Source of the DNA: a virus
Reading direction: 5' to 3' (one strand)
DNA: 64,000 bases
IMG/VR virus record: IMGVR_UViG_3300045988_094716
Location: 47,865-111,864 of that record
In this document: one piece after another, positions 1 to 64,000 of the stretch
Layout: each line of letters starts with the position of its first letter
Position numbering within the stretch: the stretch's first letter is position 1
Notes under the pieces: generated by a model
What the model saw: only the letters and a program-made list of their open reading frames with translations
The model's database searches: none
Told to the model about the DNA's origin: nothing
Position numbers and translations under genes: made by a program

Positions 1-21
1 GAGAATAAAGGAGATAGTGCT

Positions 22-225
22 ATGAAAGTGGGGATATTGCTTAATCTGTTTGATGATTGGAACAAATATATCATCATCAACGACAATAGTTTGAATCGTC
101 TGTATAATGCACGAACCAAAATATTTGAATTTATGGACGAAAAAGAAAAGCATAAAGATTTACTCGGCAAAGAAATCGTATCGTTTGGACTTTACGACGA
201 TGATTTCTGCGTAAGAGTGAAATAA
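22..225 (+). CDS. hypothetical small protein (67 aa)
   Basis: ORF with AAGGAG RBS 7 nt upstream; first member of + strand small-gene array. Confidence 0.5.
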   Translation: MKVGILLNLFDDWNKYIIINDNSLNRLYNARTKIFEFMDEKEKHKDLLGKEIVSFGLYDDDFCVRVK

Positions 226-238
226 AGGAGATAGCATT

Positions 239-430
239 ATGGATAAAGAATATAACATTCCCGAATTATACGACAAGTACGGTCTCAAATATGAGATGAA
301 TTATGATGAGATTTGCTCTTTACTTCTCAAGAGAATTGAGGAAGACTCTAATTTTAACAACTATGTAAGGGCCGACTTGATTGATAAGCTGGGCTGGATT
401 CACGACACGTTAATTGATGAATCGTGGTAA
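239..430 (+). CDS. hypothetical small protein (63 aa)
   Basis: ORF with AAGGAG RBS; 13 nt after previous stop. Confidence 0.5.
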   Translation: MDKEYNIPELYDKYGLKYEMNYDEICSLLLKRIEEDSNFNNYVRADLIDKLGWIHDTLIDESW

Positions 431-439
431 ATAAAAGGA

Positions 440-739
440 GTGTTAGGTATGAAGAAGTTTAATTCGACCTCAAATAAAGGATTCAATATGACTTTTGCAA
501 ATGGTATTACTGCAAGCGTCCAGTGGGGAGCTGGGAATTACTGCGATAACTATTTTAGTAAAGACTTCTCTTTCTCAAAAGAAGCAAGTTCTAATACAGC
601 AGAAGTGGCCGCATGGAATGAAAACGACGAATGGGTTACAAATAAGTTCTGCGACACCTGTGATGATGTTGCTGGGTATCTCTCCCCAGATGAAGTGTTG
701 CAGTTTTTGAATAGCTGTGCAAATTACAAAACGGCTTAA
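440..739 (+). CDS. hypothetical protein (99 aa)
   Basis: ORF with AAGGAG RBS. Confidence 0.5.
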   Translation: MLGMKKFNSTSNKGFNMTFANGITASVQWGAGNYCDNYFSKDFSFSKEASSNTAEVAAWNENDEWVTNKFCDTCDDVAGYLSPDEVLQFLNSCANYKTA

Positions 740-765
740 AATCATGCTTTTATAGGAGGATTTTT

Positions 766-969
766 ATGACTGTTTCTGAGTTTGTTGAGAAGTTGAAAGA
801 GTTTGGCTATGACGAAAATACCGAATTGGTTTTTGGAATGTATACCAATACTGAATTTGGAGACTGGAAAGAACTTCAGGTCAGAGGAGTGACAAAGGGT
901 GTGTGTTTTTCTGACGAAGAAGCATATCCTGATGAGCCTTTGATTTGCGTAACGATGGAGCAGGAGTAA
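766..969 (+). CDS. hypothetical small protein (67 aa)
   Basis: ORF with AGGAGG RBS. Confidence 0.5.
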   Translation: MTVSEFVEKLKEFGYDENTELVFGMYTNTEFGDWKELQVRGVTKGVCFSDEEAYPDEPLICVTMEQE

Positions 970-976
970 CAAAAAA

Positions 977-1144
977 ATGAACATTCGGAGAGATTTTATT
1001 GAAGCGTTTTGCTGGGAGTTTGGATGCACCAAAAAGAAAGCAAACGAAGTATTTTCGTTGCGAATTCATGACGATCCTGAGTATGTTCACGAGGTAATTG
1101 CATTCTACAAATGTCAGAATAAGAAAGCATTTTACGAAGATTGA
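977..1144 (+). CDS. hypothetical small protein (about 56 aa)
   Basis: ATG ORF filling gap between flanking genes, below ORF-track cutoff. Confidence 0.3.
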   Translation: MNIRRDFIEAFCWEFGCTKKKANEVFSLRIHDDPEYVHEVIAFYKCQNKKAFYED

Positions 1145-1153
1145 GGTGATAAT

Positions 1154-1387
1154 ATGACTGAGAAAGATAAACGGATTCTAAAATACGCAATCGATAATCT
1201 TGTTCTTAGAGAAATCGAATTATGCAAAGGAAGTTGTAAAAGCAACCTTGAAAACAAAGCGAACCGTGAACGAGATCGTGAATTGATTATTTATGGTATT
1301 CACAGCGTTTTATATGAGGTTGAGCGTCTTGAAGAACAAGAGAAAGAGATGCTGGAGAAAGTCAAACATGAAGTGGTTCAGTTTTGA
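1154..1387 (+). CDS. hypothetical protein (77 aa)
   Basis: ORF with GAGGTG RBS. Confidence 0.5.
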   Translation: MTEKDKRILKYAIDNLVLREIELCKGSCKSNLENKANRERDRELIIYGIHSVLYEVERLEEQEKEMLEKVKHEVVQF

Positions 1388-1401
1388 TTGAGGTGATAAA
1401 A

Positions 1402-1719
1402 ATGGATACTAACATAAACCATCTTAACAGTAGAAAAGAATACATGGAGCTTGTTTATCACAATTCTAGTCCGTTTGATTTTTGGGAAGAAGTGCGAAAA
1501 TTTCACAAGGAACGTGAGCAGGAGGAAAAGAACATGACCAACATTGAAAAGAATATCGTTCTCGCAGCTCTTTCTTCCTATCGGCGTAAGCTGATGGATC
1601 AGAGTGTTTCGTTCCTCAGAGCTGGCAATCACGAGGATGCAAGAGCAAGCACGATTGAAGCAGCCAACGTGAATGCGTTGGTGATTAAGTTTACAAGAGA
1701 AAAGGAGTTTGCAATATGA
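1402..1719 (+). CDS. hypothetical protein (about 105 aa)
   Basis: ATG 8 nt after GAGGTGA RBS inside ORF-track ORF 1384..1719. Confidence 0.5.
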   Translation: MDTNINHLNSRKEYMELVYHNSSPFDFWEEVRKFHKEREQEEKNMTNIEKNIVLAALSSYRRKLMDQSVSFLRAGNHEDARASTIEAANVNALVIKFTREKEFAI

Positions 1720-2003
1720 GAAACCTGTCTAAACAGAACCGCAAGAAAATTTTTGATTTGATCAAACGTGATTGCATATTTGTTGGCTCTTACGATTTGG
1801 AACATTCTGAAGAAAGTGTTTTGACTTATCTCCCGAAGCCCGGCACACAGATTCACAAAGATGTTGAAGAGGTTCGTGTCATAAAGAACCGCAAGACTGG
1901 AAACTGGGTCGAATCCATTGTTGATGTGCGTTGGCAGTACGGTATGACTTGCGCCGATGCAGAGATGATTGAACGCAAGTATCAGTGCAAGTCTAATAAA
2001 TGA
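1716..2003 (+). CDS. hypothetical protein (95 aa)
   Basis: ORF with AAGGAG RBS, start overlaps previous stop. Confidence 0.5.
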   Translation: MRNLSKQNRKKIFDLIKRDCIFVGSYDLEHSEESVLTYLPKPGTQIHKDVEEVRVIKNRKTGNWVESIVDVRWQYGMTCADAEMIERKYQCKSNK

Positions 2004-2142
2004 GATAGGTGGAATATGAAATACAAAAGAATGAAGATTGTTTATATTGATGGCTGGTATCATGTTGAACAAACATGGATGAGCGGCAAGGTTATTATTA
2101 CTCCGTATAGATGGAAGGATAAAAGAATAGCTCAATCCTACG

Positions 2143-2412
2143 TTGTTGCTTTTTATGAAGCTGGGGAGGTGGCAGAAATTGACTAATCCTTGCCGTTATT
2201 GTGTGGCACCGGAGCGTTATCCCGGTTGCCATGACCATTGTGAGAAACTGAAAGCCCATCGTGAAAGTGATGAGTATAAGAAGCTGTGTGAATATAAGAA
2301 TACATACTTAAAAAGCACTCCAGAGAGTAGCGCAAAAATAGATAGGGTAATGCGTCGTTTTAAGCAAAAAGGATATCACTTGAATGGTTTCAAATCGGTA
2401 AGGAGTGTATAA
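2143..2412 (+). CDS. Cys/His-rich small protein (start uncertain, possibly TTG at 2179)
   Basis: ORF rich in C/H pairs (CRYC, CHDHC). Confidence 0.4.
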   Translation: MLLFMKLGRWQKLTNPCRYCVAPERYPGCHDHCEKLKAHRESDEYKKLCEYKNTYLKSTPESSAKIDRVMRRFKQKGYHLNGFKSVRSV

Positions 2413-2413
2413 A

Positions 2414-2647
2414 ATGTGGGTTTTAGCTAAATGCCAATATTCAGATGATAACAAGATTGGATATGCTGTATTTTACGATATTGATAAGCTTGGGTGTGTA
2501 ACACTTATGTTCAAAATATATGAAGATACAAATTCTATTGAGTTCTTTTATTGTCTATTAGAAGTGAGTACTCTGCTAGAAAAGAAAACGTGTGAGAATA
2601 TCTTAAAAGACTATTTGAAAGAGAAAGGGATTTTTGTAGAGGATTAA
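2414..2647 (+). CDS. hypothetical protein (77 aa)
   Basis: ATG after AAGGAG RBS. Confidence 0.5.
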   Translation: MWVLAKCQYSDDNKIGYAVFYDIDKLGCVTLMFKIYEDTNSIEFFYCLLEVSTLLEKKTCENILKDYLKEKGIFVED

Positions 2648-2649
2648 CC

Positions 2650-2892
2650 ATGTGGGATTTAATGGGGAACAATTATTCAGAAGTATACGGTATTGGATAT
2701 GCTTTACTGAATGGAATTTCAGCTGGGTTTTATGTGAGCGTCATGTATAAGAATCTTGGAAATGAAATTTACTTCTATTATCTTGATGATGCTCCTTATG
2801 GAGAACTCAATGATAATACCAAAAATAAAATTGAGGATATTATCTATGATGACCTTAACAAGCGTCATATTTTTGGGTTTGGGGAGGACTGA
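2650..2892 (+). CDS. hypothetical protein (80 aa)
   Basis: ORF with RBS. Confidence 0.5.
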   Translation: MWDLMGNNYSEVYGIGYALLNGISAGFYVSVMYKNLGNEIYFYYLDDAPYGELNDNTKNKIEDIIYDDLNKRHIFGFGED

Positions 2893-2894
2893 TT

Positions 2895-3149
2895 ATGTGG
2901 GATCTGAGGGAAGTTCACGCTTGTTTTGATGGTGAAGGTTGGGTTTGGAATGAATCTTTTCATCACAAGAATGTGTTCGTAGGTGAGAATGAAGATCCGA
3001 AAGAAATCTTTTGGCAGGAATGTCAGATGTTCTTCCTTCAGGATTATCTGAGCAAGTGTGAGATTGTGGATGTTAACGGCGGTGATATTTTGGAACTTCA
3101 GCTGAAAGATTCTGGTGAGCCGGTTCTTGCTATAGTGATTGCAGAGTAA
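2895..3149 (+). CDS. hypothetical protein (84 aa)
   Basis: ORF with GGGGAGG RBS. Confidence 0.5.
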   Translation: MWDLREVHACFDGEGWVWNESFHHKNVFVGENEDPKEIFWQECQMFFLQDYLSKCEIVDVNGGDILELQLKDSGEPVLAIVIAE

Positions 3150-3161
3150 AGGAGAATAAAA

Positions 3162-3422
3162 ATGTTGCTTTTTAATGATGTCTTGGATGACTGCATTGTA
3201 ATTGTTAAGGATGATAACGGTAACAGCAGAGTTATTTCTGGCAGTGCTGACTCCATGCTTTATGACTGGTGGCACGAATGTAATTATGTGTCAAGTAATG
3301 ATTCTTTGGTTGTTTACGCTGCTTGTTTTGGAGTGGAAGTGAAATGTAAAACGTTCGGAGAATATATGAAAATGATTGATAAGATTGCCGGAAGCTGTGA
3401 TGGAATTGAAAGGGAAGAATGA
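3162..3422 (+). CDS. hypothetical protein (86 aa)
   Basis: ORF with AAGGAG RBS. Confidence 0.5.
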   Translation: MLLFNDVLDDCIVIVKDDNGNSRVISGSADSMLYDWWHECNYVSSNDSLVVYAACFGVEVKCKTFGEYMKMIDKIAGSCDGIEREE

Positions 3423-3425
3423 GTT

Positions 3426-3698
3426 ATGACGCGGTTTTATCTTAATGCGGGTGCTCTTGACCGTTGGATGCACCAGAATAAAGCACAATACACTGGTGCT
3501 TATGTTGAAGGTGTTTTAGTCGATAGCTTTGTTGTTGAAACAAAGCGTGGTGTTGCAGCCATCTACGAACACGCTCTGAATGAGTGGACAAGCAACTATT
3601 ATGTTGAGTTCACCGATTATAAGAATGGCTTTAAGAACGGAGAGGTCGATAAGATTTGGTCTGATTGGTATACTTTTGAAGAAAAGGCTAGTGCATAA
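3426..3698 (+). CDS. hypothetical protein (90 aa)
   Basis: ORF, weak RBS. Confidence 0.45.
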   Translation: MTRFYLNAGALDRWMHQNKAQYTGAYVEGVLVDSFVVETKRGVAAIYEHALNEWTSNYYVEFTDYKNGFKNGEVDKIWSDWYTFEEKASA

Positions 3699-3711
3699 GA
3701 GGTGAGTGAAT

Positions 3712-3897
3712 ATGAATGATGTTGAAAAGATTATCAATGCCTTGAAGGACGAATATTTTTATTGCCAAGATATTGCTTACACTGCGCAAAAAGAAGGCGA
3801 TGAAGAGAGAATGACATGGTATTATGGCAAAGCAACCGGAATTAAAAAGTCTATTGAAACAATCAAAAAAATGAAGAATTACGGAATTATTTTATAA
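3712..3897 (+). CDS. hypothetical protein (61 aa)
   Basis: ATG after GAGGTGAGTG RBS. Confidence 0.45.
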   Translation: MNDVEKIINALKDEYFYCQDIAYTAQKEGDEERMTWYYGKATGIKKSIETIKKMKNYGIIL

Positions 3898-3913
3898 AAG
3901 GGAGATTTTAGAT

Positions 3914-4780
3914 ATGACAAACTTATATTGCTACGATAATGAAATTATAAAATGGACTTACGGCGATAACCTGTATTGCTTACATATTCAGCACGACGAC
4001 GTTGCAGACAATAACCCTCGTTGGTGGGACGACCACGATTCTGTGATGGCTTGTTTCCATCCTCGTTACCGTCTTGGTGATAAGGTCGATGCGAGTACGG
4101 CAGAAGAATTTTGGAATAATCTGGTTTACAAGTATTGCTCTTATGAAGAGATTCTGGATGCGCTTTTCAATATGAAACTGGAAGATACTTGTGTTGTTGT
4201 TGATGAAAATTATAGCGACGAAAAACGATATGCCATCTGCGGTATTGGAACTCTTTATGATGAAAAAGTTTCCGAAGGCCCGATATATGTTGGATTGAAA
4301 CATAACGAAATTGCTACATATGTTGCTGGTGAATTTTCTATTCGTGATTGTCAGATTCTTCTTGATAAGCACATCGCATGGCTTCCTCTTTGGCTACATG
4401 ACCATTCTGGTTTGTCTATGGATTGCGATACGCGGTTCAGAGGTTCATGGGATGATAGTAATGTTGGTTGGATTGTGACAGCTATTACGGATGGTTCGGA
4501 TAATACCAAAAATGAAGCAGAACGAATTATGCGTGATGAGGTAAAGACTTATAGCGATTATCTTTCCGGTGAGAATTACGGCTACACGCTTTATCGAGAA
4601 GATCACGGAAAATGGAAGGAGATTGACAGAGCATTTGGATTTATCGGTTCTGATGTGTTTGAAAACGGTATCACATACAGCGCTGGTTGTGGCCTTGAAA
4701 CAGCATTGAAGGAAGATCGATGCCGTATCGGTGACGCTGAGAAGGTTGTGACAGTCACTTATAACTTTGATAAATGTTGA
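3914..4780 (+). CDS. hypothetical protein (288 aa), acidic, possible antirestriction-like
   Basis: long ORF with RBS; no motif I can assign firmly. Confidence 0.55.
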   Translation: MTNLYCYDNEIIKWTYGDNLYCLHIQHDDVADNNPRWWDDHDSVMACFHPRYRLGDKVDASTAEEFWNNLVYKYCSYEEILDALFNMKLEDTCVVVDENYSDEKRYAICGIGTLYDEKVSEGPIYVGLKHNEIATYVAGEFSIRDCQILLDKHIAWLPLWLHDHSGLSMDCDTRFRGSWDDSNVGWIVTAITDGSDNTKNEAERIMRDEVKTYSDYLSGENYGYTLYREDHGKWKEIDRAFGFIGSDVFENGITYSAGCGLETALKEDRCRIGDAEKVVTVTYNFDKC

Positions 4781-4798
4781 ATTTTAGGAGGAAGTATT

Positions 4799-5335
4799 AT
4801 GAAATATGAAGAATTGGTTGCTGAATTAAGAGCTGGTAAAACTCTTGAGTCGTTATTGGACTTAACCCAAGGTCAGAACTGTTTTATCTATAAGGCAAAA
4901 GGAAAGTGTTTTGATCTTAATGAAGTAATTTACATTCCCGATGTTTCATTGAATGATATTCCAACTGATTATGTGATGTCGAAAGACGACCTTGCCGAAT
5001 GCTCTGCTTACTTTTATACATGGAAAGACTTTTTGGATTTGTGTAAAACCGAAGATAAAGCATTGGAGTTATTCGACCTGTGTGACTGGGCAAATCCATG
5101 GACTGTTTTGGACGAGATGGAGCGAGAAAATCAAGAAGATGATATTAAAGAAAGGTGGTTTGCTGAAACACGTTGGTGCACCGATGATATTATCGGTATT
5201 GCAAAAGACAATGGAATTGAAATGACTCCGCAGCAAGCAGAACAGTGGTGGAAAAGGAATGAAAATTGGTTCAGAAATGCTCTTGTTGAATATGGCAATG
5301 AAGTTCTTGCCAACGCAGATTTTAATGAGGTATAA
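4799..5335 (+). CDS. hypothetical protein (178 aa)
   Basis: ORF with AGGAGG RBS. Confidence 0.5.
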   Translation: MKYEELVAELRAGKTLESLLDLTQGQNCFIYKAKGKCFDLNEVIYIPDVSLNDIPTDYVMSKDDLAECSAYFYTWKDFLDLCKTEDKALELFDLCDWANPWTVLDEMERENQEDDIKERWFAETRWCTDDIIGIAKDNGIEMTPQQAEQWWKRNENWFRNALVEYGNEVLANADFNEV

Positions 5336-5338
5336 ATC

Positions 5339-5674
5339 ATGAGTTATTATAATGGCCCTTGTTGGCCTTGTATAGAAAAAACCTGTAAAAACTGTCCATG
5401 TGCTGTTGTGGAAGCATATGAAAATACATATTTAGATGCACAATGGATGCAAAAACTAAGTTGGAATAAAGATGATTGCGATAAATTTGTTGAACGTCTT
5501 TGGAAAGAGAATTTTGATTTTGCATGGGCCAAAAATGAACGTGGAGAACTAGTTCTTGATCAAAATTGGAGAGGTTTCCCAGTTAGTAACTTCACACAAG
5601 ATGATTGGTTCCGTTGGGTGGATGAGTTTCATAGTAAAGGCGTTGGCTGGGTCTACGAGAATGTGAGGGTTTGA
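5339..5674 (+). CDS. hypothetical Cys-rich protein (111 aa)
   Basis: ORF with GAGGT RBS; CWPC..CKNCPC motif. Confidence 0.5.
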   Translation: MSYYNGPCWPCIEKTCKNCPCAVVEAYENTYLDAQWMQKLSWNKDDCDKFVERLWKENFDFAWAKNERGELVLDQNWRGFPVSNFTQDDWFRWVDEFHSKGVGWVYENVRV

Positions 5675-5676
5675 TT

Positions 5677-5907
5677 ATGAAATATATGTGGGCGGTCTGC
5701 GATGTTGAAGCGGACGGGAAATATTATGCCTATCCAATAAGGATTTCTGTGGCAGATAATCTATTAAGTAAATTAACCATTAAGGGCATTAAGGTCGCGA
5801 ACCTCTGTGAGAACAAAAAGAGGGCAAAAGAGGTTGCGGATATGTGGAATGAGTGCCATAAGACAAATAAACAATATATGTTCACGACAGATGATCCAAC
5901 GTTTTGA
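5677..5907 (+). CDS. hypothetical protein (76 aa)
   Basis: ATG in ORF 5671..5907. Confidence 0.45.
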   Translation: MKYMWAVCDVEADGKYYAYPIRISVADNLLSKLTIKGIKVANLCENKKRAKEVADMWNECHKTNKQYMFTTDDPTF

Positions 5908-5921
5908 AAGGAAAAAATGAT

Positions 5922-6155
5922 ATGTGGTGTGTTATTGAGTGTAGTTGTGACGGTGAAATTTTTGAGCCTGATTTCTTCGATAGTAAAGAAGAAGCGGCAG
6001 AATTTATCAAGGATGATGCAACTGAATGTTATGGAAATGTTAGTGATCTACCAGAAGCTAATATTTTTATTAAATCTGATGGACTTTCTGCCACAGTAAA
6101 TACAGACGAATATAGCTGGGGCTGGAAAGCGTTTGATATTTCCGACAAGATTTAA
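5922..6155 (+). CDS. hypothetical acidic protein (77 aa)
   Basis: ATG after GGAAAAAATGA purine-rich stretch. Confidence 0.45.
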   Translation: MWCVIECSCDGEIFEPDFFDSKEEAAEFIKDDATECYGNVSDLPEANIFIKSDGLSATVNTDEYSWGWKAFDISDKI

Positions 6156-6215
6156 AAGGAGAGTTTTATTATGAAATATGACACTCAAGCGATGGCCGAA
6201 CAGTGGGGGTAAAAA

Positions 6216-6548
6216 ATGAAACTTGAAAAAAGAATAATCTACTTTATCGTGTCAGCGGCATTGCTGATTGTGACGCTGTGGTTTACATCCTGTGGTGCGG
6301 CCACTGCCGAGGCAGGAGCTGAAAGAAAGCCATGCTACCATGTCAAGGTCTACTCCCCGGCAATCGAAAACGCGGGCTATGCCAGCAGAAGGAGACCGAA
6401 GTACACCATCACTGTAGACACTTTTAGCGATCTGGTTCCCACCGATACTTATAGTCGTGAAAGAGATTACCAACTTCTCCAAATTCCTCTTGGAGGTGGT
6501 CGCTTTGAGCTGGTGTCCACCTCGCTGGTTGAAATCGAATATTACTGA
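6216..6548 (+). CDS. putative lipoprotein (signal peptide + lipobox FTSC)
   Basis: N-terminal hydrophobic signal MKLEKRIIYFIVSAALLIVTLWFTSC; lies in a locally GC-rich segment. Confidence 0.55.
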   Translation: MKLEKRIIYFIVSAALLIVTLWFTSCGAATAEAGAERKPCYHVKVYSPAIENAGYASRRRPKYTITVDTFSDLVPTDTYSRERDYQLLQIPLGGGRFELVSTSLVEIEYY

Positions 6549-6564
6549 GGGAGGGCCGGAAAAC

Positions 6565-6849
6565 ATGAAAATCCGTTCGTTGATTTATTGGGACTCTGCG
6601 AAGAATGAACCCGGTTCCGCCGTCATTGAGATGACCGGCAAAGAAATCGTTATCCTGAACAACATCATCTGGGAAGCGGCAAAGGGGAAAGAGGGAAAAT
6701 CTGGATCTCTGGATATGGCGAAATCCTTAATCTTACTGAACGCTCTTGTACAGCATGGGGGCCTTGACAGCGTGGATATTTTGGCTCTCAGCGATGTAGA
6801 CGAGCGGCTCAACCGACATCAAGGAGGCGAAGAAAATGCCCAACAATAA
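6565..6849 (+). CDS. hypothetical protein (94 aa) in GC-rich segment
   Basis: ATG with GGAGGG RBS inside ORF 6457..6849. Confidence 0.4.
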   Translation: MKIRSLIYWDSAKNEPGSAVIEMTGKEIVILNNIIWEAAKGKEGKSGSLDMAKSLILLNALVQHGGLDSVDILALSDVDERLNRHQGGEENAQQ

Positions 6850-6875
6850 AGCGGTTCTTCTAAGGAGATGGTAAT

Positions 6876-7127
6876 ATGAATGAAAAGAGATTTGAAATTG
6901 ACACGCCTATTGGAAAACTGGTTGCTGAAGCTGATGGAGATTATAAAGATTATCCAGGAATTTACATTTATCTTCAGAGGGAAGATGGCGTTCAAATTGA
7001 TTTGTCTTGTACGGAAATTGATAAAGAAACTGGCGAAGGCAGAGTCTTTGTCTGGGAAAATACGTCTATAGATGAATACACCAAGATGATGCGCTGGACT
7101 AAAGAACAACTTATGATTAAAGAATGA
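6876..7127 (+). CDS. hypothetical protein (83 aa)
   Basis: ORF with AAGGAG RBS. Confidence 0.5.
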   Translation: MNEKRFEIDTPIGKLVAEADGDYKDYPGIYIYLQREDGVQIDLSCTEIDKETGEGRVFVWENTSIDEYTKMMRWTKEQLMIKE

Positions 7128-7146
7128 GTGTATGGAGTAAACAAAA

Positions 7147-8454
7147 ATGACTACTAATAATCCTATGACTGTAGTAACCTCTAAGCCCTTTGGTGCACTG
7201 AATGTGGATGTTTACCAGAATGACAAGCACCAGTATTACATGACTCGTGAACAGATTGGTGCAGCACTTGAATATGGAAATCCAAAAGTTGCAATTATGA
7301 ATATCCATACTCGCAATTCAGACCGTCTTGATAAGTTTTGCTCGGTACTCAACTTGAGTACCGAGGTTGGAAATCACACGCAGATGCGTCAAACTTATGT
7401 TTACAGTTTGCGTGGCGTTATGGAAATCTGCCGCTTCTCTCGTCAGCCGAAAGCCGATGCATTTATGGATTTCTGCTGGGACATCATGGAATCCTTGATG
7501 CGTGGTGACACCGTTCTGGCTACGCCTCAGATGGATGCTGCACTGAGTAAGGAGTTCATTGATGTAAGACTTCACGCTCTGTTTGATAGCATGAAGAACC
7601 TTCAGAGTGAACTTGATTCCACTCGCAAGGAGCTCAGTGACCAAATTGAGGAAGCTCGTGCTACTAGCAACGAAGCACTGAATGTAATCAGCAGCGTGTC
7701 TCAGTGTGTCCATCAGATTAAGGATAAGCAGATGGATAATTCGATTCGTGCTAAGAGCTATACTCCTCGCAATGTGTTTCGGGATGAAATGAGTGACTGG
7801 CGTAAAGATTTGTATAGCAAGATTGGTGTGATTGCAAATACTAAAGGTTACACAAATAAAGAAACGCTTCACAAGATCTATGAATATCTGAATCGTAATT
7901 ATGGTTTTGTTTTGGAAGATGCTCGTGCAAAGTATATTAAGAGAACGAATCGTAGTGGGAAAATTTCAATAATCGACATTATCGAAGAGGATTCCACTTG
8001 GAAATCTATCATGGAGGCTGTTGTTGCAGATATGTACGTAGCATCTATCGAGCGTCTGCATCAGAATCAGAATGAACTTCGTCCGACTCCAAAGGCTGTC
8101 GAAGCAGTTTCTGAAACAAATATGAACGTTACTCCTGTGATTGATGTGGTAGCTAAAGAAGTCGTTAACAAAAAACTTAAGAACAAGAAACAGAGTGAGA
8201 CGGCGAAGATCCTTTTTCCAATCATGATGCCTCTGGCGGAAAAACTTGGTGACAAGCCACAATATAAGCACACTTACACTCTGATTTATGAGCGTATTGG
8301 CTATAAGAAAATGAATAATTTGTTTGTGGCTTACGAAAAGGCACACGGTAAGGCACCGCATCCGAAGACTAAGGTGTTTATCGAAAATGAAAAGAATCTC
8401 GCGCTATTTAAGAAGACTGTGAAGCAGCTGATGAAAGGACAGGAGAATAAGTAA
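7147..8454 (+). CDS. Bro-N domain antirepressor-like protein (435 aa)
   Basis: N-terminus matches the Bro-N pattern (PFGALNVDVY...REQIGAALEYGNPKVAI). Confidence 0.6.
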   Translation: MTTNNPMTVVTSKPFGALNVDVYQNDKHQYYMTREQIGAALEYGNPKVAIMNIHTRNSDRLDKFCSVLNLSTEVGNHTQMRQTYVYSLRGVMEICRFSRQPKADAFMDFCWDIMESLMRGDTVLATPQMDAALSKEFIDVRLHALFDSMKNLQSELDSTRKELSDQIEEARATSNEALNVISSVSQCVHQIKDKQMDNSIRAKSYTPRNVFRDEMSDWRKDLYSKIGVIANTKGYTNKETLHKIYEYLNRNYGFVLEDARAKYIKRTNRSGKISIIDIIEEDSTWKSIMEAVVADMYVASIERLHQNQNELRPTPKAVEAVSETNMNVTPVIDVVAKEVVNKKLKNKKQSETAKILFPIMMPLAEKLGDKPQYKHTYTLIYERIGYKKMNNLFVAYEKAHGKAPHPKTKVFIENEKNLALFKKTVKQLMKGQENK

Positions 8455-9078
8455 ATGTATGTAATCTCGAATGGTCATAACTATATTATGAAACGGAAGG
8501 GAGGTCGAATCTGCGCCACCTGTGATATCAATCTGGCATTGCAGTTTGAATCTAAAGGATTAGCAATTTGTGAAATCAATAAACTTCCCGCCGGGTATAA
8601 GAACGGGCACTACGCACCAAAGTCTATGGACGAAGTTGCCATCGCAGGCAAGAGTCCGAATATAACGGCTCCAGCTGTAAAGTCAAATACATACGCATTT
8701 CACATGGAAGATTCTGAATGGCTGATAGAGTTGAAGAAAAATCTTGAGGTCACAGACAAAACAATGACCAGCCTCGATGATTTATATGCCAAAGTCTACA
8801 GTGATTTAACTGCGGCTAGCGATGAGATTGCCGATATTGAACACGCAATTGAGTTCAAAACAGTGAATGCAGCGCAAGGTTATCAGCTTATGGCGGAACT
8901 TAAAAGAGCTCGCCGGAAGCGCAGAGAAGCTAAGGATGCAAAGCTTCTGCTTGAGATTGTGATGAACCATCGAAATAACGATGATTGGGGCCATGGTCGG
9001 CTTGAGGCTGCTATTGAACAGCTTGACTCGCGTCAGTTTACTCCGAAGGTTCGTAACGATCTGTTTGAAAAGAATTGA
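8455..9078 (+). CDS. hypothetical protein (207 aa)
   Basis: ORF starting immediately after previous stop. Confidence 0.5.
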   Translation: MYVISNGHNYIMKRKGGRICATCDINLALQFESKGLAICEINKLPAGYKNGHYAPKSMDEVAIAGKSPNITAPAVKSNTYAFHMEDSEWLIELKKNLEVTDKTMTSLDDLYAKVYSDLTAASDEIADIEHAIEFKTVNAAQGYQLMAELKRARRKRREAKDAKLLLEIVMNHRNNDDWGHGRLEAAIEQLDSRQFTPKVRNDLFEKN

Positions 9079-9347
9079 GGTATATAAAAATGACGATTCA
9101 TATTTTACACGAATGTATCGACTCTAGCGATTTTTACGCAGAAGGTAATATTATTACCATTAACAAAGATAAAGAGAAGTTGTCTGAAAAGATGTTCTTG
9201 CTTTATAAGGACTGCCGGGATTCGTAAGGAAATAGTGTGAAACAGGACGAAACGTGGTGTGATTCATGTAAGGTGTCCGTTGTTAGTGGGAATTCTGGAA
9301 ATTACTATCGACATCATTGGAAAATTGACAAGTTTGAGGTGTAAATT

Positions 9348-9572
9348 ATGATGGTATATGGAAACATAACGTGTAATCGCTGTGGCATTACATGGTATGG
9401 TCCTAAATGTGGAAAGCTCTATTGTGATGAATGTCGTAAGATAATAAGAAATGAGGCATCCATTCGATGCAAGAATAAAAAGAAACATAAACCAACATTT
9501 GTTGAGATTGTAAGAATGGCAGATGCTGAAGGATTATCTTACGGTAAGTATTGTTTGAAGTATGGAGTTTGA
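9348..9572 (+). CDS. hypothetical zinc-ribbon protein (74 aa)
   Basis: CNRCG...CGKLYCDEC motif; GAGGTG RBS. Confidence 0.45.
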   Translation: MMVYGNITCNRCGITWYGPKCGKLYCDECRKIIRNEASIRCKNKKKHKPTFVEIVRMADAEGLSYGKYCLKYGV

Positions 9573-9582
9573 GGTGAATATA

Positions 9583-10401
9583 ATGAGCGCAGTTGTTGAA
9601 AGAAAAGAAGAACAGATACCTAAATTGATTTATTTTAATCCGAAACCTTCTGTTCCGGCTAAAAAACGTGGTGTTACAAAAAGTAAGCAGAAGCGTAAGC
9701 GTAATATTTCTCCAATTAGAAGCTTGGATGATGTTCAAATGATTTCTGAATACTTCTGGGATAAAAAGCAATATCGCAATTGGTGTCTATTTAATGTCGG
9801 TATTGCAACTGGGTTGCGTGCTAGTGACTTGCTTAAATTGAAAGTTTCTGATATGTCTTACTGTCTTTATAATGGAAAAATTGAGGTGGTTGAGGACGCA
9901 GGAACTTGCATCGTCGAAGAAAAGACTTCTAAATATCGTGAAATCATTCTTACTCCAGAAGCGAGGGACATCGTTGAAACATACATCAAAATTGCGAAAC
10001 TTGGATATGATGATTGGATGTTTCCATCTCGACAGGGGAGCTGGAAAAAGTCTTTGAGAACAAATGGTGGATATGGGAAAACCGGTATTCTTCATATCGC
10101 AGAACCCAAAAATGCCGGTGATCCTATTGATGTTGATCATTTTGCTCGTATTCTTCGTAACGTTGGTAAAGATTTAGGTCTTAATTATAAAATTGCATCT
10201 CATTCTTGCCGCAAAACGTTTGGTTATCGTGAAATGTGTCTTAATAAGGATGATAATCAGGCATTGTCTTGGATTCAGGGTCAGTTGAATCATAGTAGTC
10301 AGGACATTACATTACGGTACGTTGGTTTTGATGAGGATAAGGCAAAAGAATATTATAAGAAGACTTTTTATGGTGTGAATACACACAGCTTGGAAGACTG
10401 A
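9583..10401 (+). CDS. tyrosine-type site-specific recombinase (short, about 272 aa)
   Basis: GLRASDLLKL (Arg box), HSCRKTF...LNHSSQDITLRYV (HxxR ... Y) catalytic motifs. Confidence 0.7.
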   Translation: MSAVVERKEEQIPKLIYFNPKPSVPAKKRGVTKSKQKRKRNISPIRSLDDVQMISEYFWDKKQYRNWCLFNVGIATGLRASDLLKLKVSDMSYCLYNGKIEVVEDAGTCIVEEKTSKYREIILTPEARDIVETYIKIAKLGYDDWMFPSRQGSWKKSLRTNGGYGKTGILHIAEPKNAGDPIDVDHFARILRNVGKDLGLNYKIASHSCRKTFGYREMCLNKDDNQALSWIQGQLNHSSQDITLRYVGFDEDKAKEYYKKTFYGVNTHSLED

Positions 10402-10409
10402 GGTGTGTG

Positions 10410-11084
10410 ATGGCTGATACTTATATTAAAATCTGGGATACTTACGAGAGCTACTTTGAACCCCTTAGTGCTGCTGAGGTGGGGCGTCTGGTACTGGCGA
10501 TGATGAAATATAAATCGTCTGGAACGGATCCTGAACTCAACGGAAATGAGCGGTATGTGTGGCCTGCTGTAAAGAGAGATTTGGATAAAGATGCCGAATA
10601 CATCGAAGGTAAGAGAATTTCTGGTAAAGCTGGTGGCTCATCAAGCAAGCGTAAGCAAAACGAAGCAAACGCAAGCAAAACAAAGCTAGAAAAAGAAAAA
10701 GAGAAAGAAAAAAATAAGATATCGTCTTCGTCTTGTGATGAGACGACAACGACGAAATCCATCGAGGATGTATTTCGAGAGGATATTGGGAAGCTCGGTG
10801 TTGCAGGGAAGAAGGCTTTAGCAGAATATGTTGAGCGCATGGGCAATGAACTTGTGCTTGCTGTGATTGGAAAGTGTTCTGATCTCGGCGGTAGTACATG
10901 GGCTTATGTGCGAAAAGCTCTGGATGAAGCAGAATCTCTTGGTTGCAAGACTGTTGATGACTATCGCCGGGCTTGTCCGATAGGGAGTGGTCGCAACACA
11001 AAAGTGACTAGGGAGATGCCTAGCGGTGGTGATTGGCTGAAGAACGCGACGCATAGACGTCCGCTGATAAAGAAAGACGCTTAA
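10410..11084 (+). CDS. DnaD-domain / replisome organizer-like protein
   Basis: C-terminal LAEYVERMGNELVLAVIGK...STWAYVRKALDEAESLG resembles DnaD C-domain; KEKEKEKEK low-complexity linker. Confidence 0.45.
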   Translation: MADTYIKIWDTYESYFEPLSAAEVGRLVLAMMKYKSSGTDPELNGNERYVWPAVKRDLDKDAEYIEGKRISGKAGGSSSKRKQNEANASKTKLEKEKEKEKNKISSSSCDETTTTKSIEDVFREDIGKLGVAGKKALAEYVERMGNELVLAVIGKCSDLGGSTWAYVRKALDEAESLGCKTVDDYRRACPIGSGRNTKVTREMPSGGDWLKNATHRRPLIKKDA

Positions 11085-11107
11085 AAGTAATATTTTAGGA
11101 GGAGCTT

Positions 11108-11299
11108 ATGGGTAATTGGTACAAAGTATCAGGCCAATATGATGACGGTTGTAAGGTGTATAAGAAAGACTATATCGTCTTTGCAGAGTCCAGCTCTGAT
11201 GCAGAACAAAAGATTTTTCACTTGAAATTGCCGTATGATTGTTCTTTTTTTCCTTGTACGGTAACTCAGTTGATTAAAAATATTATTTATGAATTTTAA
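11108..11299 (+). CDS. hypothetical protein (63 aa)
   Basis: ORF with AGGAGG RBS. Confidence 0.45.
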   Translation: MGNWYKVSGQYDDGCKVYKKDYIVFAESSSDAEQKIFHLKLPYDCSFFPCTVTQLIKNIIYEF

Positions 11300-11328
11300 T
11301 AAAAGAGTGATTTTAGGAGATTCAAATT

Positions 11329-11730
11329 ATGGGATTGTTACTCGGTTTGGGTTTACTTGGCGCAGCATTTGGAATTGATGCAGTAAAGCAAGCACCGTTT
11401 GATAAGGCGTATCGCCGTCTGGAAAACGAATGGGGGACTTGTACATCGGAAGAGAGTAAGCGATGTGATGCTCTGAAGTATGCTGTGCAGAATGGTTTAT
11501 GTTTCGAGGATGAAAAGAAGCCTGTGATTGAGTGGCAGAAGCTGAGAGATCTTCAGTGGAAGTATCAGCTGGCTGGTATCTCTTGGCCGAGAGAATCTGC
11601 GATTCGAGATGTATGCCGGTTGGCAGCTCGTGACCGTGGATTTGAGTATAAAGGGTATCTGCGAAATACATTGACATTTGGTTACATCACTGATCCGAAA
11701 AATATTTGCAAACTTGGCATCGTAGATTGA
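11329..11730 (+). CDS. hypothetical protein (133 aa)
   Basis: ORF with AGGAG RBS. Confidence 0.5.
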   Translation: MGLLLGLGLLGAAFGIDAVKQAPFDKAYRRLENEWGTCTSEESKRCDALKYAVQNGLCFEDEKKPVIEWQKLRDLQWKYQLAGISWPRESAIRDVCRLAARDRGFEYKGYLRNTLTFGYITDPKNICKLGIVD

Positions 11731-11744
11731 GAGGAGATTTGAAA

Positions 11745-12050
11745 ATGAATAACGTTCGTAGAAGAGATATTAAGCAGACCATTGACCGTTTTGATTCCAT
11801 CCGTAAGAGGCTGGATGAGCTTGTGTCTGAGGTCGAAAGTGTAAGATCCGATGTTGAGTATATCCAGTGGGAAGAAGAAGAGTATCGTGATAACATGCCG
11901 GAGAATCTGCAGGGGAGTGAGCGGTATGACAAGGCAGACGAGGCTTGTACAAAACTGTCCGATGCTATGGATGCTCTAGATGATATGATTAGTGCTCTGG
12001 ATTTTGACTTTGGTGATGTGACCACATCTCTGGAGGAAGCGATGGAATGA
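11745..12050 (+). CDS. hypothetical acidic protein (101 aa)
   Basis: ATG after GAGGAG RBS. Confidence 0.5.
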   Translation: MNNVRRRDIKQTIDRFDSIRKRLDELVSEVESVRSDVEYIQWEEEEYRDNMPENLQGSERYDKADEACTKLSDAMDALDDMISALDFDFGDVTTSLEEAME

Positions 12051-12235
12051 TTAATACAACAAACCCATTGAGAAGAAATGCATGGGCTGTGTTCTTGTAT
12101 AGAGGCAGGCAAGTTTGTTCGTATCTTTTGCGTAATAGTAATCTTGGAGACAAGGAACGCATGGTAGAACTGCTGGCACGAAGGTACATGACAGAGCCTG
12201 AGAATATTGTTGTAGATATTGAATTTAGAGATTAA
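12047..12235 (+). CDS. hypothetical protein (62 aa)
   Basis: ORF with overlapping stop/start. Confidence 0.45.
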   Translation: MINTTNPLRRNAWAVFLYRGRQVCSYLLRNSNLGDKERMVELLARRYMTEPENIVVDIEFRD

Positions 12236-12336
12236 GGTGATAGAGAATGACCGCATTTGTAATGTTTGCTTTCGATGTGGCACTGATAATAGCAGTGAAT
12301 AATAGTCCGTTTGCATTTTGATTGAGAGGTGTGAAT

Positions 12337-12525
12337 ATGAGTATGTTGCAAGAAGAGTATAATTTGACGGATGAAGAACTTAAACAGTTGCTTTATGATA
12401 TTCGACATCCGAATATGGAAGCTGCTATATGTCGTGAAAAGATGTACAAAACATATTTATCGAATGTAGATATTGAATATGATGGTGAATCAGAAGTGGT
12501 TGATTTTAAAGACTTAGATATTTGA
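12337..12525 (+). CDS. hypothetical protein (62 aa)
   Basis: ATG after GAGAGGTG RBS. Confidence 0.45.
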   Translation: MSMLQEEYNLTDEELKQLLYDIRHPNMEAAICREKMYKTYLSNVDIEYDGESEVVDFKDLDI

Positions 12526-12539
12526 CTGGAGGTGCAAAT

Positions 12540-12797
12540 ATGAATATTTTGAGCTTTAATGGAAATGAAAATCCAAAAGGGAGAGATGGCGATGTCGTTG
12601 TCAAGTTAAGTTATCAGGAACTGTTTAAGTTAAATAATATTTTGTATCACGCTCAAAAAGGCGGTGAGATAAAGGACGTAGTGGACTTTAATATTCGAAG
12701 GAATTTTTACATGGCGCTTAATTTGGTTCAACATGGTAGTCTGGATTCTATTTCGTTAGAAATTATGTTAAAACTTTACGAAAACAATAAAACCTAA
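12540..12797 (+). CDS. hypothetical protein (85 aa)
   Basis: ATG after GGAGGTG RBS. Confidence 0.45.
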   Translation: MNILSFNGNENPKGRDGDVVVKLSYQELFKLNNILYHAQKGGEIKDVVDFNIRRNFYMALNLVQHGSLDSISLEIMLKLYENNKT

Positions 12798-12815
12798 ATT
12801 CTGTGGAGGGAGGAG

Positions 12816-13067
12816 ATGGACATGAGCAGTAAGAAAGAAAAAGAACTGTGGGCTGGTGTTATGAGAATTGTCAGCTGGTTAGATAATAATTGGCGCTGGA
12901 TTCATACCAATGATTTTGAAAATGAAGAAAAGGCGATGGACGCAGTAGAAGTGTACCATACGGTCTTAAATACTATCGAGATGCTTGGTGGTGATTGGCA
13001 GCGTGACGAGAATGGTAGGCATAATGTGTTTATCGTTGGAGTTGGCGGGAAAGCGGAATCGGAATAA
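12816..13067 (+). CDS. hypothetical protein (83 aa)
   Basis: ORF with GGAGGGAGG RBS. Confidence 0.5.
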   Translation: MDMSSKKEKELWAGVMRIVSWLDNNWRWIHTNDFENEEKAMDAVEVYHTVLNTIEMLGGDWQRDENGRHNVFIVGVGGKAESE

Positions 13068-13172
13068 AATCCGGGTTCTTATGAAATTACTGAAAAAAGC
13101 TTGACGATAACTGGTTATGCTGTTATGCTTTGCATAACCACAGAATGCGCAAGCATGGAATGAGGTGGACTT

Positions 13173-13472
13173 ATGAATTTACAAGGACTTGAAAATAAAA
13201 AATGGGACTTTAATAAACAAGAGGAACTAGCTATCTCTTGGCTATTAAAACATGGCTTTGAGGTGAAATTGAAAAAACAGTATACATCAAAGGATATTTA
13301 TACGGTAACAAAAGATGGTATTTTAGATGAATTTATCTTTCCGAATAACCAGAAGAACATGAACGTTCAGGCTTTTATGGAAAGATATGAGATAAATTTT
13401 GAAACAAAGAAAGAACTCATAAAATTAAGAGCAGAGGCATCGGCTAATGGTTTGATTAAAGAACGTAGTTGA
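13173..13472 (+). CDS. hypothetical protein (99 aa)
   Basis: ORF with GAGGTGG RBS; preceded by promoter-like TTGACG and inverted repeat. Confidence 0.5.
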   Translation: MNLQGLENKKWDFNKQEELAISWLLKHGFEVKLKKQYTSKDIYTVTKDGILDEFIFPNNQKNMNVQAFMERYEINFETKKELIKLRAEASANGLIKERS

Positions 13473-13503
13473 TGTGATAAAAGTTAAGTTCTAGGAGGAT
13501 TCT

Positions 13504-13719
13504 ATGAAATTCTATGTAATTAAAACCACAAAAAATGGTATTGAGTACAAAAAATATAAATGTATAGATGGATGGACAAAAGATAAAACGGCAAGTTGGC
13601 AATTTTCAAAACAAGGAGCGGAAAGGATCGCTAAAAGATTAAATGATTCTGTAAAAGGACACGAGCATGAAATTCATTATAATGTGTTAGCTGCTAAAAA
13701 TGATTTGGATAACTTTTGA
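13504..13719 (+). CDS. hypothetical protein (71 aa)
   Basis: ORF with AGGAGG RBS. Confidence 0.5.
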   Translation: MKFYVIKTTKNGIEYKKYKCIDGWTKDKTASWQFSKQGAERIAKRLNDSVKGHEHEIHYNVLAAKNDLDNF

Positions 13720-13766
13720 GTGAAAAGGTATGTCTAATAAATGCTGAGATTTAGGGAGACATAGTT

Positions 13767-13991
13767 ATGAGTGAATTAAAGCCGTGTCCTTTTTGTGGTG
13801 GAGAAGTTACCGTTGCAGAGGGCAGTTATCGCCAAACACGATGGATGTATGTTACGAGAGGAAACAAAGAAAATAAGTGCAACTGCCATGTTTTCATGGA
13901 AAGCAAAACTTACTACTTTGATTCCTCTGAAAAAGACAAGGAAAGAATCAAAGCCGACCTTATCGAAGCGTGGAATAAGCGAGTCGAATAA
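13767..13991 (+). CDS. Lar-family restriction alleviation-like zinc-finger protein
   Basis: MSELKPCPFCGG...C.C...AWNKR matches the Lar family signature as I remember it. Confidence 0.5.
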   Translation: MSELKPCPFCGGEVTVAEGSYRQTRWMYVTRGNKENKCNCHVFMESKTYYFDSSEKDKERIKADLIEAWNKRVE

Positions 13992-14019
13992 AAACTAAGA
14001 TCTAATGGAGGAAAATATT

Positions 14020-14223
14020 ATGAGCGAAATAAATCATGAAAAGAACAAGCATGAAGTGACTCGACTTGACGCAATTAGAAAGATAGACATTATGGGACTT
14101 GAAAAGTTTCTTGAGAACATTCAGAAGTATCCAGATCGTTATCCAAAGAATAAATTTGAATGGATTGTATGGTTACAGGAACCAGTTGAAGATAGAGTAC
14201 ATTTTGATAATAAGGTGTTTTAA
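14020..14223 (+). CDS. hypothetical protein (67 aa)
   Basis: ATG after GGAGGAAAA RBS. Confidence 0.45.
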   Translation: MSEINHEKNKHEVTRLDAIRKIDIMGLEKFLENIQKYPDRYPKNKFEWIVWLQEPVEDRVHFDNKVF

Positions 14224-14224
14224 A

Positions 14225-14560
14225 ATGATTTATACCGTAACAATGATTGACTCGTTTAAGAACGAGCAGAATGCGAAATTCAGTTCGCCAGTGTCAAATA
14301 CTAAAGGAATTTACTGGATGCCGGATGATAGTTGGATCGCTGGATTCTTTACAGATTTAGCAGAGGCTATTCGAGTTGTTAAAGAAAACGTGACTGATAT
14401 CTTTGAACATTGTTACAACTACGCAGTCGTTGAAGGATACGAGGAAGGTCTGTATCCAAGTCCAGAATTGACGAGATGGTTTAAATATGATGCCGAGAGT
14501 GACACAGCATTCGAGATTGAACCGCCGCTGCATAATAAGGTGGCCGGATATGCTTTTTGA
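14225..14560 (+). CDS. hypothetical protein (111 aa)
   Basis: ATG directly after previous stop, in frame of ORF 14099..14560. Confidence 0.45.
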   Translation: MIYTVTMIDSFKNEQNAKFSSPVSNTKGIYWMPDDSWIAGFFTDLAEAIRVVKENVTDIFEHCYNYAVVEGYEEGLYPSPELTRWFKYDAESDTAFEIEPPLHNKVAGYAF

Positions 14561-14577
14561 AGAAGGAGAATAAGACT

Positions 14578-14733
14578 ATGAGTAGTGTACTTATTGATCG
14601 GAACGCAGCTAAGAAGGTAGAATCCATCTTCGAGCATCCTGATAAGGTCTATTCGGTGTATTTGAAGGCCGGCGGAGATGTCGTTTGGCTGCAAGGTGAA
14701 ATTGAACTGTATGAATTTTTGCGCAGCTTATAA
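14578..14733 (+). CDS. hypothetical small protein (51 aa)
   Basis: ATG after AAGGAG RBS. Confidence 0.35.
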   Translation: MSSVLIDRNAAKKVESIFEHPDKVYSVYLKAGGDVVWLQGEIELYEFLRSL

Positions 14734-14754
14734 AACCAATATTTTTGAAGGGAA

Positions 14755-15381
14755 GTGATTTTCATTAACTCTAATTTGTTAATAAATTGTGAGCAAAGTG
14801 TTGCCATTGTGTGTATAATGTGCTTGCTGGCAGGGAATCTGGTATCGAAGATCAGCCCGGTAATTCAAAATCAGAGCAATTCGTACCTTTATAATAGTAG
14901 TCCTCCGGCAGTAAGTGTTGTGCAGCAAGAGGAAAAGGAACCAGAAGTCATCGTAAAAACTGTTATCGAAACGCGTGTGGTAAACTTCAGTCAGGGAAAG
15001 CGCGAACTCACTAATGATGAGCGTGCTCTTGCGGAGCAGATCGTTGCTTGTGAAGCAGGTGCTGATAGCCTAGAAGGTCAGATGGCTGTGGCTCAATGTC
15101 TTTATGATTCTGCCGTACTTGATGGTCTAACCATCCAGCAGGTCTTTAAGAAGTATGGTTATAGTTCCTTATATAATAGGAAGGTGACGGCAGAGAACGA
15201 ATTGGCTGTGTCTATGGTGTTTGATTACGGCGCTAAAATTTCAGACAAACCAATTCAATGGTTTGTGACCCCGGCGGCAGCTTCCGGCAGTTGGCACGAG
15301 CGCGGAGCAACGTTCGCTGGACAATTTGGCGCACATAGGTTCTATTACAACGCGGAACTGGTTGTGGATGATGCCGAGTGA
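14755..15381 (+). CDS. cell wall hydrolase, SleB-like domain, N-terminal membrane anchor (start uncertain: GTG 14755 or ATG 14818)
   Basis: ALAEQIVACEAGADSLEGQMAVAQCLYDSAV resembles the Hydrolase_2/SleB core. Confidence 0.5.
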   Translation: MIFINSNLLINCEQSVAIVCIMCLLAGNLVSKISPVIQNQSNSYLYNSSPPAVSVVQQEEKEPEVIVKTVIETRVVNFSQGKRELTNDERALAEQIVACEAGADSLEGQMAVAQCLYDSAVLDGLTIQQVFKKYGYSSLYNRKVTAENELAVSMVFDYGAKISDKPIQWFVTPAAASGSWHERGATFAGQFGAHRFYYNAELVVDDAE

Positions 15382-15435
15382 ATGGCATCATCTAAAATTT
15401 TAAACTTTTACAACAACAAAAAGATGTATAATATA

Positions 15436-15463
15436 TTGACTAAAACAAAAAGATGTGTATAAT
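15436..15463 (+). promoter_or_regulatory. sigma70-like promoter TTGACT-N16-TATAAT, with a tandem duplicate of the AAAAGATGT(G)TATAATATAT -10 block just upstream
   Basis: consensus -35 and -10 hexamers; 18-20 nt direct repeat at about 15419-15436 and 15449-15468. Confidence 0.55.
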
Positions 15464-15505
15464 ATATCTTGAAAGTTGTCTAAATGAGTGGAGGGCGGTG
15501 TTTTA

Positions 15506-15832
15506 ATGCGTGAGAGAAAGGTTCTGAAGGTCATACGAGTTGATGACTTTTTAAAGTACATAAGAAAAAAGAGAGTGTGGGTTTGTTTTGTTTGCAATGG
15601 TGTAGATGTTCACATGGTCTGTAACAAAATGAACGATGTTGGAACAGAGACACATGGGATCGTTAAAGGCATTGGCTTCTTCGGAAACGAAAGTCATATT
15701 GAGCTGCGGCAAGAATGCCACGAAGCAAGGAGGATTGAGCTTAGACCGGGCGATAAAGAGAAAGCGTATGAGATGATATTCGATAACACAAGCGTGTTCG
15801 TATCAGAGAATCCCGAGTTGTACGGGCACTAA
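15506..15832 (+). CDS. hypothetical protein (109 aa), possible partner of downstream MazF-like toxin
   Basis: ATG after GGAGGGCGG RBS. Confidence 0.45.
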   Translation: MRERKVLKVIRVDDFLKYIRKKRVWVCFVCNGVDVHMVCNKMNDVGTETHGIVKGIGFFGNESHIELRQECHEARRIELRPGDKEKAYEMIFDNTSVFVSENPELYGH

Positions 15833-15851
15833 AAATATTTTCAAAAACCTC

Positions 15852-15880
15852 TTGACTTCTGAAATGGTATCCTGTATAAT
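15852..15880 (+). promoter_or_regulatory. strong sigma70-like promoter TTGACT-N17-TATAAT with GTATCCTG motif in the spacer
   Basis: perfect hexamers at consensus spacing; shares GTATCCTRTATAATATAG with the promoter at 43306. Confidence 0.65.
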
Positions 15881-15923
15881 ATAGCTATGGAACGGAGCTA
15901 CACTATTATAGAGGAGAAAAACT

Positions 15924-16343
15924 ATGGACAACAATATTGACCCAAAGGTCGGAGAGGTTTGGTTGGTCGATTTGTCCAATGCAACAGGTCATCAGCAGCG
16001 CGGTATTCGACCGTTCGTTGTGACAAGCAACAACAAGCGCAACTTCTTCAGTCCCACAATCAAAGGGAATCCGTTGTCTTCCAGAATATACAAGCGTTCT
16101 CCGGTTCATGTTCTACTCTCGAAAGAAGACTGCGATTTCCTAGAGGTTGATAGTATTGTTCTTTGTGAAGAGACTGATACACTTAACAAAGGACAGTTCA
16201 TCAAAAAGCTTGGTGTCTTGTCTGAGCGTCATATGAATATGATCGCAATGGCAAGATGCAAGGATGAACCGTTTTTACTCGCAGCATTCCTGAGCGGCGT
16301 ACAACATACCATGGAATTTCAAAATTTTGCCGCATTTGCTTGA
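15924..16343 (+). CDS. MazF/PemK-family endoribonuclease toxin-like protein (139 aa)
   Basis: GEVWLVDLSNATGHQQRGIRPFVVTSNN...SIVLCEETDTLNKGQF matches the MazF/PemK fold signature. Confidence 0.75.
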   Translation: MDNNIDPKVGEVWLVDLSNATGHQQRGIRPFVVTSNNKRNFFSPTIKGNPLSSRIYKRSPVHVLLSKEDCDFLEVDSIVLCEETDTLNKGQFIKKLGVLSERHMNMIAMARCKDEPFLLAAFLSGVQHTMEFQNFAAFA

Positions 16344-16396
16344 TTTTTTATAATGGTTAATGGTACACTACATATAATAAGAAGGAGTGTGCCACT

Positions 16397-17323
16397 ATGC
16401 TTACTGAAGAAAAGATCAAAGCTTTTGCTGAAAAGTATTCTGATAGAAGCGGTGAGTTTGTTGTATCGACGCTTAACCATGTTCTGGGTTACGAGGCTGA
16501 GCGTGGGTATGAGTTGTTTGACTTCACAAAAGATGATTTCGTAAAGATGTTTGCCAAATATAATTGGGTGAACTCGAGTCGTTCGTTTAAAAATGTGAAG
16601 TCAATAATCACAGGCTACATCAAAAGCGAAAACAAAACAAGCATGTATGATCTGGCTGACTTTTCAGAGAGCGATGTAAGCGCAGACAATATGTATGCGG
16701 ATAAATACTTTGCATCAGTTGATGAGTTTGTTGACTTCTTAAATAAGTATGAAGAGCCATATCAGATTCGTATGAACGTGATTGCTGCACTGTACTGGAT
16801 TGGCCTTACTTCTGAAGAAGTTTCTAACCTGACGATTAACGATGTCGATTTTGAATCTTGTACTGTTCTTGATAAGACAGGTGTTGATGCAAAGTTGATG
16901 GATATTATTAAGCAGTGTTATGAAATGAAACAGTATGACGCTCCCAATAAGGGAGGGTATAGGGCATTCTATGTCATGAATGGTGATTACATCATTCGTA
17001 AAACCGAGGATAGTATCGGTGCAGACAGTGACCCAAAGATGTCTGTGCATACAATTCATACCTATTTTATGCGGTTGAATAACATCCTCGAAAAAAGATA
17101 TCACTCAAAGGCTTTAGATCGAAGGCATCTAACCAGAAACGGCGAATACGTGAAGGTCTACGACTACTGTAAGAATAATCCAGAATTTAATCTTGCAGAA
17201 CTTAGTTTCGGAAATGGTAAAGACCCTCTTGCAGACATTATCGGAAGAAAGTGTAGCAAGGTTGCCTACATTAGCTTCAGACAAGGATACAAAGGTTGGG
17301 TCGAATATTTCCATAAAAATTAA
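16397..17323 (+). CDS. tyrosine-recombinase-like protein lacking the catalytic Arg (308 aa)
   Basis: VIAALYWIGLTSEEVSNLTINDVDF resembles integrase box I but has T where R is expected; no clear HxxR/Y. Confidence 0.45.
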   Translation: MLTEEKIKAFAEKYSDRSGEFVVSTLNHVLGYEAERGYELFDFTKDDFVKMFAKYNWVNSSRSFKNVKSIITGYIKSENKTSMYDLADFSESDVSADNMYADKYFASVDEFVDFLNKYEEPYQIRMNVIAALYWIGLTSEEVSNLTINDVDFESCTVLDKTGVDAKLMDIIKQCYEMKQYDAPNKGGYRAFYVMNGDYIIRKTEDSIGADSDPKMSVHTIHTYFMRLNNILEKRYHSKALDRRHLTRNGEYVKVYDYCKNNPEFNLAELSFGNGKDPLADIIGRKCSKVAYISFRQGYKGWVEYFHKN

Positions 17324-17409
17324 AAACAGGGGGCTTCGGCTCCTTGATTTTAATACGTTAGATATATAATACAGGATACTTAAAAATAGTATTTGAATGG
17401 AGAATAACA

Positions 17410-17805
17410 ATGTCTGATTTCAAGAAATTTCGTGCACTACTGCAGGATCACTTCAATGAGATGGTGAAGGATGGCGCACCTCTGTTTATCACCAATGCAG
17501 ATGAGGATAAGCTATATGACCTCTATCTGGACAGCTTCCCGGCTGGCACGAACTCCATCTTCCGTAAGCGGCGTAAGTATGATTGCTCCTACTGCCGTCG
17601 TTTCGTAAAGAACATTGGTAAGCTGGTTTCCTTTATGGATGGTCAGATGGTTACCGTCTGGGATTTCGATACCAAGTCCGACGTTTATCAGCCGGTTGTG
17701 GATGCGCTGGCTACTTATGTGAAAACCTGTGCTGTTGTGAATCCGTATTATGTTAGCCGCAATATTGATCTCCGATGGCAAGTTCGGCACGGAGGTAAAC
17801 TATGA
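17410..17805 (+). CDS. hypothetical protein, probable N-terminal part of a frameshifted gene of about 700 aa (GC-rich)
   Basis: overlaps next ORF by 56 nt in the +1 frame; shared GC-rich codon usage. Confidence 0.45.
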   Translation: MSDFKKFRALLQDHFNEMVKDGAPLFITNADEDKLYDLYLDSFPAGTNSIFRKRRKYDCSYCRRFVKNIGKLVSFMDGQMVTVWDFDTKSDVYQPVVDALATYVKTCAVVNPYYVSRNIDLRWQVRHGGKL

Positions 17806-19477
17806 GTACGATGCTGATCATAAGGCGGTTCACACCTGGGATCATTTCGCTGTCGAGATTCCTCAGCGGTTCATTGTCAATTCCTGCGATGTGACTACCA
17901 AGATGGCCGAGTGGCGTGATTCTGCTAATGTGTTCAAGCGTTCTCTGGAGGAGCTGACCATGGATGCCGTGGACACCGTACTTGAGCTGATTGCGCAGAA
18001 CAGCCTGTATCGCGGCAAGGAGTTTGAATCTCTGGTTCGTGGCTTCAAAATCGATAAGCGAGTGTATGATCGTCTGCCTGATGAAAAGAAGTCCGCTTAT
18101 GTTTGGATGGCTCCCGGCGGTGCGTCGATGAACCGGCTTCGTATTCGTAACACCGCTATCGGCACCCTTCTTATCAATTTGAGCGAAGGCATGGATGTGG
18201 ATTCCGCCGTTACCGCCTTTGAGAAGGTTGTCGCTCCTGCCAATTACAAGCGTCCCAAAGCTATTTTCACTAAGAAGATGCTGGAAGATGCACAGAAAAC
18301 CGTTACTGAGTTGGGTTACATGAACAGTCTGGGTCGCCGATTTGCCACTCTGGATGATATTACTGCCAACAATATTCTGTTCTGCAACCGCGATGCCGCT
18401 CCTCGTGTAATGGGGGCAATGAACCCGTTCGAGGCAATGGCAAAATCTATGGGCACCGATCCTAAGAAGTTCGGTCGCGCGGAGGAAATCGGCATCGACA
18501 AGTTCATCAGAGACGTGCTGCCGACTGCAACGGGCCTAGAGCTGTTTATGGAGAATCGTTTCGAGAAGAATATGATGTCTCTGATTGCTCTGCAGGATAA
18601 GGCTGCGCCGTCTATGTTCAAGTGGCCTAATGGTTTCAGTTGGGCATATACCGGCAACATGACTGACAGCCAGATTCGGGAGAACGTCAAGAATGCTGGC
18701 GGCAAAGTCGATGGCGTGCTGCGTTTCTCTATTCAGTGGAACGATAAGCCGGGCGAGTGGGATGAAAATGATGAGGATGCTCATTGCATTGAACCCGATA
18801 AGAATCACATCTATTTCGGCAGCAAGTGGCACCCTCGTACTGATGGCCGCCTGGACGTAGATATTATGCGTCCCATTCGCTATAAGGCCGCGGTCGAGAA
18901 TATCACCTGGCCTGACATCAAAAAGATGAAGGAAGGCGAGTACAGCTTCTATGTAAACTGCTTCGCTAGTCGCGGCGGCAAAACCGGTTTCCGTGCTGAA
19001 ATCGAATTCGATGGCAACATCTACTCGTTTAACTACGATAAGCCGCTGCATGGTGGTCAGAATGTAGCTGTGGCAAAGGTCACTCTGAAGGATGGCAAAT
19101 TCTCTATCAAGGAACTGCTTCCCAGTTCTACCAGCACCCGTGAAATTTGGGGTGTGAGTTCCAACCAGTTCGTACCTGTGTCTGTGGCGATGTACTCTCC
19201 GAACTACTGGGACGAACAGACCGGCAATGGCAATCGTCACTACTTCTTCATGCTCAAGGATTGCGTCAACCCCGAAAAGCCGAACGGATTTTACAACGAA
19301 TTCCTGAAGGCGGAATTGCTGCAGCATAAGCGAGTGTTTGAGGCACTTGGTTCTCAGATGGCAGTCCAGTCGGTGGATGACCAGCTGTCCGGTGTTGGTT
19401 TCTCTGAGACTCAGCACAACAGCTTTGTCGTCAAGGTACAGGGCGCAACTGAGCGAGTTCTGAGAGTGGTGATTTGA
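17750..19477 (+). CDS. hypothetical large protein (575 aa), GC-rich, probable continuation of 17410..17805
   Basis: long ORF, no RBS before its ATG. Confidence 0.5.
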   Translation: MLAAILISDGKFGTEVNYEYDADHKAVHTWDHFAVEIPQRFIVNSCDVTTKMAEWRDSANVFKRSLEELTMDAVDTVLELIAQNSLYRGKEFESLVRGFKIDKRVYDRLPDEKKSAYVWMAPGGASMNRLRIRNTAIGTLLINLSEGMDVDSAVTAFEKVVAPANYKRPKAIFTKKMLEDAQKTVTELGYMNSLGRRFATLDDITANNILFCNRDAAPRVMGAMNPFEAMAKSMGTDPKKFGRAEEIGIDKFIRDVLPTATGLELFMENRFEKNMMSLIALQDKAAPSMFKWPNGFSWAYTGNMTDSQIRENVKNAGGKVDGVLRFSIQWNDKPGEWDENDEDAHCIEPDKNHIYFGSKWHPRTDGRLDVDIMRPIRYKAAVENITWPDIKKMKEGEYSFYVNCFASRGGKTGFRAEIEFDGNIYSFNYDKPLHGGQNVAVAKVTLKDGKFSIKELLPSSTSTREIWGVSSNQFVPVSVAMYSPNYWDEQTGNGNRHYFFMLKDCVNPEKPNGFYNEFLKAELLQHKRVFEALGSQMAVQSVDDQLSGVGFSETQHNSFVVKVQGATERVLRVVI

Positions 19478-19749
19478 TGGAGCTTAAATATCATGTCGGC
19501 GATAAGGTTATGATTCGTCCGGATCTTAAAACGGGTGAAATATATAAGATGTATTCGGGGCCAATGCATGGCGGATGTATTTACAGTGTCACACCTAGTA
19601 TGAAACAGTTGGCTGGTAAATTTGCCACGATTGAAAGAGTTTGTGATAGGGGAGCTGGATATAGACTTGAAGAATATGGTTTCTCATGGACCGATGGAAT
19701 GCTGCTGCCGGCTGATTTAAATGAGTGCGTTTGTGCTTCGCTGTTGTGA
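19477..19749 (+). CDS. paralog 1 of C-terminal ECxCxSLL family
   Basis: ATG overlapping upstream TGA; ends NECVCASLL. Confidence 0.55.
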   Translation: MELKYHVGDKVMIRPDLKTGEIYKMYSGPMHGGCIYSVTPSMKQLAGKFATIERVCDRGAGYRLEEYGFSWTDGMLLPADLNECVCASLL

Positions 19750-19758
19750 GGTGGTCTG

Positions 19759-20034
19759 ATGAAATATCGATACGAACCCGAAGACGCAGTTTTCGTTCGG
19801 CCTGATTTGAAATGTGGCCTCGGTTATTGGATGCGTTCTGGGAAAAATGGAAACGAAGAACAGCTTGCAGCTGTTGGCGATATGTTGAACTTCGTAGATA
19901 AAACCGTTCATATTTCTGGATATTCTCGTAGTGGTTCTTATTACATCAAAGAAGATTCGGGACGATGGCGCTGGACTGATGAGATGTTCGTTGGTTTGGC
20001 TGGCAACGAATGCTACTGCGAATCTCTTCTGTGA
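19759..20034 (+). CDS. paralog 2 of C-terminal ECxCESLL family
   Basis: ends NECYCESLL; GAGGTGG RBS. Confidence 0.55.
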   Translation: MKYRYEPEDAVFVRPDLKCGLGYWMRSGKNGNEEQLAAVGDMLNFVDKTVHISGYSRSGSYYIKEDSGRWRWTDEMFVGLAGNECYCESLL

Positions 20035-20042
20035 GGTGCCAA

Positions 20043-20318
20043 ATGGACTATCGGTACAAAATAGGAGAGGCCGTTTGGGTTAGAGATGACCTCGAATATG
20101 TAGCCTCTTATGATATGACGTCTGGCCCTTATCCAGAAGGCAATCGTAATGTCGTGACAAATAAAATGGTCAAACTCCATGGGCAGCTTGTCCATATTAA
20201 AAATAATTCTGCTGCCGGCCAATATTATGTGGAAGAAACAAATAGTCTTCAATGGACCGACGATATGTTTGAAGGCTCGGAAAATAATAATGAATGCCGA
20301 TGCGAATCCCTTCTGTGA
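20043..20318 (+). CDS. paralog 3 of C-terminal ECxCESLL family
   Basis: ends NECRCESLL; GAGGTG RBS. Confidence 0.55.
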   Translation: MDYRYKIGEAVWVRDDLEYVASYDMTSGPYPEGNRNVVTNKMVKLHGQLVHIKNNSAAGQYYVEETNSLQWTDDMFEGSENNNECRCESLL

Positions 20319-20325
20319 GGTCGTT

Positions 20326-20613
20326 ATGGATTATGTAATTCCACTTCGATTTAAGCCCGGCGATCATGTTGTGGTTCGTCCGGATTTGAATATCAATACG
20401 GTCTACCAAACATTTGGAGGCAAGAATGCCGGTTATCGTACAATTCCAACAATGAATATGGTTCGCCTTGCTGGAATGGAATCTGAGGTTAAAGAGTATT
20501 CTAAGTCTCAAAAAACTGTAAAGCTAAAATGCTGTGGTTTTTATTGGACAGAACAAATGCTGATTCCCCAAAGTTTTGTAGAACAGGAATGTGTTTGTGA
20601 ATCACTTTTGTAA
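20326..20613 (+). CDS. paralog 4 of C-terminal ECxCESLL family
   Basis: ends QECVCESLL; GAGGTCG RBS. Confidence 0.55.
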   Translation: MDYVIPLRFKPGDHVVVRPDLNINTVYQTFGGKNAGYRTIPTMNMVRLAGMESEVKEYSKSQKTVKLKCCGFYWTEQMLIPQSFVEQECVCESLL

Positions 20614-20633
20614 ATCTGAAAGGAGAAATTATT

Positions 20634-21017
20634 ATGGAAAAGAATCTGTTTGAAATCGCAACCCGTAATCGCTATCGCTTCAACTACAAGGGCATTATGA
20701 CTATTGAAGATCTGTGGGATCTGAACGTTGAGGCTCTGGACTCAATCTTTAAGACTCTGAACCGCCAGAAGAAAACTGCCGATGAGGACTCCTTACTGGC
20801 CGCTAAAAGCGCCGAGGATACTGAACTGGAAAATAAGATTGAGCTAGTCAAATACATCGTTTCTGTCAGGCTGGCCGAGTACGAGGCACGTGTGGACGCC
20901 GCAGAGAAGAAGGCGCAACGTGATAAGATTATGAAGATCGTTGCAAAGAAGAAGGACAAGGAACTTGAAGATATGGACGTTGACCAGCTAATGAAGAAGC
21001 TGGAAGAGTTGAATTAA
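20634..21017 (+). CDS. hypothetical coiled-coil protein (127 aa)
   Basis: ORF with AGGAG RBS. Confidence 0.5.
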   Translation: MEKNLFEIATRNRYRFNYKGIMTIEDLWDLNVEALDSIFKTLNRQKKTADEDSLLAAKSAEDTELENKIELVKYIVSVRLAEYEARVDAAEKKAQRDKIMKIVAKKKDKELEDMDVDQLMKKLEELN

Positions 21018-21087
21018 ATAGACATTTTATCGTGATTTTCGTTAAAATAATTAACGAAAATACGTTAGAATTTTGAGGTGATTTTTG

Positions 21088-21753
21088 ATGAAAACCTACG
21101 AAAAAATCGAAACGGTGTTTAATCGTGATATCGAAGGCACTAAAAAGCTGATTATCGGTGATTTTCGTAATGAAACCATTGAGTTCCTACAAAATAATGA
21201 GTGGGAATTTACTGAGAAAGTGGATGGCACGAATGTGCGTGTTTGCTGGGACGGTCATAAAGTCAGCTTTGCCGGACGAACTGAACGTGCCGAACTTCCT
21301 AAGAATTTGGTGGATGCACTAAATGAAATTTTCGGTACTTCTGAAGCAGAGGAATTGTTTGAACAGACTTACGGTGATAAAGAAGTAATCCTCTTTGGAG
21401 AGGGTTATGGTGGCAAAATTCAAGGATGTGGTCATGGATACCGACCTGATGAGTGGTTCATCTTGTTCGATGTCCTGGTTGGTGATAACTACCAGAGTAG
21501 AGAGTGGGTTGAAAAGACTGCTCAGATGTTTGGTATCCAAGTAGTTCCTATTTTGTTTACAGGGACGATTCGAGACGGTATCAAGTTTGTGTGTCAACAT
21601 CCGAAGTCTACGGTTTCGATTAATGACATTTATATGGAAGGTCTGGTTGGTCGTCCAAAGGTTGAGTTGAAAGACCGCAGAGGTAATCGAGTAATTGTCA
21701 AAATCAAGTGGAATGACTTCAAGGATATCGCTGATACGCTTGGTAATGAGTAA
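21088..21753 (+). CDS. RNA ligase, Rnl2-like nucleotidyltransferase domain only (221 aa)
   Basis: motif I EKVDGTN, motif III-like ILFGEGYG, motif IV EGLVGRP, motif V VKIKW. Confidence 0.55.
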   Translation: MKTYEKIETVFNRDIEGTKKLIIGDFRNETIEFLQNNEWEFTEKVDGTNVRVCWDGHKVSFAGRTERAELPKNLVDALNEIFGTSEAEELFEQTYGDKEVILFGEGYGGKIQGCGHGYRPDEWFILFDVLVGDNYQSREWVEKTAQMFGIQVVPILFTGTIRDGIKFVCQHPKSTVSINDIYMEGLVGRPKVELKDRRGNRVIVKIKWNDFKDIADTLGNE

Positions 21754-21945
21754 TTAAGACATTTTCTTCCTCCGAAAATGCCCTGAGCGGGGCTGACAGC
21801 CGGGAAAGACCGGCAATATATGCCAAGGTGCTGCAAATGGGAGACAGGGCGAGCCCAAACCTCGCTGTGGAAACACATGCGGTTTCGAATACCGTCCTTG
21901 GCACCAGAGCCCGAACGTCCATCTATTAGATATTGGAGGCATTTT

Positions 21946-22842
21946 ATGAAAAAGATTGATAAACTTACAAAAGAAGAAATTGAGCAAGCTTTTGAGGAAA
22001 GCAAAAGTTAGGCTGCGGTTGCGGAGAAGCTTGGATATTCAAAAAATGGTGGAAGTACGAATCATGTACTTCAAGATTATGCAAAAGCGCACAATATAAA
22101 TACTTCTCATTTCACTGGGCAGGGCTAGAATAAAGGGAACGTGGATTTGTCTCGTTTTAAAAATGGAAGACGAATAAAGGATTTAAAATCCGCACTTCTT
22201 TCTATCAAACCATATAAGTGTGAATGTTGTGGAAACTCTGAATAGATGGGCAAACAGATTCCATTGCAAGTACATCATATTGACGGAAACCACATAAATA
22301 ATGAGTTAGACAATCTTCAGTTGCTTTGCCCGAATTGTCATGCACAAACTGATAATTGGTGCAAAAATAATATCGGAAAATACAAGACCGTGAGCGATAA
22401 AGATTTTCTTGATGCGTTAAAAACAACATCAACTATAAATGCTGCTCTTGAAAAAGTTGGAATTTATTATTCTGCGAGAGTGTGGTATGACAAAGCAAGG
22501 CAACTAATGATTGAAAACAACGTAACTCAAATTCCACGTGAAAAGGTTATCCGTGAGAAAAAAGAAAGAAAAAGAAGAAAAATCAAATATTGTTCAATAT
22601 GCGGAAAAGAAATGAGTCCGCGTGCAAAAGGATGTCTCTGTAAAAATTGTTTAAAAGGAAATCCTTACAGTAAACGCATTGATTTTCCTGATAAAGAGCA
22701 ATTGAGGGTAGACACAGCTTCAATGTCCTTTCAAGATGTTGGAAGAAAATATGGAGTATCAGGAAATGCAATACGTAAATGGTGCAAGCATTATGATTTA
22801 CCATACAGAAAATTAGATATGAACAGTAAAGAGGAAAATTAA
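21946..22842 (+). pseudogene. HNH endonuclease gene; a single frame interrupted only by three TAG codons. Pseudogene or amber-recoded gene
   Basis: frame open for 299 codons except TAG at 22009, 22126 and 22243; HNH core LQVHHIDGNHINNELDNLQLLCPNCH lies downstream. Confidence 0.6.
22246..22842 (+). CDS. HNH endonuclease catalytic portion (ATG-initiated segment after third TAG)
   Basis: HHIDGN...N...CPNCH HNH motif. Confidence 0.55.
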   Translation: MGKQIPLQVHHIDGNHINNELDNLQLLCPNCHAQTDNWCKNNIGKYKTVSDKDFLDALKTTSTINAALEKVGIYYSARVWYDKARQLMIENNVTQIPREKVIREKKERKRRKIKYCSICGKEMSPRAKGCLCKNCLKGNPYSKRIDFPDKEQLRVDTASMSFQDVGRKYGVSGNAIRKWCKHYDLPYRKLDMNSKEEN

Positions 22843-22855
22843 CGTTGATAAAAAA

Positions 22856-22882
22856 GAAGCTGTAAAAAAAAAATACAGCTTC
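22856..22882 (+). terminator. 9-bp perfect hairpin GAAGCTGTA-(A)9-TACAGCTTC, possible bidirectional terminator
   Basis: inverted repeat directly after HNH gene stop. Confidence 0.4.
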
Positions 22883-22889
22883 TATATAT

Positions 22890-22977
22890 GCCGCAGTGAT
22901 GGAGTGACATACATTTCCCGCTTAAACCGGGACGCCTGAAATATGGATCGTGGGTTTGAATCCCACCTGCGGCACCA
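22890..22977 (+). tRNA. tRNA-Leu (anticodon TAA), long variable arm, CCA encoded
   Basis: acceptor GCCGCAG/CTGCGGC; anticodon arm TCCCG-CTTAAAC-CGGGA; T arm GTGGG-TTTGAAT-CCCAC. Confidence 0.75.
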
Positions 22978-22980
22978 TAT

Positions 22981-23054
22981 CGAGAACGTGGTGTAATGGT
23001 AACACGCCTGCTTTGGGAGCAGGAGTTGCAGTTCAAATCTGACGTTTTCGACCA
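22981..23054 (+). tRNA. tRNA-Pro (anticodon TGG) with imperfect T-stem, possibly degenerate
   Basis: anticodon arm CCTGC-TTTGGGA-GCAGG; acceptor CGAGAAC/GTTTTCG; ends ACCA. Confidence 0.45.
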
Positions 23055-23149
23055 GTTGGTTTTCCAACATGCTTTTCATAAAATACATTTCCTATTATTC
23101 TTGGCTCTCCAAAAATGGAGCAATAGGACACAGCAAGCCAAGTATATAA

Positions 23150-23223
23150 TGCGTCGTAGCCAAGCGGTTAAGGCAGGGTCCTTTGAAGTCCCGATTGCGA
23201 AAGTTCGATTCTTTCCGGCGCAA
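23150..23223 (+). tRNA. tRNA-Gln (anticodon TTG)
   Basis: Gln-type D arm GCC-AAGCGGTTAA-GGC; anticodon loop CTTTGAA; T arm GAAAG-TTCGATT-CTTTC; acceptor TGCGTCG/CGGCGCA. Confidence 0.6.
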
Positions 23224-23230
23224 TTTATAT

Positions 23231-23315
23231 GCCACAGTGGTGGAATTGACCTACACATCTATTTTAGGGGTAGACGCCGAAAGGCTTGCGAGTTTGAGTC
23301 TCGCCTGTGGCACCA
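23231..23315 (+). tRNA. tRNA-Leu (anticodon TAG), long variable arm, CCA encoded
   Basis: acceptor GCCACAG/CTGTGGC; anticodon arm TCTAT-TTTAGGG-GTAGA; T arm GCGAG-TTTGAGT-CTCGC. Confidence 0.75.
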
Positions 23316-23421
23316 CGGTCATAGAATGGTTGCGTACCGTTTATTGATCTCCTTTGATTGCCACTATTATTCCCGGCTCGCCAGTGATGGTGCAGTAGTG
23401 CTTTGTAAGCTGGGTTTTCAT

Positions 23422-23496
23422 GCAGCGGTCGTACAACGGCTAGTACATCAGCCTTCCAAGTCGATGGAGTGGGTTCGATTCCCATTCGCTGCTCCA
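23422..23496 (+). tRNA. tRNA, probably Gly (anticodon TCC), with an A:C mismatch in the anticodon stem
   Basis: acceptor GCAGCGG/TCGCTGC; D arm GTAC-AACGGCTA-GTAC; loop CTTCCAA; T arm GTGGG-TTCGATT-CCCAT; CCA encoded. Confidence 0.5.
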
Positions 23497-23677
23497 ATCT
23501 CGTATGGGTAGGATCTTTAGCAGTCAGATCCTGCTGCGCCTGTGCGAGATACCACCCCGAAAGGGGCTAACGAAATTATCCATGTACGTTATTCTCGGCT
23601 CGCTCGAAAGAGTGCAGCGTGCCTTTGCAAGCCGAGCATCCCAGCCTAGTGATGCCAGTTGCTAGGTTGGTTCTTAT

Positions 23678-23753
23678 GCGACTGTAGTTCAATTGGCAGA
23701 GCGTCAGATTTCCAATCTGAATGTTGCGGGATCGTCCCCCGTCAGTCGCTCCA
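23678..23753 (+). tRNA. tRNA-Gly (anticodon TCC), CCA encoded
   Basis: acceptor GCGACTG/CAGTCGC; anticodon arm TCAGA-TTTCCAA-TCTGA; 76 nt. Confidence 0.75.
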
Positions 23754-23980
23754 CACGCAGCCCCTGACGCTGCACCGGTTACTCAGAGCCGAAAGGAACC
23801 TATATGTTACGACATGGTTGCCAAGAGTGATCATATTGGAACGCGACGTAGCTTGGATAGTGAGAATTAAATTCTGAGGTATACGGCTGGATAGCTTAAT
23901 GGTAAAAGCGCTCGGAAACACCGAGAGATGAGGTTCGATCCCTCCACTGGCATCGCGCCGACGAAAGTTGGCGGTTATAT

Positions 23981-24056
23981 GGAATAGTAGCTCAGTTGGT
24001 TAGCGCCGACAACTTATAATTGTCAGACGCGAGTTCAAATCTCGACTATTCCACCA
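23981..24056 (+). tRNA. tRNA-Ile (anticodon TAT, reads ATA), CCA encoded
   Basis: acceptor GGAATAG/CTATTCC; anticodon arm GACAA-CTTATAA-TTGTC; T loop TTCAAAT. Confidence 0.65.
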
Positions 24057-24197
24057 TCCCGAAAGGGCGTACATAAAATCTGCTAGAACTTTTGTTTTAT
24101 AAGCGAATGAATAATATGACGTTAATACGTCTATTGTTTTTTGCTTATTTTCGGGGATTTAGCTATATAACACAGGATACGAAAAGGAGGTGGTTTG

Positions 24198-24281
24198 GTG
24201 AAACATTATGGAAGTATTTGCGAGATTGGTGGTTCTAAGATTGAGCCTGTCTCGTGTATCACTGGTGGTTCACCTTGTTAG
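24198..24281 (+). pseudogene. C5-MTase fragment carrying the catalytic PC of motif IV (GTG start, ends GGSPC-TAG), out of frame with the rest of the gene
   Basis: ...IEPVSCITGGSPC in frame A; canonical PCQDLSIAGKR is restored only by removing 4 nt (TAGC, 24279-24282). Confidence 0.5.
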
Positions 24282-24870
24282 CCAAGACCTTTCTATTGCC
24301 GGTAAGCGGGCAGGTTTGGCTGGAGAACGGTCTGGTCTATTTATGGAAATGATTCGTGTGATAAAGGAAATGAGGGATGCCACCAATGGAGAATGTCCAA
24401 AATTTGCAATCTGGGAAAATGTCCCAGGAGCCTTCTCTTCCAACAAAGGAGAAGACTTTAGATGTGTCTTGGAAGAATTTGCACGCATTGTCGAACCAAG
24501 TGTTTCAGTTCCTCGACCTTCGGGAAGAGAATGTAAGTGGGCAAAAGCTGGAGCAATCGCCGGAAACGGATGGTCCTTGGCGTGGAGATTATTCGACGCT
24601 AGTGGTTGGGGTGTTCCCCAGCGTAGAAAACGTCTCGCGCTTGTCATGGACCTTAGAGGACAATGTGCCGGAAAAGTATTATTTGAGCAAACGGGCGTGT
24701 CAGGGGATCTTGACAAGAGCATCAAGACGTGGAAAACCATTGCCCGACCTTCTGAAGGATGCACTGCAGGAGATGATTCATTGGTGGGAGATGAAAGATC
24801 CTACACTTTGAAGATTCGTTCTGGCTGCGCAGGGGGGGGGGTAAAGGAGCACTCGTGCAGAATGAATTGA
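24208..24870 (+). CDS. DNA (cytosine-5)-methyltransferase segment with motifs IV (partial), VI (ENV) and VIII (QRRKRL); carries a G10 tract near its 3' end
   Basis: SQDLSIAGKRAGL, FAIWENVPG, GVPQRRKRLALV. Confidence 0.6.
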   Translation: MEVFARLVVLRLSLSRVSLVVHLVSQDLSIAGKRAGLAGERSGLFMEMIRVIKEMRDATNGECPKFAIWENVPGAFSSNKGEDFRCVLEEFARIVEPSVSVPRPSGRECKWAKAGAIAGNGWSLAWRLFDASGWGVPQRRKRLALVMDLRGQCAGKVLFEQTGVSGDLDKSIKTWKTIARPSEGCTAGDDSLVGDERSYTLKIRSGCAGGGVKEHSCRMN

Positions 24871-24935
24871 GTGCGACTCTCTCCACTTTGCAAGATCAGA
24901 CTTTGTTCTGTGTAAAGCATTAAGGAGGGAATAGA

Positions 24936-25691
24936 TTGGAAAAAGAAACTAGTTTACATAATTTAAAACAAAATATTTCCACAGCGGGATTTGAAAGCCA
25001 TAGTCAGGATGCTCGATACACTCAGCAAGGTAATACAAGCCCAGCTTGTACGGCTCAATGGGGTACTGGTGGTAATAATATGCCGCTTGTCGCTGAAAAG
25101 AAAGCCTTTGCTATGCAGCGTATTGGTGAATATAAGGAAAACGAACAGGCCAGCACAATGAAATCTCGTGATTATAAAGATGCAACTGATCTTGTAGTTG
25201 AAGAGAAAGAGGTGAAATGTGCTGGATTTCCACTTGGATTTAGAGCAGAAAATACGAAATGCTACGATGAAGTGGCTACTACGCTTTGCAATGGTACGCG
25301 GCCTGGATTTACTACTGGATGTGTTCTCAATTGGATTGTTCGCCGCTTGACTCCTGTCGAGTGTGAACGGTTACAGGGTTTTCCTGATGGATGGACCGAT
25401 ATTGGCGAGTGGGTTGACGAGAATGGTAAAAAGCACAAGCCAGCTGATTCTCCTCGGTACAAGGCACTCGGTAATTCAATCGCTTTGCCTCAGTGGTATT
25501 GGATTTTCCAGAAAATGAAGCCGTATATCGGTGAAAATCCTACGCTTGGCAGTCTTTTCGATGGGATTGGTGGCTTTCCGCTTGTCTTTGAAAGTACGTA
25601 TGGTGATGGTACTGCTATCTGGGGATCTGAAATCGAACCGTTCTGCGTTGCAGTAACTAAGAAGCATTTTCCAGAAAAGCAAGGAGGATAA
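24936..25691 (+). CDS. C5-MTase segment: target-recognition region + motifs IX/X, followed by motifs I-III at its C-terminus (circular permutation); TTG start
   Basis: RRLTPVECERLQGFPDGWT...YKALGNSIALP (IX/X), then LFDGIGGF...SEIEPFCVAVTKKHFPE (I-III); AAGGAGGG RBS. Confidence 0.6.
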   Translation: MEKETSLHNLKQNISTAGFESHSQDARYTQQGNTSPACTAQWGTGGNNMPLVAEKKAFAMQRIGEYKENEQASTMKSRDYKDATDLVVEEKEVKCAGFPLGFRAENTKCYDEVATTLCNGTRPGFTTGCVLNWIVRRLTPVECERLQGFPDGWTDIGEWVDENGKKHKPADSPRYKALGNSIALPQWYWIFQKMKPYIGENPTLGSLFDGIGGFPLVFESTYGDGTAIWGSEIEPFCVAVTKKHFPEKQGG

Positions 25692-25692
25692 T

Positions 25693-26235
25693 TTGCCAGA
25701 AAACAAAGGATATTTAACAGCTGACCGATCTGCGGCAGGCGATGAGCGATACACACCGGTTTACGCGGTTATTCCATTGCTTGAATTTGCCCCCCCGTCG
25801 AGTGAAGCAGTGATTTGGTGTCCGTTTGATAAAGAGTGGTCTGCCTTTGTGAAGGTGTTCAGAGATGCTGGATATAAAGTAGAATGTAGCCACATTGATA
25901 ACGGGCAAGATTTCTTTACATATGAACCAGAAAATTGGGATGTTATAATTTCAAATCCTCCTTTTAGCAAGAAGGATGAAGTATTACGTAGGGCCTATGA
26001 ACTCGGAAAGCCGTTTGCTCTACTGCTTCCTGCAAATAGTATTCAGGGTAAGACGCGATTTGATATTTTCAAAAATGACGTACAGATGCTATGTTTTGAT
26101 TCTCGAATAGGATTCATGGACCCTAAACACGCAGACAGCCCTGTCGAGGGAGTGTCTTTTGGAAGTGCATACTTCTGTAGAAATTTTCTTCCCAGTAAGT
26201 TAGAGTTACGAAAACTTGATAAGAAAATCTCATAA
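25693..26235 (+). CDS. DNA N6-adenine methyltransferase, small phage Dam-like (NPPF motif); TTG start
   Basis: ERYTPVYAVIPL N-terminus, IISNPPFS catalytic motif; AAGGAGG RBS. Confidence 0.65.
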   Translation: MPENKGYLTADRSAAGDERYTPVYAVIPLLEFAPPSSEAVIWCPFDKEWSAFVKVFRDAGYKVECSHIDNGQDFFTYEPENWDVIISNPPFSKKDEVLRRAYELGKPFALLLPANSIQGKTRFDIFKNDVQMLCFDSRIGFMDPKHADSPVEGVSFGSAYFCRNFLPSKLELRKLDKKIS

Positions 26236-26263
26236 AAGGCTAATTCAAACAAGAGGTGACACG

Positions 26264-26494
26264 ATGAACAACAAAATTTCTATCAATGTAACCATTGATT
26301 CCGGTTCTTTGAGCCTTCCAGCAAGTCCTATCTTCCAAAAGGAAAAGAGCACATATCTTTGTCCGTTTTGTGTGACGAAGTTGGAGAAGCTTGAACCGAA
26401 ATGTCCAGAGTGTCAACATAAAATGGATTGGAGCGTGTGGATGGATAAGAATGCAAAGTACAATTATGCATTTGCTGAAAGTGGTGTGTTATGA
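26264..26494 (+). CDS. zinc-ribbon small protein (76 aa)
   Basis: CPFC...CPEC; ATG after GAGGTGA RBS. Confidence 0.45.
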   Translation: MNNKISINVTIDSGSLSLPASPIFQKEKSTYLCPFCVTKLEKLEPKCPECQHKMDWSVWMDKNAKYNYAFAESGVL

Positions 26495-26865
26495 AAGATT
26501 GGATGCACGCAAAGAAAAAAGAGATTGAGAACATGACTTTTGACCAAGCGAAGGAAATTGTAGAGAAACAAATTCGTCTTGGTAAAGAAGGAGGCCAGTG
26601 GTGCCCTCGTGAGCATTTAACAAAGGCTCTCGAAATTATCCTTTCAAAAGCTGAACTTTATGAGTTTAGAACAGATTACAAAGAGCCTCTTCTCGATGAC
26701 GTTTATAAACGTTATGAGTGCCCGGTTTGTTATTACACACTATCAAATCTTGATAACTTCTGTCCACGTTGCGGACAATTACTTGATTGGCGATTTGTAA
26801 GGCATTGGGAGAGAACGATTCGTCCCACGCTTGAAAGACTGCAGAAGTGGGAGGTGCAGGGTTGA
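26491..26865 (+). CDS. zinc-ribbon protein (124 aa)
   Basis: CPVC...CPRC. Confidence 0.45.
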   Translation: MKDWMHAKKKEIENMTFDQAKEIVEKQIRLGKEGGQWCPREHLTKALEIILSKAELYEFRTDYKEPLLDDVYKRYECPVCYYTLSNLDNFCPRCGQLLDWRFVRHWERTIRPTLERLQKWEVQG

Positions 26866-27140
26866 ATATAGATTTCTTCCAACGGCGTAAAACTCAGCTT
26901 GAAGATACACTTCTTTTGAAAAATCAGGCAGTCGATATGCTTGATTATCTAAAGACACATTGTATCAACAGCGACCAGTATTGTGCCATTCGAGATTACA
27001 TCGAAGAAGCTGCTAAGATTCTGGAAAGTGACCTCGAATACGCAAACAACAAGCTACAGTCTGCATTTAGAGCTAAGTATGGACGGAGCAACAGACTGAC
27101 TCGTGCTCAATCTAAGATGTTCCGTGATAGAGAATATTAA
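26847..27140 (+). CDS. hypothetical protein (start uncertain, GTG 26847 or TTG 26862)
   Basis: ORF with GGAGGTG RBS. Confidence 0.4.
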   Translation: MGGAGLNIDFFQRRKTQLEDTLLLKNQAVDMLDYLKTHCINSDQYCAIRDYIEEAAKILESDLEYANNKLQSAFRAKYGRSNRLTRAQSKMFRDREY

Positions 27141-27157
27141 AAATGGGGTAATGCCGT

Positions 27158-27370
27158 ATGAACACATGTAAAAAAATATGTAACTGGTGTGGTCGTGAAA
27201 TCAAGCCGATAGGTAGCGAGCAGGGAATCAGTTTTGAGCATCAATACTCTTATGGTAGCCAACTTGATGGTTTGTTTTTGAGTTTTGATTTGTGTCCTGA
27301 GTGTTCAGAACGGCTCCCAATAGTGCTCGGCGCAATGTTTGTACATAATCCCTTAAAGGACGATTTCTAA
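27158..27370 (+). CDS. zinc-ribbon small protein (70 aa)
   Basis: CNWCG...CPEC. Confidence 0.4.
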   Translation: MNTCKKICNWCGREIKPIGSEQGISFEHQYSYGSQLDGLFLSFDLCPECSERLPIVLGAMFVHNPLKDDF

Positions 27371-27515
27371 CGGTGAGTGCCGTATGAAATATAAGCCATC
27401 AGTAAGCCAAACGGAGGATAATACATAAAATGAATAGTGCATGAATTGACTCAAGACAATAAAAAGAAACATAAGTGATTGCAAATGAAACAAAATTACA
27501 TAAAGGAGACTTAAT

Positions 27516-28616
27516 ATGGCAGATAGAATTTTTAATCTTCCTCAAACCCGTGGTTCTTTTGAGATGGCTGGTAAGGTCACCGGCACCCAGCGTAGTAACT
27601 TCTATAACGAGAAGGAGACTAAGAGTGGTGCTATGCGCCGTGTCCTGAGCTTTGGCGTTCAGACTTCCAATAAAAATACTTTCTATGTTGATCTGGCTGG
27701 TATGCCTCGTGATAAGGTTTATTTCTTCCGCCGTGCCGATAAGGACAAGGGCATCGAGAAGGATAAGAAGGAAGTCGCTTGGAAGGATCGCCTGACTTAT
27801 GTTGCACCGGAAGGCTATGACATGATTGGCGTTAAGGTCGGTGTTACCAAGAAGACGAATGAGTCTGGTAAGGTTATCAACGACAACAAGACTCTGACCG
27901 ACTTCGATGCAGCTAAGGAAATCTCTGAGAATCTGCATGACGGTGACAATGTGTATGTCCGTGGCAACATCGAGTACAGCACTTATAACGGAAAGCACCA
28001 AATTCGCTTTGTTCCTACTCAGGTTTCTCTGAGCTCTAAGGAAATTGACTTTGACGCAGAGGGTTTCGAGGAGCTGGCTCTGTTTACTCAGACCATTGTT
28101 TACACTGGTTGTCGCAAGAGCGATGAGTGCGATGAGGTAGTTGTCGATGCAAAGATCGTGAATTACAACACCATCGAGGATGCAGAATTCTTCATTGACT
28201 ATAAGGCAAACACTCAGAATAAGGTTCTGGCTGATTCTATTCGCAAGCGTCTGAAGCCCTACACCAGTTTCGAGTGCTTTGGTCCCGTCGTTAATCAGCA
28301 GAAGGTTGAGGAAGTTGAGACTGAGAATATCTGGGGTGGTCCTAACAAGATGAAGCGTCAGGGCACTCCGGCAGTTCGCAAGCTGTATATCGAGGGTGTT
28401 AATCCTGATTCCTTTGATCCGAATCCTGGCGATAAGGATGCGGAGCCCACTTATACTGAGGACAATATCTCCGAGGCACGTGCAAAGATTGCTGCTAACA
28501 CTCAGGCCAAGAAGGACTTCGATGGAAAGGCTGCTGAGAATGATACTTCTTGGTGGGGCGGTTCCAACAAGTCTACTGCAACTCCTGCAAATGAGGAAGA
28601 GGACGACTGGGGTTAA
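27516..28616 (+). CDS. putative ssDNA-binding protein with acidic C-terminal tail (366 aa)
   Basis: sits next to the Sak4-like ATPase; C-terminus ANEEEDDWG; GC-enriched codon usage. Confidence 0.4.
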   Translation: MADRIFNLPQTRGSFEMAGKVTGTQRSNFYNEKETKSGAMRRVLSFGVQTSNKNTFYVDLAGMPRDKVYFFRRADKDKGIEKDKKEVAWKDRLTYVAPEGYDMIGVKVGVTKKTNESGKVINDNKTLTDFDAAKEISENLHDGDNVYVRGNIEYSTYNGKHQIRFVPTQVSLSSKEIDFDAEGFEELALFTQTIVYTGCRKSDECDEVVVDAKIVNYNTIEDAEFFIDYKANTQNKVLADSIRKRLKPYTSFECFGPVVNQQKVEEVETENIWGGPNKMKRQGTPAVRKLYIEGVNPDSFDPNPGDKDAEPTYTEDNISEARAKIAANTQAKKDFDGKAAENDTSWWGGSNKSTATPANEEEDDWG

Positions 28617-28665
28617 TTTGTTTTAGCCTTAGCTATACAATACAGAATATATAAGGAGTTTAGTT

Positions 28666-28959
28666 ATGCAGAATACTCTTGAATATACCGCTTATAATGG
28701 CATGAAATTTTACATTGTCTACATCGAAGCGCTTGAAAAGGAACCTGAAGAAGACTCTCCGATGATGTCTATTGTGTTTACTACGCATCCTGAGATTATT
28801 GCAGAAGCTAAAGCCGACGCGGAATGCGATGGTGGTGCTGTTCCGGTAGGGTGTAAAGACCTTCTGGTTAATAGTGTGGATAACATCACCCGTCAGTTGG
28901 ATTATGTTGCTCATGCAGTTGAAACGGGCGATCCGTGGTATGAGTGTTTGAAAGTTTAA
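28666..28959 (+). CDS. hypothetical acidic protein (97 aa)
   Basis: ORF with AAGGAG RBS. Confidence 0.45.
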   Translation: MQNTLEYTAYNGMKFYIVYIEALEKEPEEDSPMMSIVFTTHPEIIAEAKADAECDGGAVPVGCKDLLVNSVDNITRQLDYVAHAVETGDPWYECLKV

Positions 28960-28992
28960 TAAAAGAAAAGATTTAGAGAGGAATTTACATAT

Positions 28993-30141
28993 ATGGCTAT
29001 GATTCGTAAGGCATCTGCTGTTCGTAAGAAGCTTCATATGCTGATTTATGGCGAACAGGGAACTGGTAAGTCTCGTACTGCTATGCAGCTGTGCTATTTG
29101 AAGAATGCAGACGGTAAGCCGTTCCGTGTTCTGTATTTGGATACCGAAAATGGTTCTATTGATAATTACACCGAGGAGCTGGAAGCCAATGGTGTGAATC
29201 CTGATAATCTGTTGATTGTTTACACCCAGTCTCTGGCAGAAGTTCAGGATTATATCAAGATGGTTACCAACGATGAGGATATCGAGGATGAGAATGGAGA
29301 TGTTTATCTGGATGCAGATGGTAAGCCGTTCCGTGCAGACGCTCTGGTTGTTGACTCCGCTTCCATCCTCAAGATGACTGCTACCCAGGGCCTCACCGCC
29401 TTCTCGCAGAAGCGTGCCAAGGTTAAGGCCGCATCTCAGGGTCTGACCGGTGATGAAAAGGCAGTTAAGATTGAGGGTGCTGGCATGGAGCTCAAGGATT
29501 TCAATACCCTGAACTTCAAGGGTCAGTCTCTGATTTTGGATCTGAATGCATCTGGTGTAAACTACATCGTTGTTTGCCGAGAGAAGGACGAGAAGCATAC
29601 TAAGGTTGTGAATGGTTCTATCGTAAGTGAGCCTACTGGTCGTAAGATTCCTGATGGGTTTGCTGGTCAGGAGTACAACGTTGATACTGAGTTCCGCCTG
29701 TATTTTCAGGATGGTCAGCAGCTCGCTTTCTTCGATAAGGATCGTACCGGTATGCATAAGGGCGGTGAGGTCGTTGAGGATCTGACCCTGCTTGAGTATC
29801 AGGATATTATCTCTAGTAGCGCAAAGAATCGGGAGAACGTCATCAAGAACGGCTTAAACGATGCTGTTAAGACTGAGGTTAAGCTGAGTATGCGTGACCT
29901 TGGTATCGAAAACGATGAGCCGGATGATGTTCCGGCAGATAAGAGTTCCGATAGTAAAGAGCCTTCTATGGATGACATCAAGGCAAAGCTGAACGACCTG
30001 ATTGCTTCCGCTTCTCCTGTGAAGAAGAGCGCAGCACAGAAGGCTGTTAAGGCGGCTGGCCTGTCTACTGCATTCCGTTCTATGACTGATATTGAGGAAC
30101 TGAAGAAGGTCGCCGCAGTCATGGAGAAGGAACTGGCTTAA
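28993..30141 (+). CDS. Sak4-like / AAA_24-family RecA-like ATPase
   Basis: Walker A GEQGTGKS and LYLDTENG motif. Confidence 0.6.
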   Translation: MAMIRKASAVRKKLHMLIYGEQGTGKSRTAMQLCYLKNADGKPFRVLYLDTENGSIDNYTEELEANGVNPDNLLIVYTQSLAEVQDYIKMVTNDEDIEDENGDVYLDADGKPFRADALVVDSASILKMTATQGLTAFSQKRAKVKAASQGLTGDEKAVKIEGAGMELKDFNTLNFKGQSLILDLNASGVNYIVVCREKDEKHTKVVNGSIVSEPTGRKIPDGFAGQEYNVDTEFRLYFQDGQQLAFFDKDRTGMHKGGEVVEDLTLLEYQDIISSSAKNRENVIKNGLNDAVKTEVKLSMRDLGIENDEPDDVPADKSSDSKEPSMDDIKAKLNDLIASASPVKKSAAQKAVKAAGLSTAFRSMTDIEELKKVAAVMEKELA

Positions 30142-30833
30142 TGGAACTAACCCGTAAATGCAAGATTTGCGGGAAGAACATTTTCATCGAGCGAGACCGT
30201 AGCACGTTTTTCTACGACAAGACTGGTTTTTACCATAAGGATTGTTTTGTAGAAAAAAAGAAAAATCAAAAACGCCCTTGGACAGATGACCTGCTAAGGG
30301 CATTTTTTGACAAAGTGAATGACACTACGGATAAAAAGGTCGATGATCTTCTTTCCAAAAAGAGAGAGCAAGACAAAAATCGTGAGCTTGCTCATATCAA
30401 ACAGGAAGAGAAAAAGATTCTTTTCGACCATATTCGAGATACATACGCCCCGGCGGTTGTTCCTGGTAGCTTCTACTCGAAACTTACGCAGCTGATTTCC
30501 GGTAATTATTACAAATATAGAGGTTCTATTCCTCCGCTAGAACTTTACGATATGTGGGTTCTAGCGAAACCCCGACTAGATAAGATAGTTGCCGAGAAAG
30601 AAGCAAAGGGTTGCGATATGAGTCAGCGATGGAATTACGATTTGGCTGTTTTGCTGGCGCAATATCCTAGTTATCTCGAACGAAAAGAAAAATTAGCTTC
30701 GATTCGCAGTGAAAGCGAAGACAAAACGAAGGAAAATCTGACTGAAACGGTACTGAAACGTATGAAAACAGCACCGAAACAGAGTAAAAACGAGAATGAA
30801 ATTGATATAAGTGCAATTCTCGATGAGATATAA
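30141..30833 (+). CDS. hypothetical protein with N-terminal zinc finger (230 aa)
   Basis: CKICGKN...HKDC. Confidence 0.45.
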   Translation: MELTRKCKICGKNIFIERDRSTFFYDKTGFYHKDCFVEKKKNQKRPWTDDLLRAFFDKVNDTTDKKVDDLLSKKREQDKNRELAHIKQEEKKILFDHIRDTYAPAVVPGSFYSKLTQLISGNYYKYRGSIPPLELYDMWVLAKPRLDKIVAEKEAKGCDMSQRWNYDLAVLLAQYPSYLERKEKLASIRSESEDKTKENLTETVLKRMKTAPKQSKNENEIDISAILDEI

Positions 30834-30850
30834 AAGAGGGAGGTGGATGA

Positions 30851-32374
30851 GTGGAACTCATTTCAAATATCCCGAATGAAATTTTATTTGTTGGCGCAAT
30901 TTACAAGCATCCTGACTCTTTGGTCGAGTATGGGCATTATGTCAAGAGCAAGTACGATTTTGCCGATGAAGCAACAAAATTTTTCTACGATGCAGCGTTA
31001 ATTATTTATGAAACTCGGACTCAAGAATTTAATAAAACGTCTGTTTTAACGTTTATGGCTGAAGATGAGTCCAGATTGTCCCAATACAAGCGGCTGAAGG
31101 GCTGGTCAACCATTGAATACTACATGAGCCTTGCGAATGACGATGATATCAAGGGATATTTCAATATTCTGAAGAAATATTCGCTACTTCGTGAGTATCA
31201 GAGAAACGGATTTAACATTGAAGGAATCTTGAAGCATCGACAGTTTGAAATGTTTGGTGCTCAGGACATTTACAAATTGATTCGTGGCAAGGCCGACAAG
31301 ATCAATACGGTTATCATTACAAACGATGATGCTGAGATTTTGAATAACGGTCTGTTGCCGATGGTCAATGAACGTCTGAGCGTTCCTGATATGGGCTTGC
31401 CGTTCCAGTACCCAATCATGAATGATTTGTTCCGAGGATTGAAGCTGGGTACTGTGATGTTCAATGGTATGCCATCTAACGCTGGCAAGACTAGATACAT
31501 GATGGCGATTGTTGCTTACGTCACATTGGTTCAAAAGCAGAAAGCTCTTCTGCTGCTGAATGAGATGGATCTTGAATCCGTCCGGTATTGCTTGCTAGTC
31601 ACTGCCATCAATAATCCTGAGTTTCAAGAGTTGCATGGTCATCGCTTTCACAAGGATGAACGAGAAATCACCCTTGGAATGTACCGAGATGCAAATGGAA
31701 ACTTCATCTTCCGAAAGCAAAACGAAGACGGGGAATACATAGAAAGCATTGATGAATTCACAGCTCGCGTCTATGAGGAAAGCGAAGAGTATCGCAATGT
31801 GCTTGATGTTTGCCAGTGGATTGAGAGCGAATCACAAGGCTTGATTATCGCAAAAGATGTTTCTGCTGATTATAGTGACAAGTCCCTACGATTTGAAATC
31901 CAGAAGGCAGTTCTCACTCAGGGAGTTAAGTATGTGTTCTACGATACTCTAAAGAACGACATCGCTTCGATTGGTGAATGGGCAGCGTTCAAGGTCACGG
32001 CCACAGAGCTTGAAGAGATTGCGAAAAACCTGAAGATCTTTATCTATGGCAGTATTCAGTTGGCTGAAAATGCTCATGAGTATCTTCCTGATGAGCTGAA
32101 TTCAAACAACATTGCTGAGTCAAAAATGATTAAGCATGTTGCTTGGACGATGGTTCTATTCAAGGAAATTCCGAAAGATAAATTCGCAAAGTATCAATAC
32201 ATCTCTCATGACCCTGAGTGGGGCGGTGACTGTGCCCATCGGCTGAATCCAGATAAGCGGTATTACGTTGGAAACATCGATAAAAACCGTTTTGGTGAGA
32301 AAAAGAAAATCATGTTTGAAGTGAATTTGAACCAGAATGTCTGGAAAGAGGTCGGTGTCTGCACCAGAAAGTAA
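30851..32374 (+). CDS. dnaB: DnaB-like replicative DNA helicase (GTG start)
   Basis: DnaB-like N-terminal domain followed by P-loop GMPSNAGKT. Confidence 0.6.
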   Translation: MELISNIPNEILFVGAIYKHPDSLVEYGHYVKSKYDFADEATKFFYDAALIIYETRTQEFNKTSVLTFMAEDESRLSQYKRLKGWSTIEYYMSLANDDDIKGYFNILKKYSLLREYQRNGFNIEGILKHRQFEMFGAQDIYKLIRGKADKINTVIITNDDAEILNNGLLPMVNERLSVPDMGLPFQYPIMNDLFRGLKLGTVMFNGMPSNAGKTRYMMAIVAYVTLVQKQKALLLLNEMDLESVRYCLLVTAINNPEFQELHGHRFHKDEREITLGMYRDANGNFIFRKQNEDGEYIESIDEFTARVYEESEEYRNVLDVCQWIESESQGLIIAKDVSADYSDKSLRFEIQKAVLTQGVKYVFYDTLKNDIASIGEWAAFKVTATELEEIAKNLKIFIYGSIQLAENAHEYLPDELNSNNIAESKMIKHVAWTMVLFKEIPKDKFAKYQYISHDPEWGGDCAHRLNPDKRYYVGNIDKNRFGEKKKIMFEVNLNQNVWKEVGVCTRK

Positions 32375-32383
32375 GGAACTACA

Positions 32384-33406
32384 ATGGTAAATATCGCAGA
32401 TTTGAAAAATTACATTCTTGAAGAACAGCAGATTGAGCCGATTCTGGAAGAGCTTGGGTGTCATCATATTAGTCACAAAGCTGGGTATTACCAGTGTGCA
32501 AATCCAGATGGCGACAATAGAACGGCACTCTGTATCTACGAGAATGAAAATCTTACTGCGGTAGATTACACACGAGACATTGTCAATGGAAAGACCAGCT
32601 ATGATTTGATTTCTGTCGTTCAGTTTTTTCTGGAACTGTCTTTCCCAAAAGCCATCAAGCAAATCTGTGAATGGGTTGGGCTTGACTACTATCACAACTT
32701 TGAGGAAGACCTTCCTAAAAGTATGTTGGTTCTAAAAGAGCTCATCGCCATGCAAAATGAAGGTGAAGAACACGAGGATGACCGTCCGATAGTCCCCATC
32801 TCCGAAGCCATCCTCGGTTATTACAAACCTTATGTTAACCAGATTTTTGCTGACGATGGGATATCTTACGAGACACAGCGGGAGTTTGAGATTGGCTTTG
32901 ATGAACTGACAAATAGAATCACGATTCCAATCAGAGATGAAATTGGTACTCTGGTTGGTGTAAAGGGAAGATATTTTGGTAAGCCGCCTGAAGGTGAATT
33001 AAAGTATCTATATCTTGAGCCGTGTGCCAGAAACCGTATTCTGTATGGCCTGTATAAGACAGAGCCGTATATTAAGAATAAAGGTCTGGTATATGTTGGT
33101 GAAGCTGAAAAGTCTGTCATGCAGATGTGGAACATGGATGTCTGCAACTGTGTGGCGACTGGCGGGAAGAAGGTTTCACAAAATCAAATTGAAATTTTGA
33201 CACGTCTTTGCGTTGATATTTGTTTCGTCTTTGATAAAGACGTTCAGCTTAGTGAGCTTATGGTTCTCGCCAATCGATTCGTCGATGGCGTAAGTGTGTA
33301 TGCTGTAGTAGATGATAAGGGGATTCTGGATGAAAAGGAAGCCCCAACTGACAATTCTGAAAAATTTAAGGTATTGATTGAGAACTGCGTTAGGAGAATT
33401 AAATGA
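32384..33406 (+). CDS. dnaG: DNA primase (zinc-binding + TOPRIM)
   Basis: CHHISHK...YQCANP zinc motif; TOPRIM YVGEAEKSV ... VFDKDV. Confidence 0.6.
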   Translation: MVNIADLKNYILEEQQIEPILEELGCHHISHKAGYYQCANPDGDNRTALCIYENENLTAVDYTRDIVNGKTSYDLISVVQFFLELSFPKAIKQICEWVGLDYYHNFEEDLPKSMLVLKELIAMQNEGEEHEDDRPIVPISEAILGYYKPYVNQIFADDGISYETQREFEIGFDELTNRITIPIRDEIGTLVGVKGRYFGKPPEGELKYLYLEPCARNRILYGLYKTEPYIKNKGLVYVGEAEKSVMQMWNMDVCNCVATGGKKVSQNQIEILTRLCVDICFVFDKDVQLSELMVLANRFVDGVSVYAVVDDKGILDEKEAPTDNSEKFKVLIENCVRRIK

Positions 33407-35127
33407 ATGTAAAACTCTGGAAGGGAAGTAGGAACGACCTATCGGACCCGATTAGAACAATTATGGAGAACAGAGGGGTTGAAGATTATAAGACCTACAT
33501 GAACCTAGATGATTCTTGTCTGAATTCTCCGTGGGAACTGGACAACATGGAAGATGCTGTCAGGCTATTAAATAAGCACATCTGGAATAAGTCTATTATC
33601 TCTATCCTTGTAGACTGTGATGTGGATGGCTTCACAAGTGCTTCAATGATGTTTCAGTATTTAAAGACGATTGGTTATTTTGGAAAAATCAATGTTCTGC
33701 ATCATAGTGGAAAGGAGCATGGGCTCTCTAAAGAAATTGAGGTTCCACCTGAAACTACATTGCTGATTATTCCTGATGCTGGCAGCAACGATGTTGAACA
33801 GTGTAAGGAACTCCGCGAAAATGGCATTGATATTCTGATTCTTGACCATCACATCTGCGACAGAGAGAATCCTTACGCAGTAATCGTCAACAACCAGAAC
33901 GGTGTATATCCTAATAAGGAATTGTCTGGCGCTGGCGTGGTGTATAAGTTTCTTCAGGCTGTTGATGAATATAATTGGACTGATGTTGCAGACCGGTATC
34001 TTGATCTGGTGGCAGTCGGAAACATCGGTGATGTCATGGATATGCGCTCGTATGAGACAAAGCGCCTTTGCACGAAAGGTCTGGCACGAATTGTAAATCC
34101 GATGATTTGTGCTTTGGTTGAGGCGAATAGCTTCAACATCAAGGGTGACCCGACTATCAATGATGTTCAGTTCTACGTTGTTCCGATGATGAACGCACTG
34201 ATTCGTGTTGGCTCATCCGAGCAAAAGAAGCGAATGTTCCGTGCGATGATCGGAGAGGAACAGACCTTCCAGTATACTCCGACTCGTGGCAAGAATGCCG
34301 GTGTCACGATTGATGAGACTCTGGCGCAACATGTAGCTCGTGAGTGTTCGTCTTGCAAGTATCAGCAAAATAAAATGAGGGACAAAGCAATCCCGGAACT
34401 TCAAGAGGCCATCAAGAGAAACGGAGCAGACAAGAGCAAGGTTCTTTTTTGTGACTCTACAGGAGTATTGGATAGCCGATTGACTGGCGTGGTGGCTATT
34501 AAGTTGGCAGAAATGTATAGTCGCCCGTGTGTGTTACTTCGAGATTTTGCTGATGAGCCTGATGTTTATGGCGGTTCAATGCGAAATCCAGATGGATCTC
34601 CGATTGAAGATTTCAAAAAGTTTTTAACAAATACCGGAGATTTTGAATCCGTTTCTGGGCATGAAAATGCAGCTGGCGTAAGAATCAAAAAAGAAAATAT
34701 CTTTAAAGCTATTACAGATTGTGATGAATTGCTAAAGGATACCGTGATGGATAATGCCACAGTATTTGATTTTGTATTTGATTACGACCAGCTTGGTATT
34801 GCACTTATTAAGAAAATGCATGAAATGCAGAAGGTATGGGCACCAGGTATTCCTGAGCCACTGTTTCTTATTCAGAAGATTCCGCTTACTCATGATAGTT
34901 GCAAGCCAATGGGAAAGAACGGAAATATGTGGCGGTTCAGCGACGAAGAGAAGGGTATTGATTTTGTGTGCTTTGCAGATAATGGCCGGATGATTGGCTG
35001 GATCAATAATGACTTCTATGGTGGTCAGGAAGAGAAATATATCAATGCTGTATGTCGGTTATCTTTAAATCAGTACGGAAACAAAGTAACTCCGCAGGCG
35101 CAGATTGTTGATTTTGAGGTGATTTGA
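33403..35127 (+). CDS. recJ: RecJ-like DHH-family ssDNA exonuclease
   Basis: motif I LVDCDVDGFTS, DHH motif LILDHHI, DHHA1-like SGHENAAG. Confidence 0.7.
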   Translation: MNVKLWKGSRNDLSDPIRTIMENRGVEDYKTYMNLDDSCLNSPWELDNMEDAVRLLNKHIWNKSIISILVDCDVDGFTSASMMFQYLKTIGYFGKINVLHHSGKEHGLSKEIEVPPETTLLIIPDAGSNDVEQCKELRENGIDILILDHHICDRENPYAVIVNNQNGVYPNKELSGAGVVYKFLQAVDEYNWTDVADRYLDLVAVGNIGDVMDMRSYETKRLCTKGLARIVNPMICALVEANSFNIKGDPTINDVQFYVVPMMNALIRVGSSEQKKRMFRAMIGEEQTFQYTPTRGKNAGVTIDETLAQHVARECSSCKYQQNKMRDKAIPELQEAIKRNGADKSKVLFCDSTGVLDSRLTGVVAIKLAEMYSRPCVLLRDFADEPDVYGGSMRNPDGSPIEDFKKFLTNTGDFESVSGHENAAGVRIKKENIFKAITDCDELLKDTVMDNATVFDFVFDYDQLGIALIKKMHEMQKVWAPGIPEPLFLIQKIPLTHDSCKPMGKNGNMWRFSDEEKGIDFVCFADNGRMIGWINNDFYGGQEEKYINAVCRLSLNQYGNKVTPQAQIVDFEVI

Positions 35128-35128
35128 T

Positions 35129-35470
35129 ATGGGAAATTGGAAACGCGCTATTGCCATCGACTTTGATGGCACTCTCTGTGAGAATAATTATCCTGATATC
35201 GGTGAACCAAACTGGAATGTGATCTACCAGGCAATTCAAGAACAGAAGCACGGTGCTGGTCTGATTCTCTGGACTTGTCGGGAAGGAAAGCTTCTGTATG
35301 ATGCAATGGAGGCTTGCTTTGATTGGGGTATTCAGTTTGATGCAATCAATGAGAGTCTTCCTGAGTGGAAAGAGCATTTTGGCACTGCTCCTAGAAAGGT
35401 TGGAGCTGATGAATATTGGGATGATAAGGCTGTAAAAGTAAAGAATGGAGAGTTGGTTGACAATGAATAA
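35129..35470 (+). CDS. small HAD-like phosphatase (113 aa)
   Basis: IAIDFDGTL motif I of the HAD superfamily. Confidence 0.4.
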   Translation: MGNWKRAIAIDFDGTLCENNYPDIGEPNWNVIYQAIQEQKHGAGLILWTCREGKLLYDAMEACFDWGIQFDAINESLPEWKEHFGTAPRKVGADEYWDDKAVKVKNGELVDNE

Positions 35471-35768
35471 AGTGGATAGTTACGATTTGTCATTAAATTT
35501 GCTTGACAAAGCACATCAATCACTTGCACATACTATTGCAGATTTAGAACTACTTCGGGAAGGTACAGCATTTAATCAGATTTTAAATGATGGTGCTCAC
35601 ATTATTGAACCGGATGAGTTGACTCATATTCTTGATAAATTTGCAGAGCAGCATCCAGATTGGGAGATTTGTATCGAAACTGACCACGGATCGGTTAGTG
35701 AGAAATTCAAGATGGATCATGTTTTCTACGAAGGAATGGGAGATATGATTGTTCTTGATTTTGAATGA
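35463..35768 (+). CDS. hypothetical protein (101 aa)
   Basis: ATG in ORF 35445..35768. Confidence 0.4.
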   Translation: MNKVDSYDLSLNLLDKAHQSLAHTIADLELLREGTAFNQILNDGAHIIEPDELTHILDKFAEQHPDWEICIETDHGSVSEKFKMDHVFYEGMGDMIVLDFE

Positions 35769-35771
35769 AAA

Positions 35772-36020
35772 ATGGAAAAACGACGATATAGATATTACAA
35801 AATTGATTACCGTACATATAATTATACGCTCAAGAAATATCACAACTTACACAGAGAAATCTACGCTGAAAATGCAAGAGATGCAGTTAAAATGCTAAAA
35901 AGCAAAGAGTGTAATCGTGAGTTTGAGATTGTTAAAGTCTACTTTGTTGATATTTTCGGTGATAGAAACGATAGGTTTTATCCACGAACTTATGTGATTG
36001 ATAAAGAAGATTTTGAGTGA
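35772..36020 (+). CDS. hypothetical basic protein (82 aa)
   Basis: ORF, weak RBS. Confidence 0.4.
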   Translation: MEKRRYRYYKIDYRTYNYTLKKYHNLHREIYAENARDAVKMLKSKECNREFEIVKVYFVDIFGDRNDRFYPRTYVIDKEDFE

Positions 36021-36029
36021 GGTGAGTAT

Positions 36030-36785
36030 ATGGTTTATATTACAGGCGATATTCACGGCGACTTTAATCGTCTCTTAAAGCTAAATAAGTTTTGCATTAG
36101 ACACAATCTTGGAAAGAATGATTGGATTATCTGCCTTGGCGATGCTGGTTTGAATTACTACGGCAAGGATGATTCTCGTGAATGGAGCATTAAGACCATT
36201 GCTGCGGACATCCCTGCGAATTTATTCTGCATTCATGGAAATCACGAGCGCCGCCCGTCTCGTAAGGATGGTTACAAACTAAGGAAGATTTGTGGTGATA
36301 TTTGCGGAAGAGTGTGGTATGACCCGCAGTTTCCAAACCAGTATTTTGCTATTGATGGTGAGGTTTACCAGATTCTTGCTGATAGGGAAATTCTGAACTG
36401 TCTTGTTTGTGGCGGAGCTTATTCCGTAGATAAATGTTATCGGTTGGAGCGTGGGTGGAATTGGTGGTCGGATGAACAGCCGAATGAAAAGACCAAGAAA
36501 AAGATCTGGAATATTACACATGACCCTCAAATTGATGATATTGATGTTATGCTCACGCATACCTGTCCATTCCGGTTCATTCCAACTGAATTGTTTATCG
36601 GTGGTATTGATCAAAGCACAGTAGACCAGTCAACTGAAATATTCTTTGATAATATATACGAATGCTATCCTAACGATTGTAAACCATTCTGGTACTTCGG
36701 CCATTTCCATGGTAACAAGTACACCGATGACTATGTGATGCTTTTCGACGACGTTGTTAAATTTGGAGATAAGAGGAAGGAGTAA
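36030..36785 (+). CDS. calcineurin-like metallophosphoesterase
   Basis: GDIHGD, CLGDAG, GNHE motifs. Confidence 0.7.
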   Translation: MVYITGDIHGDFNRLLKLNKFCIRHNLGKNDWIICLGDAGLNYYGKDDSREWSIKTIAADIPANLFCIHGNHERRPSRKDGYKLRKICGDICGRVWYDPQFPNQYFAIDGEVYQILADREILNCLVCGGAYSVDKCYRLERGWNWWSDEQPNEKTKKKIWNITHDPQIDDIDVMLTHTCPFRFIPTELFIGGIDQSTVDQSTEIFFDNIYECYPNDCKPFWYFGHFHGNKYTDDYVMLFDDVVKFGDKRKE

Positions 36786-36787
36786 GA

Positions 36788-39700
36788 ATGTCAAGTAGTC
36801 TACACACGCACTCAAATTACAGTCTGCTAGATGGGTTCTCTTCTCCAGAAGAAAATCTAAAAAGAGCATCTGAGCTTGGTCTGAAAGCCATTGCCATTAC
36901 GGAACATGGTGAGGTAACGAGCTGGCCGTACTATTCAGAATTAAAAGACAAGTATCCGAACGTCAAACTTCTTTATGGTATCGAGGCATACGAGTGTGAA
37001 GATAGGGAAGTCAAGGATAAGAACAGCAAATATTGGCATTTAATCATTATTGCCAAGAACGAAGCTGGCCGTCAGGCAGTTAATCGTTTGTCTACGCTTG
37101 GTCATCTTCGTGGTTTTTACAGCCGTCCTCGCATTACAAAAGAGGACATCGCCAAAGAAGACACGAATAATCTGATTATTTTATCTGCTTGTTTGGTGAG
37201 TAGGTTGTCCAGAACGGATGATTATGACACTTGTGTCAAACTGGTTCAAGAGTATAAGAGCTTATTCCCCCACTATTATCTTGAGGTCCAGGCTCACGCA
37301 AACAGTGAACAGGCAAAATACAACCAGAAAATCATGCGGTTGGCAAACGATACTCATATAAAAGTAGTCGTCACAAACGATGTTCATGCAGCTACCAAAG
37401 AGGATCTTTATTATCAAGACTACTTCCTTCGTATCGCACATGATACGGAAACTGCCGCAGAGATCTATGAAGGATGTTATTTCATGTCTCGTGAAGAGCA
37501 ACATGAAGTTCTTGACGGACAGATTGGATATGATGCAGCAGAATGGTGTATCAACAACACTGATGAGGTTGCTGACTTGTGTGACTATGTGGATATGCCT
37601 TGGCACGAACCTGAACTTCCTAAAATCGAGATTCCTCCACAGTATTCCAACTCAGCAGCTTACTTGAAAGACCTTGTAAAAGAGGGATGGAAGAAACGTG
37701 GCATCGATAAGTTTGATGTAGAGAAACAGAAAATCTACCGCAAGCGTGTTGATGATGAGCTGTATGTTATTGAACAGAAAGACTTCTGCGACTACTTTTT
37801 GATTCTGGTTGATTACATCAACTGGTGCAAGCAAAATGATGTCATTGTTGGCCCTGGTCGTGGTTCTGCCGCTGGTTCTCTTGTATGTTATCTGATTGGT
37901 ATTACCCAACTTGATTCAATTAAGTACGAGCTTGACTTCGGACGATTCCTTACTATTGAGCGAAAAGACCTTCCTGACGTTGATGTGGATGTTAGCGACC
38001 GCGCAAAGGTTGTTGAGTATTTGACACAGAAGTACGGAGAAGATCGAGTAGTTCAGGTTATGAACATCGTGTACACTACTCCGGTCACTTCGATTCAAGA
38101 CGTTGGTAAAGTTCTCGGCTTTCCGTATGCTGAAATAAGAAAAATCAGCGAGAAGTTCGTTCAAAAGACATGGAAAGATTGCCTTGAAGCCAACCCGGAA
38201 GTTGCAAAAAATCCGAAGTATCAGGAATTACTTGACATCGCAAGTCACATCAATGGTCGTCCACGAGGATATGGCATCCATGCTGGTGGTGTTATCGTCT
38301 GCCGACATCCTTACTATGAATATATCGGTATCCGGCATGGTACTGACGGAGAGCACGTTATTTCCGTTGACAAGGTGATGGACGAGAAGATTGGACTTGT
38401 TAAGTTTGATATTCTTGGTGTTGCGTCGCTGGTTGCCATTGATGAAGCGAAGCGTGAGGATAATATTCCAGACTGGGAAATTGATATCAATAATCCTGAG
38501 TTTGAAAACGACAAGGCAACTTACGATTTGATTTGTTCTGGCCGGACAGATAATCTATTCCAGATTGAATCGTCCGGCATGAAAGATCTGGTTGCGCAGC
38601 TTCAGCCGAGGTCGATTGAAGAGTTGTCTGCTCTGATTGCTCTTTATCGTCCTGATGCAATGCCGTCGATTCCTACATACGTTGATTGCAAGTACCATCC
38701 TGAACATATTCACTACTTCCATCCTGATATGGAACCAATTTTCCGCAGTACCTATGGCGTGAATATCTATCAGGAACAGAGCATGAAGCTCACGAAGGTC
38801 TTTGGTGGTAGAAACGATGCCGGTGCTGATAGAATGCGTAAGTGTTTGGCAAAGAAGAAACCTGAGAAAGTCAAGGAAGAAGTCGAACTTCTTCATGATG
38901 AGATTATTGCGAATGGATACGACAAAGAGACCGCCGAGTACATTTGCAACGAGTTGTCAACGAAGGGCGGCTATGGTTTCAACGCCAGTCATTCTCAGGC
39001 ATACGCTGTTATTTGCCTTCAAACGGCATACTTAAAAGCACATCATCCGCTTGCATTCTTTAAGGCTATGCTGAACCTAAATAAAGCAAAGGTTGGTAAG
39101 GTCAACAAGATTATGGTGGATGCACGCAGCTTTGATATTCAGATTCTTCCTCCGAGTATCAATCGTTCCGGTATGGATTTCACTGTGTCAAATGGTAAAA
39201 TCCTGTTTGGCTTATCTGCTATCGGTGGTATTGGCAATACGCTTGCTGAGGCTATCATTGCAGAACGAGATAGAAATGGAAAATTCAAGGGGCTTGAAGA
39301 TTTTACAAGTCGTGTCCGTGCAACGAAAACACAGATAATTGCATTGGTTAAATCCGGTGCGATTCCTACAAAGAACAAACGAGTATTTTTGGAAAAGTAC
39401 ATTGCCAGCGGGCTGGAACAATCCGAGTTTAAGCCTGTGAACACGCTTCCTACTAAGGCGGTTTTGCTGAGTAAGTGGGGTATTGATACGGAGCATTATA
39501 AGGTTGGTAAAAAGGTTGATAAAGAAACTGTCCTACGAATCTATAACGAAAAGCGCCGTGTCGTACATGAAACTGAAAAGCTCAAGAAAAAAGAATCATA
39601 TATGGCCGAGCAATCGGAGAAGTATTTGAAAGACGAACAGTTCTGGGAGTTCCAGACGCTGCAGACGTTCATCATTGATAAGAACCCGTTTGAAAAGGCA

Positions 39701-40003
39701 TACGAGTATATTCAGGACTTTTCGGAGCTTGAAGAAGGTGATTCTTGTGTGCTTGTTGGTATTATCGCAAAGATCCAAAAGAAGAAAACAAAGACTGGTA
39801 TGCAGTTTGCATTTGTAAATCTATATTCTGGCGATGGTATCATTGAGCTGACCGTATGGCCGAGGGTCTTGTCAGATTATCAGGACTTGATTGTAAAGGG
39901 AAGTCAGGTAGCTGTGCTCGGAAAAAAGGAAGATGAATCGCACGTTATTGCGAATGACTTCAAGCCTTATAGGCAATGGCTGCATGATAGAGAGATAAGG
40001 TAA
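36788..40003 (+). CDS. dnaE: DNA polymerase III alpha subunit (DnaE-type, 1071 aa)
   Basis: N-terminal PHP domain HTHSNYSLLDGFSSPEE; typical length and organisation. Confidence 0.85.
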   Translation: MSSSLHTHSNYSLLDGFSSPEENLKRASELGLKAIAITEHGEVTSWPYYSELKDKYPNVKLLYGIEAYECEDREVKDKNSKYWHLIIIAKNEAGRQAVNRLSTLGHLRGFYSRPRITKEDIAKEDTNNLIILSACLVSRLSRTDDYDTCVKLVQEYKSLFPHYYLEVQAHANSEQAKYNQKIMRLANDTHIKVVVTNDVHAATKEDLYYQDYFLRIAHDTETAAEIYEGCYFMSREEQHEVLDGQIGYDAAEWCINNTDEVADLCDYVDMPWHEPELPKIEIPPQYSNSAAYLKDLVKEGWKKRGIDKFDVEKQKIYRKRVDDELYVIEQKDFCDYFLILVDYINWCKQNDVIVGPGRGSAAGSLVCYLIGITQLDSIKYELDFGRFLTIERKDLPDVDVDVSDRAKVVEYLTQKYGEDRVVQVMNIVYTTPVTSIQDVGKVLGFPYAEIRKISEKFVQKTWKDCLEANPEVAKNPKYQELLDIASHINGRPRGYGIHAGGVIVCRHPYYEYIGIRHGTDGEHVISVDKVMDEKIGLVKFDILGVASLVAIDEAKREDNIPDWEIDINNPEFENDKATYDLICSGRTDNLFQIESSGMKDLVAQLQPRSIEELSALIALYRPDAMPSIPTYVDCKYHPEHIHYFHPDMEPIFRSTYGVNIYQEQSMKLTKVFGGRNDAGADRMRKCLAKKKPEKVKEEVELLHDEIIANGYDKETAEYICNELSTKGGYGFNASHSQAYAVICLQTAYLKAHHPLAFFKAMLNLNKAKVGKVNKIMVDARSFDIQILPPSINRSGMDFTVSNGKILFGLSAIGGIGNTLAEAIIAERDRNGKFKGLEDFTSRVRATKTQIIALVKSGAIPTKNKRVFLEKYIASGLEQSEFKPVNTLPTKAVLLSKWGIDTEHYKVGKKVDKETVLRIYNEKRRVVHETEKLKKKESYMAEQSEKYLKDEQFWEFQTLQTFIIDKNPFEKAYEYIQDFSELEEGDSCVLVGIIAKIQKKKTKTGMQFAFVNLYSGDGIIELTVWPRVLSDYQDLIVKGSQVAVLGKKEDESHVIANDFKPYRQWLHDREIR

Positions 40004-40015
40004 GAGGATTGTAAA

Positions 40016-43000
40016 GTGGCAGATAAGAAATTTAATGAAAATATGATCCGTTGCTACATCAGGATAAAACGAGTCTTTTATCCGAAAGATGGGAGGGAGG
40101 TGGAGCCCGGCGGCTTCGCCACTTTCTCTGCCGAGGTGGTAAAAGTCAAGCAGGGAAATCCTATCATGAGCCGATACAGCGACCTTCGGCTAAAAGGCAA
40201 CGTTCCTAGCCTCGATATGGATAAAACTTATTCGTTCTGTGGTGAGTATGTTCACCATGAAAAGTTTGGTGACCAGTACAAAATCATCTATATGAATGAG
40301 TTTCAAGAGATCGCTGATCCGGAAGAACAAAAAAGCTTTCTCCGTTTTATTTTGACTGACCATCAGTTTGAGATGCTTTACGAAGCATTCGAGAATCCGT
40401 ATGAAATCATCAAGAATGGTGACATCAAGTCCCTTTGTACTGTTAGCGGTATTACGGAAGGTCGAGCACAAAAGATTGTTGACTCTTTTGAAAACAACAT
40501 TGATAACAGTGAAGCGTACACGAAACTGATTGAGTACGGTTTGACTCCCAGTGCTATTGAAAAGCTTGTTCGTCAGTATCACGGTGCAGACACTCTGGTA
40601 AGAAAAATTGAGGAGAATCCTTACGTCCTGATCGATGATGCGTATGGCATCGGCTGGAAAAAAGCTGACGCTCTTGCTTTGAATATGGGTTTAAAGCACA
40701 ATTCGCAATTCAGAATCGAAGCTTACGTCATGCATTTTCTTGCCGCCCGTGCCGAAGAAGGCAATTCTATCATTCCGGCAAACCAGACAATCAATAGCTG
40801 TATCAAGGAACTTGAATTGAACGAGGGAGACCAAGAGGTCATTAAGAGGGCACTTTTTCATCTGCATGATGTACGTGAAACACTTTGGTGGAGCGATGAC
40901 CGTCAGGAATTTGCTTTAACTAGAGTGTGGAATCTGGAAGATAGTATTGCGAAGGAAATCAAGCGTCTGGCGGATGCTCCTGTTGAGCCGATTGGTCGAA
41001 ATATGGATGCAGCAATCAATGAGGCAGAAAATGCGCTTGGTATCGAATATACAGAAGAGCAAAGAGATGCTATTAAAAAGGTATGCTCTAGCAACGTCTG
41101 TATCTTAACAGGCTACGGCGGATGCCTCGATGCAGAGATGGAGTTCTTTAATGGTGTCCAATGGAAAAAAATGAAAGATTATGTTAAGGGCGACAAAGTT
41201 CTTCAATATAATGAAAATGGGACTACAACGCTTGTTGAGCCTGAGAAATATGTAAAATTCAAATGTGAATATCTATATCACATGAAAAACAAGTCGGGTA
41301 GTATCAATCAACTATTGAGTGCAGAGCATAATGTTGTTTACTTGACCAGCAAAAACAATTTAGCTAAAATCCCAATGTGGGAGTTGTATCAAAGAAATAT
41401 TAAACGAAAGTCTGGGTTTAACGGACATTTTATAACAACGTTTAATTATGATGGTCCAGGAATCGATTTGAGCGATGCGGATATTAGACTAATGTGTGCT
41501 GTTATTTGCGATGGATCGTTTTTGAAGGATCATAAATCAGCTTGGTGTAGAGTAAACGTAAAAAAAGAGCGAAAGAAACTTCGCATGAGAAGACTTCTTT
41601 CGGAAAGTGGTAGATACTTTGATGAGCATCAGTGGAATCCAAAAGACTTAGAATATTCGAACTTTGTCTTTTACGCTCCAAGAAAAGAAAAAAGATTTAC
41701 TTCGTATTGGTATAGCTGTAATCATCATCAGCTAGAGGTAATTTGCGATGAGATTCTAAATTGGGACGGTCATGTGAAAGAGGGGAGACGGAAAGATTTT
41801 AGTACACTGATTAAAGAAACGGCAGATTTTATTCAGTTCGCATTTTCTTCTTGTGGTTATCGTTCTGTTGTACATGAATCAAATATTGAACGGCACGGTA
41901 GAATGGTCACAGAGTATAATGTTCATATTGTGCAACACTCGAATGGAAAGGTTTCTCTTATGACAAAAGGCAGTAAAAGCGATATTGATATTGTTCGTTC
42001 AAGCGATGGATATAAGTATTGTTTTACTGTTCCGTCTCATATGTTTCTGACAAGATATAATGGAAGAATTTGTGTCACAGGTAACACTGGCAAAAGTACC
42101 GTTGTCGCTGGTGTTCTAAAGGTTCTTCGTGGTAAGTCTTTTGCTCAGACTGCACTTTCTGGTCGCGCCGCAGCTCGTATGCAGGAGATTACTGGTCAGG
42201 ACGGTAAGACTATTCACCGTCTTCTTGGATATGACATCGAGAACGGTGGGTTTGTTCACGATAAGGACAATCCTCTGGATGAGGACATTATCATTCTGGA
42301 TGAGACCTCTATGGTTGGTGCTCAATTGTTTTACGATTTGATTCAGGCAATCGAAACTGGCAAGCGATTCATCATGATTGGTGATGACGGCCAGCTTGAG
42401 AGTATCGGTATGTGTAACATCTTCAAGGATATGCTTGCATCTAAGGTTGTTCCTGTGGCTCGTTTGACTAAGATCCATCGTCAGGCAGCCAAGTCTGCAA
42501 TTATCACGGAGAGCATTAAGGTTCGTAACGCTACGCAGTTGGTTCCTTATGGCTGGGCTGGCAGTGAGATTCGTGGTGAACTTCGTGATTTGGAGCTTGA
42601 TATCTATAAAGACGCAAGTGAGTCATTCAATCACATCATCAATCAGTACCGTACCTTATATAATAAGGTAGGGAATGATAGTTCGAAGATTCAGATTGTA
42701 CTTCCACAGAAGCTGCGTGGCAGTATCTGCACCTACGAAGTCAATAATGCTATTCAGGAAATTGTGAATCCGAGTCGTGGTCAAGCAGAAGCAAAAGTCA
42801 CAATCTATGGTGATGGCAAGGATAGGGTGTATACTCTGCGTGAGGGCGATCAGGTCATCATCAACAAGAACAACTATGAGCTTCACACATACAATCTCAA
42901 GACAAATAAAAAGGAAGAGAAGTGTCCGGTGTTCAATGGGAACCGTGGCATTATCCGAAAGATTGAAAGTAGTTTTATTCTGGTTAATTTTGACCAGTGG

Positions 43001-43309
43001 GGAACGATCTTCATCCCTCATTACTTTGGCGGAAACAATATCTGGGCAACACTTGAGCTTGCTTATGCTTTGAGTTGTCATAAACTGCAGGGCAGTGAAG
43101 CTCCGTATGTGATTGTTGGTATGGACAACTCTGCGTACTTGATGCTGACGAGAGAATGGCTCTATACGGCCATCACTCGTGCAAAGAAGTATTGTATGAT
43201 TTGCGCCGAAACTCACGCTCTTGATCGGGCTGTAAAGACTTCGAGAGTTCCATATAAGCGGACGTTCTTGAAGGAATTTTTACGGAAAGAATTTTCAGAA
43301 AAGCATTGA
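40016..43309 (+). CDS. RecD-like SF1 DNA helicase (RecD2-type with HhH) interrupted by an intein (GTG start)
   Basis: split Walker A ILTGYGG/TGKST flanking the intein; C-terminal SF1 helicase motifs (LQGSEAPYVIV, TAITRAKK). Confidence 0.7.
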   Translation: MADKKFNENMIRCYIRIKRVFYPKDGREVEPGGFATFSAEVVKVKQGNPIMSRYSDLRLKGNVPSLDMDKTYSFCGEYVHHEKFGDQYKIIYMNEFQEIADPEEQKSFLRFILTDHQFEMLYEAFENPYEIIKNGDIKSLCTVSGITEGRAQKIVDSFENNIDNSEAYTKLIEYGLTPSAIEKLVRQYHGADTLVRKIEENPYVLIDDAYGIGWKKADALALNMGLKHNSQFRIEAYVMHFLAARAEEGNSIIPANQTINSCIKELELNEGDQEVIKRALFHLHDVRETLWWSDDRQEFALTRVWNLEDSIAKEIKRLADAPVEPIGRNMDAAINEAENALGIEYTEEQRDAIKKVCSSNVCILTGYGGCLDAEMEFFNGVQWKKMKDYVKGDKVLQYNENGTTTLVEPEKYVKFKCEYLYHMKNKSGSINQLLSAEHNVVYLTSKNNLAKIPMWELYQRNIKRKSGFNGHFITTFNYDGPGIDLSDADIRLMCAVICDGSFLKDHKSAWCRVNVKKERKKLRMRRLLSESGRYFDEHQWNPKDLEYSNFVFYAPRKEKRFTSYWYSCNHHQLEVICDEILNWDGHVKEGRRKDFSTLIKETADFIQFAFSSCGYRSVVHESNIERHGRMVTEYNVHIVQHSNGKVSLMTKGSKSDIDIVRSSDGYKYCFTVPSHMFLTRYNGRICVTGNTGKSTVVAGVLKVLRGKSFAQTALSGRAAARMQEITGQDGKTIHRLLGYDIENGGFVHDKDNPLDEDIIILDETSMVGAQLFYDLIQAIETGKRFIMIGDDGQLESIGMCNIFKDMLASKVVPVARLTKIHRQAAKSAIITESIKVRNATQLVPYGWAGSEIRGELRDLELDIYKDASESFNHIINQYRTLYNKVGNDSSKIQIVLPQKLRGSICTYEVNNAIQEIVNPSRGQAEAKVTIYGDGKDRVYTLREGDQVIINKNNYELHTYNLKTNKKEEKCPVFNGNRGIIRKIESSFILVNFDQWGTIFIPHYFGGNNIWATLELAYALSCHKLQGSEAPYVIVGMDNSAYLMLTREWLYTAITRAKKYCMICAETHALDRAVKTSRVPYKRTFLKEFLRKEFSEKH
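41123..42085 (+). mobile_element. intein (321 aa) with LAGLIDADG-type homing endonuclease, inserted in the helicase P-loop
   Basis: begins with Cys after ILTGYGG, ends ...NGRICVTGN followed by Thr; removal restores ILTGYGGTGKST; LMCAVICDGSF LAGLIDADG-like block; AT-richer than host gene. Confidence 0.65.
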
Positions 43310-43334
43310 CAATTATATTTGTATCCTATATAAT
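43306..43334 (+). promoter_or_regulatory. sigma70-like promoter TTGACA-N17-TATAAT containing GTATCCTATATAATATAG
   Basis: perfect -35/-10 hexamers; near-identical to the promoter at 15852. Confidence 0.6.
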
Positions 43335-43402
43335 ATAGTTATAAAAAGTCTCCATCCCGGAGGCTTAAAATTCTCTCTTTAGGTACATAACACAGGATAC
43401 GA

Positions 43403-43442
43403 GAAAGAGAAGGCTTGCTCGTAACGACAAGCCTTTCTTTAT
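43403..43442 (+). terminator. rho-independent terminator (10-bp GC-containing stem AGAAGGCTTG / CAAGCCTT then TTCTTT)
   Basis: stable hairpin followed by T-run. Confidence 0.6.
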
Positions 43443-43482
43443 TAGCTATAACTATATAACACAGGATACGCAAGGAGGCTTT

Positions 43483-44796
43483 ATGACAGATAAAGAGCTC
43501 ATAGGTAAGCTTGATGCGATGGTTAAGGCATTGCAGAAAGCAAAGAAAAAGACGGACAAGACCCGCATTTTGCTGGATGCACGTAAGGATTTTGGAGATG
43601 AAGCTGATGAGTTGATGGCATTCTTCCGATTCCTGCTTGACCCGGCAATTGTTACTGGCCTGTCTGATGCAAAGATCAATAAGAAGGTAGCTGCAAAGCC
43701 GGATATCGATGTTCAGTATCTCAGCTGCGGATACCTTTATATTATGGGTGCTAGTCACAATACAGGCTCTGATACATCCATCGCAACAATCCAGAATTAT
43801 TTACATAAAAATCCTGAATACGAAGAGTTTCTGAAACGACTGTTCACTAAGAACCTGCCGATCGGAGTCGAGGCAGCTACCATCAATAAGGTGTACGGCG
43901 AAGAGATTGTTCCTGTCTGGGAGGTTCAGCAGGGATATCCGATTGACAAGGTTAAACTGAAGCGGAATGAAATGATTTTTGTATCGCGCAAATTAAATGG
44001 AGTGCGCGGCACCTTTATCAATGGTCAGCTCATTTCCAGACAGGCGCAAAAGTTTACTGGACTTGACCACATTATCAACGATATTAAAAATACTGGCTAT
44101 TTTGGTTATGTATTTGATGGAGAGTTAATTCGTAAGAATGTCGATGGTCTGTCAGATAACAAAAATTTCGTTGTTGGGACAGGCATTATTAACAGCGATT
44201 CTACAGATAAGAGCTGCATCAAGTTCGTAATTTTCGATATGGTTCTACAGAGACAGTTTGAAAATGACGAGTGTGTTGAACGATATTCAGTTCGTAAACA
44301 GCGGCTTCTTGAACTGAAAGAGAAAATCAAGCAGCACAATCTTCAAAACATTGAAGTTGTCGAGATGGTCTACGAAGGAACCGACCATTCACAGATTACT
44401 AAATGGCTTGATTATGCTGTTGAAAATGACTGGGAAGGACTTGTCTGTAACAGAGATGTCCCTTACCGCCGGGCACGACATAATGGATGCCTGAAAGTAA
44501 AACGTTTTTATACTGTTGATCTTCGTATCATCGTGATTGAAGAAGGTCAGAACCGTCTGGCTGGTACGATGGGCGCTCTGGTTGTTGATTACAAAGGTAA
44601 CGAGATTCGTGTTGGTTCCGGTTTTGATGATGCTACGAGAGCTGCTGTGTGGGCAAATCCTGATAATTACATCGGCAAGATTGTGGAGTGTAAATATAAA
44701 GAGGTCACGATGGATAAAAAGACCGGCCTTGAGTCTCTGCAATTCCCGACGTTTGTAAGATTTAGAGATGACAAGAACGAGGTGTCTTATGGCTGA
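43483..44796 (+). CDS. ATP-dependent DNA ligase (437 aa)
   Basis: motif I KLNGVR (KxDG variant), motif III FDGEL, motif IV EGLV, motif V LKVKR. Confidence 0.65.
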   Translation: MTDKELIGKLDAMVKALQKAKKKTDKTRILLDARKDFGDEADELMAFFRFLLDPAIVTGLSDAKINKKVAAKPDIDVQYLSCGYLYIMGASHNTGSDTSIATIQNYLHKNPEYEEFLKRLFTKNLPIGVEAATINKVYGEEIVPVWEVQQGYPIDKVKLKRNEMIFVSRKLNGVRGTFINGQLISRQAQKFTGLDHIINDIKNTGYFGYVFDGELIRKNVDGLSDNKNFVVGTGIINSDSTDKSCIKFVIFDMVLQRQFENDECVERYSVRKQRLLELKEKIKQHNLQNIEVVEMVYEGTDHSQITKWLDYAVENDWEGLVCNRDVPYRRARHNGCLKVKRFYTVDLRIIVIEEGQNRLAGTMGALVVDYKGNEIRVGSGFDDATRAAVWANPDNYIGKIVECKYKEVTMDKKTGLESLQFPTFVRFRDDKNEVSYG

Positions 44797-45085
44797 TGTT
44801 AGGTTGATTGACGCAAATGCTTTGCTTGACCGAAATAATTGGACAATCAAGCAATACAGTGAAAAAGAAGCCGATGCTTGGCGAGACGGTATCGCTCTCA
44901 TGAAGAAAAATATTGAAAACGCTCCGACAATTGACGCGGAATCTATGCGGCCTAGAGGATATTGGATTCGGCGTAAAGATAGATACGATGGGGCATGGGG
45001 TTGCTCAATCTGTGGGAATACTGTAGGACCAGTCATAGCCCTATGTTCAAAATACTGTCTAAATTGCGGAGCAAAAATGAGGTAA
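44789..45085 (+). CDS. hypothetical zinc-ribbon protein (98 aa), overlaps ligase 3' end
   Basis: CSICGN...CLNCG. Confidence 0.4.
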   Translation: MADVRLIDANALLDRNNWTIKQYSEKEADAWRDGIALMKKNIENAPTIDAESMRPRGYWIRRKDRYDGAWGCSICGNTVGPVIALCSKYCLNCGAKMR

Positions 45086-45172
45086 ATATGCCTAAAAACA
45101 AGCTAAAAGATTCCTTTTATTGGATGGGTGGAAACGATAAGAATGAAGTAAGCTACGGCTAAGGAGAAGATT

Positions 45173-45547
45173 ATGAAAACTTATTACGCAGTAACCGAAG
45201 GTGAATATTCAAATTATCGAATTATTACTATTACTGAAGATAAAGAAAAAGCGGAAAGAATCGCTGCAGCTTACGACGGTGATGTCGAAGAGTACGAGGA
45301 TTGTATTATAAATCCGATTGGCGTTTGGAAGGTTTATCACTACGAAAAAAATAGAAACTGGCTCGTAATCCATTCCCATAGAGATGTTGAAGATATTAAA
45401 GACAAAGAATGGGAGCCTGATTCGGTTCCTTACGGTAATGGAATGGTGTGGACTATTTATGTAACCGCTGAGAATAGAGAGCTTGCTCAAAAGATTGCTT
45501 ATGATAAGTATGCTCAGTGGAAAGCTGAACGGGAGGGGCGGGCATGA
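45173..45547 (+). CDS. hypothetical protein (124 aa)
   Basis: ORF with AAGGAG RBS. Confidence 0.5.
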   Translation: MKTYYAVTEGEYSNYRIITITEDKEKAERIAAAYDGDVEEYEDCIINPIGVWKVYHYEKNRNWLVIHSHRDVEDIKDKEWEPDSVPYGNGMVWTIYVTAENRELAQKIAYDKYAQWKAEREGRA

Positions 45548-45822
45548 ATCTTTCCAAGAAGTCTATTAAACACATTCTTCGGATTCTGGATAACAAATGT
45601 GTTGAGAATCCATCCAAAACCACAACAATTAGCTTCGGCGGCAATCGAATTCCAACTCGTGAATTCACGCCTAAGAATAAAGAAGCGTATGGATGGTGGA
45701 CTATTGTTTACGTTCCATCCGAAGGTTACTTTTGGGGAATCAAGAATGAAATGTCTGAGGAGTTTGGGATGGATTTGGATAGTCCAGATATCAATTCTCC
45801 TGCACAGCTTGCCGATTTGTGA
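45544..45822 (+). CDS. hypothetical protein (92 aa)
   Basis: ORF with GGGAGGGG RBS. Confidence 0.45.
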   Translation: MNLSKKSIKHILRILDNKCVENPSKTTTISFGGNRIPTREFTPKNKEAYGWWTIVYVPSEGYFWGIKNEMSEEFGMDLDSPDINSPAQLADL

Positions 45823-45830
45823 GGTGTAAA

Positions 45831-46043
45831 ATGCTACTTTTAACGCAAGGCGGAGAAATTATAAATCTTGACCGTATGGCAATCATTGATACCGCAAGCC
45901 TTAATGTTTATGCAAGGCAGGGCATGGGTGAGCGTGGAATTATCCTTGGTAGTTATAACTCTGAGAGTAGATGCTACGACGTTGTCGCACGTATTTTTGA
46001 TTGCTATCGGAAAAATGAGAAAGCATACATTATGCCAAAATAA
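45831..46043 (+). CDS. hypothetical protein (70 aa)
   Basis: ATG after GAGGTG RBS. Confidence 0.45.
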   Translation: MLLLTQGGEIINLDRMAIIDTASLNVYARQGMGERGIILGSYNSESRCYDVVARIFDCYRKNEKAYIMPK

Positions 46044-46096
46044 ATGATTTAAAAAAAACTAACCACCCCAAAGAAAGCAGAATAGGAAGATGCTAT

Positions 46097-46405
46097 ATGA
46101 AAAATATGTCAAAGAAAACTCGCAAAAAGGTTATGCGAATTATCAAAGCAAATTGCCATTCGAATGATGGGTGTTGGTGGGAACCATATAAAAGTAGTCG
46201 AATGTTCGCAATCTGGAAACATATTATAACGGAAGATCGTTTTGGCTTTGGCGAATTTGCAGCAGTATATGAGGATTTGGATGATAAATTTTCTCTATAC
46301 TTTTATGTTAACATCGTGTCTCCTGCACAGTTAACAAATCCACGTCTTCCAATCAATGTCAATAAACAGATTGTGAAGAAATTGGAAGAAGGTGGTTTTA
46401 TCTGA
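46097..46405 (+). CDS. hypothetical protein (102 aa)
   Basis: ORF with AGGAAG RBS. Confidence 0.45.
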   Translation: MKNMSKKTRKKVMRIIKANCHSNDGCWWEPYKSSRMFAIWKHIITEDRFGFGEFAAVYEDLDDKFSLYFYVNIVSPAQLTNPRLPINVNKQIVKKLEEGGFI

Positions 46406-46633
46406 CAGATTTCCAAAAACTAGCCGTCCCAAAGAAAGAACGACTTGAAGTTCAACTTACGGATGGCACAGATGAACACAATATATTGTACATAATTGCA
46501 TCTCTAGCCACTATTAAAGGCGCTGAGATTTTTAAAAATTTTCGTTTGTATTCTGTAGGCTCCGCCGGGGAGCTCAACTTATTAGAGAAGCAAGACGGCG
46601 ATCCCTACTTTGATAAGCTGAAAGGAACAGAAT

Positions 46634-46981
46634 ATGAGTAATTCGATGAATCGAGAAGACCGGCGCAGAGAACAGCGTAAGGCACGAATCCTTGCCCGGC
46701 GAATCAAGAAGGCTGGTGGCCCCGACTTTCTGGCTGGAATGCCAGTTGAAGAGTGGGAGCCAAAGATTGGTGATGAGGTCACCATTAAGGTAAAGAGGAT
46801 TCAAGGCAAGAAAGATTTCTTCAAGATGAGTCCGCAGTATCAGGACTTTATCAATAGCCTTGAAGACGGAAAGCCTTACAAAATCACCAGTACCGGCATG
46901 AAGGGTCAGGTTTACGGCATTGACGCACATCCTTATTTCCAGATTTGGAAGGGCGATATGGAACCCTATAAGGAGTCCTAA
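46634..46981 (+). CDS. hypothetical basic protein (115 aa)
   Basis: ORF with AAGGAA RBS. Confidence 0.45.
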   Translation: MSNSMNREDRRREQRKARILARRIKKAGGPDFLAGMPVEEWEPKIGDEVTIKVKRIQGKKDFFKMSPQYQDFINSLEDGKPYKITSTGMKGQVYGIDAHPYFQIWKGDMEPYKES

Positions 46982-47208
46982 TGAGGATGTACTTCAGGAC
47001 GGATTATAAAGAGTGGGGTCCGGCAGAAGCCACTTTGCAGAAAGGACACTGGTATAAGGTTCTTTGTGATGCTGGCGACTTCTACATAATTGACAACAGA
47101 CCAGAAAGTAACAAGTGTGGTCTGCGACTAGGAGAAATATCGTTTGTTGACAAAGAAGATCTCGAAGATGACGTATATGTCGTGACTGGCAAGAGTGAAA
47201 AACTTTAG
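46981..47208 (+). CDS. hypothetical protein (75 aa)
   Basis: ORF with AAGGAG RBS. Confidence 0.45.
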   Translation: MRMYFRTDYKEWGPAEATLQKGHWYKVLCDAGDFYIIDNRPESNKCGLRLGEISFVDKEDLEDDVYVVTGKSEKL

Positions 47209-47225
47209 GAAGGAGGTGGGGCGAT

Positions 47226-47423
47226 ATGATTGGTATTGACCATCGTGAGCAGGGTCGTAAGGAACGAGCCCTTGCAGAATATTACAGAACATTGGCTCGA
47301 TATCCGACTGAATGTGGAGAGCCAATTACATATCAGTTGTCAGAAGAGCAACTTAAATTGGTTCTCTGCGGAGAGGTTACTGTAGATGAGTTGATTGAAA
47401 GAGGTGAGGTAAGTGGCGGTTGA
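47226..47423 (+). CDS. hypothetical protein (65 aa)
   Basis: ORF with GGAAGGAGGTGG RBS. Confidence 0.45.
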   Translation: MIGIDHREQGRKERALAEYYRTLARYPTECGEPITYQLSEEQLKLVLCGEVTVDELIERGEVSGG

Positions 47424-47697
47424 CCAATACGGGAATTCATTTGGTGTTGGAGATTATGTGTTGATTACAGAGGTTCCATCTGGCCTCCCTTATTTTGCAA
47501 TGATTTCGGCTGTAAGGGTCGAAAAAATCGAAAAGGATAATCATCAAAAAGATATAGTTTATTTCGAACGATGGTATCCGATTGAACAACGTGGCGAACT
47601 TATTTACCGGGAAGCAGATGATTGTGTTGTGACAACTGAACATAATTATCTTGTTTCACTAAAACGTAGAGATGAATGGGATAAAAAGGTGAGATAA
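47413..47697 (+). CDS. hypothetical protein (94 aa, GTG start)
   Basis: ORF with GAGGTGAGG RBS. Confidence 0.4.
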   Translation: MAVDQYGNSFGVGDYVLITEVPSGLPYFAMISAVRVEKIEKDNHQKDIVYFERWYPIEQRGELIYREADDCVVTTEHNYLVSLKRRDEWDKKVR

Positions 47698-47862
47698 ATG
47701 AGAGACAGGATTAAGATGTGGATTGCTTTCATTAAGATTTTTAAGGATTATCTTATTGCGGTCGGAATCATGATTGCGTTGTGGCTGTTGTCTTGCCTTA
47801 TCAAGTATGGGATTTCAGTATCCAATTTTCCAGATTGGTTTAAGTTTGCACTTCTAAAGTAA
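47698..47862 (+). CDS. small membrane protein (54 aa)
   Basis: single hydrophobic helix IAVGIMIALWLLSCLI. Confidence 0.35.
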   Translation: MRDRIKMWIAFIKIFKDYLIAVGIMIALWLLSCLIKYGISVSNFPDWFKFALLK

Positions 47863-47873
47863 AGGAGGATTAA

Positions 47874-48665
47874 ATGGTAGTTAAACTGATTACACATACT
47901 CCTGATCCTGAAAAGGTGGTAGCCGCAGCCGCAAAACTGTGTTACTCCAATTCGAGTATTCAGAATTTGATGGATGGATTGACCGATGAGAAGGTTGATG
48001 AGTTTCTAAATCGACTTTCTAGCCTTGGTCACGCTAGTCCTACGGAGCATGTGACTTTTACTTTTGGAATCGAAGGTGTGAGCCGGTCTTTACTTGCCCA
48101 GATTACCCGGCATCGCATTGCATCATTCAGTGTACAGAGTCAGCGCTATGTGCGAATGAATAATGCGGAAATCATCATTCCTGATGTTATTGACGATGAT
48201 AGCGAAGCAAGAGAGGCATTTAAACAGGCAATTCAGACCGCTGAATATTCTTATAAGCACCTGTGTCAGATTCTTGAGGACAAAATTACTGAAGAACTGA
48301 TGGTTGCTGATTCTCGTTTGACTGAGAAAAAGGCACGCGTAAAAGCATCCAAGATTGCAAATGAGAACGCACGTTCTGTTCTGCCAAATGCTTGTTCCAC
48401 GAAGATGATTGTTACAATGAACGCTCGTTCGTTGAACAATTTCTTTAATCTGCGTTGCTGTGAACGTGCGCAGCCTGAAATAAAGGATCTTGCAACCGAG
48501 ATGCTAAAGCTGGTTTATCCGATTGCTCCTCATCTGTTCAAGTGTGCTGGTCCCAACTGCTGTGGCAATGGTTGTACCGAAGGAATGATGTCTTGTGGTA
48601 AGTTCCACGAGATTCGTGATAAATACGACAAACTGAAACAGGAGGCATTAAATGGAAACACTTGA
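47874..48665 (+). CDS. thyX: FAD-dependent thymidylate synthase ThyX
   Basis: ThyX signature RHRIASFSVQSQRY. Confidence 0.85.
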   Translation: MVVKLITHTPDPEKVVAAAAKLCYSNSSIQNLMDGLTDEKVDEFLNRLSSLGHASPTEHVTFTFGIEGVSRSLLAQITRHRIASFSVQSQRYVRMNNAEIIIPDVIDDDSEAREAFKQAIQTAEYSYKHLCQILEDKITEELMVADSRLTEKKARVKASKIANENARSVLPNACSTKMIVTMNARSLNNFFNLRCCERAQPEIKDLATEMLKLVYPIAPHLFKCAGPNCCGNGCTEGMMSCGKFHEIRDKYDKLKQEALNGNT

Positions 48666-49092
48666 CGAAATTAAGAAGAACGTAGACCATCCAGTCCATT
48701 ACGGCGGTGCAGACAATCCCTACGAAGCCATTAAAGTGCTGCGAGAGTGGCAGTTGGACAAAGATGCTTATCTTTGGAATGTTGGTAAGTATTTGAGCCG
48801 GGCAGGACACAAAGATGGCAATTCTCAGCTTCAAGATTTAACGAAGGCACGTTGGTATTTAGACTATAAAATCCGGCTTTTAGAGGAACAGCAGAAGGTT
48901 GCTGAAAGTGTCGTAGATACGCTCAAGAAAGTCCCTAACGAGGTAACTGATAAGCTGACTACGATGTCGGATTACATTCCTCGTCATGCAAAGCCCGACT
49001 ATACGGATGATTTGGTTTTCTGTCCAGAAATCCATGCTCCAAACATCGAAACTGCCGTGGTCCCTGATTGTGCCGATGAGGTCAAGTTTTAA
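48652..49092 (+). CDS. hypothetical protein, possibly DUF3310-like (146 aa)
   Basis: HPVHYGGADNPYEAIKV motif. Confidence 0.4.
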   Translation: METLDEIKKNVDHPVHYGGADNPYEAIKVLREWQLDKDAYLWNVGKYLSRAGHKDGNSQLQDLTKARWYLDYKIRLLEEQQKVAESVVDTLKKVPNEVTDKLTTMSDYIPRHAKPDYTDDLVFCPEIHAPNIETAVVPDCADEVKF

Positions 49093-49217
49093 GAGGTTTA
49101 CATAAATGAGAATGAGATACAACTGGGAAGAACCATTTGCAGCATTTGCCCTGTTTGTTACAATGTTGATTTTTGGCTTTGCCAAATTTGTTTTAAGATA
49201 ATCAAGGAGAAAAATAC

Positions 49218-50741
49218 ATGAATATGATGTTTATTGCAATTCCTGTCGTTGTTGTCTTTCTGATCGCCTTTGCATTTACTTGCTATAAGAAGGCTCCTCC
49301 TACTCAGGCAATCGTCGTAACAGGTTTTGGTCTGTCTAAGCCGAAAGTTATCTGTGGTCGTGGCGTGTTCGTCCTTCCGGTTATTCAGCGAGCTGACCGT
49401 CTGAATATGCGATTGCTCAAGATTGATGTCAAGACTCCTGAAACCGGTGTAAAGACTAAAGAGGGTGTTTCTCTGTGGCTGGACTCTGTTGTTACTGTTC
49501 AGGTTTACTCTGAGAACTCTACTGTAACTGATGATGAGATTAAGAGTGCCGGTTGTGAGGATGCAAAGACTTACATTAGTGCTCGTCAGCAGGCTGCTAT
49601 TTCCAACTTCCTTGGCATGAGTGAAGATGGCATTAACGAGAAGATCAACGATGTCCTTCAGGGCAATCTGCGAGAGATTGTTTCTGAGATGACTGTCAAC
49701 GATATCCTGACCAATCGTAAACAGATGGCAATTTCCGTTGTTGAGAATGCTCGTCCTGATTTAGCAAAGATGGGTCTGGAAGTTGTTACTTTCAATGTTC
49801 AGGATATTAAGGATGCTATTGATGCTCAGGGTCATAATCATGGTGTCATTGAGGCAATTGGTGTTCAGCAGGAAGAGCTGGTAAAGAAACAGGCAGAGAT
49901 TGCTAAGGCCGAAGCCGCTCGTGATATTGCTCGTGCTAAGGCGGATACTGCTCGTGAATCAAATGAAAAGGAAATTGAATCCAAGACCGCTATTGCACAG
50001 CGCAACAATGAGTATCTTCTGACTCAGGCCGCTCTGAAGGCGGAGGCTGATAAGGCAAATGCTGATGCAGAAGCTGCTGGTGAGATTCAAATGAATCTGC
50101 GTGATAAGGAAATTAAGGAAGCTGAAGCTGACGCAGCTATTGCAAAGCAGAAGAAGATGGTTGAGTTGGCCGCTCAGGAAGCAGAAGTTCGTCAGCAAAA
50201 GCTGGATGCGGAGATTCGCAAGCAGGCAGACGCCGACCTGTATAAGCGTCAGAAGGAAGCTGAAGCAAAGAAGTACGAAGCAGAGCGTTCTGCAGAATCC
50301 GCAAAGTTCGCTAAGGAACAGGAGGCAGAAGGCATCCGTATGGTTGGCATGGCGGAAGCTGAGGCCATCAAGCAGAAGGGTCTTGCTGAAGCAGAAGCTA
50401 TGCTGAAGAAGGCTGAAGCTTACAAGCAGTACAATGGTGCGGCTATGGGTGAAATGATCATTAAGATTCTTCCTAGCATTGCAGCTGAGGTTGCAAAGCC
50501 GCTGGCGTCCATTGACAAGGTTTCCATCATTGGCAGTAACGCAAATGGTGTTTCTGAGATTTCCGGCAATGTCCCAGCAGTCATGGCTCAGACTTTTGAG
50601 GCCGTTCGTGAAGCAACTGGCATTGATATGAAGGAAATTGTCCGTGCCAACAGTTACGATGCAAAGGTCACTAAGAATGTGAACCTTGTAAGCGATTCGA
50701 CGATTGTTTCTGAAAAGAACGATGCGCAGGATGCTGAGTAA
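49218..50741 (+). CDS. flotillin-like protein (SPFH/band-7 domain + Ala/Glu-rich flotillin repeats)
   Basis: N-terminal TM segment, SPFH core, then long AEAxAKAxA coiled-coil typical of FloT/YuaG. Confidence 0.75.
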   Translation: MNMMFIAIPVVVVFLIAFAFTCYKKAPPTQAIVVTGFGLSKPKVICGRGVFVLPVIQRADRLNMRLLKIDVKTPETGVKTKEGVSLWLDSVVTVQVYSENSTVTDDEIKSAGCEDAKTYISARQQAAISNFLGMSEDGINEKINDVLQGNLREIVSEMTVNDILTNRKQMAISVVENARPDLAKMGLEVVTFNVQDIKDAIDAQGHNHGVIEAIGVQQEELVKKQAEIAKAEAARDIARAKADTARESNEKEIESKTAIAQRNNEYLLTQAALKAEADKANADAEAAGEIQMNLRDKEIKEAEADAAIAKQKKMVELAAQEAEVRQQKLDAEIRKQADADLYKRQKEAEAKKYEAERSAESAKFAKEQEAEGIRMVGMAEAEAIKQKGLAEAEAMLKKAEAYKQYNGAAMGEMIIKILPSIAAEVAKPLASIDKVSIIGSNANGVSEISGNVPAVMAQTFEAVREATGIDMKEIVRANSYDAKVTKNVNLVSDSTIVSEKNDAQDAE

Positions 50742-50752
50742 GAGGTGATTAC

Positions 50753-52954
50753 ATGGAATATGTGATTAAACGCGATGGAACGGAAGTCCCTTTTGATAAA
50801 AGTAAGATTGTGAATGCAGTCGAGAAGGCGATGACCTGTACACCGGGTGGTATCGACGCTCGTGTGTCGAATGCGATTGCTGACTATATCGCAGACATGC
50901 CGGGCATTCTTTCTGTTGAGCAGATTCAGGATATCGTAGTGGACAGTCTAGCAAATAGCCCGTTTATTGACGTTGCAAATGCATATAGTCAGTGGCGGCA
51001 GTATCGTCAGGAAATTCGAGATAAAGAGAAAACCAACGCAAGTATTCTTGAAATTCTTGATGCCCAGAACGACGCAATCAATCAGGAAAACAGTAATAAG
51101 AACGCAACCATCAATAGCACGCAACGTGATTACATGGCCGGAGAGGTATCTAAGGAACTAACTGACAGACTTCTACTTCCAAAGGATATCCGAGATGCAC
51201 ACAAAAGTGGTTTAATTCATGTGCATGATAAAGATTATTTTGTGATGCACTGCCATAATTGCGATCTGGTCAATCTTGAAGATATGCTCCAGAACGGCAC
51301 CGTCATCTCCGGCACCTATATTGAAAAACCTCACAGCTTTTCCACCGCCTGCAACATTGCCACCCAGATCATTGCACAGGTAGCTTCGATGCAATTTGGA
51401 GGTCAGAGTATTACACTTTCACATCTGGCTCCATTCGTAGATGTTTCCCGCAAGAAGATCACAAGTGAAGTACACCAAGAATTTTACGAGATGGTTCAGA
51501 ATAATGAAATCGATAAGATGCCGGAGTCTGAAACTATCAATCGAATTGTAGAAGAGCGTTTACATAAAGAAATTGCTCGTGGCGTGCAGACCATCCAGTA
51601 TCAGGTCGTCACTTTGATGACGACAAACGGTCAGGCCCCTTTTATCACCGTGTTTATGTACCTCGATGAAGTTCCAGAAGGTCAGACTCGTGATGATTTG
51701 GCTCTAATTGTTGAAGAAGTGTTAAAACAGCGCATTCAGGGTGTAAAGAATGAAGTTGGTGTATGGGTCACTCCGGCCTTCCCAAAGCTCATTTATGCTC
51801 TTGATGAGGATAACATTCATTCTGATTCTAAGTATTATTACCTGACTGAGCTGGCAGCTAAGTGTACTGCCAAGCGAATGGTTCCTGATTATATTTCCGC
51901 AAAGGTTATGAAGGAGCTTAAAGGCGGTGTGTGGCCTAGCATGGGCTGTAGATCCTTCCTTACTCCTGACCGCACCACTGAGAACGTAGCTAATGCCAAG
52001 AATTGGGTTAAGTGGCATAAGTATTATGGCCGCTTCAATCAGGGCGTCGTGACCATCAATCTGGTGGACGTGGCTTGCAGTTCAGAAGGGGACAAGGATA
52101 AATTCTGGAAAATCTTCGATGAACGACTCGAATTGTGTCATCGAGCTCTACAGATTCGTCACAAGCGTCTACTCGGCACTCCTTCTGATATGGCCCCTAT
52201 CCTGTGGCAGTACGGTGCATTAGCTCGTCTAAAGAAGGGCGAGAAGATCGACAAGTTGCTCTTCGGCGGCTACTCTACCATCAGCCTGGGTTATGCCGGT
52301 CTGTATGAGTGTGTGAAGTATATGACCGGCAAGAGCCACACCGATCCTGATGCTAAACCTTTTGCTCTCGAAATTATGCGGCACATGAATGATAAGTGTA
52401 ACGAGTGGAAGGCCGCTGAAAACATCGATTACTCTCTGTATGGTACTCCTTTGGAGTCCACTACATATGAATTTGCACGTTGCTTGCAGAAGCGGTTTGG
52501 TATGATTCCAGATATTACTGACCATGACTACGTAACAAATTCTTATCATGTCGTTGTCCGTGAACATATCGATGCTTTCACTAAGCTAAAGTTTGAGAGC
52601 GAGTTCCAGAAGCTTTCTCCAGGAGGGGCGATTAGCTATATCGAGGTGCCAAATCTGCAGCAGAACATTCCTGCGGTGCTTAGTGTTATGCAGTTCATTT
52701 ACGACAACATCATGTATGCGGAGCTGAACACCAAGTCCGACTACTGCCAGTGCTGCGGCTACGACGGCGAAATTAAAATTGTAGAAGATGAGAAAAACCA
52801 CAAGCTTGTATGGGAGTGCCCGAATTGTGGTAATCGTGACCAGAACAAAATGAATGTCGTAAGACGTACTTGTGGTTACCTGGGAACCAATTTTTGGAAT
52901 CAGGGGCGCACTCAGGAAATTCGAGATCGAGTGGTTCATTTGAGCGACAATTAA
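50753..52954 (+). CDS. nrdD: anaerobic ribonucleoside-triphosphate reductase NrdD
   Basis: N-terminal ATP-cone; C-terminal zinc ribbon CQCCGY...CPNCG; glycyl-radical motif RRTCGYLG. Confidence 0.9.
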   Translation: MEYVIKRDGTEVPFDKSKIVNAVEKAMTCTPGGIDARVSNAIADYIADMPGILSVEQIQDIVVDSLANSPFIDVANAYSQWRQYRQEIRDKEKTNASILEILDAQNDAINQENSNKNATINSTQRDYMAGEVSKELTDRLLLPKDIRDAHKSGLIHVHDKDYFVMHCHNCDLVNLEDMLQNGTVISGTYIEKPHSFSTACNIATQIIAQVASMQFGGQSITLSHLAPFVDVSRKKITSEVHQEFYEMVQNNEIDKMPESETINRIVEERLHKEIARGVQTIQYQVVTLMTTNGQAPFITVFMYLDEVPEGQTRDDLALIVEEVLKQRIQGVKNEVGVWVTPAFPKLIYALDEDNIHSDSKYYYLTELAAKCTAKRMVPDYISAKVMKELKGGVWPSMGCRSFLTPDRTTENVANAKNWVKWHKYYGRFNQGVVTINLVDVACSSEGDKDKFWKIFDERLELCHRALQIRHKRLLGTPSDMAPILWQYGALARLKKGEKIDKLLFGGYSTISLGYAGLYECVKYMTGKSHTDPDAKPFALEIMRHMNDKCNEWKAAENIDYSLYGTPLESTTYEFARCLQKRFGMIPDITDHDYVTNSYHVVVREHIDAFTKLKFESEFQKLSPGGAISYIEVPNLQQNIPAVLSVMQFIYDNIMYAELNTKSDYCQCCGYDGEIKIVEDEKNHKLVWECPNCGNRDQNKMNVVRRTCGYLGTNFWNQGRTQEIRDRVVHLSDN

Positions 52955-52991
52955 ATAATGTATAAGCGGTGGGTTGGTGGGGTTACATAAA

Positions 52992-53213
52992 ATGAAAATT
53001 CTAAAAAAGGAAAAAGAAACAGTTGAATTTGAAAGTATCGAGCAAGGCAAGCCATTTTATTACGGAAGCAATAAGACATTATGCATGAAAGTTTCTACTA
53101 TAACAGAAAATAACTGCCATGCAAATGCAGTAAAACTTGCAAATGGGGTACTAATCCGCCTGTACGACTCTGAGATGGTTGTTCCAGCTTGTGTCCATAT
53201 CGAGGACGATTGA
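52992..53213 (+). CDS. hypothetical protein (73 aa)
   Basis: ATG in ORF 52974..53213. Confidence 0.4.
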   Translation: MKILKKEKETVEFESIEQGKPFYYGSNKTLCMKVSTITENNCHANAVKLANGVLIRLYDSEMVVPACVHIEDD

Positions 53214-53219
53214 CCGGAG

Positions 53220-53447
53220 GTGATTAGCATAGAAGTGTGGAAGAATTTCTTTAAGGCACTTGGTTCTTTTCTCAGAATTGTTCTGATTCTGGTGGCTACA
53301 TATTTTACTTCGTGGATTGCCACGATTGGTATTATCTGGCTGATTTTTAAGCTGTTGAACATCACTTTTACAGTTAAGGTTGCAACAGGTATTTGGTTGG
53401 CTCTTATTTTGCTTGAGTGCTTCATTAAGGGCAGTCGAAGCAAGTAA
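53220..53447 (+). CDS. small membrane protein (75 aa)
   Basis: two hydrophobic helices; ACCGGAGG RBS. Confidence 0.45.
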   Translation: MISIEVWKNFFKALGSFLRIVLILVATYFTSWIATIGIIWLIFKLLNITFTVKVATGIWLALILLECFIKGSRSK

Positions 53448-53488
53448 ACTAACTAGCAGGGTGGGTGTGGTGGCATGAAAGGAGCTAT

Positions 53489-53665
53489 ATGGATTATTGG
53501 TCTGTTGAAATAATGTACTACGATGATGGACATCAGGCATTCAACACATATATGGTCAAGGCACAGGATCAGAATGATGCTATAAATAAGGCATATTATC
53601 GTTTTGAAAAATCTCATCCCGATATGAGCTGCATGGTTCAGAATGTAGAGAAGGCAGGTGGCTAA
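53489..53665 (+). CDS. hypothetical protein (58 aa)
   Basis: ATG after GAAAGGAG RBS. Confidence 0.4.
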   Translation: MDYWSVEIMYYDDGHQAFNTYMVKAQDQNDAINKAYYRFEKSHPDMSCMVQNVEKAGG

Positions 53666-53666
53666 G

Positions 53667-53921
53667 ATGGACTTTAAATGTAAGTGTGGCAGGGGATCTT
53701 TCTTTATCCAGAGTAAAGGTAGCCAGATTGGTCTGTATTGCTCTACTTGTGGCAAGTGGCAGAAATGGCTCACTAAGAATGAAGTGAGACAGTTTGAGTA
53801 CGAGACGAATACATTGGATTCAAAAGAAAACAATTCTGAGGATGACTTTTACGAAAAATTTGCTTTAACTCCATGGGGTTGTCTACATTACTTCGGATCG
53901 ACGACAACTACTTCACCCTAA
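53667..53921 (+). CDS. zinc-ribbon protein (84 aa)
   Basis: CKCG...CSTCG. Confidence 0.4.
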   Translation: MDFKCKCGRGSFFIQSKGSQIGLYCSTCGKWQKWLTKNEVRQFEYETNTLDSKENNSEDDFYEKFALTPWGCLHYFGSTTTTSP

Positions 53922-53978
53922 ATACGGCTGAAATAGTCATCGTGCTTTTATAAAAGTGCCGTTTTGTGAGGTAAATAT

Positions 53979-54377
53979 ATGAAGAAATGGACAAAAAAGC
54001 AGCTTGAGGCTGAAGGATACGAAATTTGGAATGCAGAAATTAAGAATGTGTCTCTTAGTATGGAAGATCACGCTTGCCTTGTTTCTTATCTGAGTCTTGA
54101 TGGTCATGGCCCTTGTTGTTGCTATGGTGGCTACGTCCTTGGTAAAGGATATGTAGGAGCAAAAGACTTTAAAGGTTATGCTTCCGGCATTGAGGCCATC
54201 ATGCGGATTATGGATACGGTTGGCTGTAGTACGTATGAGGGCATGAAAGGGAAATACGTCCGTGTTGCAACTAAAGGTTGGGGCAGTACAGTAAAGATTA
54301 TCGGCAATATTCTTGAGGATAAGTGGTTTGATTATGAATCTTTTTTTGATGATAAAGAGAAAGAGGAGGCTGGCTAA
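53979..54377 (+). CDS. hypothetical protein (132 aa)
   Basis: ORF with GAGGT RBS. Confidence 0.45.
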   Translation: MKKWTKKQLEAEGYEIWNAEIKNVSLSMEDHACLVSYLSLDGHGPCCCYGGYVLGKGYVGAKDFKGYASGIEAIMRIMDTVGCSTYEGMKGKYVRVATKGWGSTVKIIGNILEDKWFDYESFFDDKEKEEAG

Positions 54378-54378
54378 T

Positions 54379-54747
54379 ATGGATGCGGATGAGTTCATTA
54401 TTAACGTAATTGCAAAGAAAAACAACGGAACAATTGAACTCTCTGTTCCTGATGATGTATTCAATCAAGCTGAACGTATTCTTTTGAAAAACGAACAAGG
54501 CGTATTTTGCAAGACTTTCCAAGCGGAATCCTTTGGCAGTGATTCGTGGATTAGCATAAAAGAAGATTTGCCCAAAACTAATCCAAAGACTTGTGAAAGC
54601 GAGCCTGTTCTTGTTTATGACCCAGAAATGGGGAAGGCGGTAGTATTTTATCACGAGAATGGGCACTGGTATGATATTGTTGACCGTAATTGGTGTCGTG
54701 TAGAGCCAACTCGTTGGATGTTTTTGCCCGATGATCCACAGGAGTAA
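54379..54747 (+). CDS. hypothetical protein (122 aa)
   Basis: ATG after GAGGAGG RBS. Confidence 0.45.
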   Translation: MDADEFIINVIAKKNNGTIELSVPDDVFNQAERILLKNEQGVFCKTFQAESFGSDSWISIKEDLPKTNPKTCESEPVLVYDPEMGKAVVFYHENGHWYDIVDRNWCRVEPTRWMFLPDDPQE

Positions 54748-54752
54748 TTGAC

Positions 54753-55007
54753 ATGGAAAAGAAATACGTAAAAATTTTTAAATGCCGTGGATGTGATCGC
54801 TACATCACTTTTTATGATGTTGATTTATCTGCTGTTGAGGAATGGACTCTTTCCGAAATGTTTAGAGATGGGCGTAAACCCGCTGAAGTATCTGGTGGAT
54901 CTAGGCTTTCTGGACAAAATAAATTCTTGCTCCACAGATGTGATCCAGAAAAGCTTTGTGTTTGTGATTTTATTGGATGGAAAGAAATCGAGGCTGAACA
55001 TGATTAA
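54753..55007 (+). CDS. zinc-ribbon protein (84 aa)
   Basis: CRGCDRY...CDPEKLCVC. Confidence 0.4.
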   Translation: MEKKYVKIFKCRGCDRYITFYDVDLSAVEEWTLSEMFRDGRKPAEVSGGSRLSGQNKFLLHRCDPEKLCVCDFIGWKEIEAEHD

Positions 55008-55338
55008 CAATCCTTTTGTAGAGGAAGGCATTATCGCTTGCCAGTATTGTGGCAGCGGCGAGTATCTTTGTAATGAAGATGGGAATCGAAATAGTTATTG
55101 CGGTCAGTGTGGCACTCGAATTGACTGGCCGGAAACTAAGTTGGATGACTGGAATGTCCCGACGATAAATCTTCCGAAGCCTTGTAGCACTGTCATAGCA
55201 AAATACGGAGAACGAGAAACTAGAGTGTGGTATTCAATGAAAGGAAATTGGATGCCAGACAAGGGGCTTACTTATTTAAAAGTGCCTGATGTATGGCGGT
55301 ATTTAAAGGAGAATGAACGTGAAGAAAGTGATCCTTGA
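55000..55338 (+). CDS. zinc-ribbon protein (112 aa)
   Basis: CQYCGSGEYLC...CGQCG. Confidence 0.4.
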   Translation: MINNPFVEEGIIACQYCGSGEYLCNEDGNRNSYCGQCGTRIDWPETKLDDWNVPTINLPKPCSTVIAKYGERETRVWYSMKGNWMPDKGLTYLKVPDVWRYLKENEREESDP

Positions 55339-55669
55339 ACTTCTGGTTGATGAAAACGGAGACGAAGATATCAACTCAATTAAAGGCGACATCTATGACA
55401 AACTTGAGCATTGTTATCATAATATAAAGTTGATTTCATATAAGGAAGAGAATATTGATACACGATGGTTCTGTGCAAAAAATAACACTCCTCCTGTGCC
55501 AGAAGGTGGAATGTGCTCAGAAGATGTTATTATAAAATACAAGAACGGTACAGAATGTAAAGCCTGCATTACTTTTAATGGTGTATGGTATAACGAAGAT
55601 TTATATGAAGTAGCCGATAAGGTAGTGTATTGGCGATACATGACGGAGGAAGAGAAGGATGGGGCTTAA
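55313..55669 (+). CDS. hypothetical protein (118 aa)
   Basis: ORF. Confidence 0.4.
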   Translation: MNVKKVILELLVDENGDEDINSIKGDIYDKLEHCYHNIKLISYKEENIDTRWFCAKNNTPPVPEGGMCSEDVIIKYKNGTECKACITFNGVWYNEDLYEVADKVVYWRYMTEEEKDGA

Positions 55670-55934
55670 AGAACATGAGAAGATTCTCTTTACTATGTGT
55701 TGGACGTTCCGAAAAGTTATGTGGCCTCGCCATGTCTATATTTACCTTCGTAAGATTATCCCATACAAGCAGTTTGTTTATTATCTTAAAAAGTGGGAAG
55801 AGCTTGGTTTTTACGACTATGGAGTAAATCAAGAACTTGGCTGGTTCTATCCAGAAAACTTTCCAGATAGATACAAGGAAATAATTGAAGGTGTAGAGGA
55901 TTTTAAAGAACACGAAGCCGGATACGTTTTCTAA
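55659..55934 (+). CDS. hypothetical protein (91 aa)
   Basis: ORF. Confidence 0.35.
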   Translation: MGLKEHEKILFTMCWTFRKVMWPRHVYIYLRKIIPYKQFVYYLKKWEELGFYDYGVNQELGWFYPENFPDRYKEIIEGVEDFKEHEAGYVF

Positions 55935-55962
55935 AATCCCGCTTTTATTAGAAAGGAAAAGT

Positions 55963-56271
55963 ATGTTTAAGACTTTCAAAAATACTGCCGTATGTGTACT
56001 TCTAGCAGCGATTATACTGACTGGATGCAGTACAAGTGTGAAAGACTCAGTAGGGAATGTAGCTGTAGAGAATGGTTGGTTCTATCGTATCAATGATACC
56101 CCTATGGTATACGACAAGGATACACATATTATGTATTACTTATTCTCTAAATGTACAACCAATCGAGGCTATGGTTATATGTCTCCTTATTATAATGAGC
56201 ACGGTCAGATGTGCTACTACATTGATGGTCAGATTATTCCTGTCGAGGAGGTGTTAATCGATGTTGACTGA
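55963..56271 (+). CDS. putative lipoprotein (signal peptide + LTGC lipobox)
   Basis: MFKTFKNTAVCVLLAAIILTGCSTS. Confidence 0.5.
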   Translation: MFKTFKNTAVCVLLAAIILTGCSTSVKDSVGNVAVENGWFYRINDTPMVYDKDTHIMYYLFSKCTTNRGYGYMSPYYNEHGQMCYYIDGQIIPVEEVLIDVD

Positions 56272-56449
56272 TTTTACGATTGCTGTCTTAGCAACTCTAA
56301 TTATGATGGGCTGTTGCATCCGATGTGAGCAACTTATCGTTGAAGTGTCCAAGGCAAGTTTTGATGACGAAAGAACACAGAAGTTCTTTTGTGGAGTTGT
56401 GAACGTTGCTATTGTCGTGTTTGCAGCACTACAGACGTTTAAGCATTGA
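56261..56449 (+). CDS. small membrane protein (62 aa)
   Basis: hydrophobic helices. Confidence 0.35.
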   Translation: MLTDFTIAVLATLIMMGCCIRCEQLIVEVSKASFDDERTQKFFCGVVNVAIVVFAALQTFKH

Positions 56450-56460
56450 GGTGGTTTAAG

Positions 56461-56829
56461 ATGGCGAAATACATTCCTGAAAATGCTCGATGGGCGGACA
56501 TCACTCCTTTGCTAGATGAGATTGACAGTGGCTTAAAACATATGCGCTTTTATGACGAACGAGATGACTATTCCGATTTCCTAGCAGAAGAACGCGAAGA
56601 CCTATTAGGGCTTCCGAAAGCAGAATCTAATACAGTTCGTGCTATTGCACACTGGGATCACTGGCCGTGCGATGACGAAGAAGACTCTGTATATCATTGT
56701 TCTAATTGCAACGAACAGTTTTACGAAGATTTTTTCTATCCGCGCGAGACACCTTGTATCGGCTCTGAGAAATACAAGCCTTTTAAGTATTGTCCCTATT
56801 GTGGGGCAAAAATGGAGGGCATTAAATGA
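56461..56829 (+). CDS. hypothetical protein with C-terminal zinc ribbon (122 aa)
   Basis: CSNCN...CPYCG. Confidence 0.4.
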   Translation: MAKYIPENARWADITPLLDEIDSGLKHMRFYDERDDYSDFLAEEREDLLGLPKAESNTVRAIAHWDHWPCDDEEDSVYHCSNCNEQFYEDFFYPRETPCIGSEKYKPFKYCPYCGAKMEGIK

Positions 56830-57329
56830 ACTACGCTAAAATTGTTCCCTGTGATATAGCAAATGGCGAAGGGGTGCGCGTCACACTTTTCGTGCAGGGT
56901 TGTGATCATCATTGTCCCGGCTGTCAGAATCCTACTACATGGGACCCGAATGGTGGTCAGCCATTCACAGATGAAACGCTTGATAAAATTGTAGATTTAC
57001 TTCGACCTGATTATATTCAGGGGCTTACGCTTACTGGTGGAGATCCACTCTTGCCGGAGAATAGAGAAGTTGTTAAGAAAATCGTCCATCGTGTGTGGAC
57101 TGAATTTCTAAGCAAAAAAGACGTCTGGCTCTGGACTGGATACAAGTGGGAAGACTTATGGAACCAAGATGGACTTGTGGCTGACATTCTTGCGGATATC
57201 AACGTCCTTGTAGATGGTCCTTTTATTGAAGCAGAAAAAGATATCTCACTTCCATATATGGGAAGTAAGAACCAACGAGTAATTGATATTAAATGGAGTC
57301 TTGGATATAAAGAGCCAACCCTTTGGTAG
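56826..57329 (+). CDS. nrdG: anaerobic ribonucleotide reductase activating protein NrdG (radical SAM); one of the few genes here ending in TAG
   Basis: CDIANGEGVRVTLFVQGCDHHCPGCQN. Confidence 0.85.
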   Translation: MNYAKIVPCDIANGEGVRVTLFVQGCDHHCPGCQNPTTWDPNGGQPFTDETLDKIVDLLRPDYIQGLTLTGGDPLLPENREVVKKIVHRVWTEFLSKKDVWLWTGYKWEDLWNQDGLVADILADINVLVDGPFIEAEKDISLPYMGSKNQRVIDIKWSLGYKEPTLW

Positions 57330-57354
57330 ACTCCAGAAGAGAAAGGAAAATAAT

Positions 57355-57888
57355 ATGGATTTAGGAAACGCAACTACTAATCTTGGCTATGGCATGAGTC
57401 GGATGCCGTATCGCCCCAACATTAAGATCAATAAACTGCACGAAGATGCTCGTCTGCCGACTTATGGTTCTAAAAATGCTGCTTGTGCAGACCTGTATGC
57501 TTACATTAGTTTTGATGATGCAACGATGGTAAACAAGAATGGCGACCGCTGCATTATGATTCAGCCGGGTGAGACAGTTAAGGTACATACTGGTCTGCGA
57601 ATGGCTCTGCCGGAAGGTTGGTACGTCGCTATCTACGCTCGTAGCGGTATGGCAACCAAGCAGGGACTTGCTCCTGCGAATAAAACTGGTATTTGCGATC
57701 AGGATTATCGTGGCGAGTACATCGTTGCTTTACATAATCATTCCGACATCCCTCAAATGATTACTCATGGTGACCGTATTGCTCAGATGGCAGTTGTTCC
57801 GTTTTGGCAGGCTGATTTTGAAGAAGTTTCCGAATTGGACGAAACTGAGCGTGGAGCCGGTGGTTTTGGAAGTACCGGAAAACAGTAA
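57355..57888 (+). CDS. dut: dUTP diphosphatase (trimeric dUTPase)
   Basis: motifs ARSG, GICDQDYRGE, GDRIAQM, RGAGGFGSTG. Confidence 0.9.
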   Translation: MDLGNATTNLGYGMSRMPYRPNIKINKLHEDARLPTYGSKNAACADLYAYISFDDATMVNKNGDRCIMIQPGETVKVHTGLRMALPEGWYVAIYARSGMATKQGLAPANKTGICDQDYRGEYIVALHNHSDIPQMITHGDRIAQMAVVPFWQADFEEVSELDETERGAGGFGSTGKQ

Positions 57889-57954
57889 GAGAATAAAGCT
57901 GATGTTTTAAAGAGGGTTAAAGCTAAGGACAGCATCAAGTAAGGAGAATATATA

Positions 57955-58278
57955 ATGAAGTATTATATTATCGAATCTCATTACGAGAAAGAAGCTCCAT
58001 TTGGAATTGCATGGCAAGTAAAGCTGTTTGACGAGCACACGCTTTTGGAAGAATACGACCACATCTTCTATAACGAGATTGCCGGTTACTGTAAATGTCT
58101 TGAGGACATTGGGTTTATTGAAAATGTCGAAGTGAAAGTTGATATTAAAAGCGAATTGAAGAAATTGCAGGAATTCCAGAAGAGCATCGGTGAAATTATC
58201 GCATCGGCTGCAACGCTGGAGAATCCTGCAAAAAGTGTAGAAACACCTTCGATTAGAACGAAATATTCATTCTGGTAA
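57955..58278 (+). CDS. hypothetical protein (107 aa)
   Basis: ORF with AAGGAG RBS. Confidence 0.45.
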   Translation: MKYYIIESHYEKEAPFGIAWQVKLFDEHTLLEEYDHIFYNEIAGYCKCLEDIGFIENVEVKVDIKSELKKLQEFQKSIGEIIASAATLENPAKSVETPSIRTKYSFW

Positions 58279-58325
58279 AAGGTAAATTTTATGGGTGGGT
58301 GGGAGGAATAAGAGGATGTGAATGA

Positions 58326-59063
58326 ATGGAACTTTATAATGATGATTGTTTGAAAATTATGCCACAAATCACAGATAAATCTATCGATATGATTCTTTGT
58401 GACTTGCCATATGGTGTCACTCACAATAAATGGGATTCTGTGATTCCTTTCGACAAGCTGTGGGATCAATACAACCGAATTATTAAAGATAACGGTGCGA
58501 TTTGCCTATTTGCCGATGGAATGTTTATGGCAGATCTTATGGAAAGTAACCGCAAAATGTGGCGATATAATCTCGTGTGGAACAAAGTTCTTTCATCTGG
58601 ATTTTTGAATGCAAAACGAATGCCACTCCGCAGTACAGAAGAAATTGTTGTTTTTTATAAAAGGCTTCCTACATATAATCCACAATTCACAGAAGGTGAA
58701 CCGCTACACGGAATGGGCACAAAATATAAAGATGGAAATCGTAAAAACAACAACTACGGCAACTTTAATTCTACAAATCAGGCATCTGCGGAAAGAGTAG
58801 GAGACACAAAGAAGTATCCAAAATCTTTGGTGACTTTTCCAAGAGCGCATAGTTCTGTTATGCTTCATCCAACCGAAAAGCCAGTGGCTTTAATGGAGTG
58901 GCTTATCAGTACATATACGAATAAAGGTGAAACCGTTCTTGATAATTGTATGGGAGTTGGTGGAAGTGGCGTCGCCGCTAGAAAGCTTGAACGAAATTAT
59001 ATTGGAATAGAGCTTAATCAGAAATATTTTGAAATTGCTAAAGAAAGAATCGAGGTCGCATGA
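58326..59063 (+). CDS. DNA methyltransferase (N6-adenine / N4-cytosine class, ParB-less)
   Basis: DLPYG (DPPY-type motif IV) and HPTEKP motif. Confidence 0.75.
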   Translation: MELYNDDCLKIMPQITDKSIDMILCDLPYGVTHNKWDSVIPFDKLWDQYNRIIKDNGAICLFADGMFMADLMESNRKMWRYNLVWNKVLSSGFLNAKRMPLRSTEEIVVFYKRLPTYNPQFTEGEPLHGMGTKYKDGNRKNNNYGNFNSTNQASAERVGDTKKYPKSLVTFPRAHSSVMLHPTEKPVALMEWLISTYTNKGETVLDNCMGVGGSGVAARKLERNYIGIELNQKYFEIAKERIEVA

Positions 59064-59296
59064 AAGCACATATTCGAGAAGAAAAGAAAACAGCTCCATT
59101 AAAACTTGGTGAGGGAGCTCTATTTCAAAATAAAGACAGCAAACTGTATAAGATTTGCGACACGGCAGAATATGATGAGACATATACCGACGATGAAGTT
59201 ATCAAGGTTACTTTATCTGAAGGAAATAAGATTCAAGAAAAAAATCTCAAAGATATTTTTAATAGGTCGTTTGTGTTTGCGGCGAATAATATTTGA
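59060..59296 (+). CDS. hypothetical protein (78 aa)
   Basis: ORF overlapping upstream stop. Confidence 0.4.
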   Translation: MKAHIREEKKTAPLKLGEGALFQNKDSKLYKICDTAEYDETYTDDEVIKVTLSEGNKIQEKNLKDIFNRSFVFAANNI

Positions 59297-59306
59297 GGAA
59301 TAAAAT

Positions 59307-59660
59307 ATGGTTTACGACATTAAAACAGTCCCAGAAGATACTCCTCTATGGTGTACTGGATTTAGATTTGACGATACAAAGGCTGGCATCAAATGTGAGC
59401 CTGTCTTTGGTACTTTTGAAGAAAGAAGTTACTATTCTAAGTTCCATACCTTGAGTAACAAAACGAGATCAAAGACTTTTAGCGTTGGGGCAAATCCTGA
59501 TTGTTATCGTTTCGCAGACACTTATGAAGAAGCGGCAACTGAATATAATGGTATGATTTTCGCTGCCAAATACGAGCTTATGAAAAAACAAAAACATCTA
59601 GAGCAGTGCTTGCTGGCTGATAAGAATGGGTCAGTATATAATCGTGTGAGTATGCAGTAA
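59307..59660 (+). CDS. hypothetical protein (117 aa)
   Basis: ORF with GAGGAA RBS. Confidence 0.45.
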   Translation: MVYDIKTVPEDTPLWCTGFRFDDTKAGIKCEPVFGTFEERSYYSKFHTLSNKTRSKTFSVGANPDCYRFADTYEEAATEYNGMIFAAKYELMKKQKHLEQCLLADKNGSVYNRVSMQ

Positions 59661-59869
59661 AATGTATGATTTATGGAGGGCAGACAATGAAAGAAAACAA
59701 AAATGAAATCATCGAAAAGTATCGCTACGGTGAACATCCAAACTGTGGTACGTGCATCGCAAAAGAAGGTTGCAAAATGCATCCAAATAGTTATGGCTGT
59801 GCATTAACAAAAGATGGAGAATGGATTGGATTTATAAAATAAAACTAGATTTTATGAGGTGGTAAGAGT

Positions 59870-60361
59870 TTGACTAAGCAAATAGGCTATTATAAATCCG
59901 ACTGGTACATTATGGGCATTGATGGAAAATATAACAATGCCTGTATCTCGCATACAGAATCGCAGCTTCGATATACAGTTCCAAGGTCGCCAGAATGGAC
60001 CATCAATGGATTGGGTTTTGCTTACCTTAGAGAACATGGATTTGAAGATTATCCTGAACTCTATGGTATTGTATTCTATGATATGGAGTGGTGGCGACGA
60101 AAACGCTATCCGGGTGACTTTTATGTAGAGATACCAATTTGCGATTCGTGTGCGGATACCTTTCATTTAAAATGGCGTTGTAAGGAATTTCGTGTACATC
60201 AGTGGTCTAACTTGAGAAAAGAAACAAAGTGGGTGAAAGGCAGAAGTAATTACACTATTTGTGAGCTCGCCCATAAGTTGCCACACGAAGAATTTATTGA
60301 GTATTTGAAAGACAACGGCATCTATATTGTAAACGAAAGTGGTGTTGAACTTGGATGGTAA
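59870..60361 (+). CDS. hypothetical protein (163 aa, TTG start)
   Basis: ORF with GAGGTGG RBS. Confidence 0.4.
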   Translation: MTKQIGYYKSDWYIMGIDGKYNNACISHTESQLRYTVPRSPEWTINGLGFAYLREHGFEDYPELYGIVFYDMEWWRRKRYPGDFYVEIPICDSCADTFHLKWRCKEFRVHQWSNLRKETKWVKGRSNYTICELAHKLPHEEFIEYLKDNGIYIVNESGVELGW

Positions 60362-60797
60362 AATTTGTTTTGTGAACTACCGACCATACCTTACAATAGT
60401 AGATTACGGAGATTGGACTCCAAGATGGAAAATCGCATATTGGATTGATATAGATGGATTTAAGCCTGGATTTAGAATCTCAAGGAACTTCATTCATCCA
60501 TATCTAAATAACGTCACGCGCCCATGTTTAAACGTAGTAGCCTATGTCGATATGTATAATCCATTCGTTAAAACACTTTTGTTAAGTTGTATGACAACAA
60601 ATAAGTCAAACCTAATTCCGGGTGATTTATATCTTGTGTGGAGATGTCCCGGTAATTTTTCATGGCCGGACTGCGAGCCACATTTTACATTAAGAAAGTT
60701 CAATCAGAAATATTTATTCAAAGATGGCGACGTGAAATGCTGGGTGAACATGAAAAATATCGATTGGAGCAAACAATGGCTTCTTCATCTTATTTGA
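60339..60797 (+). CDS. hypothetical protein (start uncertain)
   Basis: ORF. Confidence 0.35.
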   Translation: MVLNLDGKICFVNYRPYLTIVDYGDWTPRWKIAYWIDIDGFKPGFRISRNFIHPYLNNVTRPCLNVVAYVDMYNPFVKTLLLSCMTTNKSNLIPGDLYLVWRCPGNFSWPDCEPHFTLRKFNQKYLFKDGDVKCWVNMKNIDWSKQWLLHLI

Positions 60798-60805
60798 GGT
60801 AATAA

Positions 60806-61051
60806 ATGAGTAAAAATAATAGCGGTAATACGTTAAATAAAAGCGGCGAATTTACGGTAGAATTAGGGTTTTATAAAGACCAAACAGAATATTATAAAAG
60901 ATCAATCGAAGATCTACTGCACCATTATACTGATAGCTGTGGCATGTGTACGGTTAATTTAGATTGCAGTGAATGCGTTGTTGATGGTTTTATCAATCAG
61001 CTACGAAATATTCTGTATAGTAGTAGTGAGTATAAAGGAGAAAACATATGA
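60806..61051 (+). CDS. hypothetical protein (81 aa)
   Basis: ORF with GAGGT RBS. Confidence 0.4.
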   Translation: MSKNNSGNTLNKSGEFTVELGFYKDQTEYYKRSIEDLLHHYTDSCGMCTVNLDCSECVVDGFINQLRNILYSSSEYKGENI

Positions 61052-61458
61052 AGCTGCTTTTACAGTCTAATGGAGGATTTTCTGGATTCTATAGTAGATT
61101 TATTTTGATTGATACAGACCTACACAAAATGGTAAAAACGGATAGCCTCATGAAAGATGGTCTAACTGGAATAAAATATATTTGGGACTATATCGATAAT
61201 GAGAAGATTCCAGATATTGATGATTTTGGTAAATCTCTTTGTCAGGATTTCAATTATGATATTTCATTGCTTGAATGTCTTTTACCGACCGCCAAAGTTG
61301 TCACTAATGAGTCCTTCACAATAGACGACATCAATTATGATGTTTATCTATCATCTGAAAACGTTCCGTACAGAAAGTTCAGATTGAATTCTTCGTCATA
61401 TCTTGAAAATAACGCTCTCAGCGCAAAGCTTAGGAAACTATTTCAGACATTCTTATAA
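61048..61458 (+). CDS. hypothetical protein (136 aa)
   Basis: ORF with AAAGGAG RBS. Confidence 0.45.
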   Translation: MKLLLQSNGGFSGFYSRFILIDTDLHKMVKTDSLMKDGLTGIKYIWDYIDNEKIPDIDDFGKSLCQDFNYDISLLECLLPTAKVVTNESFTIDDINYDVYLSSENVPYRKFRLNSSSYLENNALSAKLRKLFQTFL

Positions 61459-61470
61459 AGGAGACTCACA

Positions 61471-62298
61471 ATGATTATTGACTGCAAATCTATCGCACAG
61501 GATATCAAAAATAAAATCAAGAATGTCATCGCAGAAGATGACTATGCTCCTATTTTACATATTTATCAAGTAGGGGACAACCCTGCATCCAATGCTTATA
61601 TTCGCGGCAAGCTGCGTGACTGTGAAGAGGTTGGAATCGGAGTGGAGCTTGTCAAACTGCCAGAAAATATTACCGAAGATGAATTGAACAACAAGATCTT
61701 AGAAGATTATAATTGGGAATATGTGGACGGTATCATTGTTCAGCTTCCGTTGCCAAAACATATCGACCCTAAAAATATTTGTATTCCAGATGAACTTGAC
61801 GTTGATGGCTTTAATTCTACATCTAAATTTCAGCCCTGCACTCCGCTGGGCGTTATGAAGATTTTTGACTCCATCGGTTACGATCTGGATGGCAAGAATG
61901 TACTCGTATGCGGTCAATCTGATATTGTTGGTCGTCCGCTGGTTGATATGCTGATTAAACGGCACTGTAATGTGATCTCTGTGAATAGCACGGGTTCCCG
62001 CATGAAGGCCACTACTCTTGGATTTGAAATGGTCGATGTGGTCATCTCTGCTGTGGGCAAGCGCAACTTTATCACACCGTTTAGTCTTGATCGGGTTGAA
62101 GTCTGCATCGATGTTGGCATCAACTATGACGAGAACGGAAAGCAACACGGAGACTGCGCCGATGATATTTATGAGATGGAAGATATCAAAGTTACACCTC
62201 GTATCGGCGGAGTTGGCCTTATGACACGTGCCATGCTCTTATATAATGTGTGTGTGGCGAGGTATGGGGAAGAGAAGATGGAAGAGGTGATTGAATGA
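61471..62298 (+). CDS. folD: bifunctional methylenetetrahydrofolate dehydrogenase / methenyl-THF cyclohydrolase FolD
   Basis: HIYQVGDNPASNAYIRGKLRDCEEVGI and GQSDIVGRPLVDML match FolD. Confidence 0.8.
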   Translation: MIIDCKSIAQDIKNKIKNVIAEDDYAPILHIYQVGDNPASNAYIRGKLRDCEEVGIGVELVKLPENITEDELNNKILEDYNWEYVDGIIVQLPLPKHIDPKNICIPDELDVDGFNSTSKFQPCTPLGVMKIFDSIGYDLDGKNVLVCGQSDIVGRPLVDMLIKRHCNVISVNSTGSRMKATTLGFEMVDVVISAVGKRNFITPFSLDRVEVCIDVGINYDENGKQHGDCADDIYEMEDIKVTPRIGGVGLMTRAMLLYNVCVARYGEEKMEEVIE

Positions 62299-62489
62299 AG
62301 GAAGTCCCAATTTGGGAAAAGACGACTCTGACGTTAGATGAAGCGGCTGCTTACACGGGGATTGGGGTCTGCCGACTAAGAGCGATTACTGATGATGAAA
62401 ACTGTCCATTGGTACTTTGGGTGGGGAATAAACGTCTTATCAAACGTAAGGCTCTCGAAAAATATATAGATCAAACGTATTCTGTTTGA
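62295..62489 (+). CDS. xis: excisionase / HTH DNA-binding protein (64 aa)
   Basis: small HTH protein (LTLDEAAAYTGIGVCRLR) immediately upstream of the integrase. Confidence 0.55.
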   Translation: MKEVPIWEKTTLTLDEAAAYTGIGVCRLRAITDDENCPLVLWVGNKRLIKRKALEKYIDQTYSV

Positions 62490-62562
62490 AATATAGGCTC
62501 TGATGTGGTATACTCATGGTGTCACACCAGAGCTTCTTATATAACGTAAGGAGTTCTGCATC

Positions 62563-63729
62563 ATGATAAGACGTAAAGATAATAATGGCAAAGTTTTAAA
62601 AGACGGCGAGAGCCAGAGAAAGGATGGGAGATACCAATATAGATGGACAAACAAACTTGGAAAACGCTCAATAATATACGCCACTTCACTTAAAGAATTG
62701 AGAGAAAAAGAAGCTGAAATCCAAGAAAAACTTAATTTGGGTATAACATCTGCTTCAAAAATCACAGTGTACCAATTAGCAAAAAGACATCTCGAAGAAA
62801 CAAAACTTACTATTAGGCCAAGCAGCTATAAAACAAAATCGCAGAATTTGAAAATCTTTCAGAATCACCTAATTGGGGAAATGAATGCAACTGATATTTT
62901 AGTGCGAGATGTAAAACAATTTGCACGAGAATTGGATAACGAAGGATATTGTTATACAACAATCAGAGATGTCATGTCTTTAGCTAGACCGGCATTTCAA
63001 GAAATGTTTGATGAGAATATAATTCCTAGAAATCCATTCGTTTTTAAATTAAATACAGTTGTCAAATGTGACTCAAAAGAAAAAGAAATATTAACAGAAG
63101 AGCAGTATCAAAATCTGATCAAGTTCATGAAATCTAGTCGAGTATATAAAAGGCATGTTGGCATGGTGATGCTTTTGCACGAGACAGGACTTCGAGCAGG
63201 AGAATTATGCGGGCTAACAAAAAAGTCATTTGATTTTGATAATAACACTGTTACTATATCTCATCAGATGGTGTACGATGGAAAGAGCGGCGGGCTGTAT
63301 TTAGCACCTACAAAAACAGAAAGTGGGATAAGGACTATCCCATTATCTAAAGACGCCATCATTGCTTTTGAAGAAGCGGTAAAACAACGTCCGATTGTAA
63401 AAGCAGAGAGAATAATAGATGGGCAAGCCGACTTCTTGTTTATAGCAAAAACTGGAAGGCCCTATACGAATAAAAACCTTGTTAGAATTTTTGAAGGACT
63501 AATCAAAGCCTATAATAGTTGCCATGATGAACCATTGCCTGAAGTCACTGCCCATAGTATGCGTCACGAATATTGTACACGGCTTGTCAAAGCCAAGATG
63601 GATGTTAAATCGGTTCAATACCTCATGGGACATTCGTCGCCCGATATAACCTTGAAAGTGTATACTCATATCTTAAAAGAAGAGACCGAAGCAGAGGCAA
63701 TCAAACAGTTTAATAGGATTGTTTCCTAA
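62563..63729 (+). CDS. int: tyrosine-type site-specific integrase (388 aa)
   Basis: catalytic HSMRHEYCTRL...LMGHSSPDITLKVYTHI; N-terminal arm-binding-like domain. Confidence 0.9.
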   Translation: MIRRKDNNGKVLKDGESQRKDGRYQYRWTNKLGKRSIIYATSLKELREKEAEIQEKLNLGITSASKITVYQLAKRHLEETKLTIRPSSYKTKSQNLKIFQNHLIGEMNATDILVRDVKQFARELDNEGYCYTTIRDVMSLARPAFQEMFDENIIPRNPFVFKLNTVVKCDSKEKEILTEEQYQNLIKFMKSSRVYKRHVGMVMLLHETGLRAGELCGLTKKSFDFDNNTVTISHQMVYDGKSGGLYLAPTKTESGIRTIPLSKDAIIAFEEAVKQRPIVKAERIIDGQADFLFIAKTGRPYTNKNLVRIFEGLIKAYNSCHDEPLPEVTAHSMRHEYCTRLVKAKMDVKSVQYLMGHSSPDITLKVYTHILKEETEAEAIKQFNRIVS

Positions 63730-63733
63730 TTAT

Positions 63734-63755
63734 TTGACACCAATTTTGACACCAA
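63734..63755 (+). repeat. direct repeat TTGACACCAA x2, 12 bp apart
   Basis: seen directly downstream of int stop. Confidence 0.5.
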
Positions 63756-63766
63756 ATCTTCAAAAG

Positions 63767-63876
63767 ATATATAGACTTACAGAGATTTTCATAGAGTCCA
63801 TTTTGGAATGGCAAAAACGACTTCGAAATAATGTCGCAATATCGATAAATATAGACTTATAGAGATTTGCATAGAC
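63767..63876 (+). repeat. two 28-bp direct repeats ATATAGACTTA(C/T)AGAGATTT(T/G)CATAGA(G/C), about 82 bp apart; candidate integrase arm sites / attP region
   Basis: 25/28 identity between copies at about 63767-63794 and 63849-63876. Confidence 0.5.
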
Positions 63877-63880
63877 CATC

Positions 63881-63909
63881 TTGAAAAAAAGTTGGAAGTA
63901 AGGTATAAT
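63881..63909 (+). promoter_or_regulatory. sigma70-like promoter TTGAAA-N17-TATAAT for the downstream gene
   Basis: hexamers at consensus spacing. Confidence 0.45.
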
Positions 63910-63953
63910 ATACCTAATTTTGAAACTCACACAGATAAGCAGGAGGTCTTACC

Positions 63954-64000
63954 ATGGCTTCAAAGAGTACCAAAGGAGAAATCCTCGCCAAGTTTTTTGA
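63954..64000 (+). CDS. 5' end of a gene (MASKSTKGEILAKFF...), truncated by window end
   Basis: ATG after AGGAGG RBS. Confidence 0.4.
   Translation, partial: MASKSTKGEILAKFF

What the first reader, a model, noticed from the sequence alone, without database searches (positions are those of the whole stretch)
15867..43469. Recurrent 16-18 nt motif (C)TATATAACACAGGATAC upstream of genes, inverted within the two strongest promoters
Near-identical copies occur in the forward form at 17362-17379 (ATATATAATACAGGATAC), 24163-24180 (CTATATAACACAGGATAC), 43385-43400 and 43452-43469, each 13-30 nt upstream of an RBS. A degenerate copy lies at 28633-28650. The reverse complement, GTATCCTRTATAATATAG, forms the spacer and -10 region of two textbook promoters: TTGACT-N17-TATAAT at 15852 and TTGACA-N17-TATAAT at 43306. 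Chance recurrence of an 18-mer in 64 kb is negligible. The motif could be a phage-specific promoter extension or regulator binding site. CAGGATAC is a candidate operator half-site used in both orientations.
Basis: seen in the sequence. Interest (0 to 1): 0.65.

Follow-up and report, generated by a model that had tools for sequence, protein, structure and literature searches.

The report
Repressor boxes of a gut phage
The recurring sequence is a real 21-base, one-directional DNA box found only in front of early and replication genes of an uncultured SPbeta-like gut phage, and it is most likely where the phage's integrase-shaped master repressor, encoded next to one of the boxes, binds to keep the virus dormant.

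Summary
The motif is a sharply bounded, non-palindromic 21-bp box, T-A-R-C-T-A-Y-A-T-W-A-Y-A-C-A-G-G-A-T-A-C. It has 7 copies in the window (0.16 expected by chance), all in the 6.9% of the window that is non-coding.

The window is the early/replication half of an uncultured ~130-kb SPbeta-like phage. Its relatives encode a YonO-like RNA polymerase. The window encodes, at 16397-17323, a homologue of the SPbeta/phi3T master repressor MrpR/YopR/SroF (hhalign 98%, E 1.7e-13). The seven best PDB fold matches are all SroF/YopR/MrpR. That repressor family binds as a monomer to long asymmetric boxes scattered over early promoters.

The box lies across the spacer and -10 of the promoter of the repressor's own operon. 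It heads the replication, ligase and yonO-like operons. It is absent from 1.65 Mb of late-module DNA in 80 relatives. Where the repressor has diverged to 35% identity, a different sequence occupies the box position.

Best reading: an SPBRE/Phi3TRE-type operator set (confidence about 0.68). A phage RNA polymerase promoter is the main rival.

Two points are unresolved. It is not known whether the forward boxes, which have no -35 and sit just after terminators, are also promoters. The reason box pairs keep a fixed 38-bp spacing is also unknown.

The parts
15867..15887 (-). Box (inverted), TAGCTATATTATACAGGATAC. It spans the spacer and -10 of the promoter of the toxin/repressor operon.
15852..15880 (+). 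SigmaA-type promoter TTGACT-N17-TATAAT, driving the PemK/MazF-like gene and the repressor gene.
   Evidence: sequence
15924..16343 (+). PemK/MazF-like toxin gene, first gene of the box-controlled operon.
   Evidence: PF02452, E 3.8e-19. The same pairing with the repressor is seen in relatives.
16397..17323 (+). MrpR/YopR/SroF-family integrase-fold repressor (308 aa), the proposed box-binding protein.
   Evidence: hhalign against SPbeta YopR: 98.0%, E 1.7e-13. AF2 model pLDDT 89.6. Top 7 Foldseek PDB hits are SroF/YopR/MrpR, E 2e-8 to 2.4e-7. Pfam MrpR_N_CB and MrpR_C_cat. Recombinase Arg I is replaced by T138.
17327..17353 (+). Intrinsic terminator closing the repressor operon.
   Evidence: fold of 17318-17357 gives dG -16.7 kcal/mol, z -5.9
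17359..17379 (+). Box (forward), TAGATATATAATACAGGATAC, 30 nt before the ATG at 17410.
24118..24140 (+). Terminator-like hairpin plus T-run after the tRNA array.
   Evidence: (fold of 24110-24150: dG -9.0, z -3.9)
24160..24180 (+). Box (forward), the consensus copy TAGCTATATAACACAGGATAC. It ends 5 nt before the RBS and 17 nt before the GTG at 24198.
28630..28650 (+). Degenerate box (forward), TAGCTATACAATACAGAATAT, at the head of the replication operon. The orthologous sites in relatives keep CAGGATAC.
43306..43334 (+). SigmaA-type promoter TTGACA-N17-TATAAT (12 of 12 matches).
   Evidence: sequence
43321..43341 (-). Box (inverted), TAACTATATTATATAGGATAC, across the spacer and -10 of the 43306 promoter. 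It is the left member of an inverted pair.
43346..43366 (+). Small hairpin inside the 38-bp spacer of the box pair.
   Evidence: fold of 43342-43378: dG -11.1, z -4.6
43380..43400 (+). Box (forward), TAGGTACATAACACAGGATAC, the right member of the pair, 38 bp from its partner. It is followed by a terminator, not a gene.
43410..43441 (+). Terminator hairpin between the two forward boxes.
   Evidence: fold of 43404-43447: dG -16.3, z -3.8
43449..43469 (+). Box (forward), TAACTATATAACACAGGATAC. It ends 4 nt before the RBS and 13 nt before the ligase ATG at 43483, and starts 69 bp after the previous box.

Best explanation
The 21-bp box TARCTAYATWAYACAGGATAC is the operator ('repeated element') of this phage's master repressor. 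It is the functional counterpart of SPBRE in SPbeta and Phi3TRE in phi3T.

The repressor is the 308-aa integrase-fold protein encoded at 16397-17323, a member of the MrpR/YopR/SroF family. By analogy with SroF, one monomer wraps around one asymmetric box and reads almost every base pair. That would explain the length, the lack of symmetry and the sharp edges of the box.

Proposed action:
- At strong host-type (sigmaA) promoters the box lies inverted across the spacer and -10 (15867 and 43321 here; site E just left of the window in relatives), or brackets the promoter (pair G/F upstream of the yonO-like operon). A bound repressor would shut out host RNA polymerase.
- One of these promoters drives the repressor's own operon, which implies autoregulation.
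- The forward boxes sit between a terminator and the RBS at the heads of the early/replication operons (17359, 24160, 28630, 43449). There the bound clamp would either cover a weak -35-less TATAAY promoter or block read-through transcription in the lysogen.

Shown: the box, its distribution, the promoter overlaps and the homology of the protein. Inferred: that this protein binds this box, and that binding represses.
For: 1. The box is real, 21 bp, asymmetric and sharply bounded. All copies are intergenic.

2. The window protein is a homologue of MrpR/YopR. hhalign gives 98.0%, E 1.7e-13 over 264 columns. The AF2 model has pLDDT 89.6. Its seven best PDB matches are phi3T SroF-DNA (E 2e-8, TM 0.64), YopR, MrpR and SroF-Sar; true recombinases start at E 1.3e-4. 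Pfam MrpR_N_CB hits 19 of 19 family members, and MrpR_C_cat is precomputed for the homologues. The catalytic Arg I is a Thr.

3. The literature shows that MrpR/SroF binds a long non-palindromic element at about 10 early promoters (PMC10516654). It binds as a monomer that reads 24 of 26 bp (bioRxiv 10.1101/2025.11.27.690993).

4. The distribution is the same as SPBRE. Boxes occur in the promoter of the repressor operon, upstream of the yonO-like gene and operon, and at the heads of the replication, ligase and methylase operons. There are no boxes in 80 loci (1.65 Mb) of the late/structural module.

5. SPBRE copies extracted from NC_001884 show the same layout: terminator, box, RBS. Some abut the RBS and one gene has two tandem boxes.

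6. Relatives whose repressor is 73-91% identical keep the two outer blocks of the box. A relative with a 35%-identical repressor has identical synteny but an unrelated sequence at the box position.

7. The box position relative to sigmaA promoters varies (spacer/-10, +1..+21, +38). That is normal for operators and not for promoter elements.
Against: There are no binding or expression data; the link between protein and box is circumstantial.

The four forward boxes in the window have no recognisable -35 and follow genuine terminators. The genes behind them therefore lack an obvious host promoter, which is what one would expect if the box itself were a phage-specific promoter.

SPBRE copies are all co-oriented with their genes, whereas here several boxes are inverted. 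The strictly kept 38-bp gap in box pairs is not explained by a purely monomeric binder. The box has no sequence similarity to SPBRE or Phi3TRE.

Other DNA-binding proteins of the phage were not surveyed.
Confidence: 0.68

Rival explanations
1. The box is the promoter of the phage-encoded YonO-like single-subunit RNA polymerase, or of another phage-specific transcription factor. Forward copies would start transcription of middle/replication operons just after terminators. Inverted copies overlapping sigmaA promoters would act as decoys that switch off host-polymerase transcription.
For: A 21-bp asymmetric, sharply bounded element immediately upstream of the RBS, after terminators and without a -35, is the classic look of a phage RNA polymerase promoter. 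Relatives encode a YonO-like polymerase with an ADFDGD motif and a Pfam RdRP match at E 3.7e-15. No YonO promoter sequence has been defined (PMC5467207).
Against: In SPbeta, YonO transcribes only the late operon, from one start site. Here the late module carries no box in 1.65 Mb from 80 genomes, including the region just upstream of the first late ORFs. The box precedes the polymerase gene itself. Inverted copies E, C and 15867 point at no gene and would make antisense RNA. One box lies at +1..+21 of a strong sigmaA promoter.
Confidence: 0.12
2. The box is bound by a different phage or host regulator, not by the MrpR-like protein. It would be an operator or activator site of an unidentified DNA-binding protein.
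For: The assignment of the binding protein rests on analogy and proximity only. Most small genes of the window have no annotation.
Against: The known binding mode of the MrpR/SroF family fits the box length and asymmetry. The box lies in the promoter of that protein's own operon and directly behind its terminator. The box disappears where that protein has diverged.
Confidence: 0.1
3. The box works in a Q-like antitermination switch or at the RNA level. Either a factor loaded at the box inside the promoter lets polymerase read through the hairpin in the leader, or the transcribed forward box is a translational-operator or processing site next to the RBS.
For: Two promoters with an inverted box (43306; site E in relatives) are followed within about 10-35 nt by a hairpin and then a forward box. 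This recalls lambda PR'-qut-tR' (own knowledge). The forward boxes abut the RBS. The inverted and forward copies can pair in a read-through RNA (dG -17.6, z -3.1).
Against: No Rfam family overlaps the boxes. The G/F pair has the promoter, not a hairpin, in the spacer. Box 15867 has no hairpin or partner downstream. Only 7 bp of the putative long hairpin pair perfectly. The inverted copies lie upstream of the start site of their own promoter.
Confidence: 0.05
4. The box pairs are recombination sites (an invertible promoter switch) for the tyrosine-recombinase-like protein.
For: Two 21-bp inverted repeats flank a 38-bp segment that contains a promoter (pair G/F). A recombinase-fold protein is encoded nearby.
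Against: A 38-bp spacer is far too short for inversion. In 80 uniformly oriented loci the spacer is always in the same orientation. Most boxes are solitary. The protein lacks Arg I and is closest to the non-recombinase repressors.
Confidence: 0.01

Closest known systems
SPBRE / MrpR (YopR, SroF) of Bacillus prophage SPbeta
   Same: The repressor has an integrase fold and is homologous (98% hhalign; top fold hits). Roughly a dozen copies of a long non-palindromic element lie in intergenic regions at the heads of early operons. These include the repressor's own operon and the operon that holds the YonO-type polymerase gene. The element is absent from the late operon. Boxes often sit just after a terminator and just before an RBS, and tandem boxes occur 64-69 bp apart.
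   Different: The box sequences share no similarity. SPBRE copies are all co-oriented and most are part of a repeated -35/-10 promoter unit. Here the box occurs in both orientations, forms inverted pairs with a fixed 38-bp gap, and its forward copies lack a -35. The repressor is only about 14-17% identical. It sits behind a phage-encoded PemK/MazF-like toxin gene rather than in a six-gene sro operon. The host is a gut anaerobe, not Bacillus. No arbitrium genes were looked for.
Phi3TRE / SroF of phage phi3T (PDB 9rd5, 9rgl)
   Same: It is the best structural match to the window protein (E 2e-8, TM 0.64 to the DNA-bound form). It binds as a monomer that reads 24 of 26 bp of an asymmetric box, which fits a 21-bp box with sharp edges.
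   Different: The box differs (CAGTAATTTTATTTTTATTCTTAATG, an A-tract). The Sar antirepressor and LexA control were not examined here.
C1 repressor and its dispersed asymmetric operators in phage P1 (own knowledge, not tested)
   Same: It is a monomeric repressor that recognises an asymmetric operator of about 17 bp. The operators are scattered at many sites over a large phage genome, some singly and some as inverted pairs overlapping promoters.
   Different: The protein fold is unrelated and there is no homology. This is a functional analogy only.
Promoters of phage single-subunit RNA polymerases (T7-type; YonO promoter undefined)
   Same: The length (about 21-23 bp), the asymmetry, and the position right after terminators and right before genes.
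   Different: Here there are inverted copies inside host-type promoters, no copy before the late genes, and a copy before the polymerase gene itself.

Membership tests
SroF/MrpR repressor with repeated-element operator (SPbeta-like phages) | Repressor with a two-domain integrase/tyrosine-recombinase fold, homologous to MrpR/YopR/SroF | tested here: met
   hhalign 98.0%, E 1.7e-13. AF2 pLDDT 89.6. Top 7 PDB matches are SroF/YopR/MrpR. Pfam MrpR_N_CB and MrpR_C_cat.
SroF/MrpR repressor with repeated-element operator (SPbeta-like phages) | Recombinase catalytic set degenerate (not an active recombinase) | tested here: inconclusive
   Arg I (GLR in Tn1549 Int and other integrases) is T138 here and nearly invariant in the family. 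An HxxR-like H244..R247 is retained. The other catalytic positions could not be mapped reliably.
SroF/MrpR repressor with repeated-element operator (SPbeta-like phages) | Long non-palindromic box in many copies dispersed over intergenic regions of the early genome half | tested here: met
   21-bp box, 7 copies in the window and about 12-13 site types per genome in relatives, all intergenic.
SroF/MrpR repressor with repeated-element operator (SPbeta-like phages) | Box at the repressor's own operon and at the yonO-type operon; none in the late operon | tested here: met
   own promoter; yonO-like operon; late module, zero hits in 1.65 Mb.
SroF/MrpR repressor with repeated-element operator (SPbeta-like phages) | Box sequence related to SPBRE or Phi3TRE | tested here: not met
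   The best SPbeta match has 5 of 21 mismatches and is not at a SPBRE site. SPBRE and the phi3T box also differ from each other, so this feature does not define the family.
SroF/MrpR repressor with repeated-element operator (SPbeta-like phages) | Physical binding of the repressor to the box, and repression of the adjacent promoter | not testable with these tools
   Needs EMSA, ChAP-seq or reporter assays.
SroF/MrpR repressor with repeated-element operator (SPbeta-like phages) | Arbitrium (aimR/aimP/aimX) and a Sar antirepressor under LexA control | not tested
   Not searched for.
Host sigmaA (sigma-70-type) promoter | -35 and -10 hexamers at 16-18 bp spacing | tested here: met
   Met only for the two inverted copies (15852-15880, 11 of 12; 43306-43334, 12 of 12). 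Not met for the forward copies: there is no conserved -35, the best spacer is 15 nt at 17344, and the TATAAY core is variable.
Phage-encoded RNA polymerase promoter (YonO type) | Sits upstream of, and co-oriented with, the genes that depend on that polymerase (the late operon in SPbeta) | tested here: not met
   No box in the late module or upstream of its first ORFs. Three box classes point away from any gene.

The most novel reading that the evidence does not exclude
The forward 21-bp box is the first recognisable promoter of a YonO-type (two-barrel, single-chain) phage RNA polymerase, or a dual element that serves as both repressor operator and -35-independent phage promoter. The inverted copies would switch off host-polymerase promoters by occupancy.
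Probability: 0.12. Interest if true: 0.8.

Novelty: new member of a known kind. Interest (0 to 1): 0.45.

Why it matters
The integrase-fold, monomeric repressor with genome-wide repeated boxes was described only in 2023-2025, and only for Bacillus SPbeta/phi3T phages.

This window suggests that the same lysogeny logic operates in an abundant, uncultured family of ~130-kb human-gut phages. There are hundreds of IMG/VR contigs, and repressor homologues lie on contigs of up to 784 kb. These phages use a different box.

The finding gives a concrete protein-DNA pair to test. It also provides a second, very different recognition sequence for studying how this fold reads DNA. Finally, it shows a variant architecture: inverted boxes across the -10, pairs with a fixed 38-bp gap, and a phage-borne MazF-like toxin in the repressor operon.

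Tried and rejected
- **Chance or low-complexity artefact.** Rejected by shuffles.
- **Known RNA family.** None overlaps the boxes.
- **Close cultured relative for annotation transfer.** None found; the best DNA polymerase identity is 33-35%.
- **Direct sequence hits of the repressor to the PDB and to YopR.** These failed with the single sequence and with the shallow alignment. The first AF2 model was poor (pLDDT 58.7). Only the deep profile built from the 1.84-billion-protein search gave significant homology and a confident model.
- **Similarity of the box to SPBRE, or anything box-like in the SPbeta yonK-yonN gap where the YonO start site lies.** None found.
- **Newer literature on YonO promoters.** Nothing found.
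- **Inverton idea.** Rejected.
- **TAG recoding of late genes, suggested by a CUA-anticodon tRNA in relatives.** No signal.
- **Defining the box of a 27%-identical relative (L287) with generic repeat finding.** This gave only noise. A targeted look found one tandem TAYRCTAACAATCAT pair behind the repressor terminator, which is too little to call.
- **Host assignment.** The single exact hit in species-representative genomes is a MAG labelled Faecalibacterium. This is weak, because the phage G+C is about 41%.
Full report
**1. Observation**

The pattern TATAAYACAGGATAC with up to two mismatches occurs six times in the window. Four copies are on the + strand (17365, 24166, 43386, 43455) and two on the - strand (15867, 43321). 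Shuffles give 0.16 expected, and none of 100 reached six.

A position-weight scan recovers the same six copies plus the degenerate copy at 28630-28650. Nothing scores between 10 and 28 bits, so the class is discrete.

The two inverted copies lie inside TTGACT-N17-TATAAT (15852-15880) and TTGACA-N17-TATAAT (43306-43334).

I collected 132 unique instances from the window and from related contigs. They show a unit of exactly 21 bp, T-A-R-C-T-A-Y-A-T-W-A-Y-A-C-A-G-G-A-T-A-C. Information content falls to background at both edges (the selection criteria favour the two outer blocks, but not the flanks).

All seven window copies lie in the 6.9% of the window not covered by + strand ORFs.

**2. What the window is**

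All genes are on the + strand. The window encodes:
- a DnaE-type DNA polymerase (36788-40003);
- a helicase/exonuclease (40016-43309);
- an ATP-dependent ligase (43483-44796);
- NrdD (50753-52954);
- a PemK/MazF-like toxin (15924-16343);
- a weakly 'integrase'-like protein (16397-17323);
- eight tRNA genes (21822-24056).

There is no close cultured relative. The nearest DNA polymerases, at 33-35% identity, are from Alicyclobacillus phage KKP_3916 and Brevibacillus phage Sundance.

A scan of IMG/VR for the motif returned more than 70 loci from contigs of about 125-139 kb that share 80-96% DNA identity with the window.

In those genomes, about 20 kb to the left of the window and on the other strand, lies a 927-aa protein. 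It has an ADFDGD motif and a Pfam RdRP match (E 3.7e-15), which makes it a YonO-type two-barrel RNA polymerase. Beyond it come a tRNA array and a late module. The late module contains a virion structural protein and an internal integrase, as in SPbeta.

The family is therefore SPbeta-like in size and layout.

**3. The protein next to the box**

Homologues of the 308-aa protein carry the precomputed Pfam domains MrpR_C_cat and, in some, MrpR_N_CB. The local Pfam copy finds MrpR_N_CB in 19 of 19 family members, with a best E-value of 4.4e-6; the window copy itself scores E 0.0022, which is below the curated cut-off.

The single sequence and the shallow family profile found nothing significant in the PDB or against SPbeta YopR. 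A profile search of 1.84 billion representative proteins then gave 73 relatives.

With a 40-sequence alignment of these:
- hhalign matches SPbeta YopR/MrpR at 98.0% probability, E 1.7e-13, over 264 columns;
- AlphaFold gives a confident model (pLDDT 89.6, pTM 0.72);
- the seven best Foldseek PDB matches are all phi3T SroF (DNA-bound form, E 2e-8, TM 0.64), SPbeta YopR/MrpR, or the SroF-Sar complex;
- genuine recombinases (Xer, lambda Int, Cre) appear only from E 1.3e-4.

Where integrases have the box-I arginine (GLR in Tn1549 Int), this family has a nearly invariant Thr138.

**4. What is known about that family**

MrpR is the master repressor of SPbeta. [quoted passage not shown]

The phi3T orthologue SroF binds as a monomer that encircles an asymmetric 26-bp box and reads 24 of its base pairs. 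Multiple boxes are distributed over distant parts of the genome (bioRxiv 10.1101/2025.11.27.690993).

I extracted the SPBRE copies from NC_001884. They read tAGACAAATACAAAtAATATGTATATAAT and usually follow an annotated stem-loop. They lie 24-120 nt before the start codon. Some abut the RBS (yopM, yopV), some lie upstream of a separate promoter (aimR, yonT), and yonX has two copies 64 bp apart.

**5. How the box is distributed here**

In the window:
- One box lies across the spacer and -10 of the promoter of the toxin/repressor operon (15867).
- One lies directly behind that operon's terminator, at the head of the next operon (17359).
- One lies behind the tRNA array, ahead of a methyltransferase-like gene (24160).
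- A degenerate one heads the replication genes (28630).
- Three lie ahead of the ligase operon: 43321 (inverted, in the promoter), 43380 and 43449 (forward, separated by a terminator).

The hairpins that precede the forward boxes fold well. dG is -16.7, -9.0 and -16.3 kcal/mol, and no shuffle folded as well.

Relatives add further sites:
- pair E/D just left of the window start, where TTGACA-N17-TATTCT overlaps the inverted box, followed by a small terminator and then a forward box before a variable gene;
- pair G/F bracketing a TTGAAY-N17-TATAAT promoter, so that the forward box covers +1 to +21 of the operon leading to an Ant-like gene and the yonO-like gene;
- a further box 21 nt upstream of the RBS of the yonO-like gene.

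Across all loci there are 107 inverted-then-forward pairs. The gap is 38 bp in 86 of them, 39 in 16, 40 in 4 and 37 in 1. There are no convergent pairs.

In 80 loci (1.65 Mb) covering the late module there is not one box. The 10 kb downstream of the yonO-like gene also has none.

This is the SPBRE pattern: early operons, the repressor operon and the polymerase operon carry the box, and the late operon does not.

**6. Conservation and co-variation**

Relatives with repressors of 73-78% identity keep the two outer blocks TAGCTA and ACAGGATAC. They vary the AT-rich middle, for example TAGCTACGTGACACAGGATAC. Selection therefore acts on the whole box, not on the -10-like core.

Positions 10 (W) and 12 (Y) are T in the copies that lie inverted in promoters. 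This is what makes the + strand read TATAAT.

A contig whose repressor is 35% identical has the same arrangement (repressor, terminator, then the same downstream gene), but an unrelated sequence sits where the box would be. In a 27%-identical relative, which also has a PemK toxin gene before the repressor and SPbeta YorF/YorH/DnaB/Pol III genes after it, a different short tandem repeat occupies that place. This last point is suggestive only.

**7. Interpretation**

The most economical reading is that the box is the operator of the MrpR/SroF-like repressor.

Shown:
- the box and its statistics;
- its overlap with strong host-type promoters;
- its restriction to the early modules;
- the homology and fold of the adjacent protein.

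Inferred:
- that this protein binds this box;
- that binding represses;
- that it binds as a monomer.

The weak point is the forward boxes. They have no -35; the best candidate is TTGATT with a 15-nt spacer at 17344. They also follow real terminators. The operons behind them therefore either start at a weak -10-only promoter inside the box (TATAAY at box positions 7-12, giving 5'UTRs of about 13-30 nt) or depend on read-through. In the latter case a DNA-encircling repressor would be a roadblock that insulates lytic genes from the repressor operon, which is transcribed in the lysogen.

I cannot decide between these two options. The fixed 38-bp spacing of pairs, kept in three unrelated spacer contexts, is also unexplained.

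**8. Rivals**

- **Promoter of the YonO-like polymerase.** This fits the look of the forward boxes, and no YonO promoter has been defined. It fails on the late operon, on the inverted copies that face no gene, on the copy ahead of the polymerase gene itself, and on the box at +1 of a sigmaA promoter.
- **A different binding protein.** This cannot be excluded.
- **Q-like antitermination or an RNA-level role.** This fits only some sites, and no Rfam family matches.
- **An invertible switch.** The 38-bp spacer and the constant orientation in 80 oriented loci exclude it.

**9. Verdict**

The feature is real and highly non-random. The 'half-site' and 'promoter extension' details are not supported.

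The feature is a new member of a recently described kind, the SPBRE/Phi3TRE-SroF system. It has a new recognition sequence and a somewhat different architecture, and it occurs in an abundant uncultured gut phage lineage.

Confidence in the operator reading is about 0.68. Interest is moderate, at 0.45.

Noticed in passing
window 17410-19477: The phrog_1735 gene is split into two overlapping ORFs in different frames (17410-17805 and 17750-19477). In relatives L056, L100 and L104 the two parts are contiguous in one frame, giving a single ORF of about 690 aa. The window copy therefore carries a frameshift, either a real pseudogene or an assembly error.
   Followed up: partly
window 21822-24056: There is an array of eight tRNA genes (Leu x3, Pro, Gln, Gly x2, Ile) just upstream of the box at 24160. 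Several mechanical ORFs listed over this stretch are probably spurious.
   Followed up: partly
window 15924-16343 (also L121 8679-9104, L122 4134-4553, L287 9506-9922): A PemK/MazF-like toxin gene sits directly upstream of the MrpR-like repressor gene. The pairing is kept even in a relative whose repressor is only 27% identical. phi3T is reported to act on the host MazE-MazF system (PMC10769878), so a phage-borne MazF-like gene in the repressor operon may be meaningful.
   Followed up: no
window 15407-15465: Two tandem sigmaA-type promoters, TTTACA-N16-TAATAT and TTGACT-N16-TATAAT, each have the repeated stretch AAAAAGATGT(G)TATAATATAT and no box. They lie upstream of a 114-aa gene that precedes the box-controlled promoter. 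They may provide box-independent transcription into the repressor operon.
   Followed up: no
L065 4907-7690; L126, L111 equivalents: Relatives encode a 927-aa YonO-like two-barrel RNA polymerase (ADFDGD motif, Pfam RdRP E 3.7e-15, phrog_8308) about 20 kb left of the window on the opposite strand. A box lies 21 nt upstream of its RBS.
   Followed up: partly
L126 11125-12633: A second tRNA array lies between the yonO-like module and the late genes. It includes a tRNA with anticodon CUA (an amber suppressor; ARAGORN labels it Pyl). Treating TAG as a sense codon barely lengthens ORFs in the late module, so there is no sign of recoding.
   Followed up: partly
L126 about 12783-12808 and 12897-12922: The 26-nt stretch CCTCTCAACGATGCGTATCATGGTGG occurs twice, about 115 nt apart, immediately upstream of the first late ORF. 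This corresponds to the region where SPbeta has its YonO start site and an unannotated RNA. It could be a late promoter or a structured RNA.
   Followed up: no
all related loci; window 43321-43400: Inverted box pairs keep a gap of 38 bp (86 of 107 pairs; range 37-40) although the spacer holds three unrelated sequences (a promoter, or one of two hairpins). The tandem ligase boxes are always 69 bp start to start. No explanation was found.
   Followed up: partly
L121 12936-14225; L126 16043-17197: Mobile-element genes lie inside relatives of the phage: a Cas12f1/TnpB-like gene in the early region of one, and an IS-type transposase (phrog_506) in the late module of another.
   Followed up: no
L285 (CAKSWG010000006.1): The only exact match to the 21-bp box among species-representative genomes is a 75.9-kb contig of a MAG labelled uncultured Faecalibacterium sp. 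The phage G+C (about 41%) does not fit that genus well, so the host remains open.
   Followed up: no

Follow-up and report, generated by a model that had tools for sequence, protein, structure and literature searches.

Amber codons at tryptophan positions of a homing-endonuclease gene and a candidate tRNA-Trp-derived suppressor in SPbeta-like temperate gut phages

A phage gene for an HNH homing endonuclease whose frame is interrupted by three TAG codons, and by no other stop, raises the question if we are looking at a decaying relic, at a gene held silent, or at an intact gene in which UAG is a sense codon. The preliminary description of this DNA had offered two answers, recoding or suppression of amber codons, or deliberate silencing by three TGG-to-TAG changes. 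We conclude that the endonuclease gene is not a pseudogene. With a probability of roughly 0.8 it is intact and translated, UAG being read as Trp by a phage CUA tRNA that would have evolved from the phage's own tRNA-Trp(CCA); this reading is built on comparison of related sequences.

The interrupted endonuclease frame and its homologues

The stretch analysed here (the window, 64 kb, to which all coordinates refer) is the early/replication half of an SPbeta-like temperate prophage integrated in a high-GC gut bacterium. Its host flank has 60% GC, and all three host genes beside the integrase are undisrupted, their stop codons being TAA, TAA and TGA. The same sequence is present on two independent contigs from ENA and JGI (Ga0169881_100093), identical over the stretches compared; for ENA ERZ28567821 scaffold_65 the identity to the window extends over the 26.2 kb compared. 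A close relative, L009, shares 23 kb with the window, most of it at about 96-97% nucleotide identity and shorter blocks at 85-94%. A megablast search against GenBank phages returned two unannotated fragments of 84-85% identity. The long genes of the window contain no frameshifts or other disruptions, and no tryptophanyl-tRNA synthetase or release factor was seen among its 20 largest proteins. The features of the endonuclease region, all on the plus strand, are:

21822..24056, plus strand: early-module tRNA array in the order Leu-CAA, HNH gene, Leu-UAA, Pro, Gln-UUG, Leu-UAG, Gly, Gly, Ile-UAU (ARAGORN, 8 tRNAs)
21935..21939, plus strand: Shine-Dalgarno sequence GGAGG, 6 nt before ATG 21946, read from the sequence
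21946..22842, plus strand: gene of the full-length HNH homing endonuclease, 299 codons with the TAA counted
22009..22011, plus strand: in-frame TAG, codon 22, putative Trp (homologue alignment)
22126..22128, plus strand: in-frame TAG, codon 61, in the motif GQG-W-NKG, putative Trp (homologue alignment)
22243..22245, plus strand: in-frame TAG, codon 100, in the motif E-W-xGxxIPLxVHH, putative Trp (homologue alignment)
22273..22341, plus strand: HNH catalytic/zinc core (HHIDGNHINNELDNLQLLCPNCH), with a paired CxxC upstream at codons 92-95

Translation of the plus strand bears out the single frame first described: from ATG 21946 to TAA 22840-22842 the three TAGs are the only internal stops, 117 nt apart in both intervals. 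On long contigs, standard-code gene callers report just a 198-aa C-terminal fragment (P0003) starting at ATG 22246. This ATG has no Shine-Dalgarno sequence on inspection, which together with the one at 21935-21939 favours initiation at ATG 21946. Reinitiation at ATG 22246 was rejected, the Met after the third TAG not being conserved. The translated protein contains the HNH core LQVHHIDGNHINNELDNLQLLCPNCH; it scores 22.6 bits with Pfam HNH (PF01844), above the cut-off of 21.4, and 21.3 bits with HNH_3 (PF13392), under the cut-off of 24.8. An N-terminal DNA-binding region, the HNH/zinc-finger core and a C-terminal helix-turn-helix-like region can be distinguished, the near-invariant residues in the homologue alignment being C92, C95, H110, H111, N119, N123, C128, C131 and H132. 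Full-length homologues measure 285-310 aa. In the window, L008, L009 and L012 the gene is flanked by tRNA-Leu(CAA) and tRNA-Leu(UAA), in L010 by tRNA-Leu(UAG) and tRNA-Gly. Its position thus varies between otherwise collinear genomes, as is typical of free-standing homing endonucleases, and the other array slot in L010 suggests that the gene is mobile.

The preliminary description expected tryptophan at the positions of two of the TAGs, and in the homologue alignment all three fall on Trp columns. Codon 22 is TGG in L001 and L012 and TAG in L008, L009, L010, L357 and L360. L001 is close to the window (1.7 kb aligned with 93% nucleotide identity, 96% for the endonuclease protein). Codon 61 is TGG in L012 and TAG in six of seven homologue DNAs, with W in most of the more distant aligned homologues; codon 100 is TGG in L012 and L360 and TAG in the other five of the seven. 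L012, a genome without the suppressor described below, has TGG at all these Trp columns. Endonuclease homologues on other phage contigs show TGA at matching Trp columns (codon 61 in L046, codon 100 in L046, L019 and L020). Of the 20 endonuclease TAGs in the seven homologue DNAs (45-96% amino acid identity), 19 are at Trp columns, five of the six being involved, and none is at a Gln column. The gene is strongly enriched in TAG, beyond what chance would give: three of its six Trp-position codons are TAG, compared with at most one of about 330 in the remaining window (Fisher p = 1.3e-5), and the TAG share of endonuclease Trp codons reaches three to five of six, compared with about 0.3-2% elsewhere.

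Independent assemblies show TAG at these columns again, and it is kept there down to about 50% amino acid identity. Codons 1-99 show pN of 0.21-0.28 and pS of 0.68-0.75, equal to the part that follows the TAGs; in each segment, those before and between the TAGs included, dN/dS is about 0.1. The seven homologues have neither frameshifts nor TAA or TGA inside the frame. The relaxed selection, frameshifts and mixed stop types that mark a pseudogene are therefore lacking in the endonuclease gene, and the retention of the TAG columns under purifying selection argues against decay. The 117-nt spacing follows simply from where three conserved Trp residues (22, 61, 100) are placed in the protein subfamily. 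A periodic or structural meaning was rejected, since a TGA-type homologue has its stops at the same columns 114 and 156 nt apart. APOBEC-like G-to-A hypermutation as the source of the TAGs and DNA base modification as their explanation were likewise rejected on the evidence obtained.

TAG as terminator and inside other genes

A greedy set of 110 plus-strand ORFs in the window ends in TAA 56 times, in TGA 50 times and in TAG four times. Two of the four TAG stops are artefacts of the endonuclease/tRNA region, leaving two among about 106 real stops, in agreement with the scarcity of TAG noted at the outset; TAG makes up about 1% of terminators in the window and in late genes of all classes. The two remaining cases are:

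46981..47208, plus strand: 75-aa ORF ending in TAG, with the next in-frame stop, TGA, six sense codons on
56826..57353, plus strand: nrdG, anaerobic ribonucleotide reductase activase (Pfam Radical_SAM/Fer4_12), apparently ending in TAG at 57329

The apparent nrdG stop (ORF 56826-57329, TAG at 57327-57329) is TGG in L003, and the frame continues for eight codons to TAA in both genomes, the C-terminus reading '...EPILWWTSEKKGK' in L003 and '...EPTLW[TAG]TPEEKGK' in the window.

The phage family comprises at least 230 IMG/VR contigs, and a terminase gene split by TAG occurs on about 190 assembled contigs. Across 22,644 aligned codon columns of the family, TAGs common to at least two contigs align without exception with TGG or an aromatic codon. 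TGG is the counterpart at codons 56 and 63 of the large terminase (TerL) and at five columns of late genes that are structural or unknown; the aromatic column contains TTT, TGG, TAT and TTC. TerL columns 56 and 63, in the context '...YMLEQS[W]NASHVL[W]ACSR...', are W in 103/103 and 98/104 database homologues, and the 'Q' in five of the six non-W homologues is probably a code-15 translation of TAG. Seven further TAGs, each on one contig, align with codons other than Trp, namely CAG in four cases, GAG in two and TAT in one, and a single ClpP-like gene contains three of the four CAG cases; these seven may be real nonsense mutations or tolerated misincorporation. Gln-majority columns (CAG 559 + CAA 218) outnumber TGG columns (303) in this alignment, and the alignment of TAG with Gln that would be expected under code 15 is restricted to the four single-contig CAG cases. 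TAG and TGG interchange in homologues, as in NCBI table 32. The in-frame TAGs in further conserved genes that the preliminary description had proposed to look for thus exist: one stop codon lies within conserved, selected genes (the endonuclease, nrdG and the relatives' terminase and structural genes) and is avoided as a terminator, as in recoded phages.

A CUA tRNA in the late operon of related phages

None of the 8 ARAGORN tRNAs at 21822-24056 has a CUA anticodon, and Rfam adds one degenerate tRNA-like element at 23886-23952 and nothing more in the window. The earlier statement that the adjacent tRNAs include no CUA tRNA stands; the candidate suppressor of the relatives is located beyond the window, where the late operon has another tRNA array, and precedes the gene for the large terminase by about 1.7-1.9 kb. 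The operon contains YonO-, YonJ-, YonG-, YonD-, YonB-, YomW- and YomU-like late genes, the tRNA being on the YonO RNA polymerase side. The CUA tRNA was first found at L220:7983-8059 and is present in 50 IMG/VR loci; it has the general form GCGCCYR...YUCUAAR...GGGCGUGCCA. A Trp-type CUA tRNA also lies at L027:12161-12235. ARAGORN misses variants with odd D and T loops, which a pattern search recovers; with the Rfam tRNA model, one variant recovered this way scores 40 bits. Exact matches to CUA variant 5 among metagenome contigs were found on three contigs other than the window's own. A tRNA-Lys-slot sublineage that seemed to have TAGs without a suppressor proved to be an ARAGORN artefact, as the Rfam scan, reading of the sequences and the pattern search show the suppressor there. 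A theta/HDV-like ribozyme beside the suppressor was considered, with no Rfam match.

The CUA tRNA and the phage tRNA-Trp(CCA) occupy the same Ser-[X]-Met slot of the array. At least nine sequence variants of the CUA tRNA were found, with compensatory changes at 13 of the 21 pairs of the cloverleaf and an invariant acceptor stem, from which that of tRNA-Trp(CCA) differs at pair 4-69 only. Both tRNAs have G73 and a common anticodon arm, its loop reading CU-CUA-AA in the one and CU-CCA-AA in the other. The CUA tRNA resembles the phage tRNA-Trp and not the phage tRNA-Gln; a cloverleaf homologous to tRNA-Trp(CCA) with a changed anticodon position 35 is what a tRNA-Trp-derived suppressor should display.

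Presence of the CUA tRNA and of TAG is tightly associated. At least one TAG at eight scored Trp columns was seen in 48 of 50 loci with the CUA tRNA versus 2 of 24 without it, the latter comprising 0/8 with tRNA-Trp(CCA) only and 2/16 with neither tRNA (Fisher p = 2e-14, a value that ignores the shared ancestry of the loci). The two TAG-bearing loci without a detected CUA tRNA, L200 and L202, have one TAG each. Another 20 assemblies from ENA and Logan, gathered by exact 533-aa terminase fragments and having TAG at codon 63 of TerL, all show the tRNA upstream of the terminase gene, and it is present on each of the three IMG/VR contigs whose endonuclease gene contains TAG. Judging from relatives such as L009, the window's own genome would carry it as well.

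We propose that the anticodon of a phage tRNA-Trp changed from CCA to CUA while acceptor stem and G73 were retained, that the host TrpRS would still charge this tRNA with Trp, and that Trp would accordingly be the amino acid inserted. The late-operon tRNA would then decode UAG as Trp in the phage lineage, and if so the TAGs at codons 22, 61 and 100 are Trp codons. Amber recoding or suppression, as initially suggested, is thus favoured by TAG in place of TGG in the relatives' genes, co-occurrence with the CUA tRNA, avoidance of TAG as terminator and purifying selection. The strong TAG enrichment of the endonuclease gene suggests gating by a late suppressor: dense TAG use would act as a translational gate, so that neither the lysogen nor the early stage of infection would yield nuclease, which would have to wait for the tRNA from the late operon. 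Gene order points to late expression of the CUA tRNA and hence to such a role. Of the idea that the gene is silenced by nonsense changes, permanent silencing finds no support; a conditional version survives, with translation only where the suppressor is expressed.

Alternative readings, known codes and implications

Under ordinary code 15, TAG would be Gln and its location in Trp codons would merely reflect the easy TGG-to-TAG transition. TAG to Gln is the only phage amber reassignment reported in the literature searched, gene callers already put Q in these genes, a few singleton TAGs align with CAG, and E. coli tRNA-Trp that has been given a CUA anticodon receives largely Gln, as GlnRS reads U35. 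Nevertheless we regard this reading as unlikely: a CAG-to-TAG change is equally easy and Gln columns are more numerous, yet all shared TAGs fall on TGG or aromatic codons. The two TerL sites are W in the proportions given above, the endonuclease sites are among the most conserved residues, and the CUA tRNA is similar to the phage tRNA-Trp, not to tRNA-Gln. Alternatively, the window's prophage could be defective, with the suppressor lost or never expressed and the endonuclease, terminase and other TAG genes truncated. L200 and L202 could be cited in favour of this scenario, which we hold to be quite unlikely given the CUA tRNA in 23 of 23 other genomes checked (20 with the TerL-63 TAG, three with endonuclease TAGs), the identical sequence on two independent contigs and the undisrupted long genes of the window.

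TAG columns conserved at 50% amino acid divergence, dN/dS of about 0.1 upstream of and between the TAGs, the lack of frameshifts, TAA and TGA in seven homologues and the occurrence of TAG in the essential terminase gene as well make a homing-endonuclease pseudogene, decaying or permanently silenced by three TGG-to-TAG nonsense mutations, highly improbable, even if free-standing homing-endonuclease genes often decay and standard-code callers return only the 198-aa C-terminal fragment on long contigs. We give as little credence to rescue of UAG without a dedicated tRNA, be it that A-to-I editing of the mRNA turns UAG into UIG, read as UGG, or that the normal tRNA-Trp reads UAG as a near-cognate codon. 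Stop-loss editing of the UAG-to-UGG type is known in fungi and would equally account for the Trp columns, but the TAG contexts share no common motif or TadA-like 'UACG' loop, and the tight co-occurrence with the CUA tRNA and the absence of TAG where only tRNA-Trp(CCA) is present would be left unexplained.

If UAG is indeed Trp in these phages, how does this compare with known systems? In the literature searched we found no report of UAG to Trp in phages or bacteria. The plastid code of the Balanophoraceae (NCBI table 32) has the same reassignment, TAG to Trp. There, however, it is genome-wide in a tiny, extremely AT-rich organelle genome, whereas here a virus tRNA would overlay a second code on a presumably standard-code host. 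A 2026 preprint mentions 'UAG to Trp' for holoparasitic plant organelles. In a survey of recoded gut phages, only TAG to Gln and TGA to Trp were observed (Borges et al., bioRxiv 10.1101/2021.08.26.457843). The TAG-to-Gln (code 15) phages with Sup-CUA tRNAs include crAss-like, Lak, Garnet, Amethyst and phAss-1 phages (bioRxiv 10.1101/2021.08.26.457843; Peters et al., PMC9523058; Babkin et al., PMC10607447). With these, the present family has in common in-frame TAG in conserved, mostly late genes, a phage CUA tRNA, TAG that is no terminator and a proposed role in the timing of late gene expression. It differs in that TAG aligns with Trp, the tRNA derives from tRNA-Trp and the phage is temperate and SPbeta-like, with a terminase at best about 26% identical to the GenBank phage set, phAss-1 being absent from the matches. 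Recoding is also sparse here, with four candidate TAGs in the 64-kb window and one to three at the eight scored late-gene Trp columns, so that coding-density screens and prodigal-gv stay with code 11 on long contigs. In the code 4 phages (Jade, Agate, Topaz; Borges et al., bioRxiv 10.1101/2021.08.26.457843), TGA is Trp. As would be the case here, a stop codon becomes Trp via a Trp-type suppressor tRNA, and the endonuclease homologues of L046 and L019, on other phage contigs, have TGA at exactly the Trp columns that are TAG in the window. UGA-to-Trp, though, changes the wobble position 34 only (CCA to UCA), whereas CCA to CUA alters the middle position 35, a TrpRS identity element.

The E. coli amber suppressor Su7 arose from tRNA-Trp by the same CCA-to-CUA change; it is a laboratory mutant charged mainly with Gln, whereas the evolutionary record of the phage tRNA, with at least nine natural variants, indicates Trp. 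In phage T4, translation of homing endonucleases such as I-TevI is delayed by an RNA hairpin over the ribosome-binding site. The endonuclease described here would similarly be made only late owing to a post-transcriptional block, consisting in this case of three to five UAGs that would need a late suppressor. Bacillus phage SPbeta itself, for which to our knowledge no recoding has been reported, corresponds in gene content (Pfam YonO-like RdRP, YonK, YonJ, YonG, YonD, YonB, YomW and YomU; terminase matching yonF), in genome size (about 110-139 kb in the present family) and in its temperate lifestyle; it is distant (terminase about 26%), and the host DNA flanking the present phage, at 60% GC, is that of a gut anaerobe. 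A tblastn search with the terminase against GenBank phages matched SPbeta-like and other Firmicute phages at <30% identity; against genome contigs, the nearest matches had 65-71% (a Eubacteriales MAG, Anaerovorax and a contig binned to a Bacteroidota MAG).

For public protein sets the consequence is annotation errors: the terminase gene is among those that fall apart under code 11, and under code 15 Q is put for W. Recoding of so few codons slips past coding-density screens, and sparse recoding may be common. Genetic-code engineering could find in the CUA tRNA variants candidate natural scaffolds for amber suppressors that insert Trp. If true, UAG to Trp would be the third phage stop-codon reassignment beside TAG to Gln and TGA to Trp, and a phage tRNA-Trp that changed position 35 while keeping its acceptor-stem identity would illustrate a route to middle-anticodon reassignment. 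For the family as a whole, we think it reasonably likely that SPbeta-like temperate phages of human-gut Firmicutes have a widespread natural UAG-to-Trp code on top of that of a standard-code host, with a suppressor from their own tRNA-Trp in the late operon as a lysogeny-safe switch for homing endonuclease, packaging and structural genes. The concentration of TAG in the homing-endonuclease gene suggests a way to silence the nuclease until lytic growth.

Genome setting of the window

The window is identical to ENA ERZ28567821 scaffold_65 and to JGI Ga0169881_100093 over the 26.2 kb and 14.8 kb compared, respectively. Its genes form an early/replication module (Pol III alpha, RecD2-like helicase, ligase, ThyX, NrdD/NrdG, RecJ, primase, methylases), and an RNA ligase gene adjoins the tRNA array. 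Window features referred to in the text are:

21822-24056: eight tRNAs called by ARAGORN
21946-22842 (+): HNH endonuclease frame
23886-23955: degenerate tRNA-like element with a 5-nt anticodon loop, between tRNA-Gly and tRNA-Ile (28.2 bits, cut-off 29, Rfam tRNA model)
24208-24870 and 24936-25691: two ORFs in different frames that resemble a C-5 cytosine DNA methylase (profile positions 72-131 and 269-323)
28660-29757 (-): 365-aa ATG-started ORF, antisense to the + genes 28666-28959 and 28993-30141
62563-63729: excisionase and integrase, at the end of the window, with host genes beyond

All window genes besides the antisense ORF appear to lie on the + strand. The methylase is a single 440-aa gene in the related locus L001 (2810-4132); that of the window may be frameshifted or split. 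Host genes have a GC content of 60%, compared with 41% for the phage (for the host flank L002:11250-14678, 60% against about 41% in the prophage, window 1-64000), a mismatch that may be a reason for the phage's at least 14 tRNAs for A/U-ending codons.

Walking upstream revealed a phage family with more than 230 members among the IMG/VR contigs, about 110-139 kb in length. The module that precedes the window is encoded on the opposite strand; its genes specify the large terminase (TerL), a 927-aa YonO-like RNA polymerase and structural proteins, and it includes a second tRNA array. As its called genes match Pfam YonK, YonJ, YonG, YonD, YonB, YomW and YomU, the phage is SPbeta-like; its terminase shares about 26% identity with SPbeta yonF. 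A gene for a toxin of the ToxN family (type III toxin-antitoxin/abortive infection; L006:1114-1596, minus strand) lies within the prophage, roughly 4.5-5 kb before the start of the window, on the strand opposite to its neighbours. The late operon variably contains extra endonuclease genes close to the second tRNA array, namely one GIY-YIG and one 415-aa RRXRR+HNH gene (L364:6021-6995, L365:3940-5187). In a 209-kb contig (L373:13803-20177), the YonD-like gene is split by a mobile element with Mob_Pre, RepA_N and a serine recombinase.

TAG codons in the endonuclease gene

The frame 21946-22842 comprises 299 codons and ends with TAA. As stated in the preliminary description, its only internal stops are TAGs at 22009, 22126 and 22243, with 117 nt between neighbours; this period is the mere distance between W22, W61 and W100. 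The ATG is preceded by GGAGG 6 nt upstream, and the translation contains an HNH domain (22.6 bits, Pfam cut-off 21.4). The position of the gene in the early tRNA array differs between genomes, which fits a mobile homing-endonuclease gene.

A database search yielded full-length homologues of 285-310 aa. In the protein alignment, most of the more distant ones have W at the second and third TAG columns, and W, Y or F at the first. Many close homologues read 'Q' precisely at columns with W or Y in others; according to the DNA of the closest, P0001 (locus L001), these stem from translating TAG with code 15 (TAG as Gln). Codon 22 is TGG in L001 versus TAG in the window, and L012 has TGG at all three columns, so that the proposed tryptophan positions are borne out. 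The three TAGs recur identically in L008 and L009 (98% identity, IMG/VR) and at the same columns in L010 (50% amino-acid identity); in L357, L359 and L360, TAG occupies up to 5/6 Trp columns (5/6 Trp codons in L357). Over seven endonuclease sequences, 19 of 20 TAGs fall on Trp columns and none on Gln columns. Three of the six Trp codons of the window gene are TAG, as opposed to at most 1 of ~330 elsewhere in the window (p = 1.3e-5), and the other long window frames have no convincing in-frame TAG. Among other phage contigs, L046 (9986-10500) has TGA at three endonuclease Trp columns that are TAG in the window, and L019 and L020 (~10334) have one TGA each at such a column. An 81-nt CUA tRNA of doubtful quality was called by ARAGORN at L046:15967-16047.

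Recoding and a silenced gene had both been considered at the outset. For codons 1-99, upstream of and between the TAGs, Nei-Gojobori estimates gave a pN of 0.21-0.28 versus a pS of 0.68-0.75, a ratio matching that of the region downstream of the TAGs, which argues for translation of the whole frame. A pseudogene is ruled out by this pN far below pS together with the TAG columns kept at 50% amino-acid identity.

TAG in other genes and as a terminator

In-frame TAGs opposite TGG also occur in other conserved genes, namely nrdG, the terminase and structural genes of relatives. The apparent nrdG stop, TAG at 57327 in the window, is TGG in L003, and both frames continue for 8 codons to the same TAA. 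In late genes of relatives, TAG in one genome stands opposite TGG in another, in both directions. The true TerL has 616 aa; code-11 calling shortens it to 533 aa where codon 56 or 63 is TAG. A codon tabulation covered 70 reference frames, each 150 codons or longer (22,644 columns; majority codon TGG in 303, CAG in 559 and CAA in 218). All TAG columns common to at least two contigs are opposite TGG (TerL 56, TerL 63 and five in structural/unknown late genes) or an aromatic set (one column with TTT, TGG, TAT and TTC). TAGs seen in one contig only stand opposite TGG (4), CAG (4), GAG (2) and TAT (1), so that seven face non-Trp codons. Three of the four Gln-column TAGs of the whole tabulation are in a 207-aa ClpP/head-maturation-protease-like gene (L187:13871-14491), in which three contigs show three different CAG-to-TAG changes (L224/L136, L267/L141, L272/L126).

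In database homologues of TerL down to 65% identity, the TAG columns hold W in 103/103 and 98/104 cases; five homologues read 'Q' at the latter column, probably code-15 calls. The TerL gene has a ~395-nt insertion in L235, L237, L241, L258, L259, L262, L263, L272 and L273 (match 10001-11994) and one of ~1.26 kb in L191:19340-20603. The coding sequence on either side is intact, and the inserts may represent an intron, intein or endonuclease insertion.

The impression that TAG is almost unused as a stop in the window held up: among 110 greedily chosen + strand ORFs, 56 end with TAA, 50 with TGA and 4 with TAG, and two of the last four are artefacts of the endonuclease/tRNA region. TAG makes up about 1% of stops in every genome class of the family.

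The CUA tRNA and its proposed role

In agreement with the preliminary description, neither the eight window tRNAs called by ARAGORN nor an Rfam scan of the window include an anticodon CUA; the one extra call by Rfam is the degenerate element, placed at 23886-23952. The tRNA-Leu(CAA) at 21822-21906 was called by ARAGORN and is absent from the Rfam output. Beyond the window, a CUA tRNA was located in the late array of relatives, first at L220:7983-8059; L220 and L008, the latter with an endonuclease 98% identical to that of the window, share a contig. ARAGORN called 65 CUA tRNAs over all loci; in other genomes, it called tRNA-Trp(CCA) at their position, the Ser-[X]-Met slot. Further CUA tRNAs missed by ARAGORN were seen with Rfam and direct sequence reading in TAG genomes seemingly devoid of a suppressor; in L215, L194 and L187, which are most closely related to the window genome, one directly follows tRNA-Lys (40 bits, Rfam tRNA model). 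From these relatives, the window's own genome would be expected to encode a CUA tRNA as well. The Ser-[X]-Met slot sees frequent tRNA turnover, being occupied by Trp, CUA or Lys or empty, depending on the genome. In L212, a CUA tRNA directly follows a copy of tRNA-Lys(UUU) in which a deletion leaves a 5-nt anticodon loop (7899-7973).

A pattern search gave nine CUA and five CCA variants, sharing the acceptor stem GCGCCYR/UGGRCGU (the CCA stem differs only at pair 4-69), G73 and, except for two CCA variants as extracted, an encoded CCA end. Their anticodon loops are CU-CUA-AA versus CU-CCA-AA; the window tRNA-Gln(UUG) is unrelated to both. The consensus cloverleaf shows compensatory double changes at 13/21 pairs, and the acceptor stem is invariant among CUA variants, a pattern that fits functional tRNAs keeping the tRNA-Trp acceptor-stem identity set. 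A CUA tRNA with a tRNA-Trp anticodon arm GCGGUCUCUAAAACCGC is also present at L027:12161-12235, in a large phage contig unrelated to the family (IMGVR_UViG_3300045988_163716, 219 kb); Trp-derived amber suppressors may occur beyond this family.

Late-region loci, by tRNA class, in which one or more of eight Trp columns carry TAG
CUA tRNA present: 48/50
tRNA-Trp(CCA) only: 0/8
Neither tRNA: 2/16

The association of tRNA class with TAG is strong (Fisher's exact p = 2e-14, loci counted as independent and phylogeny uncorrected). Each of the three IMG/VR contigs whose endonuclease gene contains TAG also encodes a CUA tRNA (variants 1, 5 and 2); a contig with a TGG-only endonuclease has none, and TGG in the terminase gene. 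Exact 533-aa TerL fragments are found on 112, 51 and 26 contigs, some within 405-431-kb scaffolds, and 20/20 fetched places have TAG at codon 63 and a CUA tRNA ~1.7-1.9 kb upstream.

We propose that UAG is read as Trp by a phage CUA tRNA descended from tRNA-Trp. Alignments and tRNA ancestry point to Trp as the inserted amino acid; an E. coli tRNA-Trp(CUA) is reportedly charged mostly with Gln. In phages with a code unlike that of the host, Borges et al. report having seen only TAG-to-Gln and TGA-to-Trp, and TAG is treated as Gln by Cook et al., Peters et al. and in the phAss-1 paper. phAss-1 is absent from the terminase matches in GenBank phages. Full-text searches of a limited set of papers returned only an organellar case of TAG/UAG-to-Trp. 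NCBI table 32, used in Balanophoraceae plastids, has this assignment. Phage suppressor-tRNA recoding is already known; relative to the papers searched, the new features would be the different amino-acid assignment of TAG, Trp instead of Gln, and its unusually sparse use.

In relatives, the suppressor belongs to the YonO-side late operon, as opposed to the endonuclease gene, which is part of the early module and lies on the other strand. Judging from these gene positions, the TAGs would tie nuclease synthesis to late/lytic expression of the suppressor tRNA. Such gating would resemble that of the T4 homing endonucleases, whose translation is delayed.

Follow-up and report, generated by a model that had tools for sequence, protein, structure and literature searches.

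A U34-rich tRNA cluster of a gut phage, probably of Faecalibacterium, with covarying pseudoknots in its tRNA leaders

Why a phage should carry a compact series of tRNA genes, and what occupies the spacers between them, are the questions raised by the interval 22890-24056 of the 64,000-nt stretch of viral DNA analyzed here (IMG/VR record IMGVR_UViG_3300045988_094716, positions 47,865 to 111,864; "the window" below). Both ARAGORN and Rfam identified seven canonical tRNAs on the + strand of this interval, each matching RF00005 (41.5-59.1 bits; gathering score: 29), and seven such genes within 1.17 kb greatly exceed what chance would give. The genes, together with a degenerate relative found among them, are:

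22890..22977, + strand: tRNA-Leu(TAA); ARAGORN; Rfam 47 bits
22981..23054, + strand: tRNA-Pro(TGG), 3 nt past tRNA-Leu(TAA); ARAGORN; Rfam 53.7 bits
23150..23223, + strand: tRNA-Gln(TTG); ARAGORN; Rfam 53.5 bits
23231..23315, + strand: tRNA-Leu(TAG), 7 nt past tRNA-Gln; ARAGORN; Rfam 41.5 bits
23422..23496, + strand: tRNA-Gly(TCC) copy 1; ARAGORN; Rfam 53 bits
23678..23753, + strand: tRNA-Gly(TCC) copy 2; ARAGORN; Rfam 59.1 bits
23886..23952, + strand: degenerate tRNA remnant; Rfam 28.2 bits, just below the gathering score of 29
23981..24056, + strand: tRNA-Ile(TAT), loop CTTATAA; ARAGORN; Rfam 53.4 bits

A preliminary description, made from the sequence alone, had listed the anticodons UAA, UGG, UUG, UAG, UCC, UCC and UAU; the ARAGORN run that it proposed returned the identical seven genes, and the flanks are likewise as it gave them (an HNH ORF at 22246-22842 on one side and pieces of a C5-methyltransferase from ~24190 on the other). 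The possibility that these are pseudo-tRNAs is ruled out by the agreement of two independent detectors for 7/7 genes. Anticodon loops are canonical in all seven, and the two tRNA-Gly(TCC) copies differ in sequence. The remnant, which ARAGORN did not call, retains good D and T arms, combined with an anticodon loop of 5 nt and a mispaired acceptor stem. Searches for internal promoters and terminators in the phage cluster gave no signal above background, and none delimits the phage transcript.

The cluster extends upstream of the interval, where three further features were found:

21085..21753, + strand: RNA ligase-like ORF, 222 aa, a stand-alone nucleotidyltransferase domain; Pfam PF09414 RNA_ligase, 61 bits
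21822..21906, + strand: tRNA-Leu(CAA), C34, type II, first member of the ancestral cluster; called by ARAGORN alone
22246..22842, + strand: free-standing HNH endonuclease ORF between tRNA-Leu(CAA) and tRNA-Leu(TAA); Pfam HNH PF01844

The window copy of tRNA-Leu(CAA) has no Rfam match and exhibits the loop CCCAAAC with a non-canonical C33, a variant present in only 4 loci. The gene itself was found in 82 related loci, and in the relatives L186, L169 and L171 just 81 nt separate it from tRNA-Leu(TAA); therefore the natural unit is not all-U34. The statement that every anticodon of the cluster has U34 thus holds for 7/7 genes of the interval and for 7/8 of the ancestral unit, which includes the C34 tRNA-Leu(CAA) at 21822-21906. 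With this gene counted, 7/8 tRNAs encode CCA, tRNA-Gln being the only one whose 3' end, read from the sequence, is devoid of it. The window and L180 carry the HNH insert, which is missing from L186, L169 and L171; as judged from these sequences, a mobile HNH gene has separated tRNA-Leu(CAA) from the rest of the ancestral eight-tRNA cluster. The predicted ligase (PHROG 548, RNA ligase) ends 68 nt upstream of tRNA-Leu(CAA) and scores under the NCBIfam cutoffs for Rnl2 and DRB0094. Among the relatives it occupies the same position only in the two closest ones, L180 and L186, and we rejected the idea that such a ligase accompanies the cluster universally on the grounds of its presence in only these 2 relatives, with the qualification that many loci have short flanks.

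The cluster is conserved in ~100 related loci, carried on IMG/VR contigs of 70-150 kb, in which the first anticodon base is T34 in 399 and C34 in 131 cases. The phage is a large (~75-150 kb), replication-autonomous gut phage with genes for DNA polymerase, helicase, primase, RecJ, DNA ligase and an anaerobic NrdD, and replication genes flank the cluster. Its host is probably Faecalibacterium, as suggested by an RNA element shared with that genus (see below), by a methyltransferase gene with 72% nucleotide identity to Faecalibacterium phages, and by the anaerobic reductase. The phage has a GC content of ~0.41 and a GC3 of 0.43, compared to 0.55-0.59 and ~0.67 in Faecalibacterium.

This difference in composition brings us to the first explanation of the tRNA set, namely compensation for a host poor in tRNAs for A-ending codons. 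U34 tRNAs read NNA (and NNG) codons; since the GC-rich host rarely uses these, the phage would top up their decoders. The comparison of phage and host codon frequencies proposed in the preliminary description (inferred host Faecalibacterium; host counts taken from raw ORFs on metagenome contigs, not from curated genes) bears this out for leucine: CTA (7.7x), TTA (5.3x) and TTG (4.0x) rank 1, 2 and 4 of 61 in phage/host enrichment and are the most phage-enriched among codons unreadable by a G34 tRNA. CAA (2.2x) and CCA (1.6x) are weakly phage-enriched, and the seven cognate codons taken together have a mean rank of 17.1 (P = 0.014 against random codon sets, for the inferred host). The tRNA that fits compensation best outside the interval is the C34 tRNA-Leu(CAA). 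However, when the 14 sense codons ending in A are compared with each other, enrichment is no higher in the six served by a phage tRNA than in the remaining eight (P = 0.53); GGA is not phage-enriched (1.04x) despite the duplicated tRNA-Gly(TCC), nor is ATA (0.85x), whereas ACA, TCA, AGA and AAA are enriched 2.7-3.4x and have no phage tRNA. Moreover, third codon positions of the phage are T-rich (0.37) rather than A-rich (0.21). The case for compensation is thus clear with the three leucine tRNAs and far less so with those of Gln, Pro, Gly and Ile; the claim of an AT-rich phage making up for its host stands for the former and fails for GGA and ATA, and we consider it unlikely that compensation for A-ending codons alone explains the whole set.

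The tRNA-Ile(TAT) deserves a separate comment. It forms a well-formed cloverleaf, and its anticodon in the canonical 7-nt loop CTTATAA was read directly and called by ARAGORN, exactly as first described. Its presumed rarity needs qualification: such tRNAs are uncommon in bacteria, but there is a precedent in Firmicutes with a TAT gene beside tilS (Taniguchi et al. 2013, PMC3575796), and in sister phages the same slot holds TAT in 19 cases and CAT in 44. In unrelated viral loci TAT occurs in 2/9 tRNAs, a background sample (9 tRNAs from 109 random viral loci) that is indicative at most. The phage gene resembles tRNA-Ile(UAU) of Mycoplasma mobile and Firmicutes in having TAT in a canonical loop and in decoding AUA without lysidine (PMC3575796), and differs in that the predicted decoder belongs to a phage and that, in sister phages, a CAT tRNA can take its place in the slot. 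Charging of tRNA-Ile(UAU) requires an IleRS that accepts U34, in which Arg replaces the residue corresponding to E. coli Trp905 (PMC3575796). CAU and UAU decoders of AUA thus swap freely between sister phages.

The tRNAs for Gln, Pro, Gly and Ile may serve as a general insurance against shortage or damage of tRNAs during infection. A more specific variant of this idea, by analogy with T4 Rnl1/Pnkp acting against PrrC, is that phage tRNAs replace cleaved or depleted host tRNAs while the ligase would repair cleaved ones. Wobble-uridine tRNAs are classic targets of anticodon nucleases, the predicted ligase lies 68 nt upstream of the cluster, the Gly and Ile tRNAs are not explained by codon use, and the C33 of the window tRNA-Leu(CAA) is unusual. 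On the other hand, the canonical anticodon loops of the seven core tRNAs, the restriction of the ligase at this position to two relatives, the lack of a polynucleotide kinase/phosphatase among the ~20 larger ORFs scanned, and the fact that no host nuclease is known make a counter-defense role of the cluster rather doubtful.

The general pattern has long been known, because T4 shows it: eight clustered tRNAs on the same strand (Arg-TCT, Ile-CAT, Thr-TGT, Ser-TGA, Pro-TGG, Gly-TCC, Leu-TAA and Gln-TTG), 7/8 with T34. Common to T4 and the window are Leu-TAA, Pro-TGG, Gln-TTG, Gly-TCC and an AUA-reading Ile, as well as a homing endonuclease gene within the cluster (segB in T4, HNH here), co-located additional structured RNAs and an RNA ligase annotated nearby. 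The two differ in that T4 has Arg, Thr and Ser tRNAs in place of Leu-TAG, Leu-CAA and the second Gly, and CAT rather than TAT in tRNA-Ile. Their hosts, E. coli and probably Faecalibacterium, are unrelated, and the T4 rnaC and rnaD are RNAs of 119-139 nt at the cluster end, not repeated leader pseudoknots. As a U34 cluster, the locus therefore adds only an example from a Firmicutes phage.

What sets the locus apart are the spacers, whose structured elements the preliminary description had overlooked. They contain:

22855..22883, + strand: 10-bp leader hairpin (fold -13.0 kcal/mol, z = -7.3), ending 6 nt before tRNA-Leu(TAA)
23090..23142, + strand: pseudoknot copy 1 (model R1, 58.9 bits), ending 7 nt before tRNA-Gln
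23362..23414, + strand: pseudoknot copy 2 (model R1, 70 bits), ending 7 nt before tRNA-Gly
23584..23636, + strand: pseudoknot copy 3 (model R1, 68.3 bits), followed by a hairpin plus 7 nt and then tRNA-Gly
23641..23670, + strand: optional hairpin of 13 bp, following copy 3 and followed in turn by the 7-nt AU linker TTCTTAT and tRNA-Gly copy 2
23956..23973, + strand: 7-bp hairpin with a GAAA loop (folding), ending 7 nt before tRNA-Ile

The helices of copy 1 are P1 TCCTATT/AATAGGA, P2 CTTGGCT/AGCCAAG and P3 CTCCA/TGGAG; copy 2 has P1 CACTATT/AGTAGTG and P2 CCCGGCT/AGCTGGG, and copy 3 P1 GTACGTT/AGCGTGC and P2 CTCGGCT/AGCCGAG. Model R1 finds exactly three copies of the 53-nt pseudoknot in the window (59-70 bits; next best match: 11.6) and 213 copies in 100 related gut-phage loci. 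The initial DNA pattern was loose, its matches being mostly due to chance and filtered afterwards. The fold is supported by the alignment: 96-98% of the cells in the helices are paired, compared to 78-80% in shuffled and 29-49% in slid controls, and compensatory changes occur in 12/19 pairs, including 5/7 pairs of P1, which was constrained neither by the search pattern nor by the CM. In diverged copies P2 is swapped wholesale, and RNAalifold recovers P2 and P3 unaided. P3 ranges from 5 to ~17 bp with unconserved loops of 3-4 nt, and while P1 and P3 vary freely, ~20 nucleotides at the junctions are near-invariant; the junctions read AUU, C and CUUUGUA. Because of the G-U pairs, the fold is specific to the tRNA-sense strand.

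On the + strand no Rfam 15 family overlaps the three copies at E up to 10; the sole overlap is a minus-strand plastid family (16.2 bits, gathering score 65.7) that clips the last bases of copy 3 at chance level. The pseudoknot was not found in those portions of the text and supplements of published catalogs of candidate structured RNAs that were available to us, and it is apparently undescribed so far.

The position of the element is as regular as its fold. ARAGORN reports a tRNA downstream of 119 of 175 copies, with a modal gap of 7 nt, and nearly all remaining copies are followed by a tRNA-like gene at 8 nt; the distance from the previous tRNA to the pseudoknot is at least 11 nt, with a median of 88 nt. 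More generally, a stable structure lies ahead of each of the eight tRNAs, be it another tRNA, a plain hairpin or, in three cases, the 53-nt pseudoknot, and is separated from the gene by an AU-rich single-stranded linker of 3-8 nt; for tRNA-Leu(CAA), folding places the end of a leader hairpin 7 nt upstream of the gene. The length of the linker is about that of the leader stretch contacted by the bacterial RNase P protein. The optional 13-bp hairpin is kept in relatives with compensatory changes. We also considered the pseudoknot as a mark of MnmEG-type (xm5U34) tRNAs only (Leu-UAA, Gly-UCC and Gln-UUG), and dropped this idea because the element also precedes Gly-CCC, the tRNA of the CAT/TAT slot and the tRNA-like gene, and because the phage Leu-UAA itself has none.

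The same pseudoknot occurs in the chromosome of the probable host. In at least three Faecalibacterium genome contigs and in 70/89 high-GC metagenome contigs, a promoter (TTGACA-17-TATCAT) is followed by a leader, the pseudoknot, 5-9 nt, tRNA-Leu-TAA and a terminator, making the host tRNA-Leu(UAA) gene monocistronic. This calls to mind bldA, the regulated tRNA-Leu(UAA) of the GC-rich Streptomyces: in both cases the tRNA that decodes TTA, a rare codon in these GC-rich bacteria, has a stand-alone gene, and its production shows hints of special control, although here regulation is only hypothesized, the organisms are unrelated, and we know of no leader pseudoknot in bldA.

With the fold, position and host presence of the pseudoknot established, our preferred reading, to which we assign a probability of roughly 60%, is that the cluster constitutes a functional tRNA operon, transcribed as a polycistron in a probable Faecalibacterium phage and equipped with host-derived, cis-acting pseudoknot modules in its 5' leaders; polycistronic transcription and all functional roles are predicted from sequence comparison. 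The ancestral unit would comprise Leu-CAA, Leu-UAA, Pro-UGG, Gln-UUG, Leu-UAG, two Gly-UCC and an AUA-reading Ile (UAU; CAU in sisters). The phage would have copied the pseudoknot from its host and placed it before its own tRNAs, which might then mature in the way the host tRNA-Leu(UAA) does. As to the role of the element, we tentatively suggest that it quite possibly acts in RNase P-linked 5' maturation, where it may hold the proximal leader single-stranded or be recognized by a host factor; the rest of our belief is divided among a ligand-sensing aptamer, a new type of self-cleaver and a stable leader RNA freed by RNase P. A role as a clamp only is weakened because a plain hairpin, like those before three tRNAs here, would do, and the ~20 near-invariant junction nucleotides point to a more specific function. 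We speculate, with less conviction, that a new cis-regulatory or catalytic RNA class, either ligand-sensing or self-cleaving, could, in Faecalibacterium, gate the processing of tRNA-Leu(UAA), a rare-codon decoder, by RNase P, and that phages of this genus captured and multiplied it to govern the supply of their own tRNAs.

A riboswitch-like aptamer, in which a small molecule or ion would gate production of the downstream tRNA, has in its favor the compact, covariation-supported, aptamer-like fold with conserved junctions, located downstream of a strong promoter in a 5' leader. In the host it would regulate a rare-codon tRNA-Leu(UAA), loosely like bldA, and TTA is indeed very rare there (1.7 per 1000 codons). 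One subset of copies also has a hairpin and a U-rich tail after the pseudoknot. Most copies, however, lead within 7 nt into a tRNA, with no coupled expression platform, no Rfam riboswitch matches the element, and control of a tRNA by a riboswitch would, as far as we know, be without precedent; on balance this reading appears improbable. A riboswitch with the hairpin 23641-23670 as a terminator was rejected, as not all copies have this hairpin and the usual AU linker comes after it, with no conserved terminator.

We also compared the pseudoknot with the self-cleaving HDV-like theta ribozymes, since cleavage at the 5' edge of P1 might separate tRNA precursors, and an encoded CCA, present in 7/8 tRNAs, calls for an endonucleolytic cut downstream of the tRNA. 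The element has the HDV-like nested order P1, P2, P3, P1', P2', and a pyrimidine-rich, G-poor tract ending in CAY lies upstream of P1. It shares with theta ribozymes the occurrence in tRNA clusters of gut Caudoviricetes, the nested P1/P2 order interrupted by an inserted hairpin, ~7 bp for each of P1 and P2, a short J1/2 (P1, J1/2 and P2 lengths: 7, 3 and 7) and an overall size of ~50 nt (PMC10879173). Theta ribozymes are, however, defined by a G1-U pair, a 3-bp P3, an L3 of T-CC-ACGY, a GG P1.1 and, as the first base of J4/2, an invariant catalytic C (PMC10879173), and they adjoin the tRNA 3' end (Kienbeck et al. 2024, PMC10879173). Here the first P1 pair is variable and never G1-U (among 44 distinct sequences C-G 17, U-G 12, G-C 8, U-A 1, unpaired 6), P3 is of variable length with unconserved loops and hence offers neither L3 nor P1.1, and P1' is followed by C/T-TTT instead of GG. 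The J-initial C is replaced by T in several variants (TTTTATA, TTTTGTA, TGCTTC...), a change that at the catalytic C inactivates HDV-like ribozymes. The pseudoknot lies 5' of tRNAs, typically far past the previous tRNA and never adjoining it, and also occurs in a host gene that, being monocistronic, needs no separation. No HDV-family Rfam model matches it at E up to 10, and an explicit theta descriptor search, which recovers published theta sequences, found none here and none at tRNA 3' ends. Membership in the theta/HDV-like group is thus rejected on five defining features (among them G1-U, the 3-bp P3/L3/P1.1, the invariant catalytic C and a cleavage site at most 5 nt from the tRNA 3' end), and we regard a self-cleaving relative of these ribozymes as quite improbable. 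That RNase P frees the leader as a product in its own right, a stable small RNA consisting of the pseudoknot and a 7-nt tail, would by analogy recall the two stable RNAs of unknown function (rnaC and rnaD) from the T4 tRNA cluster and give the fixed 7-nt spacing a purpose in setting a defined 3' end, but the copies differ within one phage and have no conserved target-pairing region, P1 and P3 being free to vary and the conserved nucleotides lying at the junctions, so that we hold this for very unlikely.

Codon compensation, then, explains some members of the cluster (Leu) and not others (Gly, Ile), and the wider interest of the locus lies in its leaders. To our knowledge, bacterial pre-tRNA 5' leaders have been regarded as unstructured throw-away sequence; a covarying pseudoknot with conserved junctions and constant spacing to the RNase P site, present in a bacterium that ranks among the most abundant commensals of the human gut and in its phages, suggests that the maturation of tRNAs is subject to an unrecognized level of control or quality assurance. 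The element is a marker of host-phage linkage and, compact as it is, a candidate for a ribozyme or aptamer of a new class. If it does gate maturation by RNase P, a structured element dedicated to control would have been found in the 5' leader of a bacterial pre-tRNA for the first time.

ARAGORN called exactly seven tRNA genes at 22890-24056 (hereafter the interval), with the anticodons listed in the preliminary description, and each of them scores above the gathering threshold of the Rfam tRNA model (41.5-59.1 bits; gathering score 29). Their anticodon loops, read from the sequence and tabulated, are canonical (U33, purine 37); thus they are confirmed as genes and not pseudo-tRNAs. Over the whole window ARAGORN reported eight tRNA genes, every one on the plus strand. 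The eighth, tRNA-Leu(CAA), was omitted from the earlier list, as was a degenerate tRNA remnant (28.2 bits in Rfam, 5-nt anticodon loop), which lies within a 227-nt spacer 5' of tRNA-Ile; relatives (phage loci L114 and L118) show the identical 227-nt spacing. tRNA-Leu(CAA) is not recognized by Rfam and carries C33 (loop CCCAAAC) in place of the near-universal U33, as do 4 of the 81 family copies, the remainder having U33.

Features of the tRNA locus (tRNA genes from ARAGORN and Rfam unless stated; leader pseudoknots, 53-nt RNA elements, from the covariance model, 59-70 bits)
21822-21906, plus strand, tRNA-Leu(CAA), C34, ARAGORN only
22246-22842, HNH ORF in the insert between tRNA-Leu(CAA) and tRNA-Leu(TAA)
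22890-22977, plus strand, tRNA-Leu(TAA)
22981-23054, plus strand, tRNA-Pro(TGG)
23090-23142, plus strand, leader pseudoknot, copy 1
23150-23223, plus strand, tRNA-Gln(TTG)
23231-23315, plus strand, tRNA-Leu(TAG)
23362-23414, plus strand, leader pseudoknot, copy 2
23422-23496, plus strand, tRNA-Gly(TCC), first copy
23584-23636, plus strand, leader pseudoknot, copy 3
23678-23753, plus strand, tRNA-Gly(TCC), second copy
23886-23952, tRNA remnant
23981-24056, plus strand, tRNA-Ile(TAT)

About 100 related IMG/VR loci, retrieved with a degenerate pattern built from the spacer repeat, lie nearly all on 70-150 kb phage contigs from gut metagenomes and have a conserved tRNA order: Leu-CAA, Leu-TAA, Pro-TGG, Gln-TTG, Leu-TAG, Gly-TCC (one or two copies), Ile-TAT or CAT. 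The first two are 81 nt apart in three relatives (L186, L169, L171), and the window and L180 have an insert of ~1 kb there, which includes the HNH ORF. The claim that every anticodon has U34 therefore stands inside the interval but not for the ancestral cluster: the all-U34 interval is the outcome of an endonuclease insertion, since the HNH-bearing insert parted the C34 member from the others. The wobble base across the family is T in 399 cases vs C in 131. TAT fills the Ile slot in 19 loci, against 44 with CAT, so two AUA-reading solutions interchange. U34-dominated phage tRNA clusters have long been known, that of T4 being one (ARAGORN: Arg-TCT, Ile (CAT), Thr-TGT, Ser-TGA, Pro-TGG, Gly-TCC, Leu-TAA, Gln-TTG), and the present one adds a new example. 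T4 has the homing endonuclease segB inside its cluster and an annotated RNA ligase near it; in the window an RNA-ligase domain on its own (PF09414) stops 68 nt short of tRNA-Leu(CAA).

With genes for a DNA polymerase, DnaB-like helicase, primase, RecJ, DNA ligase and anaerobic NrdD, the window is a large phage's replication module; the same phage carries three tyrosine-integrase-like ORFs in these 64 kb (9562-10401, 16397-17323, 62563-63729). Four tandem paralogous small ORFs (19474-20613, ~91-144 aa) have the C-terminal pattern ...W(T/R)D.M(L/F)...EC.C(A/E)SLL. The C5-cytosine methyltransferase region (24190-25691) is interrupted by frame breaks, three or more in number: four additional bases (TAGC) separate GGSPC from QDLSIAGKR, which is in a different frame, the third frame holds a TRD-like stretch (EKYYLSKRACQGIL...) and a stop at 24870, and motifs IX and X fall in the ORF 24936-25691, whose 3' end adds an in-frame N-terminal motif-I fragment (LGSLFDGIGGF...KKHFPE). 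It may be either a decayed or rearranged array or a product of indel errors.

The methyltransferase gene has 72% nucleotide identity to Faecalibacterium phages, and the leader pseudoknot occurs in three GTDB Faecalibacterium contigs among the matches listed (GC 0.55-0.59), as well as in numerous human-gut metagenome contigs of high GC. These similarities and the anaerobic reductase make Faecalibacterium the probable host. The preliminary description had proposed that an AT-rich phage compensates for its host, and we compared 14,988 codons of the window with 154,539 codons from raw ORFs of 75 high-GC contigs of the inferred host. CTA (7.7x), TTA (5.3x) and TTG (4.0x) rank 1, 2 and 4 of 61 in phage enrichment; the values for the other cognate codons are CAA 2.2x, CCA 1.6x, GGA 1.04x and ATA 0.85x. 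Compensation is therefore convincing for the leucine tRNAs, the C34 one included, whereas Gln and Pro show it weakly and the duplicated Gly tRNA and Ile do not show it. The seven cognate codons jointly rank above random codon sets (P = 0.014), but among the 14 A-ending sense codons the six with a phage tRNA are not more enriched than the others (P = 0.53); ACA, TCA, AGA and AAA are enriched 2.7-3.4x and have no phage tRNA. Phage third codon positions are T-rich, not A-rich (T 0.37, A 0.21). The locus is probably a functional tRNA operon of the T4 type, in which the bias to U34 arises from a need to read NNA/NNG codons seldom used by the GC-rich host; the codon data demonstrate this for Leu, and for the other tRNAs we infer it. 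That phage tRNAs are insurance against tRNA depletion or cleavage stays a live alternative, because the RNA-ligase ORF adjoins the cluster.

A repeat search revealed three 44-nt direct repeats in the tRNA spacers, each recognized by inspection, and then by testing, as part of a 53-nt pseudoknot: P1a (7 nt, NNNNNTT), J1/2 (ATT), P2a (C-Y-Y-G-G-C-T), the P3 hairpin (C-G closing pair, 5 to ~17 bp, loop unconserved), J3/1 (C), P1b (A-R-NNNNN), a junction that is mostly CTTTGTA, and P2b (AGCYRRG). Among 24 distinct copies, collected with a pattern that leaves five variable P1 positions and P3 unconstrained, 96.4% of cells are paired (77.8% shuffled, 31-48% with partners slid), with both-side changes in 13 of 21 pairs. 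A covariance model of P2 and P3, with P1 not encoded, found exactly three matches in the window (next best 11.6 bits) and 213 copies in 100 related loci; P1 is 97% paired in 44 distinct matches, with compensatory changes in 5 of its 7 pairs. P2 is exchanged wholesale in diverged copies (CCTTCCT/AGGAAGG, CCTATCT/AGGTAGG), and RNAalifold independently predicted P2 and P3. Since G-U pairs are frequent, the fold is specific to the tRNA-sense strand. The 12 nt immediately upstream of P1 (122 copies; 23078-23089, 23350-23361 and 23572-23583 in the window) form a pyrimidine-rich, almost G-free tract ending C-A-Y, similar to the U-rich linkers 5' of tRNAs.

An ARAGORN tRNA lies directly downstream of 119 of 175 copies (Gly-TCC 103, Gln-TTG 8, Leu-TAA 7, Gly-CCC 1), at a modal gap of 7 nt; a second mode, ~41 nt, belongs to copies with an optional but conserved hairpin in between. 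Nearly all other copies have, 8 nt downstream, a tRNA-like gene that ARAGORN does not call and whose anticodon stem is 3 bp long. The tRNAs found after diverged copies are tRNA-Gln and the one in the Ile/CAT slot. The preceding tRNA is at least 11 nt away (median 88) and never adjacent. The acceptor, D and T arms of the tRNA-like gene (L022 ~3813-3884 and many relatives, e.g. L045, L051, L054 and L065; absent from the window) are well formed. Its anticodon stem is GCA/TGC and its loop GGCUGAA or AGCUAAC, with CUG or CUA at the centre and G, not U, at position 33; the variant with CUA may be an unusual amber suppressor or a decoy. In the Faecalibacterium locus a promoter (TTGACA-17-TATCAT, 11/12 consensus matches) lies ~70 nt upstream of the pseudoknot, which is separated by 5-9 nt from a stand-alone tRNA-Leu(TAA) followed by a terminator. 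Of 89 cases in high-GC metagenome contigs, 70 have the pseudoknot in front of Leu-TAA. The Faecalibacterium genes in L235 (1959-2258) and L216 (~4500-4754) are monocistronic; their promoter is close to consensus and their leader about 130 nt long. Faecalibacterium tRNA-Leu(TAA) lacks the encoded CCA present in seven of the eight phage tRNAs.

All eight window tRNAs are preceded by a stable structure and then a 3-8 nt AU-rich linker ending AT. Pro and Leu(TAG) have the previous tRNA in this place, Leu(CAA), Leu(TAA) and Ile a plain hairpin, and Gln and both Gly the pseudoknot, alone or with a hairpin; the pseudoknot fills the slot taken elsewhere in the cluster by a tRNA or hairpin. The RNase P protein contacts a single-stranded stretch of the pre-tRNA leader, and the 3' end of the pseudoknot may mark the start of this stretch. 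We tentatively regard it as a maturation module (probability roughly 40%), which would be a host-derived, cis-acting leader element linked to 5' processing. Because the junction nucleotides are conserved, its role is probably more specific than that of a clamp, implying host-factor recognition, ligand sensing or catalysis.

Some other role is the next candidate, though an unlikely one. An aptamer is somewhat less probable: ligand sensing would suit the conserved junctions, but the pseudoknot has no expression platform of the kind that a riboswitch needs. Self-cleavage is more doubtful still. Theta ribozymes, HDV-like and tRNA-associated, occur in gut phages (PMC10879173) and share the nested P1/P2 order and helix lengths 7/3/7, but the pseudoknot lacks their G1-U pair, 3-bp P3 with L3 and P1.1, and invariant catalytic C. 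It is found on the 5' side of tRNAs, not the 3' side, and also in a monocistronic host gene; this identity was rejected. A theta descriptor that recovers published sequences found none here, and Rfam (plus strand, E up to 10) gave no match to the pseudoknot. Least probable is a released stable RNA, even though two stable RNAs lie at the end of the T4 cluster. We found no description of the pseudoknot in the searchable literature and two structured-RNA candidate catalogues, with partial coverage. The U34 tRNA cluster is real but ordinary, and its initial interpretation was partly right; the feature worth follow-up is the leader pseudoknot common to host and phage.
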